Below, piece by piece: positions 1 through 64,000 of a DNA stretch of 64,000 bases. The translations under genes and the position numbers were made by a program. Under the pieces are notes generated by a model. It did no database searches and was not told the origin of the DNA. It saw only the letters and a list, made by a program, of their open reading frames with translations. The stretch comes from a virus. The first letter of the stretch is position 1, and every line of letters begins with the position of its first letter. The stretch spans positions 32,001 through 96,000 of IMG/VR virus record IMGVR_UViG_3300008117_000049. One strand, written 5' to 3'.

Positions 1-212
1 GTGTTTACTCTGTCAGCCAGCGATGTTCCGCCATTTTCCCAGAGTTGATGTTCTACTCTGGACAATCTGTCTGAAACAGTTCTTCCGTTTTCATCAACTC
101 CTATGGCATCTCCAATTCGTTTTGCAACTTTATAGATGGCTAATAAAGCCCCAAAAATAACACCGACGGCAGTTATAACAGCAGCAACTGTAAAAATAAG
201 TTCTTGTGGCAT
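1..212 (-). CDS. Small membrane protein, partial (runs off window), holin-like actinophage type
   Basis: Hand translation MPQELIFTVAAVITAVGVIFGALLAIYKVAKRIGDAIG...QLWENGGTSLADRVN: N-terminal TM helix then NGGxSLxD motif. Confidence 0.55.
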   Translation of the reverse strand, partial: MPQELIFTVAAVITAVGVIFGALLAIYKVAKRIGDAIGVDENGRTVSDRLSRVEHQLWENGGTSLADRVN

Positions 213-398
213 AGGTTAGAATATAACTCTCACTCGGTCTTCCATAGAAGATTTTTATAACAATAGTTTATCTAATAAACGGGTACTCTATTTTAAAAAA
301 TTGGCGTTTCTAGGTGTATTTGTCTGGGTGAAGTGCTACTATTTTTTAGATAAGACAAGAGAAAGAGACGGTATTTTGGAAAGGATATTTAGAGACTG

Positions 399-3032
399 AT
401 GTCCTCTGACCACAAAGATAGATTGAAAAAAGCCACCCTATGGTACGCAACTCAAGGGTGGAAATTGCTTCCTTGCTACGGAATAAATGATTCTGGTCGC
501 TGTACCTGTAATGGACAGCACGACGAACCTAAAGATGTAGGTAAGCACCCAGCCATTGGCGACTGGAATACTCGCTCTACTGACGATAAATCAACCATTG
601 AAACTTGGTGGAATAACTCTCCAGACAACAACATCGGTGTTGTGTGCCACAAATCAGGCTTTTTTGTAATTGATATTGACCCCCGCTCTGGTGGTATTGA
701 TTCTTGGGAAAAGTTCCAAGAACTTATGGAATATGATTTGCCTCAAACCGTTGAAGCCTATACAGGTGCTTATTCATACAACGGTAAAAATTCTCGTGGT
801 CGCCACATCTACTACCGTGTAGCCGATAACGAAAAACTTATTGGAAATCTGAAGTCTATGAATTTGCCAGGTATAGACATAAAACATAACGGGTATGTTT
901 TACTTGCCCCATCGCGGCACTTTTCTGGAATTCAATATGAGTGGGTAGAGGGTAAAGCACCTTGGCAAATACCTATTGCCGAAGCCAACGAAAAAATGCT
1001 TTCAGTTTTACGCAAAGGTGGTCGTAGAAACTCTGGAACTTCTCTTGGCGTTAGCGATTGGGATTCTTTTGCTGGACTTGAGTACCGTGGCGAGTCCGTA
1101 GATATTGCTAAGTTTTTTGAAGAAGGTATTGACGAAGGCTCCCGTGCTGTTGATATCTACAAACTTGCCTGTGCTTTAGCAAACAAAATGGGAGTTGAAA
1201 CCGAATACAAGCGTATGGCTATTGAAACTCTAATGATTCGTTTCAACCACGAAAAAGTTAGACCGCCTATGGAACTTGAGGGACCTAACTCTCTACTTAT
1301 GCACACTCGTCGTGCTATAGAGTTTGTGGCTTCTAATCCAGTTACCGAACAAGTTTGGCCTGGGCTTCAGGATTGGGCTATTAAAAATCAAGCACAGAAT
1401 AGTGTTGGTTATCAAGGCACCCCAGAAAGACAGAGCACATCTGACCCAGACGATGTTGAATACCTAACTACTGACCTACACGGAACCGTTGGCGGTGCGA
1501 TTGATGAAGCAGCAAGAAACGGTATGTCAATTGCTCAAGCATTTGGCTCTGGCGACATTGATATTCCAAAAGACCCTGACGCAATTACGGAAGCCGAGGG
1601 TGGAACTCCTGGCAAGCGTTCTTTGTCTGATATTGGTAATGGTCGTAGGTTAGTGGATTCTTTTGGCTCTTCTATTCGCTATACGCCGGGAATTGGTTGG
1701 TTTATTTGGAACGGTCAGTATTGGAGAGCAGACGCAGAAAATCTTGGTATGCAAGAACTTGCTAAAAAACTTGCTCCAATTATTGCTTCTGAAGTTACTC
1801 AGTATGATGACCCAGATAAAAAGAACGATGTTGTGAAATGGGCAAATCAAGCAAAAGGAAATGGTCGCCTAAACGGTGCTATTGAAAGTTCTAACTCTGA
1901 CCCAAGAGTTGTTACTCAAGTTGAGCATTGGGATAGCGATAAAAACTTGCTTGGTGTTGCTAATGGAGTTGTAGATTTGAAAACTGGCGAACTGCTAAAG
2001 GGAAAGCCAGAACTACACATTACTAAACGAGCACCTGTCGGATACACTCAGGGGCTTCGCAATGTGCGTTGGGAAGAGTTCATCAACTACGCTACTGGTG
2101 GAGATAAAGAACTTCAGGATTGGTTACAGCGTGCTGCTGGCTACACTCTTACTGGCTTAAACAATCAAGATGTTATGTTTTTAGTTTATGGTCCGCCAGG
2201 TTCAGGTAAAAACACATTTGTTGAAGCATTAGTAAAAGCATTAGGAACACAGCAATACTCTTGGCCACTTGATTCAAGTATCTTGGCTCAGGGCGATGGT
2301 ATGTCTTCAAGCACTGACCTTTATCACTGGGCTGAGTTGCGTGGTCGCCGTATGGTTTGGGTTGATGAGTTGCCAGAATCAGAAAGACTAAAAGAGAACT
2401 CGGTAAAGAAACTTACTGGTTCATCTGAAATCTCTGCTCGTTCTCCTGGTGAAAAGCCTTTTACATTTGAGTCGATGGCTAAGTTGTGGGTAACTACTAA
2501 CCACAGACCGATAATTACAGATGAAGCAATGTGGAGAAGACTTAGACCAGTTCCTTGGTCAAATGTTCCTGAGTCGCCAGACCCAGAACTAAAAGCGTAT
2601 CTGTTTGACCCTGAAGGTGCTTTGCCAGCAGTATTGGCTTGGGCTGTTGAAGGTGCCGTAAAGTATTTGAACTCTAGTGCTAGAGACCCGCTTGGTTGGT
2701 GTTCTGCGGTTAGAGAGTCTGCTGAGATGTACCAAAAGAACGAAGACCGTATCGGTATGTTCCTTGAAGAAGTGGCAAAAGAGTCTGAGGGCACTATGCT
2801 TTCTGTAAAAATTCTTTACAGTGTCTATCGTGCTTGGTCGGAAGACCGTGGTGAAAGACCACTAACTCAAATCCGTTTTCAGCGTAAGTTGTCGGATAGA
2901 GGTCTTACTATAGACGGTCAAGGCTCTAAAGCGGTAGTAAAAGATATGATGCTTTTACCTAAGCCAGTAGAGCCACAGCCAGAAATCAACTGGGCTGAAG
3001 TAGAACTGAGAAGTAGAAATCACTTGTTCTAG
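399..3032 (+). CDS. Bifunctional primase-polymerase fused to D5/P4-type SF3 helicase
   Basis: N-terminal Prim-Pol motifs (GKHP, NIGV, VIDIDP, GRHIYY, GYVLLAPS); C-terminal Walker A GPPGSGKNT, Walker B WVDE, TNHRP. Confidence 0.92.
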   Translation: MSSDHKDRLKKATLWYATQGWKLLPCYGINDSGRCTCNGQHDEPKDVGKHPAIGDWNTRSTDDKSTIETWWNNSPDNNIGVVCHKSGFFVIDIDPRSGGIDSWEKFQELMEYDLPQTVEAYTGAYSYNGKNSRGRHIYYRVADNEKLIGNLKSMNLPGIDIKHNGYVLLAPSRHFSGIQYEWVEGKAPWQIPIAEANEKMLSVLRKGGRRNSGTSLGVSDWDSFAGLEYRGESVDIAKFFEEGIDEGSRAVDIYKLACALANKMGVETEYKRMAIETLMIRFNHEKVRPPMELEGPNSLLMHTRRAIEFVASNPVTEQVWPGLQDWAIKNQAQNSVGYQGTPERQSTSDPDDVEYLTTDLHGTVGGAIDEAARNGMSIAQAFGSGDIDIPKDPDAITEAEGGTPGKRSLSDIGNGRRLVDSFGSSIRYTPGIGWFIWNGQYWRADAENLGMQELAKKLAPIIASEVTQYDDPDKKNDVVKWANQAKGNGRLNGAIESSNSDPRVVTQVEHWDSDKNLLGVANGVVDLKTGELLKGKPELHITKRAPVGYTQGLRNVRWEEFINYATGGDKELQDWLQRAAGYTLTGLNNQDVMFLVYGPPGSGKNTFVEALVKALGTQQYSWPLDSSILAQGDGMSSSTDLYHWAELRGRRMVWVDELPESERLKENSVKKLTGSSEISARSPGEKPFTFESMAKLWVTTNHRPIITDEAMWRRLRPVPWSNVPESPDPELKAYLFDPEGALPAVLAWAVEGAVKYLNSSARDPLGWCSAVRESAEMYQKNEDRIGMFLEEVAKESEGTMLSVKILYSVYRAWSEDRGERPLTQIRFQRKLSDRGLTIDGQGSKAVVKDMMLLPKPVEPQPEINWAEVELRSRNHLF

Positions 3033-3150
3033 TGGTGTCTAACACATTAGATTCTATAAATATGTTGTAGGATAAACCCGTCGAGTTGCGGGAGAGTAAC
3101 AAGACTGGGTTGGGGTCGCAAGACCCCGCCCACCTAAAAGAAAGATAAAT

Positions 3151-4002
3151 ATGAAAATCGTTATAGCGACACCAATGTATGGCGGTAACTCAAAGAGTGT
3201 GTATGTGTCTTGTCTGACACAACTTACTGGTGAATTGGCTAAGGCTGGGCACTCAGTAAATATTATGTCCATCACAAACGAAAGTTTGATTACTAGAGCA
3301 AGAAACACTCTTACTCATATGTTTTTGAAAAGCGATGCTGACGCTTTGCTTTTTATTGATGGAGACCACGGTTGGGTTTCTGAAGACATAGTAAAAATGG
3401 TTAACTCAGGTAAAGATTTGATTGGTGCTATCTACCCAATGAAATCAATAAATTGGGATAATGTTCGCAAGGCTGCTCTTGCTGGGAAACCAAATCTAGA
3501 ACTTTACTCTGGAAATTTTGCCGTGAACTTTTTACCAGAACAGCAGAACTTTAAGGCAGATGAACCTTTCAAAGTTCGTGATGTTGGTACTGGAATGATG
3601 TTTATTCGTAGAAATGTTTTGGAAGAAATTGCTAAATCAGATTTAGTAAAGAGATACCACAACAATTCTCCTAGCGTAGAAATACCTATGGGAGAAGAAA
3701 TAGTTGAATTCTTTACAACTTACATTACCCCTGAGCCAGAATCTATTTTGCTTTCTGAAGATTATGCTTTCTGCGACATCTGGCGTAAGTTGGGACACGA
3801 TGCTTGGGCTGCTCCTTGGGTAAGAATTACTCACGCTGGAGAATTTAATTTCCCAGGTTATTTCTTGAGTACTTTAGAAATTCAAGGTCAAGTAGAAGAT
3901 GACCCAGACAAAACTCCTAGTCAGCCTGTTCCTGCTGAATTGAGTCAAGAAGATTCTTTACAGTTGTTGGATACCATTGTCGCTGATTCTGAGTCGGAAT
4001 AG
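3151..4002 (+). CDS. GT-A-like glycosyltransferase (phage type)
   Basis: IATPMYGG, ESLITRARN, LFIDGD (DxD), GTGMMFIRR, LSEDYAFC. Confidence 0.75.
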   Translation: MKIVIATPMYGGNSKSVYVSCLTQLTGELAKAGHSVNIMSITNESLITRARNTLTHMFLKSDADALLFIDGDHGWVSEDIVKMVNSGKDLIGAIYPMKSINWDNVRKAALAGKPNLELYSGNFAVNFLPEQQNFKADEPFKVRDVGTGMMFIRRNVLEEIAKSDLVKRYHNNSPSVEIPMGEEIVEFFTTYITPEPESILLSEDYAFCDIWRKLGHDAWAAPWVRITHAGEFNFPGYFLSTLEIQGQVEDDPDKTPSQPVPAELSQEDSLQLLDTIVADSESE

Positions 4003-4588
4003 AATCTTTATTTAGACCGTCAGCAATCTTTCTAAACGAATCCCCTTTAGAACGCTCAAAAACAATTCTGTCTTTGACTTCTTGAGGGGTTTTGTTCATC
4101 GGCCCCATGTCTTTACCCCAAACTATTCCCCTAGCCCTGCGGTCTTTGTGGACATCTTTCTGACGCTCAGAAATAATTCCACGCTCCATCTCAGCCAAGG
4201 CAGACATAATTGTGACAACAAAACGACCTTGATATGAAGAAGTGTCCAAATTTAGGTCAAGCATAACTAAACGCCAACCGTTGCTATTGGCTCGGTCAAT
4301 GATGCTCAAAAAGTCCTTTGTAGAGCGTGCTAGACGGTCTATGCGGGTGACAAATAAAGCGTGTGCTTCTTTGTTATCTAGTCTTTTTAAAGCCCCTGAA
4401 AGGGCTGGGCGACCCGAAATAGACTTACCTGAGCGACCCTCTTCTCTAACTAACTCAAACTGCGTGTAGCCAGCCAACTCTGCTGCTTGCCTAAGTTGTC
4501 GCTCTTGGACATCTAGGCTTACGCCATCACTAACTTGAAGTTGTGTAGATACACGAGCATAGAGCAAGGCTAGTTCATTATTGGTCAA
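3917..4588 (-). CDS. Serine recombinase (resolvase-type catalytic domain plus short recombinase domain)
   Basis: YARVST catalytic Ser, SGKS...RPAL, DRLAR, AEMER; C-terminal SFRKIADGLN...W. Confidence 0.88.
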   Translation of the reverse strand: MTNNELALLYARVSTQLQVSDGVSLDVQERQLRQAAELAGYTQFELVREEGRSGKSISGRPALSGALKRLDNKEAHALFVTRIDRLARSTKDFLSIIDRANSNGWRLVMLDLNLDTSSYQGRFVVTIMSALAEMERGIISERQKDVHKDRRARGIVWGKDMGPMNKTPQEVKDRIVFERSKGDSFRKIADGLNKDSIPTQNQRQWYPTTVKNLLDSIQQEQAD

Positions 4589-4955
4589 GGTTCTCCTGTT
4601 TGGCTTCTGCTAGTTGAGCCTTACGCTTTATCTTATACTCTTTAGCCAAATGCTCGTCTGTCTTGTTTTTAGAATGTACAGTTTTTACCTTATCCATTCC
4701 ACAACTGCGGAAGCAGTCTGAGCCAGTTAGAACATCTATCCACTCAACGCCCTTTTCAGTTTTTACATGCTTTACAAATCGGTGTCGGCCGGGCCAACCT
4801 TTTATTTTTAGTTCTGTGCCGGGTTTTACATAACGACCATTGATTTGTAGTTCCGTTGTGATTTCCCATTTATCATTTGGTCTTGGTCCAGACGGAACCG
4901 TTGCTTTTCTTTTTTTCATAGTTTTACTCCTATACCTATATGTATATAGTATCAC
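4578..4955 (-). CDS. Hypothetical basic protein (start may be 4919)
   Basis: ORF track; co-oriented between recombinase and ATPase-GNAT genes. Confidence 0.6.
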   Translation of the reverse strand: MILYTYRYRSKTMKKRKATVPSGPRPNDKWEITTELQINGRYVKPGTELKIKGWPGRHRFVKHVKTEKGVEWIDVLTGSDCFRSCGMDKVKTVHSKNKTDEHLAKEYKIKRKAQLAEAKQENLDQ

Positions 4956-4957
4956 TT

Positions 4958-6049
4958 TTATTTGTTTATGTCAATACCCAAATATTCGTGAGAATAACTC
5001 CAACGATTAGGGTCTATGCTCCAGCGTGATTTTCCATCTAGATTTTGTCCGTCTGTTCTACGCATATGATTTTTAGATGTTGGCTTCCATAGCGGTGAGT
5101 TATCACGATACCCACCCAGCCTTGGGTGGCTAGTTTTTGAGAAATATCTTTTTCCGTTGTCCAAATAATGTTGAGCAACCGCCTCAGAAAGTTTTGGTCC
5201 TAATCCAAAGCCTTGAAAGTCTGGGTGAATAACAAGTCTGTGCTCTCTGTAAGCATTTTGAACTGTTCCAGATGGATAAGCAATAGACGCTACAAAACCA
5301 ACTAGCGAGCCGTTCCAGAGTGCCAAGTAGCAGTGTGCTGATTTGTTGAGCGATTCGGAGAGATAGTGGTGCGAAGCGAAGTGGCTCCAAATTTCGTTTG
5401 AGCAAGCAAAGACTTCAAGAACCATTTCTGGTCGATGAAGATACCTTCCCGAAGCCCACTCGCCTCTGTCAGTGTCAATAATCCAATCTGGTTCTAAATA
5501 CTCAAGGATATCTCTGTGGCAGGTTGCTAAAACTATATTTTGAATATTATTCTTTTTTACATATCGAGACATTGCTGTTGAAGCAGCCTTAGCAACATTG
5601 CGGTCAATTACAGATGTAAATTCATCTATGCGGGCAAAGTCGTGAAGAGAGCGTGCTAGGTCTGCTCTAAACTGCTGACCGTTAGACAATACTGAATATG
5701 GTTTTACCCACTCTGGAACTGACATAAGACCAGCGGCAGAAAGTTTTTCTAGTGCCTCTACTGGCGTATCAAAATGAGATGCTATTGATTTATTGTTATC
5801 CCAAATTGGCTTAGATATTTCACTACCGAATTGAGATAAAAGTTTAGATTTACCTGTCCCAGATGCCCCAACAATTACTCCTATGCCCCAAGTTTTAGGT
5901 AAATCTGTTGGCAAAAGATACGGATAGAACTTTTCTTGACCATTAGATATATAATCAAACGGTTTTATAAGTTCCTGTGTAATTTCATCAAGATTTACGC
6001 TTGATGTGAGTGGCTCTTTTGAGCGTTCTAGTTTTATCCAATCGGTCAT
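4958..6049 (-). CDS. ABC-type ATPase fused to GNAT acetyltransferase (Mom-associated architecture)
   Basis: Walker A GASGTGKS, signature LSNGQ, Walker B IDEF, H-loop TCH; C-terminal RLVIHPDFQGFGLG acetyl-CoA motif. Confidence 0.85.
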   Translation of the reverse strand: MTDWIKLERSKEPLTSSVNLDEITQELIKPFDYISNGQEKFYPYLLPTDLPKTWGIGVIVGASGTGKSKLLSQFGSEISKPIWDNNKSIASHFDTPVEALEKLSAAGLMSVPEWVKPYSVLSNGQQFRADLARSLHDFARIDEFTSVIDRNVAKAASTAMSRYVKKNNIQNIVLATCHRDILEYLEPDWIIDTDRGEWASGRYLHRPEMVLEVFACSNEIWSHFASHHYLSESLNKSAHCYLALWNGSLVGFVASIAYPSGTVQNAYREHRLVIHPDFQGFGLGPKLSEAVAQHYLDNGKRYFSKTSHPRLGGYRDNSPLWKPTSKNHMRRTDGQNLDGKSRWSIDPNRWSYSHEYLGIDINK

Positions 6050-6090
6050 AAAAATAGCCTATCAGGTTTAGTGGGATAATTTAATTACAT

Positions 6091-6228
6091 ATGGAACAAC
6101 AAAATAAAGGTCAAGACCCAAATAAATGCAAGGTCTGCGGTAAATTTTTTGTAGTTAAAGTGCTGGCTCGCTGCTGTGAAGAGAAGCACAACGGGGTAGT
6201 TTTTGTTAGAAACAAAGACAAAATGTAA
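6091..6228 (+). CDS. 45-aa Cys/His zinc-finger-like peptide
   Basis: Hand translation MEQQNKGQDPNKCKVCGKFFVVKVLARCCEEKH... Confidence 0.45.
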   Translation: MEQQNKGQDPNKCKVCGKFFVVKVLARCCEEKHNGVVFVRNKDKM

Positions 6229-6230
6229 AT

Positions 6231-6377
6231 TTAGTTAGATAAGGCTTGAACCTGAGCCTCTAATTCTTCTACTTTAGTAACTAAAAGCACTACTACTTCT
6301 GCCACGGTTTTTAAATCTTCTGGACTGACATATCCGTCTTGACCAAATTTTTCCAGCAATAATTTAATTTCTTCCAT
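6231..6377 (-). CDS. 48-aa coiled-coil protein at end of tail-fibre operon
   Basis: Hand translation MEEIKLLLEKFGQDGY...VEELEAQVQALSN; AGGAG RBS upstream. Confidence 0.55.
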   Translation of the reverse strand: MEEIKLLLEKFGQDGYVSPEDLKTVAEVVVLLVTKVEELEAQVQALSN

Positions 6378-6386
6378 AATTTACTC

Positions 6387-7811
6387 CTAAGCCCATCCGC
6401 CAGAAATAATTGCTGGTGCTGTTGAACCAATTTTAGTAATTTGTTGATAAGAGTTGGCAAGCATGGTAGCCGTAGAACCTCCACCAGTAGAGATTTGATA
6501 TTTAAATTCTACGGTTCCACCAGTTGTGGCATTGCTCCGAAAATATCCCTCAACAAAAATAGTTGAGTTAGAAGTAGTTGACGACAGTGTTGGTGAAACG
6601 CTTGTAGCAGTTGTGGTTAAAACCCTACTAGAAAGAACTCCACCAGAAGTTCCAGAAATAAACATAGAGTTATAATAAATGCTGACTGGTGCGTTAGCAA
6701 AAGTTGGGACTAACTGAATAGCGGCAGGTACTGACGAAAAAGAAAAGTTAACTGAAAGATTTAATTTAAAGAAATAAGTTTTACCTGCTTCTAAAGTTAA
6801 AGTTCTAGCACCTGTTGGAAATATGGACTGCGGTGTGTTAGTTGTAGCAGCAGTTGCGTTTGCATTTGAATAAGCCCACGCTGGGGCAAAAATTGTACCT
6901 TTACCAGCCGATGTTCCAGTTGTTGTAAGTGTGTAAATATCTCCGTTGTAATCTAACAACCCAGAAGCGGCTGTAGTAGTTGAATTAGCAATTAATGGAG
7001 TAGTTAGAGTTGGGCTTGTAGAAAATACAAGATTTCCAGAGCCTGTTTCATCGGAAATTGTACCTGCTAATTGAGCAGAAGTTGTAGCAGCGTAGTAAGT
7101 GTTGCTAAGAGTCGGTTGTACCCAGAACGGGGCGTTTGTGCTTGAGTTAAAGGCAAGTGTCGAGTTGTTTGTCGCGGTTCTAGCCAAGAAAGTAGTGGTG
7201 TTTGCTGCTGATTGATAAGGCAATGAGCCAGCATCACCAGCACCTATGTTTACTGAGATGCTAGTAGTGGCTGCGTTTAGGTTTGCTACTTGAGTAGTAG
7301 ATGTAACTGTAAAAGGTGATGTACCAGTAGCAACATTTGAAGTGAATGTAGGTGCCGTTACTACTTGAGTAAAGGAACCACCGCTAAGAAACTGGAACGC
7401 TGAACCAGATTGTTTTGTAATGGCTGCGTCACCTAAAGTTATACTTCCTTGACCAGCGGTGTTAGAAAAAATTTGTCCAGTTGCTCTTAAATTTCCAGTA
7501 ACATTCAAACTTGTTCCAGTAGCCACACCTATATTTGGGGTAGTGAAAGTGGGGCTAGTTGAGAATACTAAATTGCCTGTTCCTGTTTCATCTGAAATAA
7601 GTCCAGCAAATGTAGCAGAAGTCATTGTGCCGTTTAGCAGTGACACATCGGTTGAATACTTTAGGGAAGTCCAAGCGGTTGACCCGTTTCCAATTTTGAA
7701 CTCTAGAGTGTCTGTCTCAAAACCAATTTCACCTGAAGCAAGCGTAGGATTTGCGGTAGTCCAGTTTGCTGCGGTGTCTCTACGGACTTGGACTTTAGTT
7801 GATACTGGCAT
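6387..7811 (-). CDS. Tail fibre / receptor-binding-like protein with Mtd-N type N-terminal domain
   Basis: QVRRDTAANWTTANPTLASGEIGFETDT N-terminus; Thr/Ser/Gly rich; DETG(S/T)GNLVFSTSPT repeats. Confidence 0.8.
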   Translation of the reverse strand: MPVSTKVQVRRDTAANWTTANPTLASGEIGFETDTLEFKIGNGSTAWTSLKYSTDVSLLNGTMTSATFAGLISDETGTGNLVFSTSPTFTTPNIGVATGTSLNVTGNLRATGQIFSNTAGQGSITLGDAAITKQSGSAFQFLSGGSFTQVVTAPTFTSNVATGTSPFTVTSTTQVANLNAATTSISVNIGAGDAGSLPYQSAANTTTFLARTATNNSTLAFNSSTNAPFWVQPTLSNTYYAATTSAQLAGTISDETGSGNLVFSTSPTLTTPLIANSTTTAASGLLDYNGDIYTLTTTGTSAGKGTIFAPAWAYSNANATAATTNTPQSIFPTGARTLTLEAGKTYFFKLNLSVNFSFSSVPAAIQLVPTFANAPVSIYYNSMFISGTSGGVLSSRVLTTTATSVSPTLSSTTSNSTIFVEGYFRSNATTGGTVEFKYQISTGGGSTATMLANSYQQITKIGSTAPAIISGGWA

Positions 7812-7814
7812 TTA

Positions 7815-8048
7815 CTACCCCTTTACTGGTGGTAGTACGCTTAGTTCTTCTTGATAAGTCTGAATTACGGTCTCTATCTCTCTGATTGCCGTATCTGCTT
7901 CGGTAACTAATTCAGGCTTACCGTTTCTTTGGGCAGCAAGTCTATTTATTTTATGCTGATAACCTTCAGCAGCAAGTTGCTGAATACGCTTGGTAAGAAC
8001 TTCTCTACGCTCTTCAATTGGCAATAGAGCAGCAAAGTCAATTGTCAT
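7815..8048 (-). CDS. Small helical protein, possible fibre chaperone
   Basis: ORF between two fibre genes; AAGGA RBS. Confidence 0.55.
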   Translation of the reverse strand: MTIDFAALLPIEERREVLTKRIQQLAAEGYQHKINRLAAQRNGKPELVTEADTAIREIETVIQTYQEELSVLPPVKG

Positions 8049-8067
8049 TATTTATTCCTTATTAGGC

Positions 8068-10002
8068 TTAGGCGCTTCCACCATCAATAGTAACAGCATA
8101 CAAGGTTCCAACATTGCTTACTGAAACCATAGCCGTGCCGTTTGAATACTGAACTTCAAATGGATTGACTTGCTGAGTAGCGTGGTTCTTGACCACAAGA
8201 CCAGCGGCTGAGTTTGCTGCGTTCTGGAAAGTTTGTAGTGCAGTAAATGTTCCAGTGCTGGCAAATCGTGGAACTACTGTGGTGTCAATTGAAACTGAAC
8301 CAGTTGAGGTAATCGTGGTGAACGACATACCTGTTCCAGCAGAAACGCTAGTAACTCCTGTTGCGGTTGGTGCTGCCCAGTAAGGTGCTCCAGTTGTGTT
8401 GGCTGATAGCACATAGTTGTTTCCAGCAGGTGCTGAAAGAGTGGTAGTTGTGTTAGCAGCAGAGTTGTAGAAAATAAGGTTGGCAGCACCAGTGATGTTG
8501 TTTGCCTGAGCAACGGTAGCCGAACCGACATAAGTGGTGTTGGCAAGAGTTCCACTAGTTGGCAAAGTTACTGCTGTGTTAGCAGTGGCTGTCAGGTTGA
8601 TTGAGTACGCACCAGTTGTTGCCAGCGTTGCACCATCGGCGATGGTCAGCGTGGCTGAAGTGGTAGGTGCTGTAATTGTTACCTTGTTGACGCTTGTGGC
8701 AGTTGCTACTCCAAGAGTTGGAGTCACAAGTGTCGGGCTAGTAGCAAATACAAGAGAACCGCTACCAGTCTCGTCTGTTACAGCGGTAGCAAGGTTAGAA
8801 CTGCTTGGCGTTGCCAAAAATGTTAGAACACCTGTTCCAGCACCAGTAAGGTTTGCCAACGGGTACTGAGTACCATTTACCAAGTTGGCAAACGATGGAA
8901 CACCAATGTTTGGCGTGGTAAGTACTGGGCTTGTGCTAAATACAAGGTTTCCAGAACCAGTTTCGTCTGAAATAACTCCAGCAAGTTGGGCTGAAGTAGT
9001 TGCTCCGTAGTATGTGTTGCTTAGTGTTGGGGTTACCCAGTATGGAGCATTTGTGCCTGTGTTGTAAGCAAGAACTTGGTTGTTAGTGGTGGTTGCGGTG
9101 AGTTTAGATGTGGTATTTACACCAGACATGTAAACAATTTCACCCTTGTTTGCTGTACCGCCAGTTAGGTTAGAAGCAAGCGAAGCAACACCAGTAAGCG
9201 ATGCGGTGATTGTTCCAGCAGAGAAGTTTCCAGATGCGTCACGAGCAACAATCGCAGATGCGGTGTTGGCTGAAGCAACGCTGTACCCAAGAACCTGAGT
9301 AGATGAAAGAACGGTTGTTCCGTTGATTTCATAAACTTTTCCAGAATCAATGTTGATGTCTTCAGAAGATGTCCAAGCACTGGTGCTAGAAACCCATTGC
9401 CAAGTTTTATTTCCTCCAGTGGTGGCTAATACAGTAAGACCAGCACCATTTGCAGTTGCGTTAGTTGAACCGCTTGTGTCAAATGTAAGGCTTCCACCGC
9501 TTGCTACTGGGTTATCTAAGGTAAAAGCAGTGGCGTTTATAATGCTGACAATTGTGGTACCAGTTAGTGTTGATGTACCAGCGGTTTTTGTAATTGTTTG
9601 ACCGACAAGTAGGCCAGCGGTATTGGAACCTGTAATTGTGGCACTTGAGGTAGTTGCTGTACCAGTTCTTCCAGTTACTACTGCTACAGACGCTAACTCA
9701 ATGTTTTTATCGTCTACTTGAACTGTTGAAGAGTTCAGAGTAGTAGTGGTTCCGTTTACAGTTAGGTTTCCGCCAACGGTGACATCGCCAGATGTGGTGA
9801 CGCTAGTAACGCTGGCTGCTCCGCTAAGTAAAGAAGCGTCGCTCTGATAGAGCAACGATGTCCAAGTATTAGCACCGTCACCAATCTTAAATTTATTATT
9901 GGTAGTGTCAAAACCAATTTCACCAGCCGCTAGGGTTGGGTTGGTTGAAGTCCAGTTAGCAGCCGTATCTCTACGGAGTTGAATTTTGGTCTGAACGGCC
10001 AT
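8068..10002 (-). CDS. Tail fibre-like protein with Mtd-N type N-terminal domain
   Basis: QLRRDTAANWTSTNPTLAAGEIGFDT; GNLTVNGTTTT..VDDKNIEL; paralogous repeats with 6387..7811; C-terminal IDGG. Confidence 0.8.
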   Translation of the reverse strand: MAVQTKIQLRRDTAANWTSTNPTLAAGEIGFDTTNNKFKIGDGANTWTSLLYQSDASLLSGAASVTSVTTSGDVTVGGNLTVNGTTTTLNSSTVQVDDKNIELASVAVVTGRTGTATTSSATITGSNTAGLLVGQTITKTAGTSTLTGTTIVSIINATAFTLDNPVASGGSLTFDTSGSTNATANGAGLTVLATTGGNKTWQWVSSTSAWTSSEDINIDSGKVYEINGTTVLSSTQVLGYSVASANTASAIVARDASGNFSAGTITASLTGVASLASNLTGGTANKGEIVYMSGVNTTSKLTATTTNNQVLAYNTGTNAPYWVTPTLSNTYYGATTSAQLAGVISDETGSGNLVFSTSPVLTTPNIGVPSFANLVNGTQYPLANLTGAGTGVLTFLATPSSSNLATAVTDETGSGSLVFATSPTLVTPTLGVATATSVNKVTITAPTTSATLTIADGATLATTGAYSINLTATANTAVTLPTSGTLANTTYVGSATVAQANNITGAANLIFYNSAANTTTTLSAPAGNNYVLSANTTGAPYWAAPTATGVTSVSAGTGMSFTTITSTGSVSIDTTVVPRFASTGTFTALQTFQNAANSAAGLVVKNHATQQVNPFEVQYSNGTAMVSVSNVGTLYAVTIDGGSA

Positions 10003-10052
10003 TTGTTATCCTTTTTAAAATGCTTTATAGTGGAAGTCTATATAAAAGTTTA

Positions 10053-10739
10053 TCACGCATTGCCGCCTTCAATTTTGGCAACTCCTAGCGTAGATGTGTC
10101 TTCTCCCGCTGTTGTTGGGATATTGTCTATCAAAACTACCTCTGTTCCAGAAGCACCTGCTTTGATAGCAATTTTTAGTGTCCCAGCATCAGTTCCGTCT
10201 TTTAGGAACTCAATTGAAGAATTGGCTCCTGGCGACGCTGGAGAAGTGTTTTGTTTTTGAAGCGTAAGAGAGTTTCCGCTTATGTTATTAGCGGTTAGAT
10301 TACCGCTTTGGTCGATTCCAGCGACTACAACATTGGCAGACGACATAACCTGAAGAATATTGGCAGTCCCCCCAGCACCCTTGATAATCAAAGTTGCTGC
10401 GTTTGCTGAGCCAGCAACCATAGTCTGAGTTCCAGTAAAAGTTTGAGTAGCACTGAGGAACGGAATTACAGCACTATCTACAGCCAAAGTTCCAGTAGTT
10501 GTGATGGTTCCACCAGTAAGACCAGTGCCACCAATAACGCTAGATACGGTGTTAGCCCAAGTTGTTACATAATTTGTGTTTCCAACTTTGGTAAGAACTT
10601 GACCTTGAGTCCCCCCGACAGCCACTCCTACTGGAGTTACAACAGCATCCCAAGCGGTACCTGTCCACTTCCAAGTACGCTCGCCTACGGAAAATGTATC
10701 ATTTACTGACGGTGAGTTAGGAAAATCTACGGCGGTCAC
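10053..10739 (-). CDS. Virion/tail-associated protein
   Basis: FPNSPSVNDTF..WKWTGTAW N-terminus, GGTQGQVLTK, C-terminal IEGG typical of phage fibres. Confidence 0.7.
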   Translation of the reverse strand: MTAVDFPNSPSVNDTFSVGERTWKWTGTAWDAVVTPVGVAVGGTQGQVLTKVGNTNYVTTWANTVSSVIGGTGLTGGTITTTGTLAVDSAVIPFLSATQTFTGTQTMVAGSANAATLIIKGAGGTANILQVMSSANVVVAGIDQSGNLTANNISGNSLTLQKQNTSPASPGANSSIEFLKDGTDAGTLKIAIKAGASGTEVVLIDNIPTTAGEDTSTLGVAKIEGGNA

Positions 10740-11569
10740 TATGCCACCTGCTGTGCGGTAACAATAAGTGCTGCGGTGGATGGTCTGGTTGGGTTAATGT
10801 CTGATGGGTAGGACTCTAGGCTTACCGTTGTATTAGTCGCTGACCACATAATTTCTAAATACTGACCTGCTGTAAATTGAAGAAAGTAATTCCAACCGAC
10901 AATCATGTGTGCTTGTGAACCCGGACTATTGTCTTTTCTTGCTGGAATAGAGACAAATCCTGTAGAGCCAGCAACATTTGTACCATTTATACGAAGCCAA
11001 ACATAGATGTTTTCTAAAGAGTTAGATGTATTTTGGAATTGCCCAGACCACTGAATGTTGTACAACCCTGCGGTTGGAAAATAAATTCTGCTTGTGTTTG
11101 AAAAGTAGACATCTCCAGAAAAATCTATTGTGTCCCAAGGCATAGCGTAAGCGACAGTAGTGTCAGTAATTTCTTGTCTACCTAAATATTGAAACCCGCC
11201 ATATTTTCCAGCAAGCGTTCCTGTTGCCCCAGCAGGACCTGTAGCACCTGTCGCTCCAGCAGGACCCGCATAACTTGTTGAGGTCTCTACCCAATAGCCG
11301 TCATAGTAAAAGTAAAGTTGTGCCGTGTCTGAACGAAACCATAGGTCGCCTTGAACCACATTTGCCGTAGGTGCGGTCTCTGAGATTGTGTATTGGCCAG
11401 ACTCGCCTTGAGGTCCAGCAGGTCCTTGAGGTCCAGTGGGACCTGTTGCTCCTTGAGGTCCCCAGCCAGTAATTTTTACTTGATTATTGACTTCTTGAAC
11501 AATAACTTTGTTATTGTCTCTGGCGTTTATCTTTACTAAGGGTCTCTCGTCGTTGATTTCAACTGCCAT
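10739..11569 (-). CDS. Collagen-repeat tail protein
   Basis: Gly-X-Y repeats; GDLWFRSDT motif; C1q-like C-terminal beta domain. Confidence 0.75.
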   Translation of the reverse strand: MAVEINDERPLVKINARDNNKVIVQEVNNQVKITGWGPQGATGPTGPQGPAGPQGESGQYTISETAPTANVVQGDLWFRSDTAQLYFYYDGYWVETSTSYAGPAGATGATGPAGATGTLAGKYGGFQYLGRQEITDTTVAYAMPWDTIDFSGDVYFSNTSRIYFPTAGLYNIQWSGQFQNTSNSLENIYVWLRINGTNVAGSTGFVSIPARKDNSPGSQAHMIVGWNYFLQFTAGQYLEIMWSATNTTVSLESYPSDINPTRPSTAALIVTAQQVA

Positions 11570-11937
11570 TAGCGAGTCACCTCGGCTGAAACCTTGAAGT
11601 TGCCTTCAAGTAATCTAGTTACCACTCCACCGCCAGACACCAACTCTAGGTCGTAGACATACTGACCTGCGGTTAGGGCCGCTGTGTTAGTGGCTGAAAT
11701 TAGTAAATCTACTGTCCCTGCGGTTCCACCTAAAGTAATAGTCCCAGTATTACCAGCGGTGGTGGATAGGGTGGCAATTATGGTGTTGGAAGTTACATCT
11801 GACCTGACTTGCATACGGGCTGTATAGCCAGTCAAGTTATACGCGTCTCTTGCTGAGTCAGTCCAAGTAACTTGACGCTGAAAGGTAGCACCTTGCTGGC
11901 AGGTGATGTTGTAAAGTCCAGCAATTCCACAGGTCAT
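11569..11937 (-). CDS. Baseplate/fibre adaptor-like virion protein
   Basis: QGATF, NLTGYTARMQVR, YVYDLEL, RLLEG motifs common in phage fibre adaptors. Confidence 0.65.
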   Translation of the reverse strand: MTCGIAGLYNITCQQGATFQRQVTWTDSARDAYNLTGYTARMQVRSDVTSNTIIATLSTTAGNTGTITLGGTAGTVDLLISATNTAALTAGQYVYDLELVSGGGVVTRLLEGNFKVSAEVTR

Positions 11938-12049
11938 AGAAGCCTCAATCGGGAGAATGTAGTCCTTATTATTTTACAATAAAACGAATTGTATGACTTT
12001 TAGACAAGACCAAATCAACCAACGGGGTTGGTTTATTTGGCTTTATTGG

Positions 12050-12253
12050 TTAGCGAAGTAGCAGTTTGGCACTTTCGTCAATAACTTCGGTGGCAGAAGG
12101 CTCTATGGCACTTCTGTTTTCGTTCCAATGGTGGAAACAAAATAGCAGGTCACCAGACTCCAAAGCGACATAAACATATGCTTGCGCTCCGCAAGCATCG
12201 CAGCGGTCTTCCGTTGTTATTACATAGTCGGGAACTTCTACTTTTGTGTCCAT
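12050..12253 (-). CDS. Small actinobacterial Zn-binding protein
   Basis: DRCDACGAQAYV...LLFCFHH; ATG at 12253 is 6 nt below TATAAT. Confidence 0.65.
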   Translation of the reverse strand: MDTKVEVPDYVITTEDRCDACGAQAYVYVALESGDLLFCFHHWNENRSAIEPSATEVIDESAKLLLR

Positions 12254-12279
12254 AATGAAATTATAAGGTAAAATAAAAT

Positions 12280-12507
12280 ATGCTTGATTTACTAGAAACC
12301 CCCGAAACCCAAGAAACCGACAACAGCGACTCAAATCACTTTGCTCACTATGCCGAGAAAGTTTCTGTTACAGAGGGCTATGTTTTAGGAACTCCAGTAA
12401 TGGCAATTTGCGGAAAAACCTTTGTGCCGTCAAGGGACCCGGAAAAGTTTCCAGTGTGTCCAGTCTGCAAAGAAATTATGGATTCGCTATTCTTGCCAAA
12501 TGACTAA
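12280..12507 (+). CDS. DUF3039-family protein
   Basis: HFAHY..V.GTPVMAICGKTFVPSRDPEKFPVCPVCKEI. Confidence 0.8.
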   Translation: MLDLLETPETQETDNSDSNHFAHYAEKVSVTEGYVLGTPVMAICGKTFVPSRDPEKFPVCPVCKEIMDSLFLPND

Positions 12508-12573
12508 AACTAGCAAAAACCAGTTCAAGTTATACTTTTAAATCCAACCCCCAACTCTCCCGACAGGTGAATA

Positions 12574-14622
12574 ATGTCTATTTTTTCGTTTCGACTCAGT
12601 GAAGATTTTGTAGAAGAATACCGCTCAAAGCCATCTCCTTTCGGCTACAAAGATGCCGCTGGCAACTCTGTGGGCGAAATTACATTTCTTAGAACATACT
12701 CTCGTCTAAAAGAAAACGGAACCAAGGAAACTTGGACCGATGTGTGTGAGCGTGTTATCAACGGTATGTATTCACTACAAAAGGACTACTGTAAAACTGA
12801 GCGGTTGCCTTGGGATGGTGTAAAGGCTCAGTCGTCTGCTCGTGAAGCATTTGACAGATTGTTCCAATTGAAATGGACACCGCCTGGCCGTGGTCTATGG
12901 GTTATGGGAACTGAGATTGTAAATGGTCAGAAAAACTCCGCTGCCTTACAGAACTGTGCTTTTGTTTCTACTTTAGAAATGACCAAACAGAATCCAGGCA
13001 AGCCATTTGCTTTCTTGATGGAAGCCTCAATGCTAGGCGTGGGCGTGGGCTTTGATGACAAGGGTGCGGACAAGGGATTTGATATTCACGAACCTATTGG
13101 AAAATCTGAAACATACCTTATTCCAGACACCCGTGAGGGTTGGCAGGAAAGTACCGTTGCTCTAATCAACTCATACCTAAAGCCAGAGCAGAGTGCTTTG
13201 GAGTTTGATTACAGCGAGATTAGACCTTACGGAACTCCTATCAAGACTTTTGGTGGTACCGCTTCTGGTCCAGACCCGCTACTAAAACTTCACTCTGGTA
13301 TTCGTAGATTGTTTGATGGTCGTGCTGGTGAAAAACTAACTCGTGTAGATATTGCTGACATTGGAAATATGATTGGCGTTTGTGTAGTTTCTGGAAATGT
13401 TCGTCGTTCTGCTGAACTTCTTATTGGTCGCATTGATGACGACAATTTCTTGAACCTCAAGAACTCTGAGCGTTTCCCCGAAAGAAACTCTTATGACCCT
13501 GAAAATCCAGGCTGGGCTTGGATGTCAAACAACTCAGTTGCCGTTGAAGTTGGAACAGACTTTGACCCAATTGTTGAGGGTATTGCTAGAAATGGTGAGC
13601 CTGGTGTTATCTGGATGGATGTATCTCGTAAATATGGTCGCTTGATTGACCCAATCAATAACAAGGATGCCAAGATTATGGGCTACAACCCTTGTGCTGA
13701 GCAGAGCCTTGAGTCTTATGAAATGTGTACTTTGGTTGAGACCTATCTGAACCGCCACACTGACATTGAAGATTACAAGAGAACTTTGAAGTTTGCGTAT
13801 CTTTATGCCAAGACCGTAACCCTATTGCCAACGCACTGGGAAGAAACCAACGCCATTATGAAGAGAAACAAGCGTATTGGAACTTCTATGTCTGGTATCG
13901 CTAACTTTGCTGACAACCGTGGGTTGCCAACTCTAAAAACTTGGATGAACGATGGCTATTTGACTATTCAGCGTTATGACGAAATTTATTCAGACTGGTT
14001 AGGTGTTCGTGAGTCAATCAAGACAACAACCGTAAAACCATCTGGAACTGTTTCTATTTTGGCTGGAGAAAGTCCCGGCGTTCACTGGACACCGGGCGGT
14101 GAGTATTTCTTGCGTGCTATTCGCTTTGGAAACAATGACCCAATGTTGCCTCTATTCAAGATGGCCAACTACCGCATTGAACCTGCCTCTGAAAGCCCAG
14201 ACACTACTTCGGTTGTGTTTTTCCCAATCAAGTCTGGTGCTAAGCGTGCTGAGCGAGATGTGTCTATTTTTGAAAAGATGAACTTGGCTGTGACTGCTCA
14301 GCGTTATTGGTCAGACAACTCTGTATCAGTAACCGTCTCTTTTGACCCTGAAACTGAAGCAGACAAGATTGGAACTGTGCTTCACATGCACGATGGACAA
14401 TTGAAGACTGTATCGTTCTTGCCTAGTGGAAACTTTGTTTATCCTCAGATGCCGTACACCCAAATTACCAAAGAAGAGTATGAAGAAGCAGTTGGAAACT
14501 TATTCCCAATTGACTTTGCTGGTGTCTATGCTGGTATGGCTTCGGATGCCATTGGCGACGCTTATTGTACGACAGACGCTTGTGAGATAAAACTTATTAC
14601 TGAAAACCTAAAGGATAAGTAA
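12574..14622 (+). CDS. nrdJ: Class II (adenosylcobalamin) ribonucleotide reductase, monomeric type
   Basis: RTYSR, PPGRG, NCAF, GNVRRSA, NPCAEQ, TTVKPSGT, C-terminal CTTDAC. Confidence 0.93.
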   Translation: MSIFSFRLSEDFVEEYRSKPSPFGYKDAAGNSVGEITFLRTYSRLKENGTKETWTDVCERVINGMYSLQKDYCKTERLPWDGVKAQSSAREAFDRLFQLKWTPPGRGLWVMGTEIVNGQKNSAALQNCAFVSTLEMTKQNPGKPFAFLMEASMLGVGVGFDDKGADKGFDIHEPIGKSETYLIPDTREGWQESTVALINSYLKPEQSALEFDYSEIRPYGTPIKTFGGTASGPDPLLKLHSGIRRLFDGRAGEKLTRVDIADIGNMIGVCVVSGNVRRSAELLIGRIDDDNFLNLKNSERFPERNSYDPENPGWAWMSNNSVAVEVGTDFDPIVEGIARNGEPGVIWMDVSRKYGRLIDPINNKDAKIMGYNPCAEQSLESYEMCTLVETYLNRHTDIEDYKRTLKFAYLYAKTVTLLPTHWEETNAIMKRNKRIGTSMSGIANFADNRGLPTLKTWMNDGYLTIQRYDEIYSDWLGVRESIKTTTVKPSGTVSILAGESPGVHWTPGGEYFLRAIRFGNNDPMLPLFKMANYRIEPASESPDTTSVVFFPIKSGAKRAERDVSIFEKMNLAVTAQRYWSDNSVSVTVSFDPETEADKIGTVLHMHDGQLKTVSFLPSGNFVYPQMPYTQITKEEYEEAVGNLFPIDFAGVYAGMASDAIGDAYCTTDACEIKLITENLKDK

Positions 14623-14846
14623 TGGCAAAAGTAATTGTTTACAGCAACCCAAACTGCACTGCTTGTGAGCAGACAAAAAGATTTCTTACTGTAAAGAACA
14701 TTCCTTTTGAGTCAAAGATGATTTCAGATAGCCCTGAAGTTTTTTCTTTGATTGATGAAAAAGGATACAAGTCTGCTCCAGTAGTAGTTGCTGGGGAAAA
14801 CAGTTGGTCTGGGTTTAGATTAGATAAGTTGAGTGAGTTGCTCTAA
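14622..14846 (+). CDS. nrdH: NrdH-like glutaredoxin
   Basis: CTAC, APVV, WSGFRLDK; coupled to nrdJ. Confidence 0.88.
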   Translation: MAKVIVYSNPNCTACEQTKRFLTVKNIPFESKMISDSPEVFSLIDEKGYKSAPVVVAGENSWSGFRLDKLSELL

Positions 14847-15028
14847 TGCCAACTTATGAATATTTTTGCCCTGAGTGTGGGTTAGATTATTCTGAAGAAA
14901 GACCTATTACGGCAGAAGAAAAAGAATTGACTTGCGCTGCTGAAGGTTGCGGTGCTAAACTCAGTAGAAAGTTTGCAACACCACCTATTGTTTTCAAAGG
15001 CACTGGCTTTAGTTCCAATAGGGGATAA
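14846..15028 (+). CDS. FmdB-family zinc-ribbon protein
   Basis: MPTYEYFCPECG...C..CG...FKGTGF. Confidence 0.8.
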   Translation: MPTYEYFCPECGLDYSEERPITAEEKELTCAAEGCGAKLSRKFATPPIVFKGTGFSSNRG

Positions 15029-15035
15029 GGAAAAT

Positions 15036-15347
15036 ATGTCGGAATTTGATTTTGGACTCCCGTTTCTTTCTGAAGAAAAAGGTGCTCCACCTTGTTCCGA
15101 AACTGACCCTGAAGCCTTTTTTCCGCAAGACATAGAAGGAAAAATAACTGCTATTTATTACAACGAGCGCGGGGCTAAGCAGGTTTGTAGTACTTGTGTA
15201 TATAAAATCGATTGTATGATTTTTGCCATAAAAAATGGAGAAGTCGGTATATGGGGCGGTACTACTGACGGACAAAGAAGAAACATTAAAAGAGCGGCTA
15301 AATACAACAAAAAATCTATTGAAGAAATAGCCCTAGAACAAAAGTAG
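15036..15347 (+). CDS. whiB: WhiB-family Fe-S transcription factor
   Basis: C..DPEAFFP, AKQVCSTCVYKIDC, GIWGG; AAGGA RBS before ATG 15036. Confidence 0.9.
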   Translation: MSEFDFGLPFLSEEKGAPPCSETDPEAFFPQDIEGKITAIYYNERGAKQVCSTCVYKIDCMIFAIKNGEVGIWGGTTDGQRRNIKRAAKYNKKSIEEIALEQK

Positions 15348-15407
15348 TAAAATAGTAATAGCCCTTGGGAGAGAGGCAAGTAATCGTATCTACCCAAGGG
15401 AGAAAAT

Positions 15408-15677
15408 GTGAAAGTCGCATCAATCATCTTCAAGAGAACTATCGCTCTTGTAATTTTAAAAGTCAGTGCTGTTTTAGCCGCTGGTTCTATCGGTGGCGTT
15501 GAACTCTGGCAGTCAGCCCTAATCGCCGCTTTTGTTGGAATTATGGAAGTTGCTGAAAGTCTGGCTCGTGCCTATGTCGTTGATGGAAAACTAGACGAAG
15601 ACGAAATAAATGTCGCCTTTGCTAGTTCAGCCGAGGCAGCGTTGGCTGAAACAAAGAAAAGCAAAATTAGCGAGTAG
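15408..15677 (+). CDS. Two-TM holin-like membrane protein
   Basis: Hydrophobic helices plus DGKLDEDEINVAF; paralogue of 28193..28489. Confidence 0.55.
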   Translation: MKVASIIFKRTIALVILKVSAVLAAGSIGGVELWQSALIAAFVGIMEVAESLARAYVVDGKLDEDEINVAFASSAEAALAETKKSKISE

Positions 15678-15790
15678 TTTGTCTTTGCATTTTTACAAAT
15701 GCTTGCTAAACTATTTGCGTCGCAACCGCGACAAACATCTAAGTATAAATAACTTAATATTGTTCACAACAACTGCTTAGGTGTACGACC

Positions 15791-15838
15791 AAAAAAATTC
15801 TCCCCGTCAAGTTAGCGCCTGGCGGGGAGAAGTTTTTA
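15791..15838. terminator. Bidirectional intrinsic terminator
   Basis: A-tract, TTCTCCCCG...CGGGGAGAA stem, T-tract, between convergent genes. Confidence 0.7.
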
Positions 15839-15846
15839 ATTGGTGT

Positions 15847-16317
15847 TTAGTTTTTGATTTTGGTTCTAGCAACTCCGTAATATAGCGGATTTGAGGAACT
15901 TAGACCCAGTGCCTTAGCAATCTTGGTCAGGGAAACTCCGTTGTCTTCATACTCGTGGCGAAGAGCCTCGTGGTAATCTTCAACGCTTTTATCCTTAGCG
16001 GCCTTGATACGCTCTACTGCTTCGGCTAACTGCTCTGGAGTAGCCTTGCTACGAGAACGCTTTGTTGATGGTGCTACATCTGCCGTAGTAACACGACGAC
16101 GGACACCAGCGTAGGTAACGCCAACTGCTTGGGCAATTGCGATAAGCGAGCCACCCTTGTTGTAATACTCAACAAGTAGGCGTGTGTATTCACGACTTGC
16201 GTCGTGCTGTGGCGACTTAGTGTTGCGAGAACCATAAGCCTGTCTTGCCAAAGGCAAGAGTTCAATAAGGCGTGGGGCGTAAGCCTCTACCAGTTCGTTG
16301 TTTCTCATATATACCAT
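15847..16317 (-). CDS. Tandem HTH DNA-binding protein
   Basis: SLIAIAQAVGVTYAGVRRRV and SLTKIAKALGLS; paralogous to 60988..61536. Confidence 0.65.
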   Translation of the reverse strand: MVYMRNNELVEAYAPRLIELLPLARQAYGSRNTKSPQHDASREYTRLLVEYYNKGGSLIAIAQAVGVTYAGVRRRVTTADVAPSTKRSRSKATPEQLAEAVERIKAAKDKSVEDYHEALRHEYEDNGVSLTKIAKALGLSSSNPLYYGVARTKIKN

Positions 16318-16453
16318 CTTCTTTCTATATCTGGGCTTGAAAAACCTTTATACCTGATTATAGACACGCCGTTTATTAGAAAGCAAATTAATACAATAAG
16401 CCCACGGCGAACATGTATGATAGTTTCTATACAAGAAATTACATAAGGAAGTT

Positions 16454-16594
16454 ATGGGAAAAGCAAAGAAATCGGCTCCTTCAACCCCTGCTAAAAAGGG
16501 CGACAATAATGACCGCAACAACGGCAAGGCGTGGAAGAAACGCCCCAAGGTGTTTGACAAAATCAAACGCAAATTAGTAACTAAGGAAAAGTAA
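16454..16594 (+). CDS. 46-aa Lys-rich peptide
   Basis: Hand translation MGKAKKSAPSTPAKKG...; AAGGAAG RBS. Confidence 0.55.
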   Translation: MGKAKKSAPSTPAKKGDNNDRNNGKAWKKRPKVFDKIKRKLVTKEK

Positions 16595-16960
16595 TTGAAA
16601 AAATCAATCGCAATCGCAGGTATAGCCCTGCTTATGGTTGGACTAACTGGATGTGCAGGTAAGTTTGAATTGTTTCAAAAAGCCTACGAAACATGTGGTT
16701 CCCCCGCTGGAATTAGAGTATCCGATGAAGGAAAATCCATCACCATTGATGGCTATGGAGAAGATGACTACTCTGGAGCAGACCTCTACGACACCGTTTG
16801 TGTCCTAGACGCAATCAAGACTCCTGAGTATGTAATCTCAAACATGGAAACTACAAACTCGTTGATGGGTAGACAAAGTGCTACATTTGGTGATAATATA
16901 GATGTATCTTGGTCTTACCACCCAGATAACGGATTAGACATCGTAATCCATAAAAACTAA
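16595..16960 (+). CDS. Lipoprotein
   Basis: Signal peptide with lipobox LTGC. Confidence 0.7.
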   Translation: MKKSIAIAGIALLMVGLTGCAGKFELFQKAYETCGSPAGIRVSDEGKSITIDGYGEDDYSGADLYDTVCVLDAIKTPEYVISNMETTNSLMGRQSATFGDNIDVSWSYHPDNGLDIVIHKN

Positions 16961-16971
16961 ATAAAGCACTA

Positions 16972-17310
16972 GGGGATGACAGGTTTCGACTGGCATCTGA
17001 CATTTGGTGAAGCACGCAGAGACCGCCACGCACTCTTGAAGTGTGGCAAAAACAATAAATGCTGAATCTCGTTCCGCATTCGCTTTAGTAGCGTAAAGAC
17101 TACTTAAGCCCCTAGAAAAGCAGTAGTTCTCGCTGGGCATCTAGGTTTCAAATAAAGAGGACAAACAGCACCACGGTAACAACTCAAACCGTAATTGAGT
17201 TTGACTCAGCGTCTGGTAGGTCAATCGCTGGGAAAACAAGGAAACTACCTAAGCGTGTAGAAGAACAAATTGAATATGTTAGGACAGGGGTTCAATTCCC
17301 CTCATCTCCA
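16972..17310 (+). ncRNA. ssrA: tmRNA; tag (A)AESRSAFALVA at 17061..17096
   Basis: 5' GGGGATGACAGGTTTCGAC; 3' GGGGTTCAATTCCCCTCATCTCCA; G3:U70 alanine pair; ATAAAT GCT resume context; tag ends FALVA-stop. Confidence 0.93.
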
Positions 17311-17363
17311 CGCTTGCAGACAAAGGAGCGTAAAGCGGTCTGCCCTGTAAAGGAATTCTCCAA

Positions 17364-17428
17364 GGACTGGCGTAGCCAAGGGCTACGAGTCAACTCTTGA
17401 AGTTGGTAGTGCGAATCTACACAGTCCA
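17364..17428 (+). ncRNA. Non-canonical tRNA-like RNA
   Basis: GGACTG/CAGTCC acceptor-like stem plus A; three internal hairpins including T-like loop TGCGAAT. Confidence 0.5.
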
Positions 17429-17450
17429 CAAAAATATTTGTGTGTTGCTA

Positions 17451-17480
17451 TTGACACGATTTCCATTTTGTGTATAAGAT
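17451..17480 (+). promoter_or_regulatory. sigmaA-type promoter for ncRNA
   Basis: TTGACA 17451; TATAAG at 17473 or TAAGAT at 17475. Confidence 0.65.
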
Positions 17481-17486
17481 ACTAAT

Positions 17487-17707
17487 AACAAGTTCTCGAC
17501 GGAGAACTTGGAGTATGGCTGAACAACTCCAATCTTCAGATGGGGGAGTAAGGCACTATCGGATACTAGCGTATCGCCTTAGCGGGCAAACGGTAGGTGT
17601 GCTGAAAAGCGGGCTAAGAACCGAACTGAATTGGCACTGGTGGTAAAACGCAATCCACTTACTCACTACAAAAACCCTTTGGGCACCTCTCGCTCAAGGG
17701 GTTTTTG
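17487..17707 (+). ncRNA. Unassigned structured ncRNA ending in terminator
   Basis: Own promoter, multiple stems, terminator AAAAACCCTTTGGGC/GCTCAAGGGGTTTTT; no ORF in the ORF track. Confidence 0.6.
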
Positions 17708-17823
17708 ACTACTAAGATGGTTAGATAAGATGTTGGCGTATAAATTTGTGTTTAGATTTATACGAGCCAAGTGTCCAAAAAACGATACATTATTATATAA
17801 CTTTTGAAGAAAGACTTAGATAA

Positions 17824-18210
17824 ATGACGGATAACTACCAACCACATTTTGATACTGACTTAGAGCGTGGCAAGGTTGGCGAGAACTTACTCAACACCTT
17901 TCTGGCTGATTTGGCTGGAAATAAGTTTGAGGTGAAGACTGACTATCGTGCTTGGGAAACTGGCAACTTTAGACAGCCAGACGCAATTGACAAAAAACAA
18001 TCTGGAATCAATATCACGGAGGCTGAATACTGGTGCTTTGCTGGGCCTAATGGCAACGGCTTTGTAATGATAAAAACTGATGCTTTGAAAGAAATGCTTA
18101 GAGCAACTGACTATCGTGAAGTACACCAACCAATCTCAACACTTGACACAAACGCCAGTATTGGTAGGCTGGTTCCAGTTTTAGATGTATTGAGAAAGAT
18201 AGGGTTGTGA
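17824..18210 (+). CDS. PD-(D/E)xK-like nuclease-fold protein
   Basis: DLERGKVGE, FEVKTD, TGN, SGI..TEAEYW. Confidence 0.55.
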   Translation: MTDNYQPHFDTDLERGKVGENLLNTFLADLAGNKFEVKTDYRAWETGNFRQPDAIDKKQSGINITEAEYWCFAGPNGNGFVMIKTDALKEMLRATDYREVHQPISTLDTNASIGRLVPVLDVLRKIGL

Positions 18211-18803
18211 TGAAAACACTAAAGGGCTACGCTCTGGCTGGTAAAAGCGAGAGCAGAGAGCGTGTAGAAAATGATTTCTATGCAAGAGACCCAAAAGCAC
18301 TAGATATGCTTTTTGCCGCGGAGCCTTTCGGCGACGGCGATTATTTAGAGCCTTGTGCTGGTCAGGGGCACTTGACTAAACGCATCAAAGAACTTGTTCC
18401 AAACGCAAAGGTAGACAGTATTGACATCGTTGATAGGGGGCTTAGTGGGGTTATTGTTGCTGACTTCTTAGAATATGAAACTGAGAAAAGGTATGACTAC
18501 CTAATCACCAATCCGCCTTATTCGCTTGGCAAGGAGTTTGTAGAAAAAGGCCTAACGCTACTAAAAGACGGTGGCAAGATGGCTATGTTTTTAAAGATAC
18601 AGTTTCTAGAGGGCGACAAGCGTAGAGAATTATATAAACAAAATCCGCCCAAATACATCTATGTTTTTACCAAGCGTATGGCTACTTTTAATAATGGAAG
18701 TGAAGTAGATGAAAATGGCAAACGCTGGGCAACCACGATGTGCCACGCTTGGTTTGTGTGGGAAAAGGGATTTACTGGGGAGCCTGTGGTCAGATGGATA
18801 TAG
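18207..18803 (+). CDS. DNA adenine methyltransferase
   Basis: NDFY, LEPCAGQG (motif I), ITNPPY (motif IV), AWFVW. Confidence 0.85.
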   Translation: MMKTLKGYALAGKSESRERVENDFYARDPKALDMLFAAEPFGDGDYLEPCAGQGHLTKRIKELVPNAKVDSIDIVDRGLSGVIVADFLEYETEKRYDYLITNPPYSLGKEFVEKGLTLLKDGGKMAMFLKIQFLEGDKRRELYKQNPPKYIYVFTKRMATFNNGSEVDENGKRWATTMCHAWFVWEKGFTGEPVVRWI

Positions 18804-18923
18804 TCGGTTGGGTGTTGCTTACTTACTTTTTGCTCATTGTATTAGTAAACTTATTCAATATTATTTACATAAAAACCTGTGTTGCCCCAACGCAGAAATC
18901 TATCGATAGAAAGATAAAAAGAA

Positions 18924-19265
18924 ATGCAAGAAGATAGTTTTATTGAAAAGTTTAGGGCTAGTTTGGGCGATAAAGCCGCTACTTTTGGAGCAAGCCTTGA
19001 GAAAGTATTTTCGGCGGAAGAAGAGAAATCTGAAATCATCAACGCCCCTAAAGTAATAGAAACTGAAAAAATTAAAATAGACAAAGAAGACTATGAGATT
19101 TTGGCTGTGAGTTGGAAAGAGTTGGGTGCTAGCCAAGAGCGTGAAGAAATTCGTAGCATTCTTATTCAAGCCCGACGAATAGGAAATCAGCATTCAGATA
19201 AGAAGTTTGTAGATGGAATAAACTTTGTTCTAAATGAACTAGACGAAAGAGACAAAAATAAATAG
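18924..19265 (+). CDS. Hypothetical protein
   Basis: ORF track; coupled to next gene. Confidence 0.55.
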   Translation: MQEDSFIEKFRASLGDKAATFGASLEKVFSAEEEKSEIINAPKVIETEKIKIDKEDYEILAVSWKELGASQEREEIRSILIQARRIGNQHSDKKFVDGINFVLNELDERDKNK

Positions 19266-20548
19266 TGAGTAAGTACTATGAAAACGCAGACGCTGTTGTC
19301 TATCACGGGAACTGCCTAGATGAACTAAAGAATTTAGAAGATAACTCCATTGACGCTGTTGTCACCGACCCACCTTATGAACTCGGTTTTATGGGCAAAA
19401 AGTGGGACAACACTGGGATTGCTTACAATGTTGATGTTTGGCGTGAGTGTCTTAGGGTATTGAAACCTGGTGGGCATTTACTAGCCTTTGGTGGCACTAG
19501 GACTTGGCATAGGTTGGCTGTTGCTATTGAGGATGCTGGTTTTGAAGTCAGGGACAGTATTGCTTGGATTTATGGTTCTGGTTTTCCAAAGTCGCACAAC
19601 ATTAGTAAGGCGATAGATAAGTTGCAGGGCGGACAAGTAAAAGTAGGCAAGGCTTTCAAGGTCGCTGGTGAATATGGCGATAGGAATTTGCCTAATCCAA
19701 AAGGTGATAAAGATGATATGCGACATGTGGCAGATACTGATGATGCTAAGAAGTGGGATGGTTGGGGGACAGCGTTAAAACCTGCACATGAACCTATTGT
19801 TGTTGCCCGCAAACCCTTGATTGGGACTGTGGCTGAGAATGTTTTGACTTACGAAACAGGTGGGTTGAACATAGATGCAAGTCGTATAGGAACAGAAACT
19901 ATTAGTGTTCATAATGCGCCTAAAGGCAGTTTTGCTGGTGGTGAACCTGATAGGGGAAGTGATACTGAGAGTTATAGAGAACATGTTGGGCGGTGGCCTG
20001 CAAACATAATCCTAGACGAAACAACAGCCGAACTATTAGATAAACAAAGCGGAGATAGAAAAGGGATGGCTACTCAAAAAAGTTCTGCATTGAAAATTTA
20101 TGGTGGAAATTCGCTGAATGAATCTAAAACAACTTTTCCTGAAATAAGACAAGGTTTCAATGATTCTGGTGGGGCGAGCAGGTTCTTTTATGTTGCTAAA
20201 GCAAATAAGAAAGACCGAAATGAAGGTCTAGATGCACTGCCTGACCATGACTGGAGTGGAGATGGCGCTGCTATTCCTGAAAGAGCAAACAGACCTTTTA
20301 TTCCAAGCAAGAACCACCACCCGACAGTAAAACCTACTTCGCTTATGACATACCTAATCAAGTTAGTGACTCCACCTAACGGAATTGTGCTTGACCCCTT
20401 TACTGGTTCTGGTTCAACAGGTAAGGCTGCGATTAGAAACGGGTTTAGATTTGTTGGAATTGAATTGACGGAAGAATATCTGCCAATCATTACAACCAGA
20501 CTTGACCATGAAATAAAGCAAAAGACCGAGGATTTGTTTAGTGAGTAA
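19265..20548 (+). CDS. N4/N6 DNA methyltransferase (beta class)
   Basis: TDPPY, HPTVKP, LDPFTGSGSTG. Confidence 0.92.
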   Translation: MSKYYENADAVVYHGNCLDELKNLEDNSIDAVVTDPPYELGFMGKKWDNTGIAYNVDVWRECLRVLKPGGHLLAFGGTRTWHRLAVAIEDAGFEVRDSIAWIYGSGFPKSHNISKAIDKLQGGQVKVGKAFKVAGEYGDRNLPNPKGDKDDMRHVADTDDAKKWDGWGTALKPAHEPIVVARKPLIGTVAENVLTYETGGLNIDASRIGTETISVHNAPKGSFAGGEPDRGSDTESYREHVGRWPANIILDETTAELLDKQSGDRKGMATQKSSALKIYGGNSLNESKTTFPEIRQGFNDSGGASRFFYVAKANKKDRNEGLDALPDHDWSGDGAAIPERANRPFIPSKNHHPTVKPTSLMTYLIKLVTPPNGIVLDPFTGSGSTGKAAIRNGFRFVGIELTEEYLPIITTRLDHEIKQKTEDLFSE

Positions 20549-22496
20549 ATATTTTGAAGAACCTGAAGCAACTATCTATCACGGAAATTGTCTTGAAGAA
20601 CTAAAAAATTTAGCGGACAACTCGGTTGATGCGATTGTGACTGACCCACCCTATGGGTTGGGAGACTCTGACCCGGACTATATCTTAAACGCCCTTAAGA
20701 TGTGGATTGGCGGAGACAGAGAACACATTCCTGCTGGTAAAGGTTTTATGGGAAAGCAGTGGGATGCTTTTGTTCCACCACCCGCTGTGTGGGATGAGTG
20801 TTTCCGTGTGCTAAAGCCAGGCGGACATATCTTGGTGTTTGCTGGAACAAGAACGCAAGACCTTATGGGATTGTCTGTTCGTATGGCTGGCTTTGAAATT
20901 AGAGATAGCATTGCCTGGATTTATGGTCAGGGCTTTCCTAAGTCGCTAGACATCTCTAAGCAGTTAGACAAGATGGCTGGGGCTGAGCGTGAAGTTATTG
21001 GCTCTGCTGGAAATGCTCCAGATTTACGAGATGTAGGTGCTAAGTCTAAAGAAGCCATTGGCATTGATAAATTGAGTTTTGGTCAAGTTCAAGATGCTGA
21101 ACGCACTGAAATCTTAATTACTGCTCCATCGACAGACGATGCTAAGAAATGGTCTGGCTGGGGAACTGCTTTGAAGCCAGCACTTGAGCCAATCATCGTT
21201 GGTCGTAAGCCGTTGTCTGAAAAGAATGTAGCAAGCAATGTTTTGAAGTGGGGAACTGGTGGTATTAACATTGACGGTTCTCGTATTGGAACCGAGCAAA
21301 GAACTGACACCATTACTGAAAATGGTTTTGGTAACAACTTTATGGATGATGGCTGGGTTCCATCTGGCAAGACTTATGAAAAAACTGTCACTGGTCGTTT
21401 TCCAAGCAATGTAATTCTTCAACACTCAGATGGCTGTACGCCAACTGGACAAGTCATAACTGGGAAAACTTCTGCTGGTAATCGCACTGCTACTTTTGGA
21501 ACGCAAGAGACAGTTTCAGGTGGAGATGGTTCGGGGGGATTTGATGGATACGAGTACAAAATTGAAGTTTACCAATGTGTAGATGGTTGCCCAATCAAAG
21601 AACTCAATGAGCAGAGTGGCGTAACTAAGTCTGGTCAGCCTAGAGAAGACAGGGGAACTGGTGGCATTTGGAGCGAGGGAAATGGAGTTCCTGTTGGTCA
21701 GCAGTATGGAGATGCTGGTGGAGCAAGTCGTTTCTTCCATCAAACAACTCCAGATGAAGAACCTATTGGTCGTTTTCCATCTAATGTTATCTTTGGACAT
21801 ACTGAAGAGTGCGTTGAAGTCGGTGTAGTAGAAGAAAAATACTCAATCAACAAAACAGAAGACTGGACTGGCTTTGGTCAAACAGAGCGACCAGACTATG
21901 TTGGTGAAGATAAAGTTGTAAGCACTTCAGTTTGGGAATGTGCTGATGGTTGTCCTATCAAAGAACTTGATGAACAAACCCAAGGAAAAATTACTCAAGG
22001 TCATTGGGCTCAGACTAAAGTCAGTGGGTATGGTGAGTTTGGTAGTGGCTCTGCTGAATACCTTGGAGTTGGTCGTAAAGCAGAAGAAAAGAGTGGTGGA
22101 GCATCACGCTTTTTCTATCAAGCAAAAGCCAATAAAAAAGACCGAAACGAGGGCCTTGGTGAAGACTTGCCTGAAAAGGGTAAGGTTTATAATGGAAAGT
22201 CTGCTGATAGTGCTGGCAACGCACCGGGTTCAGTAGAAGACAAATTCACTACTCAGCCAGCAAAGAACTTCCACCCAACCGTGAAACCAACGGCTCTTAT
22301 GGAATATCTTGTCAAGTTAGTAACTCCAAAAGGCGGAATTGTGTTAGACCCGTTTTCTGGAAGTGGTTCTACTGGCAAGGCCGCTGTGCGAAATGGCTTC
22401 AAGTTTATTGGAGTGGAAATTACTGAAGAGTATTTGCCTATCTTAAAAGCCAGAGTTGAGTTTGAAATCAACGATAAAAGAAGTAGCCTATTTTAG
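20541..22496 (+). CDS. N4/N6 DNA methyltransferase (beta class), paralogue with internal duplication
   Basis: TDPPY, HPTVKP, LDPFSGSGSTG; duplicated GRFPSNV...CPIKEL...GGASRFF block. Confidence 0.92.
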   Translation: MSKYFEEPEATIYHGNCLEELKNLADNSVDAIVTDPPYGLGDSDPDYILNALKMWIGGDREHIPAGKGFMGKQWDAFVPPPAVWDECFRVLKPGGHILVFAGTRTQDLMGLSVRMAGFEIRDSIAWIYGQGFPKSLDISKQLDKMAGAEREVIGSAGNAPDLRDVGAKSKEAIGIDKLSFGQVQDAERTEILITAPSTDDAKKWSGWGTALKPALEPIIVGRKPLSEKNVASNVLKWGTGGINIDGSRIGTEQRTDTITENGFGNNFMDDGWVPSGKTYEKTVTGRFPSNVILQHSDGCTPTGQVITGKTSAGNRTATFGTQETVSGGDGSGGFDGYEYKIEVYQCVDGCPIKELNEQSGVTKSGQPREDRGTGGIWSEGNGVPVGQQYGDAGGASRFFHQTTPDEEPIGRFPSNVIFGHTEECVEVGVVEEKYSINKTEDWTGFGQTERPDYVGEDKVVSTSVWECADGCPIKELDEQTQGKITQGHWAQTKVSGYGEFGSGSAEYLGVGRKAEEKSGGASRFFYQAKANKKDRNEGLGEDLPEKGKVYNGKSADSAGNAPGSVEDKFTTQPAKNFHPTVKPTALMEYLVKLVTPKGGIVLDPFSGSGSTGKAAVRNGFKFIGVEITEEYLPILKARVEFEINDKRSSLF

Positions 22497-22538
22497 ACAA
22501 ACCTGATACTGTATTACTAATAAAACGAAAGGACATTT

Positions 22539-23810
22539 ATGACAACAATGATGCCACCCGAAAGAAAACTATTTACATCTGAATCTGTTACATCTGGACA
22601 TCCAGACAAGATTTGCGACGCTATCTCAGACGCAATTCTTGATGCTTATTTAGCAGAAGACCCTGAGAGCAGGGTTGCTGTTGAAACTGCTGTCACGACT
22701 GGAGTTGTGTTTGTGTTTGGCGAAGTTTCAAGCCACGCTAGTCCAGACATTCGCCAGATTGTTAGAGACACTATTCGCAAGATTGGCTACACATCTTCGG
22801 ACATTGGCTTTGACGCTGACACCTGTGCTGTCTTTCTAAGCGTTGGTCAGCAATCTTCAGACATCGCTGATGGAGTGAAAATGTCTGTTGAAGCACGCTC
22901 AGGTTCGCACTTGGCAGACGACCAGCAAGGTGCTGGAGACCAAGGAATTATGTTTGGTTATGCTACAGATGAGACAGATGAGATGCTGCCTATGCCAATT
23001 TACTTGGCACACAAGATTGCTCGCATTTTAGAAAAGGCTAGAACTAGCGGGTTTCTACCTTATCTAAGACCTGACGGTAAAACTCAAGTAACTGTGGGTT
23101 ATGACGGCGACATCCCTAAGTCAATTGAAACCATAGTTGTCTCTACACAACACGAGCCAAACATTAGCCAAGATGATATTGAGGAAGACATCATTATGCT
23201 TGTGCTTCCTATTCTCAAGAAAACTGAGTTGGCAATAAACAATCTAAAAATTCTGGTAAATCCAAGTGGTCAATTTATTATTGGTGGTCCAAATGGAGAT
23301 GCTGGGCTTACTGGTCGCAAAATTATTGTTGATACCTATGGTGGTATGGCTAGACACGGTGGTGGAGCCTTTTCTGGTAAAGACCCATCAAAAGTAGATA
23401 GGTCTGCTGCCTATGCTTTGCGTTGGATTGCTAAGAACATAGTTGCTGCGAAACTTGCTCGCAGAGTTGAAATTCAGGTCGCTTATGCGATTGGTAAGGC
23501 TAATCCAGTCGGTCTATACATCAACACTTTTGGAACTGGTGTAGTGAGTGATGACAGATTACTTAGTGCCATTGATAAAGTATTTGACCTTAGACCGTCT
23601 GCTATCATAGACGCTCTCCACCTAAAAGAACCTATTTACAGTAGAACTTCTGCTTACGGACATTTTGGCGACCCAGAACTTCCTTGGGAGAAACTAAATA
23701 GAGTGGTAGAACTAACTGACGCAGTAAAAGAACCTACTCAATCTAATTCTTTCAACTGGGAAGAATTTAGAGAGTGGCTTTATGGTTATGGAAAGGATAA
23801 CAATGACTAA
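22539..23810 (+). CDS. metK: S-adenosylmethionine synthetase
   Basis: [41 protein letters not shown]. Confidence 0.96.
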
Positions 23811-24075
23811 TACAACCGAAACAACATTCAAAAAGAAGTGCCAGATACTTTCTGATTTGTGGGTGCTTCACAGGGAAAACGAAAAATACAAAGAATTGTT
23901 TTACTTTAGCGACTTAGGTTATCCGCTTGCTTACTGTATAGCGGAAAAACTAATTGTAGGAGTTGGCCCTGAAGCAAAGAAAATTATTGAAGAAACTTTT
24001 GATTGGTTGCTAGATGCTCTCAAAAAAGAAGATATCGGATACGACAACCTAAAGAGTTTGATAGATGAGGTGTAG
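23803..24075 (+). CDS. Hypothetical protein
   Basis: ORF track; GAAAGGA RBS before ATG 23803. Confidence 0.6.
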
Positions 24076-24330
24076 AAAGTTTATGTATGAAACTATCTGC
24101 GAACACGACCTACTTCATGTGTTTGAACGCCACGAGTGTGACGGCTGTTGTGCCCAAGTAATTCTTACAGAAAAAGAGAAAGAAAAAGAAAATGCACAGT
24201 GATTTTGAGATTGTTAGTGCCATATTCCTAACAACGCTGATTGTTGGGTTGATATCTGGTCTTATTGGAACTATTGCTTCTAGAGAAAGACTTGCTAAAG
24301 AACTAGAAAAAGAAAGAAAGAAAAACTCAA

Positions 24331-24543
24331 ATGAGTGAGTACATAGTTGTTAGAAAGATAGATTGCTTTATAGTATCTACTATTATATTGATTTTCATAG
24401 GCTTTCTTGTCTATGGCTTTTCAATGCTAAAGCAAAATCAAACTCCAACTCCAAGTCCGTCAACTTCTGGTGAAATGTCAGAAGAGTGTAAAAAGATTTG
24501 GTTAGAGCAGGGTGAGGCGGTTGCTGAACAAAATGGATGCTAA
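24331..24543 (+). CDS. Small membrane protein
   Basis: Single TM helix, PTPSPST linker. Confidence 0.5.
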   Translation: MSEYIVVRKIDCFIVSTIILIFIGFLVYGFSMLKQNQTPTPSPSTSGEMSEECKKIWLEQGEAVAEQNGC

Positions 24544-24672
24544 AGAACTGGGCGTTGCCATCGACGCTCTTGATGAAAGAGTTGAGTTGCTGGGTGTGGA
24601 GATTGAAGTTATTGGAGAGCACATCAAGGCTCTTGGTATGAAAATACAACGAGTACAAGAAGAAATGACAGA

Positions 24673-25560
24673 GTGAAAATTTATATCGCTGGTCCAATGA
24701 GCAAAGTGAAAGACTTCAACTTTCCTTTGTTTTTTGAGACGGAAAACAAACTAAAAGAACTTGGTTATGAAGTTATCAATCCCGCACATAACGATGGCAA
24801 AACTTTAGAAGAGGCTTTGAAAAATGCTGGTAGTCCTGAAAAACCTAGTAAATCTTGGAGTTCTTATATGCGTAGGGATTTGCCTAGCGTTTTGGCTGTT
24901 GATGCTATTTGCGTTTTACCCGATTGGCAAAAGTCTAAAGGTGCTTCGCTTGAAGTTCATGTCGCAGAAGCGTTAGGGCTACCTGTATATGTTCTCAAAG
25001 ACGGAAGACTAATTCCTAGAGTAACTGTTATTGGTATTGCTGGCTGGGCTAGAAGTGGCAAAGACACTATTGCTGATTACTTAGTAAAGAATAAAGGCTA
25101 CACAAAAGTCTCTTTCTCAACGCCAATGAAAGAAGCGATGTATCGCTTGAACCCACGCATAACGGTAAATGAAGTTGTGAACACTCCTTTACGAGTTGGC
25201 GTAGATGTTTATGGTTGGGAAGGTCTGAAAGAACGCAGTCCAGATGTTCGTGGATTACTACAACGCTTTGGAACTGAAGTTGGTCGTGAAATGTTTGATG
25301 AAGATTTCTGGGTTGATTATGCTTTGAACTCTATTCCAGATGGTGGAAAAGTAGTGATAGCAGATGTTAGATATCCAAACGAAGCAGACGCAATAAAAGC
25401 GTTGGGTGGAAAAGTGTTTAGAGTGCTAAGAACTGGTGTTGGACCTGCTAATGAACACGCTTCTGAACACGCTTTAAATGACTACAAGTTTGACGGTGAG
25501 TTCTCTAATGACAGGACAATAGATAATCTTTATTATATCATTGACGAGAACATAAGTTAG
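24673..25560 (+). CDS. Nucleoside deoxyribosyltransferase-like (DUF4406) domain fused to dNMP kinase
   Basis: IYIAGPM...INPA...WQKSKGASLE; then GWARSGKDT, RGLLQRFGTE, DVRYPNE, HASE. Confidence 0.82.
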   Translation: MKIYIAGPMSKVKDFNFPLFFETENKLKELGYEVINPAHNDGKTLEEALKNAGSPEKPSKSWSSYMRRDLPSVLAVDAICVLPDWQKSKGASLEVHVAEALGLPVYVLKDGRLIPRVTVIGIAGWARSGKDTIADYLVKNKGYTKVSFSTPMKEAMYRLNPRITVNEVVNTPLRVGVDVYGWEGLKERSPDVRGLLQRFGTEVGREMFDEDFWVDYALNSIPDGGKVVIADVRYPNEADAIKALGGKVFRVLRTGVGPANEHASEHALNDYKFDGEFSNDRTIDNLYYIIDENIS

Positions 25561-25592
25561 TCGCTGTTTTTAGTCGGGGGTAAAATTACATT

Positions 25593-25937
25593 GTGAGTAA
25601 TATGCCAAGCAAAGTAATTGTAGGAACGCAGGTGTTCCAAGTAGTTTTACGCACTCGTCAAAATGACGGAATGCTCAACGACAATACTTTTGGCTACACG
25701 CTTGATACTGAAAATCTCATTGTCATAGACGCTAGCCTTGCTGTGAGCAGACAGAAAACAACTTTATTTCACGAAGTTCTACACGCTGTTCGTATGGTGT
25801 TTGATACATCTATAAAGCCTAAGAAAACAGACGACTTTGAAGTTTGGGAGCATTACTTTATTGGTCTTTATGAAGAGGGATTGCTTTTGGTTCTAAGAAA
25901 CAATCCAGACCTTATGAAATATTTATTAGAAGATTAG
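25593..25937 (+). CDS. HExxH metallopeptidase-like protein
   Basis: TLFHEVLHA; leaderless start. Confidence 0.6.
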   Translation: MSNMPSKVIVGTQVFQVVLRTRQNDGMLNDNTFGYTLDTENLIVIDASLAVSRQKTTLFHEVLHAVRMVFDTSIKPKKTDDFEVWEHYFIGLYEEGLLLVLRNNPDLMKYLLED

Positions 25938-26080
25938 TATATAAATCTATATAAAGACATGCCCACAGAGAACATTTATTTTTTCCTAATAGATAATTAG
26001 ATTTTGTGTTAGCATTATCAAGCAAAGGACTTATCACCCTTTGTGTCGAGTGGTTGTTCATAGTACTCGTCTCCTTTCGG

Positions 26081-26156
26081 TGAAGCCCCTCGGACTTTTA
26101 GTTCGGGGGGTTTCATTTTTAAAAGAAAAACCCCTGCCAAAGCAGGGGCTTTTTTA
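26081..26156. terminator. Back-to-back terminators for convergent units
   Basis: TGAAGCCCCTCGGACT/AGTTCGGGGGTTTCA-TTTT and AAAAACCCCTGC/GCAGGGGCTTTTT. Confidence 0.7.
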
Positions 26157-26169
26157 TTCCTTGTCGGGA

Positions 26170-26661
26170 CTAAGCCTTTTTAGTAGGAACAACTTTCTTG
26201 ACGGCTGCTGCTGCCTTAGCAACAACACCCTTCTTAGGTGCTCCATCAAATACTGCAAACAAATCACGCAAGTCTTCAATACCAGCGGTAATAAGGTTCT
26301 TCTTTACACCGTAAGTGACATGCAAATGATTTCCAGTTGAGGCGGTGCCAGTCGTTCCAACAAGACCGACGATGGTCTTTCCAGCCTCTACCTTGTCACC
26401 CTGCTTTAGAGTTGATGGTACTTGGAAGTGTGCGTAAAGAATGAAATGACCGTCGTAAGTAGACTGGATTAAGTAGTTACCTAGAACCTTAGTCTCTCCA
26501 ACTTCCATAACGGTTCCACCAGTAATAGCCTTAATCTTGCTACCACCAGGGACTGACCAGTCAACGCCACGGTGTGGGTTGGTTCTGTAAGAGGCGAAGT
26601 TCTTAAACTCGTCGCCACGCTTTGCCTTTGGAAAAGGCTCTACATAAATTGCTTCAGGCAT
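26170..26661 (-). CDS. M23 peptidase endolysin
   Basis: HRGVD, YAH, STGNHLH. Confidence 0.88.
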   Translation of the reverse strand: MPEAIYVEPFPKAKRGDEFKNFASYRTNPHRGVDWSVPGGSKIKAITGGTVMEVGETKVLGNYLIQSTYDGHFILYAHFQVPSTLKQGDKVEAGKTIVGLVGTTGTASTGNHLHVTYGVKKNLITAGIEDLRDLFAVFDGAPKKGVVAKAAAAVKKVVPTKKA

Positions 26662-26683
26662 TTATTTTTCCTTAATTAGTTAG

Positions 26684-27754
26684 TTATTTTTCTTCTGTGA
26701 TAGGCCCGCCAACAACCCAAGCAGAACAAGTTCTTGAAGCGGCGCACTTGAAATCAAATGCTTCGCAATAACCTAGTTCTGCTGTGTCAATAGCATCCCA
26801 CGCGTTTTGCTGACCAGAATCGCCAGCAGAAATTCCACCCTCGATACAGTCCAACATCTTTGGTGTGCGAATAAACATTACGCAGTTTCCGCACACACTC
26901 TTTTTTGCTTCAGCAACTGGAACATTCCAACGCTGTGCTTTTTCTATCCAGAACCCACTATTTGGTTCTTTAGGATTTAGTGGTCCATACCCAGCAGTCT
27001 TGATTGCTTTTTCTCTATTCTCTAGATTGATAGCAATATCTTGTGTTGCTGGTGGGCAGGAATCGTCGTCTAGGGCTGCTACCATCGACGCTAGTAATGG
27101 ACTAAGAGTTGATGCCTCTGAGTGCCTTGGGTGAAGTTTAGGAAGTAAGTCATTGTCTTGGACATACTTAGGATTGTTTGGCTTACCTGAACGAACAAGT
27201 TTTAGGAACGCATTTACACGAGCCATAGCCCACGAGTTGCGATTTTGGTCTGGGCGGTGTGAAGTTGAAAACGCACCTGCTCCACGACGATAGACGGCTT
27301 TTAGTTTTGCTAGCGTAACCTTGCGACCATTCTTTGCTTTGGCATTGTGGTCAGCAACTTTCTTTTCAAGAGCCTTAGTAATCTCGGCAGTAAAAGTAAC
27401 GCCTTTACCTGTGGAAGCAGAACCTTTTTTATTTTTGTCTGAGCCTTTTATTCTGTCTTTAGGTGGGGCTGGCTTAGAACCTGCTGTTGCTGTTATAACT
27501 ACTCCATCAGGGATTACTGCAAATCGGCACTTTCCGTCTGGTTCAACTTCAGCGTCAATAATGGCACACTCAGAGCCACCTCTGTAAAGAACGCAATTGG
27601 AACACTTTACTCCAATGGCAGCGACTTCGTTTGCTTCGGCAGATTCATAGCCAGCCCAAATGCCAGTCTCATCCTCGTTGAACTTGCCATACTTTTCAGC
27701 GAGTAGCAATAACGCATTGGCAAGGTCGCGTTCTTCTGGATTTAGATTGGGCAT
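26684..27754 (-). CDS. Multi-domain Cys-rich phage protein (HiPIP-like module)
   Basis: CSNC..C..C module; LKAVYRRGAGAF...WAMARVNAF module; CGNC..C..C..C module; ATG 27754 is 6 nt below TACAAT. Confidence 0.65.
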   Translation of the reverse strand: MPNLNPEERDLANALLLLAEKYGKFNEDETGIWAGYESAEANEVAAIGVKCSNCVLYRGGSECAIIDAEVEPDGKCRFAVIPDGVVITATAGSKPAPPKDRIKGSDKNKKGSASTGKGVTFTAEITKALEKKVADHNAKAKNGRKVTLAKLKAVYRRGAGAFSTSHRPDQNRNSWAMARVNAFLKLVRSGKPNNPKYVQDNDLLPKLHPRHSEASTLSPLLASMVAALDDDSCPPATQDIAINLENREKAIKTAGYGPLNPKEPNSGFWIEKAQRWNVPVAEAKKSVCGNCVMFIRTPKMLDCIEGGISAGDSGQQNAWDAIDTAELGYCEAFDFKCAASRTCSAWVVGGPITEEK

Positions 27755-27783
27755 ACTTTTATTGTAAGACTTTTTGAAAACGG

Positions 27784-27978
27784 CTATTCGTCGTCTTTCT
27801 CCCGACGGATAGGAAAGGTTAGTACCCAAATAAGCAGGGTTACACCAATTAACTTGCCTACAATGTCTCTCGCTGAGCCTTCTAGAAGCACCCAACCGAG
27901 AGCAAGACCTAGTAGAGTCCACGCTTGGTCAAGTAGGTCTTTGAATAGTTCGCCGAGGAATTTAGTTAGTTTTTTCAT
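27784..27978 (-). CDS. Small two-TM membrane protein
   Basis: Hydrophobic helices; coupled operon. Confidence 0.6.
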   Translation of the reverse strand: MKKLTKFLGELFKDLLDQAWTLLGLALGWVLLEGSARDIVGKLIGVTLLIWVLTFPIRREKDDE

Positions 27979-28193
27979 TATTTATCTTCTTTCTTGCCAG
28001 CGAAGTACCCACCGATAATTCCGATAAGTCCAACGAGTGCGTTTTGTACCAGAGCAATTGCGTCTGGGTTGGTTCCTACTGCTTCGCCAGTTACCTGCTG
28101 GGCAGTCAGCATGGCTATATACTCACCAATTACAACTATGCCAATAAACACAAGTATGCCTAGGGTGATGATTAACATGAGTTTGTCTCTCAT
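27978..28193 (-). CDS. Small two-TM membrane protein
   Basis: Hydrophobic helices, IGGYFAG; coupled operon. Confidence 0.6.
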   Translation of the reverse strand: MRDKLMLIITLGILVFIGIVVIGEYIAMLTAQQVTGEAVGTNPDAIALVQNALVGLIGIIGGYFAGKKEDK

Positions 28194-28489
28194 TATTCTT
28201 TTTCTTTCTTCTTGGTTGGGATTACTTCGTCTGTGTCTTTTAGTTTGGTGGTCTGGCGGAAAGCAGCGTTGATTTCATCCTTAGTTAGTTTTCCGTCTTC
28301 TAGGAACGCTAGGGATAGAAGTTCTACAACCTTTGCAACCGCCATAATTCCACCCATGATTGCGCTAAACCAGATAGGAATTTCCACTCCGCTTACTGAG
28401 CCAGCAACTGAGCCAGCACCAATAACTCCTAGAGCAGAAGCAACGAATGTGGCTATTACTCTAAGAATTACATTTCCAAAGAGTTTCAT
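28193..28489 (-). CDS. Holin-like membrane protein
   Basis: Two TM helices plus DGKLTKDEINAAF; paralogue of 15408..15677. Confidence 0.6.
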   Translation of the reverse strand: MKLFGNVILRVIATFVASALGVIGAGSVAGSVSGVEIPIWFSAIMGGIMAVAKVVELLSLAFLEDGKLTKDEINAAFRQTTKLKDTDEVIPTKKKEKE

Positions 28490-31056
28490 TATTTTCTCCT
28501 ATAACTAGAACTTGAAGCCGCGGCTGTTGCCATAGCGGCTGTCTGGGCGATTTGTCCGACAACAAGTGTCGTTACAACTAATGTCTGAGCCTTTTCGCGA
28601 GCCTTTGGCGAGATGTCGGCTCCAACATTGCCAACAAGGTTGAATACAGCAACTACTGCCGCGGCTGCTTGTCCAACACCTGGGATATCGGCAATTGACT
28701 CGTCAAGAACAATGTCGTCTTGCTGGGCAGCAACTGCTAGGGCTTCTAGAGCCTGTTGATACTCTGGTGAGCCCTCAGTGGCTGTCTCAAAGGTTTCTAG
28801 GGCTGCCTCTACAAGTTGCTCTGCTTGTTCTGGGGTCAGGTCAGTTGGGACAACTTTGTCTAGTTCAACATCCATAAGGTCTTCAATAACTTCTGGAATA
28901 TTGGGGTCGCCCTCTGGCTCTGGTTCTGGCTCTGGTTCTGGAGTGTCTGCTATTACCTGCGCTTCTGACATAGCCTTGTTGAAATCATAAGAACTTGCTT
29001 CAACGGCTGATGCTTGAGAAACTTTTAGGTTTGTTTCTGCTGTCGTGGCCGAGGCTTCCATCTGTGACTTAGTGGCTAATGCTATAGATTCTTGGCCCTG
29101 GAAAGTTTGTAGATTTTGCTGTTCTGTGGCTAGTTCTGAGTTGGCTGTGTCCAATGCTGATTGAGCAGAGGTAAGGTCTGATTGCTTGTTATCTAGGGCT
29201 TCTTGTGCGTTATTGCGTAAAGTTATAGCATAAGACAACTCATCTTCAGCGTTATTCTTTAGTATAACTCGCCTTCCCTTCTCGTCAAGTTCTATCGCAT
29301 AAGCATCTGCTTTAATTTGCGCGAATGTCAGTGCTTCGTTGTAAGATAACTGCGCTTCTTGTAGTGGGGGAAGCAAAGCAGGGTCATTGATAAGTGGGGC
29401 TGTTGGTTGACCTAAGTAAGTAAGAGTTCCAACAATGTGCTTATACCAACCGCCACAAGGGTCGCCCCAAACGCCATTACTGGCAGAAATGGTTATTGAG
29501 TTGCCTTGTAGGTTTGGAACTATATTTATTCCGCACTCAGGGCGGTCTTTGGCTTCGTAGCGTAGAGAACTAGAAATAAATACTGCTCCGTCAGGGGCTG
29601 TGTAAGTTTTAGTCTGTCCCTCGTTGATAGCGACATCTAAGGTTCCCTCTACAAGAACTGGCTCTGTGGTGTAGTAGGTTTCATAGCGGTAGATTGTTTC
29701 TTCTCTGTAAGTAATTGTGGTGGTAGTGGTAGTGGCAGAAAGAGTTGGGTTCTTCATTTCTGGACCGTAGGTTCCATACCAATACCCGCCATCAAGTCCT
29801 GTAAGAATAACCTTGTAAGAATAGACAGTTGAATTTGGATTTACAGAAACGCTTCTGGTTGTCCAGTCGTGCCAGCCCTGTGGTGAGTTGTAAGACGCTC
29901 TACCGTTTTCTATTCCGTAAAGGTCATAAGTTATAACCTCTATCTTGTAGGTGTCCTGAATACCCCTGTTAGCATCTTGGTTCTTTACATCTACTGAAAG
30001 AGTAAGAGTGCCTGTAAGAGTTTCTTGCTTAGTGTAGGAAACGCTTTGGCTCATATACGAGAACTTGACAACGCCTTGGTTGATAGTTGGCTGTGAGCCT
30101 TGAGCACCTGTCCCAGCACCAGACCAAGTCGTGTGGTCTAGGGGTGGAAGAATGTTTTCGCTTTGTTGAGTGGTTGTAGTTACTTCTTCAACAATTATGG
30201 TTTCTGGAATTACTCGTATGTGTTCTTTTTGGTAAGTAGGTGCTGTCCAACTAGGGTCAGGAATAAGCAGAGTGTCATAGTTTTGCTGTGCTTCTAATAG
30301 TGCTTGTGCTTTATTGCTGGTGTTGATTTGGGCTGTGCTGAGTTCGCTGAAAGCATTGTTGGTGATGTTTATTTGATTAGTCAGTAAAGCGTCAGCAGAC
30401 GAGAGAGCCTGTTCTTTTGCTTGGACATCTGCCTTGACGACATTGAGATTAGTCAGTGAAGCGTCAGCAAGGGCTTTTGCTTGGTCTAAGTTGGTTTGTG
30501 CTGTGTCCCTTGTTGCTGTTTTATTATATACAGACTGCTGGGCTTCTTTGGCTAAAGACTGCTTGGCAAGATAGTCCTGAGTGGCTTTAGAAAGATTGAC
30601 TTGTGCTGTTTGATAGACGGCTAAGTCTGATTTGGCTTTGGCTATCTTGGCTTCTAGGTCTGCTATTTTGGCTTTGATATTGGCTAAGGCTGTGTCTAGG
30701 CTTGCTTGTAAGGCTGGGTCTGTGGCTTCGGTGGAGAGAGTTGCTAGTTTTGCCTTGTATTGTGATAGTGTGGTTTCAAGAGCAGAAATGTCTGACTCTG
30801 TAATGATTGGAGTTGCTAATGCAAATCGTGTTTGATTCTTTTGATTGGGGTAGTTATATAGTAGGTGTCCTGACACCTTTTGGTATTGCCCTTGTTGTGG
30901 CTGTAATTCAGACGCTATTCCAAAAGAAGAAGTAGCCGCCTGAGCCATACAAACTGGCGTAGAAAGAAATAGCACTGTCAGAGCAATCTGTGGTGCTTTT
31001 CTTTTTTTCTTGTTTTTTGAGTGCTCTCCCTCACCCCTGTTTTTCGGGGTAAGCAC
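28489..31056 (-). CDS. Exported coiled-coil stalk protein with two putative glycan-binding domains and C-terminal anchor
   Basis: Signal-like N-terminus, long heptad segments, GLDGGYWYGTYGP and GDPCGGWYK motifs, PE linker, hydrophobic C-terminus. Confidence 0.65.
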   Translation of the reverse strand: MLTPKNRGEGEHSKNKKKRKAPQIALTVLFLSTPVCMAQAATSSFGIASELQPQQGQYQKVSGHLLYNYPNQKNQTRFALATPIITESDISALETTLSQYKAKLATLSTEATDPALQASLDTALANIKAKIADLEAKIAKAKSDLAVYQTAQVNLSKATQDYLAKQSLAKEAQQSVYNKTATRDTAQTNLDQAKALADASLTNLNVVKADVQAKEQALSSADALLTNQINITNNAFSELSTAQINTSNKAQALLEAQQNYDTLLIPDPSWTAPTYQKEHIRVIPETIIVEEVTTTTQQSENILPPLDHTTWSGAGTGAQGSQPTINQGVVKFSYMSQSVSYTKQETLTGTLTLSVDVKNQDANRGIQDTYKIEVITYDLYGIENGRASYNSPQGWHDWTTRSVSVNPNSTVYSYKVILTGLDGGYWYGTYGPEMKNPTLSATTTTTTITYREETIYRYETYYTTEPVLVEGTLDVAINEGQTKTYTAPDGAVFISSSLRYEAKDRPECGINIVPNLQGNSITISASNGVWGDPCGGWYKHIVGTLTYLGQPTAPLINDPALLPPLQEAQLSYNEALTFAQIKADAYAIELDEKGRRVILKNNAEDELSYAITLRNNAQEALDNKQSDLTSAQSALDTANSELATEQQNLQTFQGQESIALATKSQMEASATTAETNLKVSQASAVEASSYDFNKAMSEAQVIADTPEPEPEPEPEGDPNIPEVIEDLMDVELDKVVPTDLTPEQAEQLVEAALETFETATEGSPEYQQALEALAVAAQQDDIVLDESIADIPGVGQAAAAVVAVFNLVGNVGADISPKAREKAQTLVVTTLVVGQIAQTAAMATAAASSSSYRRK

Positions 31057-31064
31057 AAAAATTC

Positions 31065-31301
31065 CTAACTACCGGGCGACGGCTGTCCGTGTTGATTAGA
31101 CCAAACAACTTCACGAACATCTTCCAAAAGATTGAAAGACGCTTCTACCAATGCTTCGGTTTGAAGTAGTAGGTCTGCTTTAGAGTGTGGATAAAGTGGG
31201 TCAAGAAGTTGGTTATGAACCTCATTTATGACAGAAGTGGCTAATCTTATGCGACGCAAATTTGCTTCTACAAGAAGTTGATATTCGTCTAAGCCAGCCA
31301 T
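31065..31301 (-). CDS. Hypothetical helical protein
   Basis: ORF track; leaderless start below TAAAAT. Confidence 0.55.
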   Translation of the reverse strand: MAGLDEYQLLVEANLRRIRLATSVINEVHNQLLDPLYPHSKADLLLQTEALVEASFNLLEDVREVVWSNQHGQPSPGS

Positions 31302-31446
31302 AAATCAATTTTACCTTAGATTTTGTAAGCGATTTTTACTATACACATTTGGCTGACTTGTATAGTTTTTTGAGAAAACTATACAGGTTTTGTGGTCTTA
31401 TATTATAGAAAAAATGGTGAGATACTGTGAGAAAAAATAGAAAAAT

Positions 31447-31752
31447 AAAAAAGATTTGGGATAGTATCTAATGTATCTTTATTTTGGCCTATGTCCTAAT
31501 ACTATCGGGATATTTATATTTCTAAAAAAGATTTGCGATAGTATCCGAAAAGTGCTTTTTTCGGGATACTATTGGGTTTCACTAATTTATAAAAATGTTT
31601 TGCGATAGTATGTGCGACCTATCTATACCTAAAAACCTAACTGATTGTTAATCCTATACGCGCATGCATGTGTGCATGGGGGTGGCGGGAAACACAGTCA
31701 GATAGATAATTAGATAGGATAGGTTTTTTAGGTGTGTTTAGGTAAGATAGGT
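31447..31752. repeat. Iteron-like ~22-bp repeats and long inverted repeat (candidate origin)
   Basis: AAAAA(A/T)G(A/T)TTTG(G/C)GATAGTAT three times, ATACTAT twice in reverse orientation, IR 31617-31640/31728-31752; AT-rich divergent gap. Confidence 0.6.
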
Positions 31753-31805
31753 TTTGTTTTTGTGATAGCATTTTTTCAAAGCCGATTAGATAGAAAAGAG
31801 TTCAA

Positions 31806-32252
31806 ATGAGTTTTCAAGGTTTAGACATTTCAGAAGAGCAAGCGTTCAAAGATTATATAAACATCAAGCGAGCAAATAACCGTGATGGCAGGATTTGTAT
31901 TTGTGGTCATGGTATGGGATTTCACACTTTCATAGATGCTCGTGGAATTCATAAGTGTAATGCTCAAAAACAGAGTTGCCCTTGTAAGTCTCCAAGACCA
32001 GTTTTGCTGACCAACAATGTGAAGTCGTTTTTACATAAGACGATTGGTAGTGGTGGATTACACGCACTGACGCAAGGAATTGCTTCTGCTGTAAAGGGTA
32101 AGTATTTGGTTGAGTGGACTGTTGAACTGAAGTGCGACAGATGTGGCAATGAAAATGTTGTACCTTGTCCAGTAAGTCAGAACGGCAGAATTGTAAATGA
32201 AGCCACAGGATTTGATGTCCTGCTTTGTAGAGATTGTAGGGTTTCGCCATAG
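31806..32252 (+). CDS. Cys-rich zinc-binding protein
   Basis: CICGH..H, CPC, CDRC, CRDC. Confidence 0.6.
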   Translation: MSFQGLDISEEQAFKDYINIKRANNRDGRICICGHGMGFHTFIDARGIHKCNAQKQSCPCKSPRPVLLTNNVKSFLHKTIGSGGLHALTQGIASAVKGKYLVEWTVELKCDRCGNENVVPCPVSQNGRIVNEATGFDVLLCRDCRVSP

Positions 32253-32295
32253 GCGAACAAAATAGTTGCCAAAAATAGCAAGCCGTAGATATAAT
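32242..32295 (+). promoter_or_regulatory. ClgR-type operator plus sigmaA promoter
   Basis: TTTCGC-CATAG-GCGAAC then TTGCCA-N18-TATAAT. Confidence 0.6.
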
Positions 32296-32300
32296 TAGGT

Positions 32301-32861
32301 ATGAACACCGAACATAAAGGAGTAGGTAGTACTATGACTAATTACCACACTAGAGAAGAACTCATAGAAGAGTTCAGAGAAGCACTGGCACACGAGTTTG
32401 AAAGTTATGACCCAGAATACGAGTGGAAACACGGTTTTACAATGTTTCCTAACCAAATTGGTAATTTCAGATTGGTGGTTGGCTTTGATGAAAATTACAT
32501 TCCAAGAAGCGACCAAGAAAGAGAAATTGACCCCAGACCAAGACCTTGGATTGTTGGCTACAAAGACAGCATTGATGGGCGCATATCAACTATTGGTGCT
32601 TATGGAAAAGACAACTGGTTTGAAACTAAGAGAGAAGCCTACACTCAGTTTGCCAAATTGCTACTTGAAATTTCAGACAAGATTGTAGAACTTGAAATTA
32701 CAGAAGAAACTCCACGCCAAGCCAAATGTATGAGTTGTAATAAATTACACGACTATCAGCCAGAGAAATACAAAAAGACTAATGGCTATCCTGGCATGGT
32801 TACGCTTACTCCACACCTAGAAACAGATGTGGTCTATGACGGTTGTAGAGGCTGGGACTAA
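32301..32861 (+). CDS. Hypothetical protein (start may be 32334)
   Basis: ORF track; AAAGGAG RBS. Confidence 0.6.
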   Translation: MNTEHKGVGSTMTNYHTREELIEEFREALAHEFESYDPEYEWKHGFTMFPNQIGNFRLVVGFDENYIPRSDQEREIDPRPRPWIVGYKDSIDGRISTIGAYGKDNWFETKREAYTQFAKLLLEISDKIVELEITEETPRQAKCMSCNKLHDYQPEKYKKTNGYPGMVTLTPHLETDVVYDGCRGWD

Positions 32862-33187
32862 TGAGCGACGAAGAACTGTTTAGACAGATTGATGATGCTT
32901 TCAATAACACTCCTGTTTTTGAGATAACTGTCAAGGGCGTTGACCACACTTTTAGGATTACATCTATGGGTGAATTATCAACAGAGAAACTTTTGGATTT
33001 TTTACTCCAAGAGGGTGAAGATAAATTTACTAAGATGTTGGATTTTATCGCTATGTCTTTGATAGAGCCAAAAGATATAGAACTGCTAAAGCAAATGAAA
33101 ATGAAGCAAGCGTTAAAGTTCATAGAGCAGTGGGTAGAACTCAGCAGTGAAGAAACTTGGAAAAGCCTAGGTAGAGACGATGCCTAA
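32861..33187 (+). CDS. Hypothetical protein
   Basis: Coupled ORF. Confidence 0.55.
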   Translation: MSDEELFRQIDDAFNNTPVFEITVKGVDHTFRITSMGELSTEKLLDFLLQEGEDKFTKMLDFIAMSLIEPKDIELLKQMKMKQALKFIEQWVELSSEETWKSLGRDDA

Positions 33188-33608
33188 GAAAATAACACTA
33201 CAAACAATAAAGTTAGATAGCGAAATGGCTACCATTTGCGATTTGACTAAGTTATTCAGCAAAACTCAAATGTCCATAGATATGAAAAAAGTTTCTGCGA
33301 TAACAAAAAACTTTCCAGATATCTATGCGTCAGTACTAAAAGATTTGCCAGACAAGTATCTCTCTCCTTTGATATTAGGAAGACTGAGTGCCAATGTTCA
33401 TTGGATAAGTAACATGGGCTGGCATTGGACTTTTGAAACTATTTATGAAGACTACACTTTGAACGACGATATTGATATGACAGCAAAAGTAAGATTGGCT
33501 TTAGCAAGCAGATTAGATGCAGTTATGAAAAGGGCGATTGCTCTTTGCGAGATAGAGTATGACGCAGAATTCTACGACCCAGAGGATGTTTCAGTTGGAA
33601 CACTATAA
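33180..33608 (+). CDS. Hypothetical protein
   Basis: Coupled ORF. Confidence 0.55.
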   Translation: MPKKITLQTIKLDSEMATICDLTKLFSKTQMSIDMKKVSAITKNFPDIYASVLKDLPDKYLSPLILGRLSANVHWISNMGWHWTFETIYEDYTLNDDIDMTAKVRLALASRLDAVMKRAIALCEIEYDAEFYDPEDVSVGTL

Positions 33609-34257
33609 TATTTTGATTGCCACTCCAGGAAAACTTATTCACGGTGAGTATGTAAAGTCATTGGTAGAAACTACTAAGTGGCTCAATCAGCGTGGGCTGA
33701 CTTATAAATTTCTAAATGCTGGTTCATCTCTCGTTGCTCACGCTAGGGAAATGACTGCGATAGATAAGAAAGAATCAAACTGGGACACCAATGAAATTGG
33801 TTCTGGTGAATATACCTACGACAGAATTGTTTGGATTGATTCAGATATCATCTGGGGTCAAGATGCCTTTGAAAAACTAATTACTAGCGAACACGAAATC
33901 ATCAGTGGTATGTACTACACGCAGATTGGTGATATGTCAGTTTCAGTTTCTAAATTCGCACCCGACGGTAAGAGCCCAATCAACTGTAAAGAATTAGATT
34001 TCTTTTTTGAAGACGAGCCACTAGAAGTGTTTGGAGTTGGCTTTGGGTTTATCTCTATGAAGTCAGGTGTCTTTGAGCGTATGCAACGACCTTGGTTCCG
34101 AATTGAAAGAATTGACCACCCTGCCAAAAATATAGTCCTAGATATTGGCGAAGATTACTCTTGGTGTATGAACGCAAGACGAGCAGGTTTCAAAGTTATG
34201 CTTGACCCAAGTATCAAGGTGGACCACATCAAAGAGGGCGTATGGCACCTGAAGTAA
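33586..34257 (+). CDS. GT-A-like glycosyltransferase
   Basis: IATPG, WIDSDI, GFGF, GEDYSWC, VDH. Confidence 0.75.
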   Translation: MFQLEHYNILIATPGKLIHGEYVKSLVETTKWLNQRGLTYKFLNAGSSLVAHAREMTAIDKKESNWDTNEIGSGEYTYDRIVWIDSDIIWGQDAFEKLITSEHEIISGMYYTQIGDMSVSVSKFAPDGKSPINCKELDFFFEDEPLEVFGVGFGFISMKSGVFERMQRPWFRIERIDHPAKNIVLDIGEDYSWCMNARRAGFKVMLDPSIKVDHIKEGVWHLK

Positions 34258-34395
34258 TTGGAAGACCTAAGTGTGGTTTTTGTATGACAGGTAATCACGA
34301 GAACTGTAAAAAAGAGATAACCTACTACGAAAAAACTTGGGTGTGTGAGTGTCCTCATAATCAGGAAAAGAAAGAACAAGATATAAACTTGTCTG

Positions 34396-35028
34396 GTGAT
34401 TAGTTATTCCATAAGACCTGTTGCGTCAAAAGACGCTAACCAGATGGTTATAGAAAATCACTACCTACATCGCCGAGCCAGCACTATGTATGCCTTTGGT
34501 CTTTTTGATGGCGATGAAATGCTCGGCTGTGTAATCTATGGAAAGCCAGCATCTCCCTCAGTTTGTGTTGGAGTTTGTGGCAAAGATGAATCGGCTAATG
34601 TTTTAGAACTCACTAGGTTGTGGATAAAAGATGGCACTCCTAAAAACACAGAGTCTTATCTCATTGGTCGTAGCCTAAAACTCCTGCCTAAGAACAAAGA
34701 TATAATAATCTCTTACGCAGAGATTGGTGCTGGTCATATCGGAATTGTGTATCAAGCAACCAACTGGATTTACACAGGTATGTCTGACCGCCATGTTGAG
34801 TGGCGACTTGATGGAAAAACTGGTTCGCACTCTCGCCACATTTTTGACCAGCACGGTGGAGTAAATGGCGCAAAAGAATTTTATGGTGATAGACTTGAAA
34901 GACACGAGCGGCCGAGAAAGCACCGCTATGTATATTTCAATACAACTTCCAAAAGAAGAAAAAAAGAACTGCTGGATAAATTGAAATATAAAGTCCAGCC
35001 ATATCCAAAGAAAGATACACAAAGATGA
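34396..35028 (+). CDS. Mom-like adenine-modification GNAT enzyme
   Basis: HYLH, LELTRLW, KNTESYLI, ISYAE...GHIGIVYQATNWIYTG, KHRY. Confidence 0.8.
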   Translation: MISYSIRPVASKDANQMVIENHYLHRRASTMYAFGLFDGDEMLGCVIYGKPASPSVCVGVCGKDESANVLELTRLWIKDGTPKNTESYLIGRSLKLLPKNKDIIISYAEIGAGHIGIVYQATNWIYTGMSDRHVEWRLDGKTGSHSRHIFDQHGGVNGAKEFYGDRLERHERPRKHRYVYFNTTSKRRKKELLDKLKYKVQPYPKKDTQR

Positions 35029-35336
35029 GTTGGTTCAAAAACCTATTCGGTAAAAAGAAAAAGAAAAAGCCAGCGGCTTCTTCAATCGCAAGAGATGAAA
35101 AAGGTCGTTGGATTTACGAAGTCCCATCAGCAACTAAGCATGTGGCAGACCTACAACCAAGAGTTGTCTCTGAAAAAGTTTCTACAAAGTCAAAATCTTG
35201 TGGCTGTAAAAGCGGTAGCGTATGTCCTTGCGAAAAGAAAAAGGAAACACCAAAGGCTCAAATCAAGCCAGTTGCTAAAAAGCCAGTGGCAAAGAAGCCA
35301 GTTGCGAAAAAGACTCCAACACCAAAAAAGAAGTAA
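35025..35336 (+). CDS. Lys-rich protein with histone-like KKPVA repeats
   Basis: KPVAKKPVAKKPVAKK C-terminus. Confidence 0.6.
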   Translation: MSWFKNLFGKKKKKKPAASSIARDEKGRWIYEVPSATKHVADLQPRVVSEKVSTKSKSCGCKSGSVCPCEKKKETPKAQIKPVAKKPVAKKPVAKKTPTPKKK

Positions 35337-35359
35337 TTTCCAAATCACTTTCTAGAATT

Positions 35360-35400
35360 AACCCCGAAAAAATCTCACCCTTGATTTTTCGGGGTTTTTT
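35360..35400 (+). terminator. Intrinsic terminator
   Basis: AACCCCGAAAAAATC/GATTTTTCGGGGTT plus T-tract. Confidence 0.75.
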
Positions 35401-35617
35401 CTATGTTTGTAAATGAAAAACCCACCCCGGTCCCTCACCAGGCCCAAAATTTCGCCGAAAGCAGATTTCGCTAATAGCGTATAGTGAGAACTGTCGGAGC
35501 ATGGCTTCGGCGGGTAGAGACAACCTTAATTTGCGAGCAACGCAAAAAGAATGGGTCAGGCGGGAAGCAGTCTCTCCCCAGTCTTCCCGTCTGGCTCCAA
35601 AACGAAGGACATCAGTT

Positions 35618-36517
35618 ATGTCAGACGCTCTTGATAAAGACCCGTTTGCTAAACCCGAACTCGAAGCCCCCGACATCCAGATTGATACCCCCGTCAATCT
35701 CCGCCCAGATTTATCTCTCCACGGAATTGAAGAAACCGATAGGGGAATTTGTTTAGACACCTTTGAAAATAGACAGGCGTTGCGTCGAGCAAGATTCAAT
35801 TGGCTTCCTGTCTATGCTGTAAACGGCGTTCCAACAGGATTGATTCAGGCACTCTCGCCTGAGATGCAAACTCAGCAACGGCTAATGTCGCTGGATGAAA
35901 AAGTTGCAATTCTTTCGGACCCTAATGATAAAAACTCTGATTATATAAACGGCTATGACTTGCTAGCCGAGTCAGCAGCAGACTACATCGCCCCGCCTTG
36001 GGTACTAGGAGCAACACGCGCTTGGGCAAAACAACAAACGCAGGGTCTGCATGGAAAAAAGGAACTCCCTCTTCCCCGTCGTTGTAAGGCAATCAAGGAT
36101 GACGGTATCCGTTGCCAACTCTGGTCTGGAGGGCGTGGAGCAGATGACGGCCTATGTCGTGTCCATCTTGGTTCCTTACGCAATAAACCAACCGACTCAG
36201 TGGAGCGTGCCCGCTCTCGTCTAACTCAGGCTGCCCCAACCGCCGTCGACACTCTTGAGGAACTTATGAACTCGGCAGAGTCCGAACCCGTCAAACTCAA
36301 GGCGGCCTCTGAAATTCTTGACCGTGCTGGTATTCGTGCTGGTATTGACATCAATACCGATGTCACTCTTGATGTCCGCCCCGCCGCTTCAATCATTGCT
36401 GAGCGTTTGGAACGCATTGCTCAAAACGCTATTGAAGCCCAACGGCGTTTAGAACCAGAGACCGTTATAGTAGAAGAAACAGAAGAAGCAGAGGTTGTCG
36501 AAGATGACGCTAAATGA
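35618..36517 (+). CDS. Terminase small subunit-like protein
   Basis: RC...RC...CRVHLGS finger then AVDTLEELM..ESEPVKLKAASEILDRAG; GAAGGA RBS before 35618. Confidence 0.6.
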   Translation: MSDALDKDPFAKPELEAPDIQIDTPVNLRPDLSLHGIEETDRGICLDTFENRQALRRARFNWLPVYAVNGVPTGLIQALSPEMQTQQRLMSLDEKVAILSDPNDKNSDYINGYDLLAESAADYIAPPWVLGATRAWAKQQTQGLHGKKELPLPRRCKAIKDDGIRCQLWSGGRGADDGLCRVHLGSLRNKPTDSVERARSRLTQAAPTAVDTLEELMNSAESEPVKLKAASEILDRAGIRAGIDINTDVTLDVRPAASIIAERLERIAQNAIEAQRRLEPETVIVEETEEAEVVEDDAK

Positions 36518-36698
36518 AATCATTGAAGAGTTAGTGGCGTTGACGGACAATCTTCACTCCGATGTCAAACTTGCTTCCACTCGTTTAGAACACATTAGAT
36601 TGACGGCCAGAGCAAACGAAGCCACGAACTTATTACATAACCTTATGAATTTCCAGGATACAGATGACACCGAAACCAAAACCACCAACGGCGAGTAG
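36504..36698 (+). CDS. Small coiled-coil protein
   Basis: ORF track; overlaps neighbours. Confidence 0.5.
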   Translation: MTLNEIIEELVALTDNLHSDVKLASTRLEHIRLTARANEATNLLHNLMNFQDTDDTETKTTNGE

Positions 36699-37440
36699 TC
36701 TTCGGGAACGCTTCATAAATAAAGCATTAGAGCACACGGGCTACTATACAAATAACGGCATGGAAAATGTCTTTGCCCAGGGGCTGAACATCAACGGCAA
36801 GCCATGGAACGGATTGTTTATTGATGTCGTTGCCAGTGAAGCGGGTGTCCGCTTACCCGTAGCCCACACAGTCTCAACGGTTGCCCTCGCCTATTACCTG
36901 GGTCACGGTTTTTTCCATGTAAGACCACGGCGAGGAGATATCGTCTTTCTCCAAACATCAACGGCAAGCGAATTCGGCTCGCCACATATCGGTATTGTTC
37001 TGGACACTAAACGGCACGCCATAGACGGGACTATACAAACGGTGGAAGGTATGACCTCTAGCGGACTACCTAAACAACCACAGACACCTAACGGTGTCTA
37101 TGTACGCACCCGTCATCAAACGGAAGTCATTGGATACGCAAGACCAAAATACAAGACGGCTAGCCCTTTGTCCCCAAACGAGAACGCACCAGTAATTACT
37201 CCTGCTCAGGTCCGCGCTGGAATAAAACATAAGAGCGTCGTTTTGGTTCAGTTAGCCCTCTCAAAAGTCACAGGCATCAAAGGCTTGCCAAGAGGACACT
37301 TTGATACAAAGACCAAACTTGCTTACGCCAAGTTCCAAAGAGACATTGGTTATGTTGGCATCTCAGCATCTGGCGATGCAGACTACAACTCGTTGAAACT
37401 GTTGGGCGAACTGACTGGTTTCTTCAACGCAAAGCCATAG
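36664..37440 (+). CDS. CHAP-like domain plus peptidoglycan-binding-like domain
   Basis: PWNGLF (for PWCxxF), GDIVF, HIGIV, TVEGMT; C-terminal VQLAL..GHFD..T..AYAKFQ..G. Confidence 0.65.
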   Translation: MTPKPKPPTASSLRERFINKALEHTGYYTNNGMENVFAQGLNINGKPWNGLFIDVVASEAGVRLPVAHTVSTVALAYYLGHGFFHVRPRRGDIVFLQTSTASEFGSPHIGIVLDTKRHAIDGTIQTVEGMTSSGLPKQPQTPNGVYVRTRHQTEVIGYARPKYKTASPLSPNENAPVITPAQVRAGIKHKSVVLVQLALSKVTGIKGLPRGHFDTKTKLAYAKFQRDIGYVGISASGDADYNSLKLLGELTGFFNAKP

Positions 37441-37569
37441 CAGCAGCCACTGACATTCAAGATTTCTTAAAAAAAACTTAAATTTTATGCAATATCTATT
37501 GACAAATCCCAAAAATCGCTTTAGGATATGTCCCATATCCTAAAGTGCAAAACGATACAATTCCCCCGG

Positions 37570-37600
37570 AACCCCTGTAAAAACGGGGGTTTATTTTTTT
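37570..37600 (+). terminator. Intrinsic terminator
   Basis: AACCCCTGT/ACGGGGGTT plus T-tract. Confidence 0.7.
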
Positions 37601-37681
37601 GAACAAATTCCTTAAGTTATTTCATAAGACGGGATGCACGCGGCGGGCCCGCCGCATGGAAAAAACGATAACCCAGGGATA

Positions 37682-37880
37682 ACGGCAAGTCTCCATCGGG
37701 GGTTATTACATAAGAACGGCAAGCACGCATCGCGGGAGGAGATGACGGCGAGCCTTCCATCGGGGTTTATAGCATAAGGACACGGTAAGAAGCAATGGAG
37801 CGAGAAGCAACGGCAAGCGAAAGGGGGTATAAGATAAAAAACATAACGGCAAGCCTTAGACGCAAAAAACGGCGAGCCAT
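37682..37880 (+). repeat. Oriented ACGGC(A/G)AG array
   Basis: About six to seven same-strand copies in non-coding DNA. Confidence 0.7.
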
Positions 37881-37901
37881 GAGCAGAAGAAAGAATAACG
37901 G

Positions 37902-38147
37902 ATGACATTTGACGAGTGGTTGAGCATAGGATTCGCTAACGGGTGGGTTGGTGCACCTATATGCGAAACGCATGACGGGTTGCCTACATCAGAGGCAGAA
38001 GATAAAGAGTTTGAAGAGGGAGACCCTTGTATCCACATTTTGCGTCTCTACGACACACTGGAACACAAGATAGAGGTTGAAGAGAACCACGCTCCAAGCA
38101 TCTGGCGTGCAACAAACATTGGATTAGGGATTTCTTCCACAGAATAA
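37902..38147 (+). CDS. Hypothetical protein
   Basis: GWVGAPICETHDGLP...DPCIHILR. Confidence 0.6.
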   Translation: MTFDEWLSIGFANGWVGAPICETHDGLPTSEAEDKEFEEGDPCIHILRLYDTLEHKIEVEENHAPSIWRATNIGLGISSTE

Positions 38148-38172
38148 AAAATCACATAGTTTCTAATGTTTT

Positions 38173-38400
38173 ATGATAAAAGTCATGAGACACATAGAAA
38201 TCCATTTGATTGAAGAATCCAAAGATGTCATTACAGCCAATCAAGTTGGCCTGGAATGCGAGGCATCTGAAACTTGCGAAGAATGCTTTAAACAAGTAGG
38301 CGAAACCCCTGTAAGTAAGAAGTTTGTGCCATTCTGTTTCATACTTGATGATGAGGCTGAGTGGGTAGTTTGTAAAGACTGCGCCACCCCTGTTTTGTAG
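38173..38400 (+). CDS. Small CxxC protein
   Basis: CEEC...CKDC. Confidence 0.5.
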   Translation: MIKVMRHIEIHLIEESKDVITANQVGLECEASETCEECFKQVGETPVSKKFVPFCFILDDEAEWVVCKDCATPVL

Positions 38401-38552
38401 TCTCCAGGTCCCCATTTTTTCCATGCACGCCCATTTCCATGCTGACGCATGGAAAAAGTGCTAACCCACAAATCCAGAACCCCCGGAGTCCAGGCCCTTC
38501 ATCTAACACATAAGCCTTATGTTTTTTCAGGGAGATGAGCCTCACCATTTCT

Positions 38553-38619
38553 GTTCGCTCTGGGCGAAATAAGTTTTTTTGACATTTTGGAATAAATGAC
38601 GAACACTTGGTGTTATAGT
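38553..38619 (+). promoter_or_regulatory. ClgR-type operator plus SigR/SigH-type promoter
   Basis: GTTCGC-TCTGG-GCGAAA; GGAAT(38589)-N18-GTT overlapping TATAGT. Confidence 0.7.
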
Positions 38620-38737
38620 CTGTGTATCAACGAAAAACACTCCCAAAAAAAGTTTTGGAAATGGACTTGACAAAGTGGTGAAAATCACTATTGTTGATAG
38701 TAGATACAAAAAAGCGTTTTAGATAAGGAGAGACCAA

Positions 38738-39292
38738 ATGAACGCAAACACAGAAAAAACAGTAGTTGGCAAGGCACTCTATTTAGAGTTCCGCAAAGAC
38801 AACTACACCTACCAAATGGTTATCACGCCACCAGCGACTAACGCTGAAGGTGGGGTAATCCCGGCTTGTGTAATGGAGAGACGACTTTCGTCTTGGCATC
38901 CACGCAAGAACTGGAACTTTTCATCAGTTCCAACAACTGGGGACTTCGTTCTACCTCGTCAAGCGAGTGGCGAGTTCCAGCAAGAGACTGACCTAAATCG
39001 TGTAAAGCACATTTCTGCTACACACCTACACAGATTAGTTTCAAAAACCATTGACTCACTTATTCACAGAGATTGGAAGTTGTTCAAGCAACCAATCACA
39101 GTTGAGGCAACTTACAAGGATGTTGAACTTATCAAATCTGGTAAGACTTCAAACGAACTTGTTCGTAGGATTGAACGCTCTCGTAAAGCGTTTAATTTCC
39201 CAGAGGCGTTATTTGATGCACCTGCACCAGTAGCACCTGCAACACCAACTGTTGTCACCCTGACACCAGTAACTCCCGGCGTAGCAAGATAA
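38738..39292 (+). CDS. Hypothetical protein
   Basis: AAGGAG RBS; heads AAA/VWA unit. Confidence 0.7.
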   Translation: MNANTEKTVVGKALYLEFRKDNYTYQMVITPPATNAEGGVIPACVMERRLSSWHPRKNWNFSSVPTTGDFVLPRQASGEFQQETDLNRVKHISATHLHRLVSKTIDSLIHRDWKLFKQPITVEATYKDVELIKSGKTSNELVRRIERSRKAFNFPEALFDAPAPVAPATPTVVTLTPVTPGVAR

Positions 39293-39306
39293 GGAGACCA
39301 ACCAAA

Positions 39307-40341
39307 ATGACTACACCAAACACAAATCCAACCTCACAAGAGTGGGTTGAAAACCAGCGTAGGATTCACGAGAACCTACCAGTCATGCTCAGCGCAGTTG
39401 TTGGGCAAGTTCTAAATCCAGTTGTCGCATCTGACCTAAACTTAGGTTATGACGAGACAGCAGGTAAAGCAGTTATTCGCAATCGTGATAACGCCAACAC
39501 TGAGAAAGCAGGAGTTCAAGTGACGCAAGTCGACGCTCTTGCTGGTGAAAGTTTTTATGTTCGCCCTAATGGACAGAAATACTTCACTCGTAAGTGGGGG
39601 CAACACACAGATGTTGAAGTTGCTCGTAGCCAGCGAGCAAGTGCGACTGGAAAGTCAATCTTGCTTTATGGTGCACCGGGCACTGGAAAGACAGCAATGT
39701 TTGAAGGTGCTTTTGGTGACGACCTAATCACAGTTCTTGGAACTGGCGACACCGAAGTTGGCGACCTAGTTGGTGGCTATGTTCAAACAATCGCTGGTGG
39801 CTTTGAGTGGGTGGATGGGCCGCTAGTGCGAGCAGCAGAAGAGGGCAAAGTCCTACTGATTGACGAGATTGGTTTGATTGACCCCAAAGTTCTTTCAGTC
39901 GTCTATGGTCTTATGGATGGTCGTAGAGAACTCAAAGTAACTGCCAACCCTGAACGAGCAATCGTTAAGGCTAAGGATGGTTTCTTCGTGGTGGCTGCTA
40001 CTAACCCTAACGCTCCCGGAGTAAATCTTTCTGAGGCTCTACTCTCTCGCTTTGGTATTCAAGCAGAAATGACTACTGACTGGACACTTGCTCGTAAGTT
40101 AGGAGTTCCAGCACAAGCAGTAACTTGTGCACAGAACCTAGCCAAAAAGCAACAGTCTGATGAAGTCAACTGGTCACCACAAATGCGTGAGTTGCTAGAT
40201 TACAGAGACATCTCTGCTGAACTTGGTGCAGACTGGGCAGTCTCTAACTTGATTGCCCAAGCACCAGTTGAAGACAGAGCGATTGTCGCTGATGTATTTA
40301 CTCGTGTCTATGGCACAGAGTTCAAGCCAGCCAAAATCTAG
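39307..40341 (+). CDS. MoxR/CobS-like AAA+ ATPase
   Basis: GAPGTGKT, WVDGPL, LLIDE, ATNP, LSEALLSRF. Confidence 0.88.
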   Translation: MTTPNTNPTSQEWVENQRRIHENLPVMLSAVVGQVLNPVVASDLNLGYDETAGKAVIRNRDNANTEKAGVQVTQVDALAGESFYVRPNGQKYFTRKWGQHTDVEVARSQRASATGKSILLYGAPGTGKTAMFEGAFGDDLITVLGTGDTEVGDLVGGYVQTIAGGFEWVDGPLVRAAEEGKVLLIDEIGLIDPKVLSVVYGLMDGRRELKVTANPERAIVKAKDGFFVVAATNPNAPGVNLSEALLSRFGIQAEMTTDWTLARKLGVPAQAVTCAQNLAKKQQSDEVNWSPQMRELLDYRDISAELGADWAVSNLIAQAPVEDRAIVADVFTRVYGTEFKPAKI

Positions 40342-40480
40342 GTCTCCGATTTTGGCTCGTGTGTGGGGTGGCTTACCCTTAGATTTCCGCCCCACACACA
40401 CCCTAAAAATCTGGGAATAAATCTTGACATTTTTTAGTTTTATACAGTAAAGTAGTAGTAACAAGAAAAGGAGTTCAGAA

Positions 40481-42376
40481 ATGAGCCACTACAAAGTAAG
40501 CACCAAAACCATTGGTCGCACCCACCCTGACTGGTTGAAAGTCAATGCCAGCGTTGGCAAGATTGTCAACAAATGGTCGCTACGCCAAGACCTAGTTGTA
40601 GGTCTAGTTGAGGACACCACCATTGGTGCACCTGCGTGTTTCAATCCTGCCACAGCAGAGATTGAAGTTTGTATCAGCAAAGCGTTTGGCAATGTTGAGC
40701 CAAAAGAAGTTGGCGAACTTACACACCGAAAAAATCAACTTAAGCACCCAACTGCTACTGGTGCTATTTTCCACGAGGCACTCCACGCTAGGATTTCTCG
40801 CTGGTCATTAGAGCAAGCAGCAAAAGATTTAGATGCAAGACACTTGCGTTTCTTGCATGCTATGGAAGAGGGTCGCATTGAGTATTGGGGTTGCGTATTT
40901 GTTCCAGAGAACAGATTGCTACTTCGTGCTTGTGCAATGGAAATCGTTATGGCAGAACTTGACGAGCAAGTTAAAAATGTTTCAAAAGTAGACGCTGCTG
41001 CCTTTACTGCTCTGCTCACTCTTGCGAGAGTAGACGCTGGCGTTTTGGATGCAAATGATGTTCCAGAAGTTGTTATGGAAATCCTGCACGAGGTTCTTGG
41101 TAAAGAGACCATTGACCAGTTGCGTGAAATCTGGAAAGAGTTCCAAGCACACAGCGACCACGAAAACGCATTACCACTTTACGAACTTACAAATCGTTTC
41201 ATTGAAGTTCTTGATGCACGCAAAGATGAAGTTGGCGAGAAACCAACTGAAACACCAAAAGGTGGTTGCGAGTATCCGGGTGGAGAGAGTGGCACACCAG
41301 AACCGGGCACATCAAAGCCGAGCGAGGATGGCACACCTACACCAAGCAACGAACCTACTGACGAGCAAGTCAAGCAGTTCAAGAAGTTCATTGAGCAAGT
41401 CAAAGACGCAGTTGAAGAAATGAAAGACATTGTTCAGATTGCCAACCAAGACGACATCAATGACGAGATTGACATGGATGAACGCAAAGAAGAAGTCGAG
41501 CAAAGAGACAAAGCACACGAAGAAAAGAAACATCGTGACAAGATTGCTGACGAAGTTTTCTCTGCTGGTTCTCACATAACTGGAATTAGAACCAACTCTG
41601 TTCTTCAAGACTCTCGCTCACCTAAGCCAGAAGAACTGGCAGCAGCCAACAAAGTTGCTAACGCTTTGCGTAAAGCAAAGTATCGTGAGCGTTCACAAGT
41701 TCGTGCTGGTAGCGTTGTTCCACCAGGTCGCTTGCGTTCTCGTGCAGTTGTTCAGCGTGAGGCTCTTAAGGCTAAGGGCGTTGTATCTCCGATTGAAACT
41801 TGGAGACGCACACAGCGTAAGCAAACAGAAGACCCAACATTAAAGGTTGGCGTTATGGTGGACATTTCTGGTTCTATGAAACCAGCAATGCAACCAATGG
41901 GCATTACTGCGTGGATTATGTCAGAGGCAGTTCGTAGGATTCAGGGCAAGTGTGCAATGGTCTATTACGGTCAGAATGTATTTGCCACTCTTAAGCCGGG
42001 ACAGAAGTTGGACAAAGTGAAGACTTTCACTGCCACCGACTCAACCGAAGAGTTTGCCAAAGCGTTCAAGGCTCTTGACAGTGGCTTGGGTCTAACCAGT
42101 GGAGACGGTGCGAGATTGCTCGTAGTTGTTTCTGACGGTAGATACCGTAGCGACCAGCAAGCATACGCCAAGCAGTTGCTCAAAGAGGCTGACCGTAAGG
42201 GCGTGGCTATCTTGTGGCTGACATTTGACGGTAAGACTGGCTACGCTAAGTCATACCTAGACGGAACAAGTGGCGAGATTGTATCGCTCAACAGCACCGA
42301 GTCGCCAGTCAAAGCAGCGCAGGTAATCGGACAGACCGCGGCCAAAGTGGTCTCGGCAATCGGCTCACGAGTCTAA
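40481..42376 (+). CDS. CobT-like HExxH plus VWA domain protein
   Basis: HEALH..EEGRIE; MIDAS DISGS, VVSDG. Confidence 0.82.
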   Translation: MSHYKVSTKTIGRTHPDWLKVNASVGKIVNKWSLRQDLVVGLVEDTTIGAPACFNPATAEIEVCISKAFGNVEPKEVGELTHRKNQLKHPTATGAIFHEALHARISRWSLEQAAKDLDARHLRFLHAMEEGRIEYWGCVFVPENRLLLRACAMEIVMAELDEQVKNVSKVDAAAFTALLTLARVDAGVLDANDVPEVVMEILHEVLGKETIDQLREIWKEFQAHSDHENALPLYELTNRFIEVLDARKDEVGEKPTETPKGGCEYPGGESGTPEPGTSKPSEDGTPTPSNEPTDEQVKQFKKFIEQVKDAVEEMKDIVQIANQDDINDEIDMDERKEEVEQRDKAHEEKKHRDKIADEVFSAGSHITGIRTNSVLQDSRSPKPEELAAANKVANALRKAKYRERSQVRAGSVVPPGRLRSRAVVQREALKAKGVVSPIETWRRTQRKQTEDPTLKVGVMVDISGSMKPAMQPMGITAWIMSEAVRRIQGKCAMVYYGQNVFATLKPGQKLDKVKTFTATDSTEEFAKAFKALDSGLGLTSGDGARLLVVVSDGRYRSDQQAYAKQLLKEADRKGVAILWLTFDGKTGYAKSYLDGTSGEIVSLNSTESPVKAAQVIGQTAAKVVSAIGSRV

Positions 42377-42484
42377 TCGGCTCGTGTAGAAGTAGGGGCT
42401 GGCAAGAGAACGGCTAGCCCTTACTTCAAACCTTAACGGCAAGCCTAACGGCTTGCCTTAGATAGAAAGAATAGGAGACTAACG

Positions 42485-42889
42485 GTGGGACAGTATCACA
42501 GATTAGTTAACATAGATAAGCAAGAGTGGGTAGACCCTCACGGATTAGGTCTAGGGTCAAAGCAGTATGAGCAAACGGGTTGCGATGCATCACTAGCAGA
42601 CGCAATGTATGTGCTTGTAATGACAAGCCCTGATAGTGGTGGTGGAGATTTCCCCATGACAGACATTTCTGGTCGCTGGGTAGGCGACAGAGTTTTGATT
42701 GTGGGAGATTACACAGACAAAGACGCAGTGCCCGGATTTGTTGGGGCTGACGCTATTTATCAGTTGGCAGAGGCTCAATACAAAGACATTACCCCTGATG
42801 TTCGCAAAGCGTTGAGCAAAGTGTTCAGGATTGAATACAGCACAACGACTATGGGCAATCATACATTTTGGAACAGAGTTCTGGAATAA
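42485..42889 (+). CDS. Conserved phage hypothetical protein
   Basis: MGQYH..VNIDK.E; GRWVGDRV..VGDY. Confidence 0.7.
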   Translation: MGQYHRLVNIDKQEWVDPHGLGLGSKQYEQTGCDASLADAMYVLVMTSPDSGGGDFPMTDISGRWVGDRVLIVGDYTDKDAVPGFVGADAIYQLAEAQYKDITPDVRKALSKVFRIEYSTTTMGNHTFWNRVLE

Positions 42890-43046
42890 ACCAAACGCAA
42901 AGAGTCCCCTGATTTTTCAGGGGATTTTTTGTTGCACCTGGGGTAATACTTTTTCCATGCGAGAGGTTTGTTCCATGCTTCGCATGGAAAAACCAATAAC
43001 CTGCGTTTCCTTATGTTTTTTCTTCGTTTGAAGGTGTCGTCTTCTT

Positions 43047-43113
43047 GTTCGCTCAGGGCGAACAGAAAAATACTTGCCAAAGGGAAGAAAATGTCAGCGT
43101 AGTGTGTTATCTT
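43047..43113 (+). promoter_or_regulatory. Perfect ClgR-type operator plus SigR/SigH-type promoter
   Basis: TGTTCGC-TCAGG-GCGAACA; GGAAG(43083)-N18-GTT overlapping TATCTT. Confidence 0.72.
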
Positions 43114-43149
43114 TCTTGTATGGGAAATGACAAAACGATTGGAGACCAA

Positions 43150-43434
43150 ATGCAATACTCAACTCTTTTTCCAAAGGTAACCCTAGTAAAGCGTTCACAG
43201 GGACAGCGTGGGCAGTATGGGGCTAGAAAAGCCTACATGATTTACATAAGGCAGTTAAACCCCACAGGGCGTTGGTGCGTCTTTATGTCTTGGGGCAGAG
43301 AAGAAGCACCTAACTCTTGGATGGGCAGTGAAAAGATTTTTGCGACAGAGCAGGAGGCAGTTGCTTTTGCTTGGGATAAGTTCTACGAAAAGATTGACAA
43401 AGGCTACACAGAAAAAGTCTTGAAAAATAGTTAA
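43150..43434 (+). CDS. WGR-domain-like protein
   Basis: Y.I....WCVFMSWGR....F....A...EKIDKGY; GGAGA RBS. Confidence 0.7.
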   Translation: MQYSTLFPKVTLVKRSQGQRGQYGARKAYMIYIRQLNPTGRWCVFMSWGREEAPNSWMGSEKIFATEQEAVAFAWDKFYEKIDKGYTEKVLKNS

Positions 43435-43515
43435 AAATAAACTTGACATTTGGGAATAAATCCTGAATAATCATAGTTATAGTTATTATAGAAGTTCTTT
43501 TGAAAGGAGAACAAA

Positions 43516-43845
43516 GTGGAAAGACTAGGAATCCACACTGAGTCAGCAAAGGCTCAGTTGCTAACAACCCCAATCAAGTTTGACTTGGCTGGTAAATCAG
43601 GAGTCACCATTGACTCTTTCGCTAACGCTGAGGGCGAGGCTATTTATCGTCTTCAATGGACTGACTATGTAGTAAATGAGTGGAACGAGTTTTACGCAAC
43701 TCTTTCTCTTGCTCTTGCTCGCGTAGCAGTTCTATCTGCCTGTATCGAAGAAGACTTAAAGAACGAAGAAACATTGTTCTTTAAGAGCGACTCCGAGACT
43801 TTCGCAAACCACGCATACAACTTCATAAGCAACGAGGTGAAATAA
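43516..43845 (+). CDS. Hypothetical protein
   Basis: GAAAGGAG RBS, own promoter. Confidence 0.65.
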   Translation: MERLGIHTESAKAQLLTTPIKFDLAGKSGVTIDSFANAEGEAIYRLQWTDYVVNEWNEFYATLSLALARVAVLSACIEEDLKNEETLFFKSDSETFANHAYNFISNEVK

Positions 43846-44150
43846 TGACTGACAACAGAACCCACCCTTGCCCAACTTGTGATGGGCAGATTCCGAACAA
43901 CGAAACTCCCGGAGCATACCCCGGTGCTATCTCACGCAAGGATAACAAAACAGAAATCTGTTCTGCGTGTGGAATGAACGAGGCTTTCGCAGATTACAAA
44001 AAGCAACTCAGGGAAGTTTCTGGGATTGTTTGGCAGTCAACTGTTTTGGCAGAAATGGTTGAGCACCTAAACGACAACGAGATTTCATTACTCGTCAACG
44101 CTCTCAATGACGCAGTTGCCGAAATCTGCGAGTCCTACGACATAAAGTAG
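43845..44150 (+). CDS. Zn-finger phage protein
   Basis: CPTC...YPGAISRKDNKTEICSACG. Confidence 0.65.
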   Translation: MTDNRTHPCPTCDGQIPNNETPGAYPGAISRKDNKTEICSACGMNEAFADYKKQLREVSGIVWQSTVLAEMVEHLNDNEISLLVNALNDAVAEICESYDIK

Positions 44151-44235
44151 AAACTCTGGGTGTGGGGTTGCCAAGTGTCAGCCCCACACTCTATAATAAA
44201 ATACATAACAACTCTCTTGAAAGGAGAACTGCCAA

Positions 44236-44646
44236 ATGGCAAACTACTACGCAACAGAAAGAACCAACTACTTCTTGGTTAACAACGAAGAGGGGTTCTT
44301 AGAAGATGTCCAAACTTTTTTGGGCAACCACGAAATCCTTAGAAAAGAAAAGGATGGCAAAACTTATTTTGCGATTCTTGGGGATTATGAAAATGGGCAA
44401 GGGCTACCTGCTTATTACGAACACGAAGGCGACACATTTGAGTTAGAGTGGGCTGACTTTTTCAAAGCACACTTGGCAGAGGGTTCTGTCGCAATCATCA
44501 TGCACGCTGGTAACGAGAAAATGCGTTATGTAATGGGCTATGCTCACGCTTACAACTGGAAAGGCGAAGTTAAGACTATTGACCTGCGTGACATTTACGA
44601 ACTTGCCAAAGAACTTGGCAACGACATTACAGAAGTGGAGTTTTAA
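44236..44646 (+). CDS. Hypothetical protein
   Basis: RTNYF...GNEKMRY; GAAAGGAG RBS. Confidence 0.65.
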   Translation: MANYYATERTNYFLVNNEEGFLEDVQTFLGNHEILRKEKDGKTYFAILGDYENGQGLPAYYEHEGDTFELEWADFFKAHLAEGSVAIIMHAGNEKMRYVMGYAHAYNWKGEVKTIDLRDIYELAKELGNDITEVEF

Positions 44647-44841
44647 ATGGGTAAGCAAGTTTATTTCGTAGTCTATGCCGACTTAGATACCAAAGAACTA
44701 ATCGTTGATGATGGAACTTTGGAGGCTCGTTTCAACGAGGGTTCTATTTGGAACACCGAAACTAACGAGTGGGAAGACGAGGCTAAAATCAGCGAACTGG
44801 CTGAGGCACAAGAAATCCTTAAAAAAGGTTTAGTGGACTAA
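44647..44841 (+). CDS. Hypothetical protein
   Basis: ORF track. Confidence 0.5.
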   Translation: MGKQVYFVVYADLDTKELIVDDGTLEARFNEGSIWNTETNEWEDEAKISELAEAQEILKKGLVD

Positions 44842-44948
44842 CCATTGACAAGCGAAAGCCACTTGCCCTATACTTGTAGGGTGAGTGGTAATCGCCATTC
44901 ACAACAAAGTGTAAAATGATTTATAGAAAAGATTGAGGTGAAAAAATC

Positions 44949-45215
44949 ATGAAGAAATACATTGTAGTTGCAGAAGTGAACTTTGAAGTTTATGACACTG
45001 ACGAGTTCTCCGCTGAAAGACAGGGGCTTATTGCCCTAGCCAGATTTGTTGGCGACCCAGACGCAAGGGGGTATGACAACGAATACGCAGACTTGCCAAC
45101 TCCGTCTATCCACCCAGTTACAATCAGGGTTGAAGACGAGAATGGAAAGTTCTTGGCTGGCTCTACACCAGCAACCTTAAACAAGGTTGAAGACAAAGAA
45201 GAAACAGCAGAGTAA
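44949..45215 (+). CDS. Hypothetical protein
   Basis: GAGGTG RBS. Confidence 0.55.
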   Translation: MKKYIVVAEVNFEVYDTDEFSAERQGLIALARFVGDPDARGYDNEYADLPTPSIHPVTIRVEDENGKFLAGSTPATLNKVEDKEETAE

Positions 45216-45245
45216 TCTGCCTCAAACAGAAAGACAAAGAGACAA

Positions 45246-45524
45246 ATGAACCTAGCAATAGCACTCGGAAATACCATTAGAAAAATGCGAGTCGATAGGG
45301 AGATAACCCTAAGACAACTCAGCGCAAGGTCGCATACTTCGCTTGGGTATCTGTCTGAGATTGAACGAGGAACGAAAGAAGTTTCTTCAACAGTCTTGCA
45401 GAGTATCGCAGATGGTTTAGATGTTCCGCTTTACTTAATACTTTCAGAATGCTCAGTATCACTAATGTGTGCAGACGAAAGAGAAAAAGAAAACCGGGGC
45501 ATGGAAAATCTAGTAGCCTTCTAA
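45246..45524 (+). CDS. clgR: ClgR-like XRE transcriptional regulator
   Basis: G..IR..R....TLRQLS.....SLGYLSEIERGTKEVSS..L..I...LDVPL matches the actinobacterial ClgR signature SLGYLSE(V/I)ERGxKEASS. Confidence 0.72.
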   Translation: MNLAIALGNTIRKMRVDREITLRQLSARSHTSLGYLSEIERGTKEVSSTVLQSIADGLDVPLYLILSECSVSLMCADEREKENRGMENLVAF

Positions 45525-45544
45525 AAAACATAAGGAGAGACGAA

Positions 45545-45682
45545 ATGAACACATTGCTGAGGCTATCTGCCGAATCCACAGTGGACATCTACCTACTTGC
45601 TGAAAGTGAGGAGTTGATTGCTCTAATCAAACAGAACAAGCCATACACCGAACTTTTGGAGTGGGTTAACGAGAACTTCTAG
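45545..45682 (+). CDS. Small hypothetical protein
   Basis: AAGGAG RBS before ATG 45545. Confidence 0.55.
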   Translation: MNTLLRLSAESTVDIYLLAESEELIALIKQNKPYTELLEWVNENF

Positions 45683-45747
45683 TTCTCTTAGAGCGAACAA
45701 AAAACTTTGGCGTTTTGGAATAAAATGTCAGTGTTGTAGGTTATAGT
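45682..45747 (+). promoter_or_regulatory. ClgR-type operator plus SigR/SigH-type promoter
   Basis: GTTCTC-TTAGA-GCGAAC; GGAAT(45717)-N18-GTT overlapping TATAGT. Confidence 0.68.
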
Positions 45748-45799
45748 AAATGTATCAAGCAGAAATGCTTGGTGGCTAAACGAAGGAGATAGATACCAA

Positions 45800-46123
45800 A
45801 TGAAAAAGCCACTAACAAACATAATCAAGGGCAAGACCGTAGAAGTTGGTTTTGACCACAATGTCCGAGTTGCATTGGACAAGTTCAGCGAGGCTCTGGA
45901 GGCTAAGAAGTTAGCCGACAAAGCCAAAGAAGAGGCTGAGGAAGTCTTAAGACTTGCTCTCGGTGACGCAGAGTTCGCTACCATTAGCGGACAAAAGGCG
46001 TTCAAAATGATGCAGGTAATTATGGACAGACCAGACCTTAAGAAACTTCAAGCGGAGTTTCCAGAGGTCTACACCGCAGTCGCAGTTGACGGCTCTTACG
46101 AGTTCATCAGAGCGATAAACTAA
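45800..46123 (+). CDS. Hypothetical protein, resembles C-terminal helical part of YqaJ-type proteins
   Basis: Coiled coil then DLKKLQAEFPEVY. Confidence 0.55.
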   Translation: MKKPLTNIIKGKTVEVGFDHNVRVALDKFSEALEAKKLADKAKEEAEEVLRLALGDAEFATISGQKAFKMMQVIMDRPDLKKLQAEFPEVYTAVAVDGSYEFIRAIN

Positions 46124-46127
46124 AAAC

Positions 46128-46288
46128 TTGGTGGGCAGTGTTTCACTTCCTTTCAAATCACTGGCACTGCCCACCAAACAAACTCCGTTAGGTTTCACTT
46201 CCATTTTCCTAACGGCACGGCAAGCAAGAACCTGCCCTTTCTGTTTGCCAGCCCCTAACCGTATGACGCGGTTAGGGGTTTTACTTTT
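46128..46288 (+). ncRNA. Multi-hairpin RNA with anti-SD-like loops and terminator
   Basis: Two stems each displaying TTTCACTTCC, third C-rich loop, then terminator. Confidence 0.5.
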
Positions 46289-46289
46289 A

Positions 46290-46567
46290 ACGGCTTGCCT
46301 AGAACGGCTAGCCCCTAACGGCTTGCCCTTTGTAGAAATGACGGCAAGCCTTTTACGCAAGCGTAGAACGCTTGACGGGAGACTTGACGGGTGCTTATAG
46401 CACAAGCGTAGAACGCTTGACGGGTCGCTTTTATGTAATAGACGCACACAAACCCTAACGGGTCGTGTTTTTGCACCTGCAGAAGCAGAGTGGCTGAGGG
46501 AGAAGAAATAACATAAGCAACGCACAAGAGGAAGAAGCAGAAGCAGAAGCAGAAGCAGAAGCAGAAG
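46290..46567 (+). repeat. ACGGCWWGCC array, 22-bp direct repeat and (AGAAGC)n tract
   Basis: Four ACGGCWWGCC; CAAGCGTAGAACGCTTGACGGG at 46358 and 46403; AGAAGC x5.8 at 46533-46567. Confidence 0.8.
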
Positions 46568-46770
46568 AAACAATGCACATTGCGAAATAAAGCATAAGAA
46601 AGCATGAGGCAAAAATCTGGGATACCAGATTTTCCATGCAACCCAGAAGTCCATGCTTCGCATGGAAAAATAAGGGACCCGGATTTTTACCTTTGAGATT
46701 TGGATGCAGAGGCGAAGATGAGATTTTTTTGTTCTTATGTTTTTAATTTGAGTTTGGAGAAGATTTTTTT

Positions 46771-46836
46771 GTTCGCTCTGGGCAAACAAAAAGTTTTCCT
46801 GTTTGGGAAGATTTTGTCTGGGGTTGGAGTTATTGT
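46771..46836 (+). promoter_or_regulatory. ClgR-type operator plus SigR/SigH-type promoter
   Basis: GTTCGC-TCTGG-GCAAAC; GGAAG(46806)-N18-GTT. Confidence 0.65.
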
Positions 46837-46854
46837 ATGTATAGGAGGTGGAAC

Positions 46855-47007
46855 ATGAACCATAAAGTAGAGATACACATTGGCAATGTCAATGTGGGTA
46901 ATCACTTCTTCGCTACGCTAGATGAGGCTAACGCCTTTGTTGAACTATTCAACTCATCTAAGCACAGCCTAGATAACTCGCTGGCTATGTATGTGAACGC
47001 TTACTAA
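46855..47007 (+). CDS. 50-aa hypothetical protein
   Basis: AGGAGGTG RBS; MNHKVEIHIGNVNVGNHFFATLDEANAF... Confidence 0.6.
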   Translation: MNHKVEIHIGNVNVGNHFFATLDEANAFVELFNSSKHSLDNSLAMYVNAY

Positions 47008-47074
47008 ATAGCCACCTGCGACCTGAGCAAGTCCTAAAACTGCTCTAAACCTATTCTTTGTAAGGAGGCGCTCA

Positions 47075-47206
47075 ATGGTAAAGTTTTACTTTATTTTTGA
47101 TGGCTATGGTTATCCACTCTGCGATACTCACTCTGGGGGATTGCAACTTGGGGTGGAAACTGACCTAAGTTGTCATGCTTGCGACAAACTCGCTCAGGCT
47201 GAGTAG
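47075..47206 (+). CDS. 43-aa Cys/His peptide
   Basis: AAGGAGG RBS; CDTH...CHAC. Confidence 0.55.
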   Translation: MVKFYFIFDGYGYPLCDTHSGGLQLGVETDLSCHACDKLAQAE

Positions 47207-47387
47207 TCGCCACTAAAAGTCGCTCACTAGAAATAGTGGGCGATTTTTTTTGCATCCGAACTTGGCTGGGCCGGGGATTCCATAGTGCATGGAAAAACAG
47301 GGGACCGGGAAACTTGATGCGTCTTGCCTCAACTTCTATTTATTTGTTGTCTTATGTTTTTTCTCCAGGGCCTGGAGGCTTCTTAGC

Positions 47388-47453
47388 GTTCACTGAGGGA
47401 GAACAAAAAAAGTTGGCACATGGGAATAAAAAAGTAATGTATTGGGTTATTAT
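47388..47453 (+). promoter_or_regulatory. Degenerate ClgR-type operator plus SigR/SigH-type promoter
   Basis: GTTCAC-TGAGG-GAGAAC; GGAAT(47423)-N18-GTT. Confidence 0.6.
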
Positions 47454-47473
47454 TTGTATGGAGGTGAAAAACT

Positions 47474-47848
47474 ATGGATAACTTAGAGACAAAAGTCACG
47501 CTTAACAGCGACTGCACTTGCGTTGATGAAGATGACAACTTCATTGAAGAGTGTTTTGGTTGTTGGGATGATTCCAAGTATGACTTGGACTTACTTGTTA
47601 AAGAGGTTCAGGCTGATAAAGGCTGGACAGATGAGACAGAGGTTCAGGTTGAATACAGGGGAGTATCTTGGCGTAGAGTATCTGGCGATTTTGTTATGGC
47701 GTTCAACGCTGATGACTTAATCAAGAGGTTCTCGCTCAATGGCGACTTCAAGTTGGTATTTACTTATGCCAATGGCGAGTTGGTATTGGTTCGCTATTCT
47801 CATGATGAGCCTGTTGGGACAGGCAACATCACTTTCAAGGCTATCTAG
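47474..47848 (+). CDS. Hypothetical protein
   Basis: GGAGGTG RBS; C-terminal SHDEPVG. Confidence 0.65.
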   Translation: MDNLETKVTLNSDCTCVDEDDNFIEECFGCWDDSKYDLDLLVKEVQADKGWTDETEVQVEYRGVSWRRVSGDFVMAFNADDLIKRFSLNGDFKLVFTYANGELVLVRYSHDEPVGTGNITFKAI

Positions 47849-47911
47849 TCTTGGCAACCTGAGCAAGTTGTAAAAAGGCTCAACACTACAAAAGTCTTAA
47901 GGAGGCTGATT

Positions 47912-48166
47912 ATGGAGAACTCAAAAAGAACTCTGGAACTAGAAACTAAAACTGTCTACACAATGTTAGATACAATGGGGGACATTATCATTACTTCTGT
48001 CGAACTTCAAAAACAAATGGAGTTGGCTGGTAAAAAGATACCAAAAAAGTTATCTAAACAAACTCGCAAGATTATTCTGGCTCACGCTGATTTACAGATT
48101 GCAAATAAGCGTGTTGAAACTGCCGAGTTGGAGTCAATCTTCTCTATGGATTCATTCCAAAAGTAA
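47912..48166 (+). CDS. Hypothetical protein
   Basis: AAGGAGG RBS. Confidence 0.6.
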   Translation: MENSKRTLELETKTVYTMLDTMGDIIITSVELQKQMELAGKKIPKKLSKQTRKIILAHADLQIANKRVETAELESIFSMDSFQK

Positions 48167-48459
48167 TCTCAAAACAAAAGTCCCGCGTTGGAAGACGCGG
48201 GATTTTTTGTGCCGTTTTTTGTGGGGTAGGGATTTTTCCATGCCATCCATGAGCATGGAAAAACACGCCACCCGGCTCCGACCTGAGATGGAGAAGAGTT
48301 CTTGTCAGTGTGCTGGTGTATCTCGGAAAAAACATAAGAACACCGAAAACCTGTGCGATAGGCAAAGATAACGATTTGGTAACGAAAGAAAAAAGTTTGC
48401 TGTTCGGGAATAAAAAGTCAGTGCGACCTGTTATAGTTAGTATGAAAGGAGGTAGTCAA

Positions 48460-48918
48460 ATGACTATCACATCACCCACCCCGGCTCGCCCGGCCTCTGA
48501 AAAGCAGGTTGCTTTTCTCAAAACCCTTATTAGCGAAAGGGCAAACGACCTTGTTGTTGATTTTGCCACTCTCACTTCTAAGCAAGCCAGCGACCTTATT
48601 GGTTCGCTAATCTCCGCCCCACGCAACAACGCCCCTGTTGCTGAAGGTATGTATCGCAACGCCAATGGCGTTATCTACAAGGTTCAAGCAAGTCGAGAGA
48701 CAGGCAACCTTTACGCAAAAGTCCTTGATGTTGCTGAACGCAAGTTCATCTACGAGCAGGGCGCTATGCGTGGTCTAACTGCCGAAATGCGTATGACTAT
48801 TGAAGAGGCGAAAGCCTTTGGCGTTGAATACGGTTTCTGCGTATGGTGCGGTAAGTTCCTTACCGACCCTGTATCAGTTGCTCAGGGTATCGGCCCGGTT
48901 TGTGCGGGTAGGGTCTAA
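48460..48918 (+). CDS. DUF6011-like Zn-finger protein
   Basis: PASEKQ N-terminus; CVWCGKFLTDPVSVAQGIGPVC. Confidence 0.72.
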   Translation: MTITSPTPARPASEKQVAFLKTLISERANDLVVDFATLTSKQASDLIGSLISAPRNNAPVAEGMYRNANGVIYKVQASRETGNLYAKVLDVAERKFIYEQGAMRGLTAEMRMTIEEAKAFGVEYGFCVWCGKFLTDPVSVAQGIGPVCAGRV

Positions 48919-49064
48919 TGGCTACCAACACCGAACCTAAGTCGGCTTGCTGTAACGCCGACTACCTGTGGCTACATTGTGACGAGTGCGAACTTGCGCT
49001 CAATGACGGTGAGGGTCACGACTTCGCTACTTGTTCAAACTGCGGTGCGGACATAGACGACTAA
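48918..49064 (+). CDS. 48-aa Cys-rich peptide
   Basis: SACCNA..CDEC..H..CSNC; coupled TAATG. Confidence 0.55.
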   Translation: MATNTEPKSACCNADYLWLHCDECELALNDGEGHDFATCSNCGADIDD

Positions 49065-49066
49065 AC

Positions 49067-49392
49067 ACGGCTCGCCCCTAGAAAGCCCTTGCTGGAAACG
49101 GCAAGGGTTTTTCTTTATCTGGAACGGCTGGCTTGCTGAACACCGTTAGCAGTTCTAACGGCTCGCCTTTGACGGCAAGCCTGTATAAAAGCCAACGGCT
49201 AGCCTTTGACGGCTCGCCCTATAAGCCAACGGCTAGCAACTAACGGCTAGCCTTTAAAACACTAACGGCAAGCCTTTTTGACGGCTTGCCTTTTACAAAC
49301 TAACGGCAAGCCTTATAAGAGATAAAAAGCCAACGGTGAGCCTTTTTACGAGTGGTATGTAGGTAGGCGTGAAAAAAGCCAACGGTAAGCCT
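49067..49392 (+). repeat. Dense oriented ACGG(C/T)NNGCC array
   Basis: About 14 same-strand copies; core spacing alternates 14-16 and 20-23 bp. Confidence 0.85.
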
Positions 49393-49614
49393 TTTTAATG
49401 ATTAATTACAAATAAAAATACAGAGGCATTGCGTCTGGAAAAGTGGAGAAGAAAAACGCAAGAGGGAGAAAAAACATAAAAATACGAAGACATGGGAGAA
49501 AAAATGCGAAAAGAGGCGAAAGGAAAAAAAGGCAACCCAGGCTGGCCTGGGGGACTTTATTACATAAGCATCTGGTTTGGAAGACTTGCATTTCTGGAAG
49601 ATTTATGTAGTTCT

Positions 49615-49668
49615 GGAAGATTTGTAAAGATTTGTAAAGATTTGGAAGATTTGGAAGATTTGGATTTG
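49615..49668 (+). repeat. AAGATTTG tandem repeat (9-10 bp period)
   Basis: GGAAGATTT GTAAAGATTT GTAAAGATTT GGAAGATTT GGAAGATTT GGATTT. Confidence 0.8.
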
Positions 49669-50283
49669 GTGGGAAGTGGGCTGGAAGTGGCTTTGGGTCG
49701 CCTGTTTGGGCTGGAAGTTCGCTTCTGGTGGGCTGGACTTGGGTTCATGGGAGAAAGTTGGTTGGAAGGTCGCTTTCCGGGGGGGCCTGGGTAGGTGGTA
49801 TTTCCATGCAGAATGTTATTAAAACCTCGCTCCTCTGGCTGAAATGAAGCCTCATCAACAATGGAAGTTCTGTTTGGGAGAAGTTTATTCGCTCAGTGGG
49901 AGAAAGTTTGTAAGTATAAGAAGATGATTTACACATGTCAAGCGATTTGCAAAATTAATTTCGCATGTCTGCATGGAAAAACTGCCTGGGCGAACAAATA
50001 AAAACATAAGATTCATCAGTGTAAAGGTCGGATGGAGAAAAAAATGAAGAGAAGATTTCTTGTCAGCAAAAAATAACATAAAAATAAAACATGTATAAAA
50101 CATGTTTGAGAAAAAGTCCAGAAGATTTCTTGTCAGTAAAAAAAATACGAGTGCGTGCAGTTCCAGGTTCCTGGAATTTCCATGCTTCTTATGTTTTAAA
50201 TTTCTGCCTCTCGTCTGCTTCCTCTCATCAAATAGATTTGATTTCTCATTTGGATTTGGGCTGGGCTGTGCGTGCAGACATTT

Positions 50284-50344
50284 ATAACAGGTTGGTAACA
50301 AACATAACACTTGGGAAGTTATTGGCAAGTTATCTGGTTTTAAT
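50284..50344 (+). promoter_or_regulatory. MtrA-type direct repeat plus SigR/SigH-type promoter
   Basis: ATAACA-GGTTG-GTAACA; GGAAG(50314)-N18-GTT. Confidence 0.6.
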
Positions 50345-50366
50345 TAAGTAGAAAGGTGGTGAAAAT

Positions 50367-50480
50367 ATGGACACTAATGTTTGCGAAACCCCTTGGTGTG
50401 ACCACGAATTAAGTGGCGATAACATCAAAAGTTGGGCTGGCAAGAATGGTTATTGTGATTCTTGCTGGTTGCTGGGCTAA
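50367..50480 (+). CDS. 37-aa Cys-rich peptide
   Basis: GAAAGGTGG RBS; CETPWC...YCDSCW; followed by terminator. Confidence 0.55.
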   Translation: MDTNVCETPWCDHELSGDNIKSWAGKNGYCDSCWLLG

Positions 50481-50742
50481 ATAGTTCAGTTTAGATTTCC
50501 CCGAATCAGTTGGTTCGGGGATTTCTATTTAATCTGCTTCTGCAACTCGGATGCAACTCGGATGGAGGGTGCGAAAGTTTCCTGCCGTGTGCATGGAAAC
50601 CCAGGGGACCTGGAATTTCTTCTGCATCACGGGAATCTTTGCGTCAAGAAGTTTGTTGCGTTTGGAGATTATTATAATGATTTGATAACGACAGGAATAA
50701 ATACGGGGGATTATCCGTTTATGTTAGTGAGATAGAAAGGAA

Positions 50743-50925
50743 GTGATTACTATGCCGATACTAAACAGCAAGGGCGAAGCCTTTATTGAGTGCGGGGGTT
50801 GCGGAAACCTATTTGACCCAAGCACCGAAGTAAAGATTTACGAAACCCACGACTGCGAAACCTACAATGTTTGTAGTGATGAATGCGGTTGTGGCGACCC
50901 CGGGTGCGACACAATAGCAAAGTAA
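50743..50925 (+). CDS. Cys-rich small protein
   Basis: ORF track; GAAAGGAAG RBS; own promoter and terminator. Confidence 0.6.
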   Translation: MITMPILNSKGEAFIECGGCGNLFDPSTEVKIYETHDCETYNVCSDECGCGDPGCDTIAK

Positions 50926-51215
50926 TAACTGAATACCGCAAGTGCCAACTCCATTCGGGGTTGGCATTTGTGTTTAACGCCGAAACCCAGAGAACGCAGG
51001 TGGATGCTGAATTATTTTGAGCCGGGGTTCCTAGAATTTCCATGCCCGGTTTTTCGTTTGGATACGCCGTCATTCGCTGTGATGAGTGGTGGGGCTTCCT
51101 CATCTATAACATAAGAGAACGCCGACTTGTGTGATAACGATTTATAACGATTTGATAACAACGCCGATGCTTGGGAAGTTTTTGTCGGGGGCGGGGGTTA
51201 TTATAACTATGAAAG

Positions 51216-51497
51216 GTGGTGATTACTATGGAACTAAATGACGCGGGGCAACAAGTTGTTGGTGGTATTCCACAAACTAAACTTACGCCGAGTGACCTTG
51301 TTAAGTATTGGGGTGCGATTATTGGTGCGAACACCGATGGCGACCTAGCAACTTGGCAACACGACACAACTATCGTCAACATCTTTACCTCAAACCAAGA
51401 TGGAACTTACGACTTCTCAACTTACATAGAAGAAGACTTAGAGGGCCGGGATTTGGATTTTGTGATGGAGATGGTCGACCAGCAGTTGTTTATCTAA
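51216..51497 (+). CDS. Hypothetical protein (start probably 51228)
   Basis: GAAAGGTGG RBS; own promoter. Confidence 0.6.
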   Translation: MVITMELNDAGQQVVGGIPQTKLTPSDLVKYWGAIIGANTDGDLATWQHDTTIVNIFTSNQDGTYDFSTYIEEDLEGRDLDFVMEMVDQQLFI

Positions 51498-51574
51498 ACC
51501 AATGCCGAACCCTCTGGGAATAATTTGTCAGGGGGTTCGGTTATTATTCTTTTACACCGAGAGGAGGTGGGACT

Positions 51575-51808
51575 ATGGAACTAACAGCAGTAGAAGAGCA
51601 AGCAGTAAAGGCTATCTACACCGATTATCACAATGGGACAACTAACGCCGATGAAGCGTTGCACGCTTTGGAGCAACTAATCAATGGTGGACTATTGCCT
51701 TGCGATAAGTGCGGGGAGAAGATAGAAGCAGATACACACGCCGAAGAACTTGGTATGTGCGTTGAATGCTCAAACGCTTTCTTTACTCACAAAGACGAGG
51801 CAAACTAA
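51575..51808 (+). CDS. Small Zn-finger protein
   Basis: GAGGAGG RBS; CDKC..CVEC. Confidence 0.6.
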   Translation: MELTAVEEQAVKAIYTDYHNGTTNADEALHALEQLINGGLLPCDKCGEKIEADTHAEELGMCVECSNAFFTHKDEAN

Positions 51809-51985
51809 CACCGAATCTTCCAAACACGACCCTCAACTCAGGTTGGGGGTTTTGTTTTGCTGGGCTCGGCTGGGTGGGCTGCCGAATTTTCCATTCCCTA
51901 AACGCCGTGTTATTTTATTTTTAGAAAAAGTATTGACATCCGCTGGGGCAATGTTTATAATAAAGTTATGCGAAAGGAGGAACTC

Positions 51986-52198
51986 ATGCATGAATACGAA
52001 AAAACTTTACAAAAGTTATGTGCCGAACTTGTTGTTGAGCAAGGAAAGAACGCGGTTTTTGACTTCGTGAAGCAAAATCATAGAGAACTGAGTTGGTATT
52101 TCTGTCTGGAATGCAAAAGTGAGTGTCCTGCGACATCAAATCAAGTTTGTTTGGTGTGCGGTGCAAACATTTTTGATGAAGACGACCCAACCATCTAA
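51986..52198 (+). CDS. Small Zn-finger protein
   Basis: AAGGAGG RBS; CLEC..CLVC. Confidence 0.55.
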   Translation: MHEYEKTLQKLCAELVVEQGKNAVFDFVKQNHRELSWYFCLECKSECPATSNQVCLVCGANIFDEDDPTI

Positions 52199-52551
52199 AA
52201 AGTATCCCGTATTGGAGAAAAAAGCCGATGCGGGATAGTTTTTTGTTCGCCATGGGCATGGAAAATGCGGCGACCCTGACTTGACTTTTGTTTTATTATC
52301 TGGGACAATGTAATCAACAACCAATACCGAAAGGAGATGAAAATGGAATACGAGTTTCTATTTACGATGTGGGAGTGCACCGCTTGTGCTCACCTTTACA
52401 ATAACGAGCAAGAAAAATGCACGAACTGCCACAACGAGTGCAAACCTATAAAAATTAAAGGCGTAAGAGCCTAAACCCCCGTTATCAAATTGTTATGAAC
52501 TGCCGATAGAAATACTTGACTAATTTGTGCCGTAGGGTATAGATTTGCTGT

Positions 52552-52764
52552 ATGGCAACAAAATCTCTCGGAAAGGAGAACGCAATGAAAATTGTTATTG
52601 CTTTGCTAGGTATGTGGTGTTTTTGGAATTGTCTTCGCATCACCGACCAACTCGGACACGCCTTTATCTTTGGTGGAAACTTACCTGCTCTATGGGCTGG
52701 GCTTTTGCTTTTCTTCTCTGGGTTTGTGGGCTGTGTAGTGTATCTGTTTGGAAACAGGGAATAA
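52552..52764 (+). CDS. Small membrane protein (start probably 52585)
   Basis: Two hydrophobic segments; GAAAGGAG RBS. Confidence 0.55.
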   Translation: MATKSLGKENAMKIVIALLGMWCFWNCLRITDQLGHAFIFGGNLPALWAGLLLFFSGFVGCVVYLFGNRE

Positions 52765-52815
52765 AATGTCTGCCGTTTTAGTTATAGTAATTATCAAGAA
52801 AGGAATTGATAACTA

Positions 52816-53031
52816 ATGGAAAAAACAAAAATAAGAGTAGAACTGATTTCTACTTCCGACCCTTATACAAATCTAACTAAGGGTGCATTAGGAACTAAGG
52901 TGATGGAATACATTGACCCTTGGGGATACCGAACAATTGTAGTGCAATGGGACAATGGCTCTAACCTAAGTCTTATCGAAGGTTCGGGAGATAGTTGGAG
53001 AGAGATTACGGAAGTGGTGGATAATGTATAA
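52816..53031 (+). CDS. DUF4314-like protein
   Basis: RVELIS.SDPY..L..G..GT...ID..G....VQWDNGSNLSLI...D. Confidence 0.7.
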   Translation: MEKTKIRVELISTSDPYTNLTKGALGTKVMEYIDPWGYRTIVVQWDNGSNLSLIEGSGDSWREITEVVDNV

Positions 53032-53227
53032 CTATTCATCAGCAACTTATACAGTCACTCTGACCACAAACTCTACGAGTTACATTACGAGTGTTACAAC
53101 ACCGACAACTGACCAAGAAGAAATTATTGACTTGGCGATAGAACGCATAAAAGAAGAAGATGGTTTTGACTTATCTAATCACAAGTTAGTTGATACCGAT
53201 GTAGAAGTATTGGAAGTGTGGGACTAA
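53024..53227 (+). CDS. Hypothetical protein
   Basis: Coupled ORF. Confidence 0.5.
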   Translation: MYNYSSATYTVTLTTNSTSYITSVTTPTTDQEEIIDLAIERIKEEDGFDLSNHKLVDTDVEVLEVWD

Positions 53228-53505
53228 TGAGTGCTACCGATTACAACGACCTAAGCCGACACATAGGACACGATGTAGTAGTTGTGACCTATGCCGATAC
53301 TAATGTCGCCATTGAGTGCGAAGAGTGTAGTGAAGTGCTACTGGACTTTGACAAAGAAGTTGAGTGCGAGAACCACACTTGGACTTTACAAATGAACATA
53401 GCCAACACCCCGACACAGAACTGGTGCGAAGAGTGTGGAGCAACTGAACCTGCCGACCCTGAAGATGTGGCAGAACAAATCCGACTATTAGGAGAGAACG
53501 ACTAA
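53227..53505 (+). CDS. Hypothetical Zn-binding protein
   Basis: HIGHDVVVVTY..NVAIECEECSEVL. Confidence 0.6.
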   Translation: MSATDYNDLSRHIGHDVVVVTYADTNVAIECEECSEVLLDFDKEVECENHTWTLQMNIANTPTQNWCEECGATEPADPEDVAEQIRLLGEND

Positions 53506-53628
53506 TGAACGATAAAGAAAAAGAACTAATCAACAATAAAGAAAAAGCGTTGATAAATGTTAGAACCATTCAGATTTGTTTGCGTATGGGTTTGACTATG
53601 GAACAAATTAAGAAAGTGCTGGATAAAA

Positions 53629-54021
53629 ATGAATCAGGAAACTAAAATCAACACCGAAAGATTATCCCCTGAGTTTTATGTCTGGGAAACTGGATACGAA
53701 GAAGTCTGGGCTGATAAAGATAATCCATTTTTCGTAGTGCGAAATGGCGAAATGCGTATCCACAAAACCGAAAAAGATGGAAGTGTAAAGATAATCAGAT
53801 ACACCGATGCTTTGCTAAAAGAAATCAGCAACGATGGGGAACTTAGCAAATTGTATGAACAAGATGAAGAACTGCTAACAATAGTTATGAACCCTTGGTT
53901 TGAGATTTACTCTATCCATCACACCGACTACTACTCTGAGCCGTTTTCTGAACTGGACAAGGCGATAGATTACGCAAGAGAAATGCTGGTGAAGTATCCC
54001 GATGGGATAGTTACCGACTAA
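53629..54021 (+). CDS. Hypothetical protein
   Basis: GEMRI..IRYT..NPWFE. Confidence 0.6.
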   Translation: MNQETKINTERLSPEFYVWETGYEEVWADKDNPFFVVRNGEMRIHKTEKDGSVKIIRYTDALLKEISNDGELSKLYEQDEELLTIVMNPWFEIYSIHHTDYYSEPFSELDKAIDYAREMLVKYPDGIVTD

Positions 54022-54122
54022 AAGAGAGAAAGAGAAACTGGCTTGGGAAACCGAGCCTTTTTCTTTATGCCGAAGATGGCGTGGGCAGCCTGTTTTTCCG
54101 TTCACAATGCTACCTTTGTAGC

Positions 54123-54395
54123 ATGTCCTTTCACTCTGCTACACCGATAAAACTGCTTGACGCGTTTGATGAACGCATCTCTTTTCTTTACTTCCTTTCA
54201 GGTGGGGTGCATGATGGGAGAATAGTTCTGATTTCCTCGTTGGCGAGGCAGGATTATGAAGAAACAAGTGTCTTTCTCTGTAATGATTTGGAGGGAGATG
54301 ATGTGGACTGGGGTAATTCGTTATCAACTATCCCGTATGTGGATACCGAAGATGCACTCAACAGGATAGGATACACAACGAAGATTTCCTCTTGA
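54123..54395 (+). CDS. Hypothetical protein
   Basis: ATG 6 nt below TACCTT; in ORF 54081..54395. Confidence 0.45.
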   Translation: MSFHSATPIKLLDAFDERISFLYFLSGGVHDGRIVLISSLARQDYEETSVFLCNDLEGDDVDWGNSLSTIPYVDTEDALNRIGYTTKISS

Positions 54396-54449
54396 CATGG
54401 AAAAACCTGCCGCCTACAATAAAACACAAGACGATAATGACAAAAGGAG

Positions 54450-54953
54450 ATGCCGATGGGCACGACTGTTGATGGATTGAAGCCGACTCACGCCGTAGGA
54501 GAGTCGTTCAGTAGAAATGTGTGGGGCTGGACTCCACTGAAGAACTATGTTCTTGAAAATCACAACAAATACGAGAAAGCCTTTCTTGATGGCAAACTCA
54601 CTAAACTCCAAGCAAGCAGACTGGCCGATGCTCTGTTTGAAGACATCGCAAGTGGCAAGGCCGAGAAATATGCCGATAACTTTATGCTCACTGTAAAAGC
54701 AGAGCCAACTGTCGTATGTGAAATCTGTGCTGGCACTGGTATTCGTGCCGATGAACTTGGAAAAGAAAAGGGTATGGACAAGATGGAGTTAGTGGCTCTG
54801 CTTGCCGAACAAGTTGGTAGGACACACGGATATTGCAATGGCTGTGGTGGGTTTGGCTCAAGGAAGACCAACAACAGTAGTTATTACTTAGAAGTAGAAG
54901 ATATCCAAGAGTTCGCCGAGTTTCTCAAAAACTCAGGTGGAGCAAACTGGTAA
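54450..54953 (+). CDS. DnaJ-type CxxCxGxG protein, paralogue 1
   Basis: FSRNVWGWTPL, CEICAGTG, CNGCGGFG, EFAEFL.NSGG. Confidence 0.7.
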   Translation: MPMGTTVDGLKPTHAVGESFSRNVWGWTPLKNYVLENHNKYEKAFLDGKLTKLQASRLADALFEDIASGKAEKYADNFMLTVKAEPTVVCEICAGTGIRADELGKEKGMDKMELVALLAEQVGRTHGYCNGCGGFGSRKTNNSSYYLEVEDIQEFAEFLKNSGGANW

Positions 54954-55046
54954 AAAATCTTTTGCGACACGCTTGACAAATGTCAGTGCCGTTGTGTAGA
55001 TTTCATATATACCAAATGGTAACAACAAACGATTGGAGAAAATACT

Positions 55047-55562
55047 ATGGGTATGGATGTATATGGCAAGAGCCCTAAGAACGAAACTGGCGAGTACTTC
55101 CGCCGTAATGTTTGGGGCTGGCGACCACTCTGGGACTACTGCGTTGATAACTTCAACGACCTAGTTGGCGAAGTATCTGGACATTACAACGATGGCGATG
55201 GATTGAACAACGCTGGCAGTTTGGAACTAGCACGCCGAATTAGAGAACAACTAAAAACTGGTGAGGCTAAGGATTACATTGAAAAGCGTAATTCTCGTTT
55301 AGCATCACTTGAACGACCTAACTGCGAACTCTGCCAAGGAACTGGTATTCGTACCGATGCACTTGGCGTAGAGCACAAGATGCCGATTAGAGAACTTTCA
55401 CCTGAGATGGCATCACTAACTAATCGCACACATGGTTGGTGTAATGGTTGCGATGGCGAAGGTAAGAAAGATGCGTGGGAAACTTCCTACTCACTTGACC
55501 TTGATGATTTAGAAGAGTTTGCCGAGTTCCTAGAGAACTCTGGTGGATTTGAGATTTGCTAA
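55047..55562 (+). CDS. DnaJ-type CxxCxGxG protein, paralogue 2
   Basis: FRRNVWGWRPL, CELCQGTG, CNGCDGEG, EFAEFLENSGGFEIC. Confidence 0.7.
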   Translation: MGMDVYGKSPKNETGEYFRRNVWGWRPLWDYCVDNFNDLVGEVSGHYNDGDGLNNAGSLELARRIREQLKTGEAKDYIEKRNSRLASLERPNCELCQGTGIRTDALGVEHKMPIRELSPEMASLTNRTHGWCNGCDGEGKKDAWETSYSLDLDDLEEFAEFLENSGGFEIC

Positions 55563-55843
55563 TGAAAGAGCAAACACAACTCACGAAAGGAGGGGTAAAA
55601 GTGAGAGCAAATATGACAAAAAAGAACGCCGATGCTAGTTGGGATTGGTTTGTTGCTATGTACACAAAGCGTGGCTACAAATCTCTAAACCAATTTGCGA
55701 TGGCTACTGGAATGCAGAAAAGCAGTCTAAGTAGATACTTCCATCAGCAACGACAGTTGCCGTCAGGTATGATGGCAAAACTCTGCCAAGAACTCAAAGT
55801 CACGCCAAACGAGATGATGAAAGCACTTGGTATGTGGCAGTAA
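55556..55843 (+). CDS. XRE-family HTH protein (start uncertain)
   Basis: SLNQFAMATGMQKSSLSRYF...P....LCQELKV. Confidence 0.68.
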   Translation: MLMKEQTQLTKGGVKVRANMTKKNADASWDWFVAMYTKRGYKSLNQFAMATGMQKSSLSRYFHQQRQLPSGMMAKLCQELKVTPNEMMKALGMWQ

Positions 55844-56011
55844 ACCCCGCTATTTAGTAGCAAACACCTGAGCCAAGTGTCTAAACTGGCTCTTTTTACA
55901 CATAAACACCGATTTATGTGGGTAAAATATTACCTATAACTGAATATGTATTGGGAGAACCAAAACAAACAACGACCAAGTACTAACTAACAAGGAAAGG
56001 TAGGTCGCCTA

Positions 56012-56593
56012 ATGAAATGGTTGCTGACAATAACAATGGCTTTGTTGCTCAATGGGTGTGTATCATCTTCGGCAATAGCAAGTCAGTTAGCAAAAGATGA
56101 AGTGACAAGGAGTGTGGAAACTCAACAAATTGTCGCATCAAAGAACATTTTCAATAACCCCGTAATATCTAAATCCACTTCGTTTGCGAAGTATGCGGAA
56201 AGTATTGAAAATAGAAAAAAACTGAATAAAGTCGTAATCCGATTAATACACCGAGTAGGTAAAACCCCCTATGTTCCGACTGGTTCATCTATTTATGGGT
56301 GGGACTGCTCTGGGATGGTCAGATGGGCTTACGAGCAACTGGGTGTAGAAGTACCACACTCAGCAACAGCACAAGCGTATGTTGGTGAAAGAGTATCTAA
56401 GAAAGAACGAAAAGTTGGAGATATAGTAATCTTTGGCTATCGTGGCTCTAAGAGTTTCTACCACTCCGCTATTTACATTGGTAAGGACAAGGTAGTAAAT
56501 GCCAATCGTGGATTTGGTGGAACTCACATACAGCCACTCTCCGATTACGAAAACAACAGAATAATCTATGTTCGGGTAATACCGACTGCGTAA
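56012..56593 (+). CDS. Exported NlpC/P60 peptidoglycan hydrolase
   Basis: Signal/lipobox LNGC; GKTPYV, DCSG, GDIV, HSAIYIG. Confidence 0.88.
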   Translation: MKWLLTITMALLLNGCVSSSAIASQLAKDEVTRSVETQQIVASKNIFNNPVISKSTSFAKYAESIENRKKLNKVVIRLIHRVGKTPYVPTGSSIYGWDCSGMVRWAYEQLGVEVPHSATAQAYVGERVSKKERKVGDIVIFGYRGSKSFYHSAIYIGKDKVVNANRGFGGTHIQPLSDYENNRIIYVRVIPTA

Positions 56594-56734
56594 AGATAAA
56601 CTTCAGGAACTCCCCGTCAGAAATGGCGGGGATTTCTCCTTCCTGGGCCGCCATTTTTTCTGTGCGTTTCCACTTGACAATGGGAATAAATTCCTATAAG
56701 TTTTAGTTATTGAATACATACCGAAAGGATTCAA

Positions 56735-56944
56735 ATGAAAACAATGATTGTTTCAATACCACTGGGACTGGGGCTACTTGCTTTGGGGCTCAGTATCAAG
56801 GCTGGCACACTGTCAATCAGTGCCGATAAGTTAGCCATACTCCTATCATCAATCACTCTTGTAGTTGGGGGTTTTGCTGGGCTCATCTTTGCTTGGCAGA
56901 ACAGACCACTGGCTCTTCGTAGAAATGTCAGGAGCAGAAGATAA
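56735..56944 (+). CDS. Small two-TM protein
   Basis: Hydrophobic helices; own promoter. Confidence 0.55.
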   Translation: MKTMIVSIPLGLGLLALGLSIKAGTLSISADKLAILLSSITLVVGGFAGLIFAWQNRPLALRRNVRSRR

Positions 56945-57768
56945 TGACTACACCGATTATTATTGACACACAAATCGCAGAACTACTTGCGTCTATTGAG
57001 TCAAAGAACATAAGCATCCACTCACTGAATCAGTCAATCGAGTACAACAAGAAGCACTCTTGGATGGGCAAAGAAGTGGAGCAAAAAGAAATCAAACGAG
57101 ATGCTCTCGAAAAAGAACTTGCCGTCGACAAGGAAAAACTGGCAGCCCTCAAGGCACTCTACACAGGATGGTCCCGTGCCTACCTTGTGCGGAATAGCAA
57201 TGGGCACATTCACAAGAGTCGTAATTGCGGAACCTGCTTTCCTACTACTCAGTATGTTTGGCTTACCGAGATGTCAGGTCGAGATGAACTTGAGATTGCG
57301 TTTCTTGCTGGCGAGAAAGCCTGTACTGTTTGCTATGCTCACGCCCCATCTGCTTACTTCCTCAGACAATGCGAGTTGGAAGACCCAGAGGTAGTAGAGG
57401 CACGCCGTCTTCGTCAGGTTCGTAAGGCTGAGATTGAGGCTAAGCGTTTGAAGACTGGTATCTGGAATCCAGATGGCACACCGCTAGTAGTGCTTGAATA
57501 CGCATTTAGCAGATACAAGACTGAGGTCAAGGCAGAGCGTACTGCTCAGTCAATTGCCGTCAATATGCTAGTTGGTATTCAAAGCATGGGTCGCACACCT
57601 GAAGAGATTGAGCGTAGCCAAGAGTCACTTGACACCATCTTGGTTGCTTTGGCACACAAGCGAGGAACTTCGGTTGAGGAGCAGAGAATTCTAATCCAAG
57701 CCAAAGCCGATGCTCAAATCAAAAAGAACAAGCGTAATTATCCAGATGTAAATTGGACTACAAGATAA
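56944..57768 (+). CDS. Conserved actinophage hypothetical protein
   Basis: WSRAYLV..NGHIH....CGTC.PTT...CTVCY..AP. Confidence 0.65.
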   Translation: MTTPIIIDTQIAELLASIESKNISIHSLNQSIEYNKKHSWMGKEVEQKEIKRDALEKELAVDKEKLAALKALYTGWSRAYLVRNSNGHIHKSRNCGTCFPTTQYVWLTEMSGRDELEIAFLAGEKACTVCYAHAPSAYFLRQCELEDPEVVEARRLRQVRKAEIEAKRLKTGIWNPDGTPLVVLEYAFSRYKTEVKAERTAQSIAVNMLVGIQSMGRTPEEIERSQESLDTILVALAHKRGTSVEEQRILIQAKADAQIKKNKRNYPDVNWTTR

Positions 57769-57812
57769 GAGTTTTGGCTTAGGTTATAATTGGAATACTT
57801 ACAGTAAGGATT

Positions 57813-58145
57813 ATGATGGCTGAAGACAAAGCACAACCAGTGCCGACAGACATTTCTCAAATGTCCCCTAACGATTTACACGCTCTTATTGAAAAAGAGG
57901 GTAAGAACTTCGTTCAACAGACTGAAGAGGGTGACATTGACATCAATGAGTACCTAGCATCAGAGCAGTTCGACTTGCCTAGACTTCTAAATCTATTCTT
58001 CGCTTTTGAGTATTTTCATCGTGCAGGGTCAAAGCAAGCAAACTTTGATTCTAGATACGGATTGCTATACGAACTTGTATATGCTGAACTAGGAAAACTT
58101 CTCGGTACGCAACTATACGGACCAGAATATGTGATTGGTTTATAG
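57813..58145 (+). CDS. Hypothetical protein
   Basis: ORF track; AAGGA RBS. Confidence 0.55.
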   Translation: MMAEDKAQPVPTDISQMSPNDLHALIEKEGKNFVQQTEEGDIDINEYLASEQFDLPRLLNLFFAFEYFHRAGSKQANFDSRYGLLYELVYAELGKLLGTQLYGPEYVIGL

Positions 58146-58180
58146 CCAACCGCCAATAAAAAAGAAAGACAGAAAGACAA

Positions 58181-58663
58181 ATGAATTTACAAACAATTCT
58201 ATTACTACCGATTGCTTACTTACTTGTTGTAAGCATCCCGTTGCTAATCACCGATATTCGCGAGAGCAGACTAAAGAACTCTATTGTTTTTCCAGGCTAC
58301 CTAGTGTGGTTAGTGTCTGCCATTGCTTATACCGCTCTATCTGGAGATTGGCTAAATGCTTTAGTGCTACCACTTGCTATTGGACTACCGCTATTAGTTG
58401 GGCTAACTATATTTAATATCAGGACCGATGCTATTGGTATGGGCGATGTCAAACTTATTGTTTTGATGGGTCTGACTTTATCTTGGAAGAGCCTATGGGT
58501 TTGGCTTACTATTCTAGTAATTGCACTATTCATTGGTCTAGTAGTTACTGCGGTGCTTGCTTTTAGAAAGAGATACCCAGACACTATCAGTTACACTATC
58601 CGTTTAGGAGTTATTACTTATCTTGTTTACATTACTCATTTGCTGGTGCTATTCACAAAGTAG
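58181..58663 (+). CDS. A24 type IV prepilin peptidase-like membrane protease
   Basis: TDIRESRLKN (D..rIPN-like) and GMGDVKL (GxGD) within multiple TM helices. Confidence 0.72.
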   Translation: MNLQTILLLPIAYLLVVSIPLLITDIRESRLKNSIVFPGYLVWLVSAIAYTALSGDWLNALVLPLAIGLPLLVGLTIFNIRTDAIGMGDVKLIVLMGLTLSWKSLWVWLTILVIALFIGLVVTAVLAFRKRYPDTISYTIRLGVITYLVYITHLLVLFTK

Positions 58664-58711
58664 TAGTCTGTAAGAGAGTGTCAAGAGAAAAAGAAAAGCG
58701 AGTGAATTTAA

Positions 58712-58960
58712 ATGAGCATAGATGCTTATGATTACGGAAAGCAAGATGGCAAAGCAGAAGAAAGACAAAGATTAGTTGATGTAATCAAGTCTTACCGATG
58801 CGAGTGTGTTGACATGACATACGAGCAAATGGAAGTTGCTTACCCAGACCCTAAGAAAAGATTTTTTGAACACGGGAACTGTGGCTTCATTGACATTGAT
58901 TGGCTTATTGAACAACTTGAAAAGGGAGAAGAAGATGTACCGCCTACTACACTGGATTAG
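58712..58960 (+). CDS. Hypothetical protein
   Basis: ORF track. Confidence 0.5.
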   Translation: MSIDAYDYGKQDGKAEERQRLVDVIKSYRCECVDMTYEQMEVAYPDPKKRFFEHGNCGFIDIDWLIEQLEKGEEDVPPTTLD

Positions 58961-59116
58961 TGGAATAGCATTTAAAGTTGCTCACTGGGCTCAGTGGCAA
59001 TCAACTAAGTTTCCACGCAAGAAACACCGAAAAAGGTATTTGACAAATGTCATAGGATATGCCTATGATTATCTTGTTGTAAAGATACAACACCTAAAGA
59101 CGAAAGGACACTAGAA

Positions 59117-59353
59117 ATGTCAAAGAAACTAATTTCAATTAGCGAAGAGCAGTTACAGTTTGCCGTAGGGCTTACCGAGTTTGCTTTGAGGCAACTAAAT
59201 CTGAAACACGATGAATCATACTCAGGCGTAGATAAATTGCTATACACGACTTGGATTGTGTCAGCAGAGGAATTGCTTGAAACGCTCAAAGCCGAAAACG
59301 CACAAAATGAGCCAGAAACGCTTGTAGAGGACATTGAACGCCCAGAGGCGTAA
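59117..59353 (+). CDS. Hypothetical protein
   Basis: GAAAGGA RBS; own promoter and terminator. Confidence 0.55.
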   Translation: MSKKLISISEEQLQFAVGLTEFALRQLNLKHDESYSGVDKLLYTTWIVSAEELLETLKAENAQNEPETLVEDIERPEA

Positions 59354-59480
59354 AAAACTCTATAAAAGACCCTAAAAGCCCTGTTTGCCCCTCGCAAGCA
59401 GGGTTTTTAGCATACGGCTTATGCTTGACAGGATTATAACAAATTGGTAACATTATCTAGTTAGCGACAAAGGAGAAGAA

Positions 59481-60449
59481 ATGACAAAGAAACTAACTAT
59501 CGCATATAGCGACGACTACCTGAACTGGAATTTAGGTTCGGGAGATGGCTCACATCCAACCAAGCCTATCCGTGCCAAGATTGCTACCGATTACTTGGTA
59601 GATGAAGTGGGTGCGGACAATGTTGAAATCATTGAACCTGAATTCAAAGATGAGGACAGAGAGAAGATTGAATCTATCCACGACCCTAACTATGTTTCAG
59701 AGGTTATTGATGAGGGTAGGTCTTATGACTGGCTTGGCTTCAAGCCTGAGATGGGGCATACCGCTGGTCAGATGTTTTCTGGAACAGTAAGACTGGTTGA
59801 GAAGATACTCGCTGGTGAAACTCAAGTTGGCTTCAATCCACAGGGAGCAAAGCACCACGCTCAATACGGATGGAGCGAGGGCTTCTGCGTGTTCAACGAT
59901 TTTGCCTGGGCTGCCAAAAATTTCGTGCAGAATGGGCTCAAAGTTGTTTACATCGACTGGGATGTGAATGCTGGTGATGGAGTGCAGAACCTACTTGCGG
60001 ATACCGATATTCCAACTTTCAGTATCCACGGACACGGAATCTACCCAACTCACTCAGACACATGGCTTCGTGAGGCTGGAGTAGATGGCAATTACATCTA
60101 TCAAAATGACGAGCAACACTGGTATAACTACTGCTTACAGCAAGGCGAGGGCGACCAAGCGTTCAAATGGGCAATTGATGAGATTGCTAAGAAAGTTGCC
60201 GAGTATAAGCCAGATGTAATCTTGCTTGCTACTGGTGCTGATGGACATGAGGAAGAGCATTGGGGGTTGAAATATACCTACGATGGCTACGCTTATGCTT
60301 CAAAAGTAATTGCTGAACTAGCAAACAAGTTTGCCGATGGGCGTGTATTGATTGGTGGTGCTGGTGGGTATCAACCACTCACACATACACCGAGAATATG
60401 GGCTAATGTCGTCAAAGACATCTACGAAGGAACTCAAAAATCAGAGTAG
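59481..60449 (+). CDS. Histone-deacetylase/AcuC-family Zn amidohydrolase
   Basis: HP..P.R, GAKHHA, GFCVFND, YIDWDVNAGDG, GADGH, GGAGGY. Confidence 0.88.
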   Translation: MTKKLTIAYSDDYLNWNLGSGDGSHPTKPIRAKIATDYLVDEVGADNVEIIEPEFKDEDREKIESIHDPNYVSEVIDEGRSYDWLGFKPEMGHTAGQMFSGTVRLVEKILAGETQVGFNPQGAKHHAQYGWSEGFCVFNDFAWAAKNFVQNGLKVVYIDWDVNAGDGVQNLLADTDIPTFSIHGHGIYPTHSDTWLREAGVDGNYIYQNDEQHWYNYCLQQGEGDQAFKWAIDEIAKKVAEYKPDVILLATGADGHEEEHWGLKYTYDGYAYASKVIAELANKFADGRVLIGGAGGYQPLTHTPRIWANVVKDIYEGTQKSE

Positions 60450-60987
60450 ATGGTAGGATTGCGTTGTGTGGGAGCACTAATCGCTCTCATGCAAAGCATC
60501 TTACACAGAAAAACTGGCCACCCAGGGTAAAACAGGAGTTGAAATGGACATCTTCGTCGTTATTTTAGCAATTTTAGGTTTTCTTGTCATCGTTTGGCTA
60601 GCAATAGCAGTCGATAAGAGGACAGAACCGATTGAATACACGGATGAAGAGGAAATTTCAGCACTTTTAGGTGTTGTAATGCCTAAAAACGAACAGAAAG
60701 AAGAAAAATAGATGCCAAGTTGGTTGATTTTACTCAGAGATTTGGTTTGGACATCAATTTTTGCGATTATAGCCGTCATTGCGACTATTTTCATCGCTAT
60801 TTTTGCTCCAAGCAACATTGGATTGATACTTGGGACAGGATTGTCAGCAATTTCGCTCTCAATTCTCTCGCTCCGAGGCTAGTTATTCCAATAGCAAACA
60901 CAATTGAATAACATTTGTATTACAGATACAATTTCAATAGAAACCACAGACCCATACGGGTCATTACATAGAAAGATAAAAGAAGAA

Positions 60988-61536
60988 ATGACAAAGATAA
61001 AGAAAGCAAATCAAAAGTTGCCGTTTTACATCACTTCATTGCTCAATTCCGCTAAGCCAGCAGATAGAGATAACATAATTCGTTCATTGAGTAACAATGG
61101 ATGGACACTAAGTGCTATCTCTCGCTCAGTTGAACTCAGTAGAGAGCGTGTTCGTCAGATTTGTGAAACACCAATTGATGGACCAATGCCACCTGACTTC
61201 ACTAACCCAACTCCACCGATGTATCCAGCAAAAGTGGAAAGAGAGTTTGTTGAGCCATCGCCTGAAATCCTAGCAAGATTGTTGGAACTAAAGCCGATGG
61301 CAATGCAGGTTCGCTCACACGCCACTCGCTTCAGAGCAGAGGCTGAAGAGTACACTCAACTAATTGCTAAGGCTCACTTGGAAGATGGCGTTACGCTATA
61401 TCGATTGGCTAAGCGTATGGGAGTTACTCACTCAGCACTTCGTTTCAGACTTGCTCGCTATGGATACAAGACAAGCGAAAAGGGTCAGAGCAGAGTATAT
61501 ACACCAATCAATCCTAAGAACAGACACTCAAGGTAG
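60988..61536 (+). CDS. Tandem HTH DNA-binding protein
   Basis: WTLSAISRSVELSRERVRQI and VTLYRLAKRMGVTHSALRFRL. Confidence 0.7.
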   Translation: MTKIKKANQKLPFYITSLLNSAKPADRDNIIRSLSNNGWTLSAISRSVELSRERVRQICETPIDGPMPPDFTNPTPPMYPAKVEREFVEPSPEILARLLELKPMAMQVRSHATRFRAEAEEYTQLIAKAHLEDGVTLYRLAKRMGVTHSALRFRLARYGYKTSEKGQSRVYTPINPKNRHSR

Positions 61537-61991
61537 TGAGCACATCCAATCGTGTGCTTCTGGTAATCAACTTACTTGTAGGTGCGTTCTTATTAGGTTC
61601 TGCTTCATCGCAATCAGTTTCAGCAGTTGAATCAAACTCTGTAATCTCTGCTTGTGTGAATAAGTCAAGTGGTGCTTTACGGATAAGTAGCAAATGTACT
61701 AAGACCGAAAGACCACTGACTTGGAACCAAACTGGAATTCAAGGACCAACTGGACCTCAAGGACCCGCTGGACCTAAAGGCACAGATGCTTCTATCAAAA
61801 CTAAACTAATCACAATCAAATACATAGGAAATGGTACAAGTCTTCTTGGCTGTGGAGATGGTTCTGTTGGATTAGCCACTGGAACAGCAACTACTTATAC
61901 TAACTGGCAATACGGGTCAGTTTTTCTAACTAATAGATACAACTGGCAGAGTAATCCATATTGCTCGCTCACGATTAGGGTAATTGAGTAA
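61536..61991 (+). CDS. Exported collagen-repeat protein
   Basis: Signal peptide, ACVNKSSGALRI...C...WN then Gly-X-Y. Confidence 0.7.
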   Translation: MSTSNRVLLVINLLVGAFLLGSASSQSVSAVESNSVISACVNKSSGALRISSKCTKTERPLTWNQTGIQGPTGPQGPAGPKGTDASIKTKLITIKYIGNGTSLLGCGDGSVGLATGTATTYTNWQYGSVFLTNRYNWQSNPYCSLTIRVIE

Positions 61992-62068
61992 TACCGAAAC
62001 TTGTTCGCCAATAGTGAAACCCTTGACAAATGTCAGGGGTTTTCACTTTACTGCGATACAATACTTGT

Positions 62069-62338
62069 ATGAACAACATAGAAAAACTCTCAGATAAGTT
62101 ATACACCAAGTACTACCAAGGCGTGCCTTGGGACAGGCTCACCGATGAAGAAGCCTGTATGTCTATTGGAAAAGCAATTACTAAAGTGCTGAACCAGATA
62201 GTCGCTACCGAGAAAGAAAACCTGATTGCCCCTGTTCGTGGTATGAATACCGCTAAGAAAGAAGCATTGATTAGGCTCTCAGTAGATATCGCAAATCGTG
62301 GCATCGAGTTGATGCTGAAGAAAGAACGAAGCAACTAA
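62069..62338 (+). CDS. Hypothetical protein
   Basis: ATG 6 nt below TACAAT. Confidence 0.55.
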   Translation: MNNIEKLSDKLYTKYYQGVPWDRLTDEEACMSIGKAITKVLNQIVATEKENLIAPVRGMNTAKKEALIRLSVDIANRGIELMLKKERSN

Positions 62339-62401
62339 CATCTCCATCCACTGGGCAAGTTTGCCTGGGTTGCCATTTTTTCTGTGCATTACAATAGATT
62401 C

Positions 62402-63793
62402 ATGGCCAAATCTATAATGGAACAAATCGCTCTTCTGCCTGATGCAGAGAGAGCACTCGTCTTATCTGGCATGGATGCCGATACTCTTATGTGGGATTGG
62501 TCAGTCTGGGGCAGACCTGAACAGCACGCTCCCGTAGGTGATTGGGCAGTCTGGATGTATCTTGGTGGTCGTGGTGCTGGTAAGACCCGTGCCGCAGCCG
62601 AGTGGGTGAGAGAGCAAGCCAAATACACTAACACGGGTCAAAGGCGTTTTGCTTTGGTTGCGAGAACAGCAGCAGATGTGCGAGATGTAATCGTTGAGGG
62701 TGAGAGTGGAATTATGAATGTATCTCCACCTAGCGAAAGACCATTGTATGAACCATCAAAGCGAAGACTAACTTGGCCTAATGGAAATACTGCTACTTGC
62801 TTTACTGCCGATGAGCCTGACTCTTTGCGTGGTCCACAATTTACTCACGCTTGGGGAGATGAGATTGCTGCTTGGCGACAGACACCTGACGCAGCAGGTA
62901 TGACTGCTTTTGATAACTTGCGTGTAGGAACTCGTCTTGGTCGTAATCCACAGATTATGGTTACTACTACACCTAAGCGTGTTCCATTGCTCTACAAGTT
63001 GATAGAAGAAAGTAAGAACACTGGTCGTGTAGTTATCACTCGTGGTTCTACTCTTGATAACTCTGGAAACCTAAGCGTTGCTTATCTTGATGCTATTACG
63101 GGTGTCTATGCTGGAACTCGTCTTGCTCAACAGGAACTTTATGGTGAGATGTTGGATAGCGTTGAGGGTGCTTTGTGGAATGATGATTTGATTGAGGTAC
63201 ATAGACAGAACGCTCTACCACTGAACACACCACTGCGTTGTATTGGTGTTGACCCTAGCGTTGCTGAGAACCCTAGAGATGAATGCGGAATAGTTGTAGT
63301 CGCATCAACTGGTGAGAGAGATTTGTATAAGCGTCAGGCTTGGGTATTAGAAGATGCTAGCGTGTTAGGTTCGCCTGAAGTGTGGGCTAACCGAGTAGTT
63401 GCTATGGCTCGCAAGTGGGGCTGTCCAGTTATTGCTGAAGTCAATCAAGGTGGAGCATTAGTTCGTAATGCTATCAACGCCATTGACCCTAGTATCAAAG
63501 TATTAGAAGTCCATAGCAAATACGGAAAGCAACTTCGTGCTGAACCAGTCGTGCTTGGCTATGAGCAAGGGCGTGTCCATCACATTGGATACTTACCTGA
63601 CTTAGAGAGTCAGATGCTAAGTTGGGTTCCGGGTGAGGGTAGGTCGCCAGACAGAGTAGATGCTTTAGTTCACGCTCTTACCGCTCTTATGATAAAGCCA
63701 CCAGCAGGGTTTGTAGGTGGCAAACTAACTGCTAAGTCTATGGCTGGTCGTAAAATACCAGATGCTAGAAGTAGTTTCTTTAGAGTTAGATAA
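62402..63793 (+). CDS. terL: Terminase large subunit
   Basis: GGRGAGKT, LRGPQF..AWGDE, TTTP, VDPS, EVNQGG, SPDRVDA; ATG 62402 is 6 nt below TACAAT. Confidence 0.92.
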   Translation: MAKSIMEQIALLPDAERALVLSGMDADTLMWDWSVWGRPEQHAPVGDWAVWMYLGGRGAGKTRAAAEWVREQAKYTNTGQRRFALVARTAADVRDVIVEGESGIMNVSPPSERPLYEPSKRRLTWPNGNTATCFTADEPDSLRGPQFTHAWGDEIAAWRQTPDAAGMTAFDNLRVGTRLGRNPQIMVTTTPKRVPLLYKLIEESKNTGRVVITRGSTLDNSGNLSVAYLDAITGVYAGTRLAQQELYGEMLDSVEGALWNDDLIEVHRQNALPLNTPLRCIGVDPSVAENPRDECGIVVVASTGERDLYKRQAWVLEDASVLGSPEVWANRVVAMARKWGCPVIAEVNQGGALVRNAINAIDPSIKVLEVHSKYGKQLRAEPVVLGYEQGRVHHIGYLPDLESQMLSWVPGEGRSPDRVDALVHALTALMIKPPAGFVGGKLTAKSMAGRKIPDARSSFFRVR

Positions 63794-63796
63794 GAA

Positions 63797-63826
63797 AAAT
63801 CCCCTGCCACATTGACAGGGGATAAA
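63797..63826. terminator. Terminator hairpin after terL
   Basis: ATCCCCTGCCA/TGACAGGGGAT with upstream A-tract. Confidence 0.55.
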
Positions 63827-64000
63827 TCTTAGTTTCTCCAGATTGCTAACTGCTTTTCATCTAAGCCGAGTAAGTATCTCTCAAAGTTCTTATTACATAG
63901 AACCCAAGATGAACGCTTCTCTCTCATCAGTTTGATAGCATCTGCTGGCTCATAGCCGTCACGAATTAGAACCAAAGCCATAACTAAACCGCTACGATTT

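What the first reader, a model, noticed from the sequence alone, without database searches (positions are those of the whole stretch)
38589..56708. At least 14 promoters with exact GGAA(T/G)-N18-GTT spacing: stress-sigma-driven phage cassettes
Seen (GGAA start, hand-counted N18): 38589, 40414, 43083, 43453, 45717, 46806, 47423, 48407, 50314, 50694, 51174, 51517, 52758, 56683, each upstream of an RBS and ORF. In most, GTT overlaps a sigmaA -10 (GTTATAGT, GTTATTAT). Established: GGAAT-N18-GTT is the Streptomyces SigR consensus and closely matches mycobacterial SigH/SigE promoters for thiol, heat and envelope stress. Inference: dual-sigma promoters keep early genes on, or boost them, when infection triggers host stress responses. 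A phage-encoded ECF sigma outside the window is the alternative.
Basis: partly seen in the sequence, partly recalled or inferred. Interest (0 to 1): 0.8.

Follow-up and report, generated by a model that had tools for sequence, protein, structure and literature searches.

The report
Stress-sigma-type promoters in a lake actinophage
A 135-kb phage of lake actinobacteria puts about fifteen copies of a promoter that looks exactly like the ones read by the host's stress sigma factor (SigH/SigR type) in front of its small early-gene cassettes, yet carries no sigma gene of its own, so it probably borrows the host's.

Summary
GGAA[TG]-N18-GTT occurs 18 times in the window against 5.0±2.4 in shuffles. 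In the cluster, N18 gives 15 hits against 0-4 for any other spacing.

The window belongs to a complete 135-kb DTR actinophage. It has two WhiB genes, and its TerL is 77% identical to that of Actinomycetia phage DSL-LC01. The sites share tGGGAA(T/G)AAA-N15-GTTATnnT. They form a second promoter class, interspersed with canonical TTGACA-N17/18-TAnnnT promoters.

The core equals the actinobacterial SigH consensus. Two unrelated lake phages with the same repeated motif encode a SigH-like ECF sigma directly behind the first copy. The motif also lies upstream of 22 of 29 host sigH-like genes.

In the sigma-less clade the GTT is fused to a sigmaA-type -10 in 16 of 28 sites, against 0 of 12 in the sigma-encoding phages.

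Best reading, at about 0.5: hybrid promoters read by the host SigH-type holoenzyme, with sigmaA as a back-up. The host, transcription start sites and sigma dependence remain untested.

The parts
38589..38619 (+). GGAAT-class promoter 1 (GGAATAAA-N15-GTTATAGT). It lies before the 184-aa ORF 38738-39292 and the MoxR-type ATPase 39307-40341. A sigmaA-type promoter (38667-38694) lies between it and the ORF.
40414..40444 (+). GGAAT-class promoter 2, before the VWA protein 40481-42376. The hexamer after GT is not TAnnnT. A TTGACA-N18-TAAAGT sigmaA-type promoter (40424-40453) is interleaved with it.
43083..43113 (+). GGAAG-class promoter 3, before ORF 43150-43434
43453..43483 (+). GGAAT-class promoter 4, before ORF 43516-43845. 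A TTGACA-N17-AATAAT site (43443-43471) overlaps it.
45717..45747 (+). GGAAT-class promoter 5, before ORF 45800-46123
46806..46836 (+). GGAAG-class promoter 6, before ORF 46855-47007
47423..47453 (+). GGAAT-class promoter 7, before ORF 47474-47848
48407..48437 (+). GGAAT-class promoter 8, before ORF 48460-48918
50314..50344 (+). GGAAG-class promoter 9, before a 37-aa ORF starting at 50367. The hexamer is not TAnnnT.
50694..50724 (+). GGAAT-class promoter 10, before ORF 50752-50925. The TAnnnT is shifted by one base.
51174..51204 (+). GGAAG-class promoter 11, before the ORF ending at 51497
51517..51547 (+). GGAAT-class promoter 12, before ORF 51575-51808
52758..52788 (+). GGAAT-class promoter 13, before ORF 52816-53031
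56683..56713 (+). GGAAT-class promoter 14, before ORFs 56735-56944 and 56944-57768. The hexamer is TATTGA.
50632..50657 (+). It lacks the AAA and TAT extensions. It is probably chance and is not counted as a member.
38548..38574 (+). Conserved upstream hairpin (GTTCGC-loop-GCGAAC) followed by an A/T run. Further copies lie at 43042-43068, 45677-45703, 46766-46792 and 47383-47409. It forms part of a longer repeated cassette boundary.
   Evidence: families D1, D6, D7; one search lists 38554-38568 as terminator-like
54973..55002 (+). Example of the other promoter class in the same region: TTGACA-N18-TAGATT. Other + strand sites with at least 10 of 12 matches: 37499, 38667, 40424, 43443, 44168, 44845, 51933, 54392.

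Best explanation
The 14 sites, plus one just outside the window, are real paralogous promoters of a second class. Each heads a short rightward transcription unit of small, fast-turning-over genes. These genes sit between the endolysin and the terminase gene of a lytic-looking 135-kb actinophage.

The conserved parts are GGGAA(T/G)A at about -37 to -31, GTT at about -14 to -12, and a rigid 18-nt gap. These are the recognition elements of actinobacterial SigH/SigR-type ECF sigma factors.

The phage and its complete relatives have no sigma gene. The predicted reader is therefore the host's own SigH-type holoenzyme. This step is inferred.

In this sigma-less clade most copies fuse the GTT to a sigmaA-type -10 (G-14, then TAnnnT). 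The housekeeping holoenzyme could then fire them weakly as -35-less promoters. That would make them hybrid promoters whose output rises when SigH is free. This step is also inferred.

What is shown: the motif, its spacing, its class identity, its link to SigH-like sigmas in other phages and in host genomes, and the absence of a phage sigma. What is not shown: the host's identity, the start sites, and sigma dependence.
For: - Statistics and spacing specificity.
- 15 of 15 sites share the extended consensus and precede an RBS and ORF.
- They are distinct from the canonical TTGACA-N17/18-TAnnnT promoters interspersed in the same region. Nine + strand sites there match at least 10 of 12 positions.
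- The core matches the SigH consensus and its T/any-base tolerance at -31. Here that position is T in 11 sites, G in 4 and C in none (passages).
- Phages G402 (8 sites) and G403 (4 sites) carry the same repeated GGAATAA-N16-GTT. Each encodes an ECF sigma (87 and 80 bits to TIGR02937, cut-off 42.9). The best NCBIfam match of both is SigH_actino (108.7 and 100.4 bits). In both, the sigma gene sits directly behind the first motif copy.
- Homologues of that sigma occur in 209 of 401 Actinomycetota genomes. Of the 29 best loci, 22 have GGAA[TC]-N17-19-GTT within 450 nt upstream on the gene strand. On the other strand, 0 of 29 do.
- In the relative G405, orthologous sites keep GGAAT-N18-GTT where the TAnnnT is lost (5 of 10). 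They also keep it where an embedded TTGACA has moved by one base.
- The close relative G407 has 14 forward and 1 reverse matches and no sigma gene.
Against: - No cognate sigma is shown to be present. The phage has none and the host is unidentified.
- 192 of 401 sampled Actinomycetota genomes gave no hit at E<=1e-12. These include many of the 1.3-1.8 Mb genomes.
- A sigmaA-type TAnnnT follows the GT in 10 of 15 sites here, and in 24 of 43 in the clade. An ECF sigma does not need this, so sigmaA seems to take part.
- Relatives use sigmaA-type promoters for the syntenic cassettes: Big4, G408 and G411, and the extended -10 in DSL-LC01.
- SigH is normally held by its anti-sigma. Running 15 phage promoters on it would need stress or a phage trigger, and no trigger was found.
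- The sites are paralogues and orthologues, so the counts are not independent events.
Confidence: 0.5

Rival explanations
1. SigmaA-only promoters of the -35-less, extended -10 type (G-14, TAnnnT). The GGGAATAAA box at the -35 position would be the site of an activator, phage or host. The model is T4 middle promoters, where MotA/AsiA redirect the primary sigma. On this reading the likeness to the SigH consensus is coincidental.
For: - TAnnnT is in register in 10 of 15 sites, against about 8% expected from base composition (my estimate). G at -14 is invariant.
- The relative DSL-LC01 uses TGTTATAAT with a different upstream box and no GGAAT.
- The phage has two WhiB-like proteins. That family is known, from recall, to bind sigmaA region 4.
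- Many clade-specific genes have unknown function.
Against: - 5 of 15 sites here and 5 of 10 in G405 lack TAnnnT yet keep GTT at exactly N18.
- T at -15 is present in only 3 of 15 sites.
- The same box, gap and GTT serve phages that encode a SigH-like sigma and show no TAnnnT (0 of 12).
- No activator candidate was found among the clade-specific genes scanned.
- WhiB genes are also annotated in DSL-LC01, which lacks the motif.
Confidence: 0.25
2. The phage encodes its own reader: a sigma or sigma-like factor too divergent, or of a different fold, to be found by sequence.
For: - Phage sigmas can be very divergent (general knowledge, recalled).
- Most cassette genes have no family match.
- A conserved 210-aa protein (60904-61536) has a region-4-like HTH (Pfam Sigma70_r4, 24.6 bits against cut-off 24.1).
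Against: - Six-frame searches of the complete genome with Sigma70_r2, r4_2 and TIGR02937 found nothing at E<=10.
- phmmer --max with two host and two phage SigH-like sigmas found nothing below E=0.38.
- The 210-aa protein aligns to ECF sigmas only over one HTH (hhalign probability 1.4%). It is also conserved in relatives that lack the motif.
- A non-homologous factor would have to converge on the SigH motif.
- No structures were predicted, so a fold-level relative is not excluded.
Confidence: 0.1
3. The conserved block is mainly a recombination or boundary repeat that shuffles gene cassettes, like the PeSL elements of T4-type phages. Its sequence would be kept by gene conversion rather than by a special sigma.
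For: - The promoter is part of a longer repeat with conserved hairpins.
- The genes between copies turn over fast. Many have no homologue even in G407 or G405.
Against: - Spacer bases between GGAAT and GTT have diverged freely, while the two cores and the gap are invariant. That is the pattern of selection on a binding site, not of conversion.
- This reading is compatible with promoter function rather than an alternative to it.
Confidence: 0.08

Closest known systems
SigH/SigR-type (ECF) promoters of Actinobacteria: C. glutamicum SigH, mycobacterial SigH, Streptomyces SigR
   Same: - -35 gGGAAta and -10 GTT, with the same 18-nt gap.
- T preferred at the fifth base and G tolerated. The rshA promoter is GGAAGA-N17-GTT, and those of mshC and trxB1 are GGAATA-N17-GTT (PMC10012870 passages).
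- The motif lies upstream of 22 of 29 host sigH-like genes tested here.
   Different: - Here it sits on a phage, 15 times, in front of small genes of unknown function.
- A sigmaA-type -10 usually follows it.
- The base before GTT is almost never C (1 of 43), whereas the host consensus prefers t/c.
- The Streptomyces SigR consensus is recalled and was not read here.
Phage-encoded SigH-like ECF sigma regulons, found here in IMG/VR contigs G402 (95.8 kb) and G403 (87.6 kb)
   Same: - The same repeated GGAATAA-N16-GTT in front of small-gene cassettes.
- The same lake-phage gene pool: the ribonucleotide reductase is 77-79% identical, and G403 has a WhiB-like gene.
   Different: - Those phages carry the sigma gene, right behind the first motif copy. 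This phage and 5 of 5 complete relatives do not.
- Their sites show no TAnnnT (0 of 12) and often show cGTT (7 of 12).
- They are otherwise unrelated: only 12 and 7 ORFs have hits to this phage.
T4 middle promoters (MotA box plus sigma70 -10; sigma appropriation)
   Same: A phage-specific box replaces the -35 element, while a primary-sigma -10 is kept. They form a separate temporal class among early-type promoters.
   Different: - No MotA/AsiA-like factor was found.
- The box here equals a known ECF -35 element, and the GTT is fixed relative to it.
- The comparison rests on recall. PMC2988021 was seen only in a search listing.
PeSL mobile promoter/stem-loop cassettes of T4-type phages
   Same: Repeated promoter plus stem-loop blocks flank small variable ORFs in a hyperplastic region.
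   Different: - PeSLs carry sigma70 early promoters; these carry an ECF-type core.
- Recombination at the repeats was not tested here.
- PMC2839356 and PMC4122927 were seen only as a search listing.

Membership tests
SigH/SigR-type ECF promoter | -35 core GGAA(T), often gGGAAta | tested here: met
   - 15 of 15 sites have GGAA; the fifth base is T in 11 and G in 4.
- Per one search's site list, a G precedes in 12 of 15, and A follows in 12 of 15.
SigH/SigR-type ECF promoter | -10 core GTT at a fixed distance (N18-19 after GGAAT) | tested here: met
   - 15 of 15 sites are at N18.
- Spacing scan: 15 at N18 against 0-4 at N12-24.
- No intergenic GGGAA[TG]A site lacks the GTT.
SigH/SigR-type ECF promoter | A cognate ECF sigma is present in the infected cell | not testable with these tools
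   - The host is unknown.
- SigH-like genes were found in 209 of 401 sampled Actinomycetota genomes, so they are not universal.
- The phage has none.
SigH/SigR-type ECF promoter | Transcription depends on that sigma; start site a few bases after the GTT | not testable with these tools
   - No RNA run holding the phage was listed.
- The sigmaA and ECF models predict starts only about 2 nt apart (my arithmetic). Start mapping alone would therefore not decide.
Phage-encoded ECF sigma regulon | Sigma gene in the phage genome | tested here: not met
   - The complete DTR genome has no hit to PF04542, PF08281 or TIGR02937 at E<=10.
- phmmer with the G402/G403 sigmas gave E>0.5.
- 0 of 5 complete relatives are over the cut-off.
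SigmaA extended -10 promoter | TAnnnT hexamer with TG at -15/-14 | tested here: inconclusive
   TAnnnT in 10 of 15 sites, G at -14 in 15 of 15, T at -15 in 3 of 15.
SigmaA consensus promoter | TTGACA-like -35 placed 16-18 nt before the -10 | tested here: not met
   - The bases at that position are GAATAA/AATAAA.
- True TTGACA-N17/18-TAnnnT sites exist elsewhere in the region.
PeSL-like mobile regulatory cassette | Repeated promoter plus stem-loop flanking variable small ORFs | tested here: met
   - Repeat families D1 and D5-D7.
- Patchy presence of the cassette genes in G407, G405 and G404.
- Recombination itself was not tested.

The most novel reading that the evidence does not exclude
A subclade of large lake actinophages has rewired about 15 early-cassette promoters from the sigmaA type used by its relatives to the host's SigH/SigR stress-sigma type. 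It did so without acquiring a sigma gene.

Part of the infection programme would then be gated by the host's thiol/heat-stress switch, or by a phage product that frees SigH from its anti-sigma. A fused sigmaA -10 would serve as a fail-safe.

That would be a phage gene programme run on a host ECF stress sigma. Sister phages solve the same problem by carrying their own SigH copy.
Probability: 0.35. Interest if true: 0.75.

Novelty: new variant of a known kind. Interest (0 to 1): 0.62.

Why it matters
Phage early genes are normally read by the host's housekeeping sigma or by a phage-made sigma. If this reading is right, a phage without any sigma gene has 15 promoters built on a host stress-sigma consensus.

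- It would tie phage gene expression to the redox or heat state of abundant lake actinobacteria.
- It offers a natural three-way comparison within one gene pool: sigmaA-type relatives, a sigma-less GGAAT clade, and phages with their own SigH.
- The three show how promoter classes and sigma genes are gained and lost.
- It gives ready-made test promoters for SigH-type holoenzymes.

My full-text searches found no paper describing such promoters in actinophages. That covers only the open-access library searched.

Tried and rejected
Host identification failed.
- The phage tmRNA (16972-17311) matches genomes only over its last ~31 nt. That 3' end occurs in more than 120 contigs of many phyla.
- The ribonucleotide reductase gave no hit at my too-strict E<=1e-100 in 401 Actinomycetota genomes. 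I did not repeat it at a looser threshold.
- Small-genome loci with a SigH-like gene turned out to be high-GC, or odd (30% GC), and said nothing.

Searches that added nothing.
- megablast of 19 kb against GenBank phages: no match.
- My first own-genome pattern was mis-spaced (N14 instead of N15) and found nothing.
Only re-scanning the fetched loci showed the multi-copy contigs.
- RNA evidence: no RNA holder was listed.

Candidate sigma or regulator proteins rejected.
- The 184-aa protein 38738-39292: no family match.
- The 210-aa two-HTH protein: only an HTH in common with sigmas.
- The clade-specific 175/186-aa protein 32301-32861: no family match.
- I considered B. subtilis sporulation or SPO1-type sigma motifs before the host phylum was known. 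I dropped them once the phage proved to be an actinophage.

Not done.
- Structure prediction, fold search, the atlas search, complex prediction and the search for homologous proteins were not used.
- Supplementary files of papers were not opened. The sigma-factor table of PMC12817590 (Suppl. Table 9) might say which sigmas Nanopelagicales keep.

Unpublished genomes.
- The tallies (67 of 401; 209 of 401) include genomes flagged as unpublished: G083; G337, G269, G344, G089, G227, G149, G392, G019, G240, G121, G175, G049, G002 and G083.
- The 22-of-29 count uses none of them. I dropped L309 (G337) before the count.

Full report
OBSERVATION

The pattern GGAA[T/G]-N18-GTT occurs 18 times in the window. 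The 100 dinucleotide shuffles gave 4.98±2.35, with none reaching 18.

Three - strand matches and the + strand match at 50632 lack any further likeness and look like chance. In the whole 135,336-bp record there are 25 matches, against 10.1±3.1 in Markov simulations.

One further true member lies on the - strand at genome 96509, 509 bases beyond the window's end.

Within the cluster the 18-nt gap is specific. There are 15 matches at N18, against 0-4 at each other gap from 12 to 24.

Anchored on GGAA, the 15 sites share tGGGAAtAAAt.gtca-N-GTTAT.gT..a.T.Ta. All precede an RBS-like word and a start codon.

WHAT THE WINDOW IS

The window is bases 32001-96000 of a virus record with direct terminal repeats, rated 100% complete, at 42% G+C.
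- Its large terminase is 77% identical to that of Actinomycetia phage DSL-LC01, 63% to large Microbacterium phages and 48% to Gordonia phages.
- It has two WhiB-family genes.
- The runs linked to it are lake-water metagenomes.

The host species could not be found.

The promoter cluster lies between the endolysin (36664-37440) and the terminase (62384-63793). In DSL-LC01 and in Microbacterium phage Big4 the same interval holds many small genes, each with its own promoter.

TWO PROMOTER CLASSES

The same region also holds canonical TTGACA-N16-18-TAnnnT sites on the + strand, at 37499, 38667, 40424, 43443, 44168, 44845, 51933, 54392 and 54973. The host's primary sigma therefore evidently reads the usual consensus.

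The GGAAT sites put GAATAA where a -35 hexamer would be. They are a separate class.

Two GGAAT sites (40414, 43453) are interleaved with a canonical site, and one (38589) is followed by one.

The GGAAT promoter is the downstream end of a longer repeat with conserved hairpins. The genes between copies are patchily present even in close relatives.

WHO READS IT

The core equals the SigH consensus of C. glutamicum: gGGAAta and GTT, GGAAT-N18-19-GTT. SigH tolerates any base at the fifth position, with T commonest. The rshA promoter has GGAAGA. SigE requires C (passages of PMC10012870). Here the fifth base is T in 11 sites, G in 4 and never C.

I tested the link in three ways.

1. Other phages with the motif. 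A scan of IMG/VR for the motif, followed by re-scanning of the fetched loci, showed other contigs with several copies. Two of them are G402 (95.8 kb, 8 sites) and G403 (87.6 kb, 4 sites).
- Each encodes an ECF sigma (87 and 80 bits to TIGR02937).
- The best NCBIfam match of both is SigH_actino. The scores, 108.7 and 100.4 bits, are below the 251-bit equivalog cut-off.
- In both, the gene sits directly behind the first motif copy.
- These phages are otherwise unrelated to this one. They do share a 77-79% identical ribonucleotide reductase, and G403 has a WhiB-like gene.

2. Host genomes. Homologues of the G402 sigma occur in 209 of 401 sampled Actinomycetota genomes. Among the 29 best loci, 22 have GGAA[TC]-N17-19-GTT within 450 nt upstream on the gene strand, and 0 of 29 have it on the other strand. 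One unpublished genome was dropped before that count.

3. This phage itself. No sigma domain was found in six frames at E<=10. No hit appeared to two host and two phage SigH-like sigmas. Five of five complete relatives have none over the cut-off.

The only region-4-like HTH is in a 210-aa two-HTH protein before the terminase. It is not sigma-like beyond that HTH, and it is conserved in relatives without the motif.

HYBRID -10

In the sigma-less clade the GTT is followed by ATnnT, giving G-14, T-13 and a TAnnnT hexamer.
- G000: 10 of 15 sites.
- G405: 5 of 10.
- G404: 1 of 3.
- G407: 8 of 15.

In the sigma-encoding phages it is 0 of 12. Comparing 16 of 28 with 0 of 12 gives Fisher p=0.0009. The sites are related by descent, so this p-value overstates independence.

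Where orthologous sites in G405 have lost the TAnnnT, they keep the GTT at N18. The same holds where an embedded TTGACA has slid by one base. The GGAAT-GTT geometry is thus the more constrained feature. The sigmaA-type hexamer is nevertheless clearly selected in this clade.

DISTRIBUTION

The terminase scan found at least 599 related stretches. The motif counts, forward/reverse, were as follows.
- G407 (TerL 90%): 14/1.
- G408: 6/0.
- G409: 2/0.
- G410: 0/0.
- G411: 3/0.

G408 and G411 carry repeated CTTGACT(T)-N17/18-TAGAAT-type promoters instead. DSL-LC01 carries about 35 copies of an extended -10 box flanked by an inverted repeat. Big4 carries canonical sigmaA promoters.

The GGAAT class is therefore a recent, clade-limited replacement within a family that otherwise uses the primary sigma for the same cassettes.

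MECHANISM AND RIVALS

I take these as SigH/SigR-type promoters read by the host's ECF holoenzyme, with a fused sigmaA -10 giving a basal or alternative route (confidence 0.5).

The main rival is sigmaA alone on a -35-less extended -10, plus an unknown activator on the GGGAATAAA box, as at T4 middle promoters (0.25). It explains the hexamer. It does not explain the sites that lack the hexamer, nor the identity of the box with a motif served by SigH-like sigmas elsewhere.

A cryptic phage sigma (0.1) is not excluded at the fold level. A pure recombination repeat (0.08) is also not excluded.

The two sigma models predict start sites only about 2 nt apart (my arithmetic). Genetics or in vitro transcription is therefore needed, not start mapping alone.

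NOVELTY AND LIMITS

SigH-type promoters and phage-borne ECF sigmas are known kinds. A sigma-less phage clade with about 15 such promoters, hybridised with a sigmaA -10, appears to be a new variant.

My four full-text searches found no description of it. [quoted passage not shown] Which ones they keep I could not see.

Noticed in passing
window 16972-17311 (+): A phage-borne tmRNA gene with tag peptide AESRSAFALVA. Only its last ~31 nt match bacterial genomes. That 3' end is shared by many phyla, so it gave no clue to the host.
   Followed up: partly
window 46281-46352, 49149-49393, 42444-42468: A dense array of ACGGC(T/A)(A/T)GCC-type direct repeats. They look like iterons or protein-binding sites, and lie in intergenic stretches of the cassette region.
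   Followed up: no
window 31302-31929: A 628-nt gene-free stretch between divergent genes, holding several copies of a TTTGCGATAGTAT-like box. It may be an origin or a control region.
   Followed up: no
L002 (DSL-LC01) 22600-43400: About 35 copies of gATTCTAAAGaTGTTATAATaGAATCa. This is an extended -10 promoter bracketed by the inverted repeat GATTCTA/TAGAATC, which suggests an operator for a dimeric regulator. The paper describing the phage does not mention promoters (0 occurrences).
   Followed up: partly
window 59481-60449 (+) and 4958-6049 (-): A histone-deacetylase-family protein and a P-loop/GNAT acetyltransferase. Both are present in G407 but not in G408-G411. They are therefore limited to the same subclade as the GGAAT promoters.
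   Followed up: partly
window 34396-35028 (+): A Mom-like DNA modification protein (Pfam Mom 156 bits; PHROG 1384).
   Followed up: no
window 39307-42376 (+): A MoxR-type AAA ATPase plus VWA-domain protein pair, conserved across the whole phage family. DSL-LC01 annotates the VWA protein as a cobalamin biosynthesis protein.
   Followed up: no
window 12574-14622 (+): The ribonucleotide reductase is 77-79% identical to that of the otherwise unrelated phages G402 and G403. This points to a shared gene pool or a shared host group.
   Followed up: partly
L188 / G402 35500-40200 and L243 / G403 84300-87100: In the sigma-encoding phages each GGAAT promoter is preceded by a conserved cctgagaaNNNcctgNgaaat-like repeat. 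This repeat is absent from the window's cassettes.
   Followed up: no
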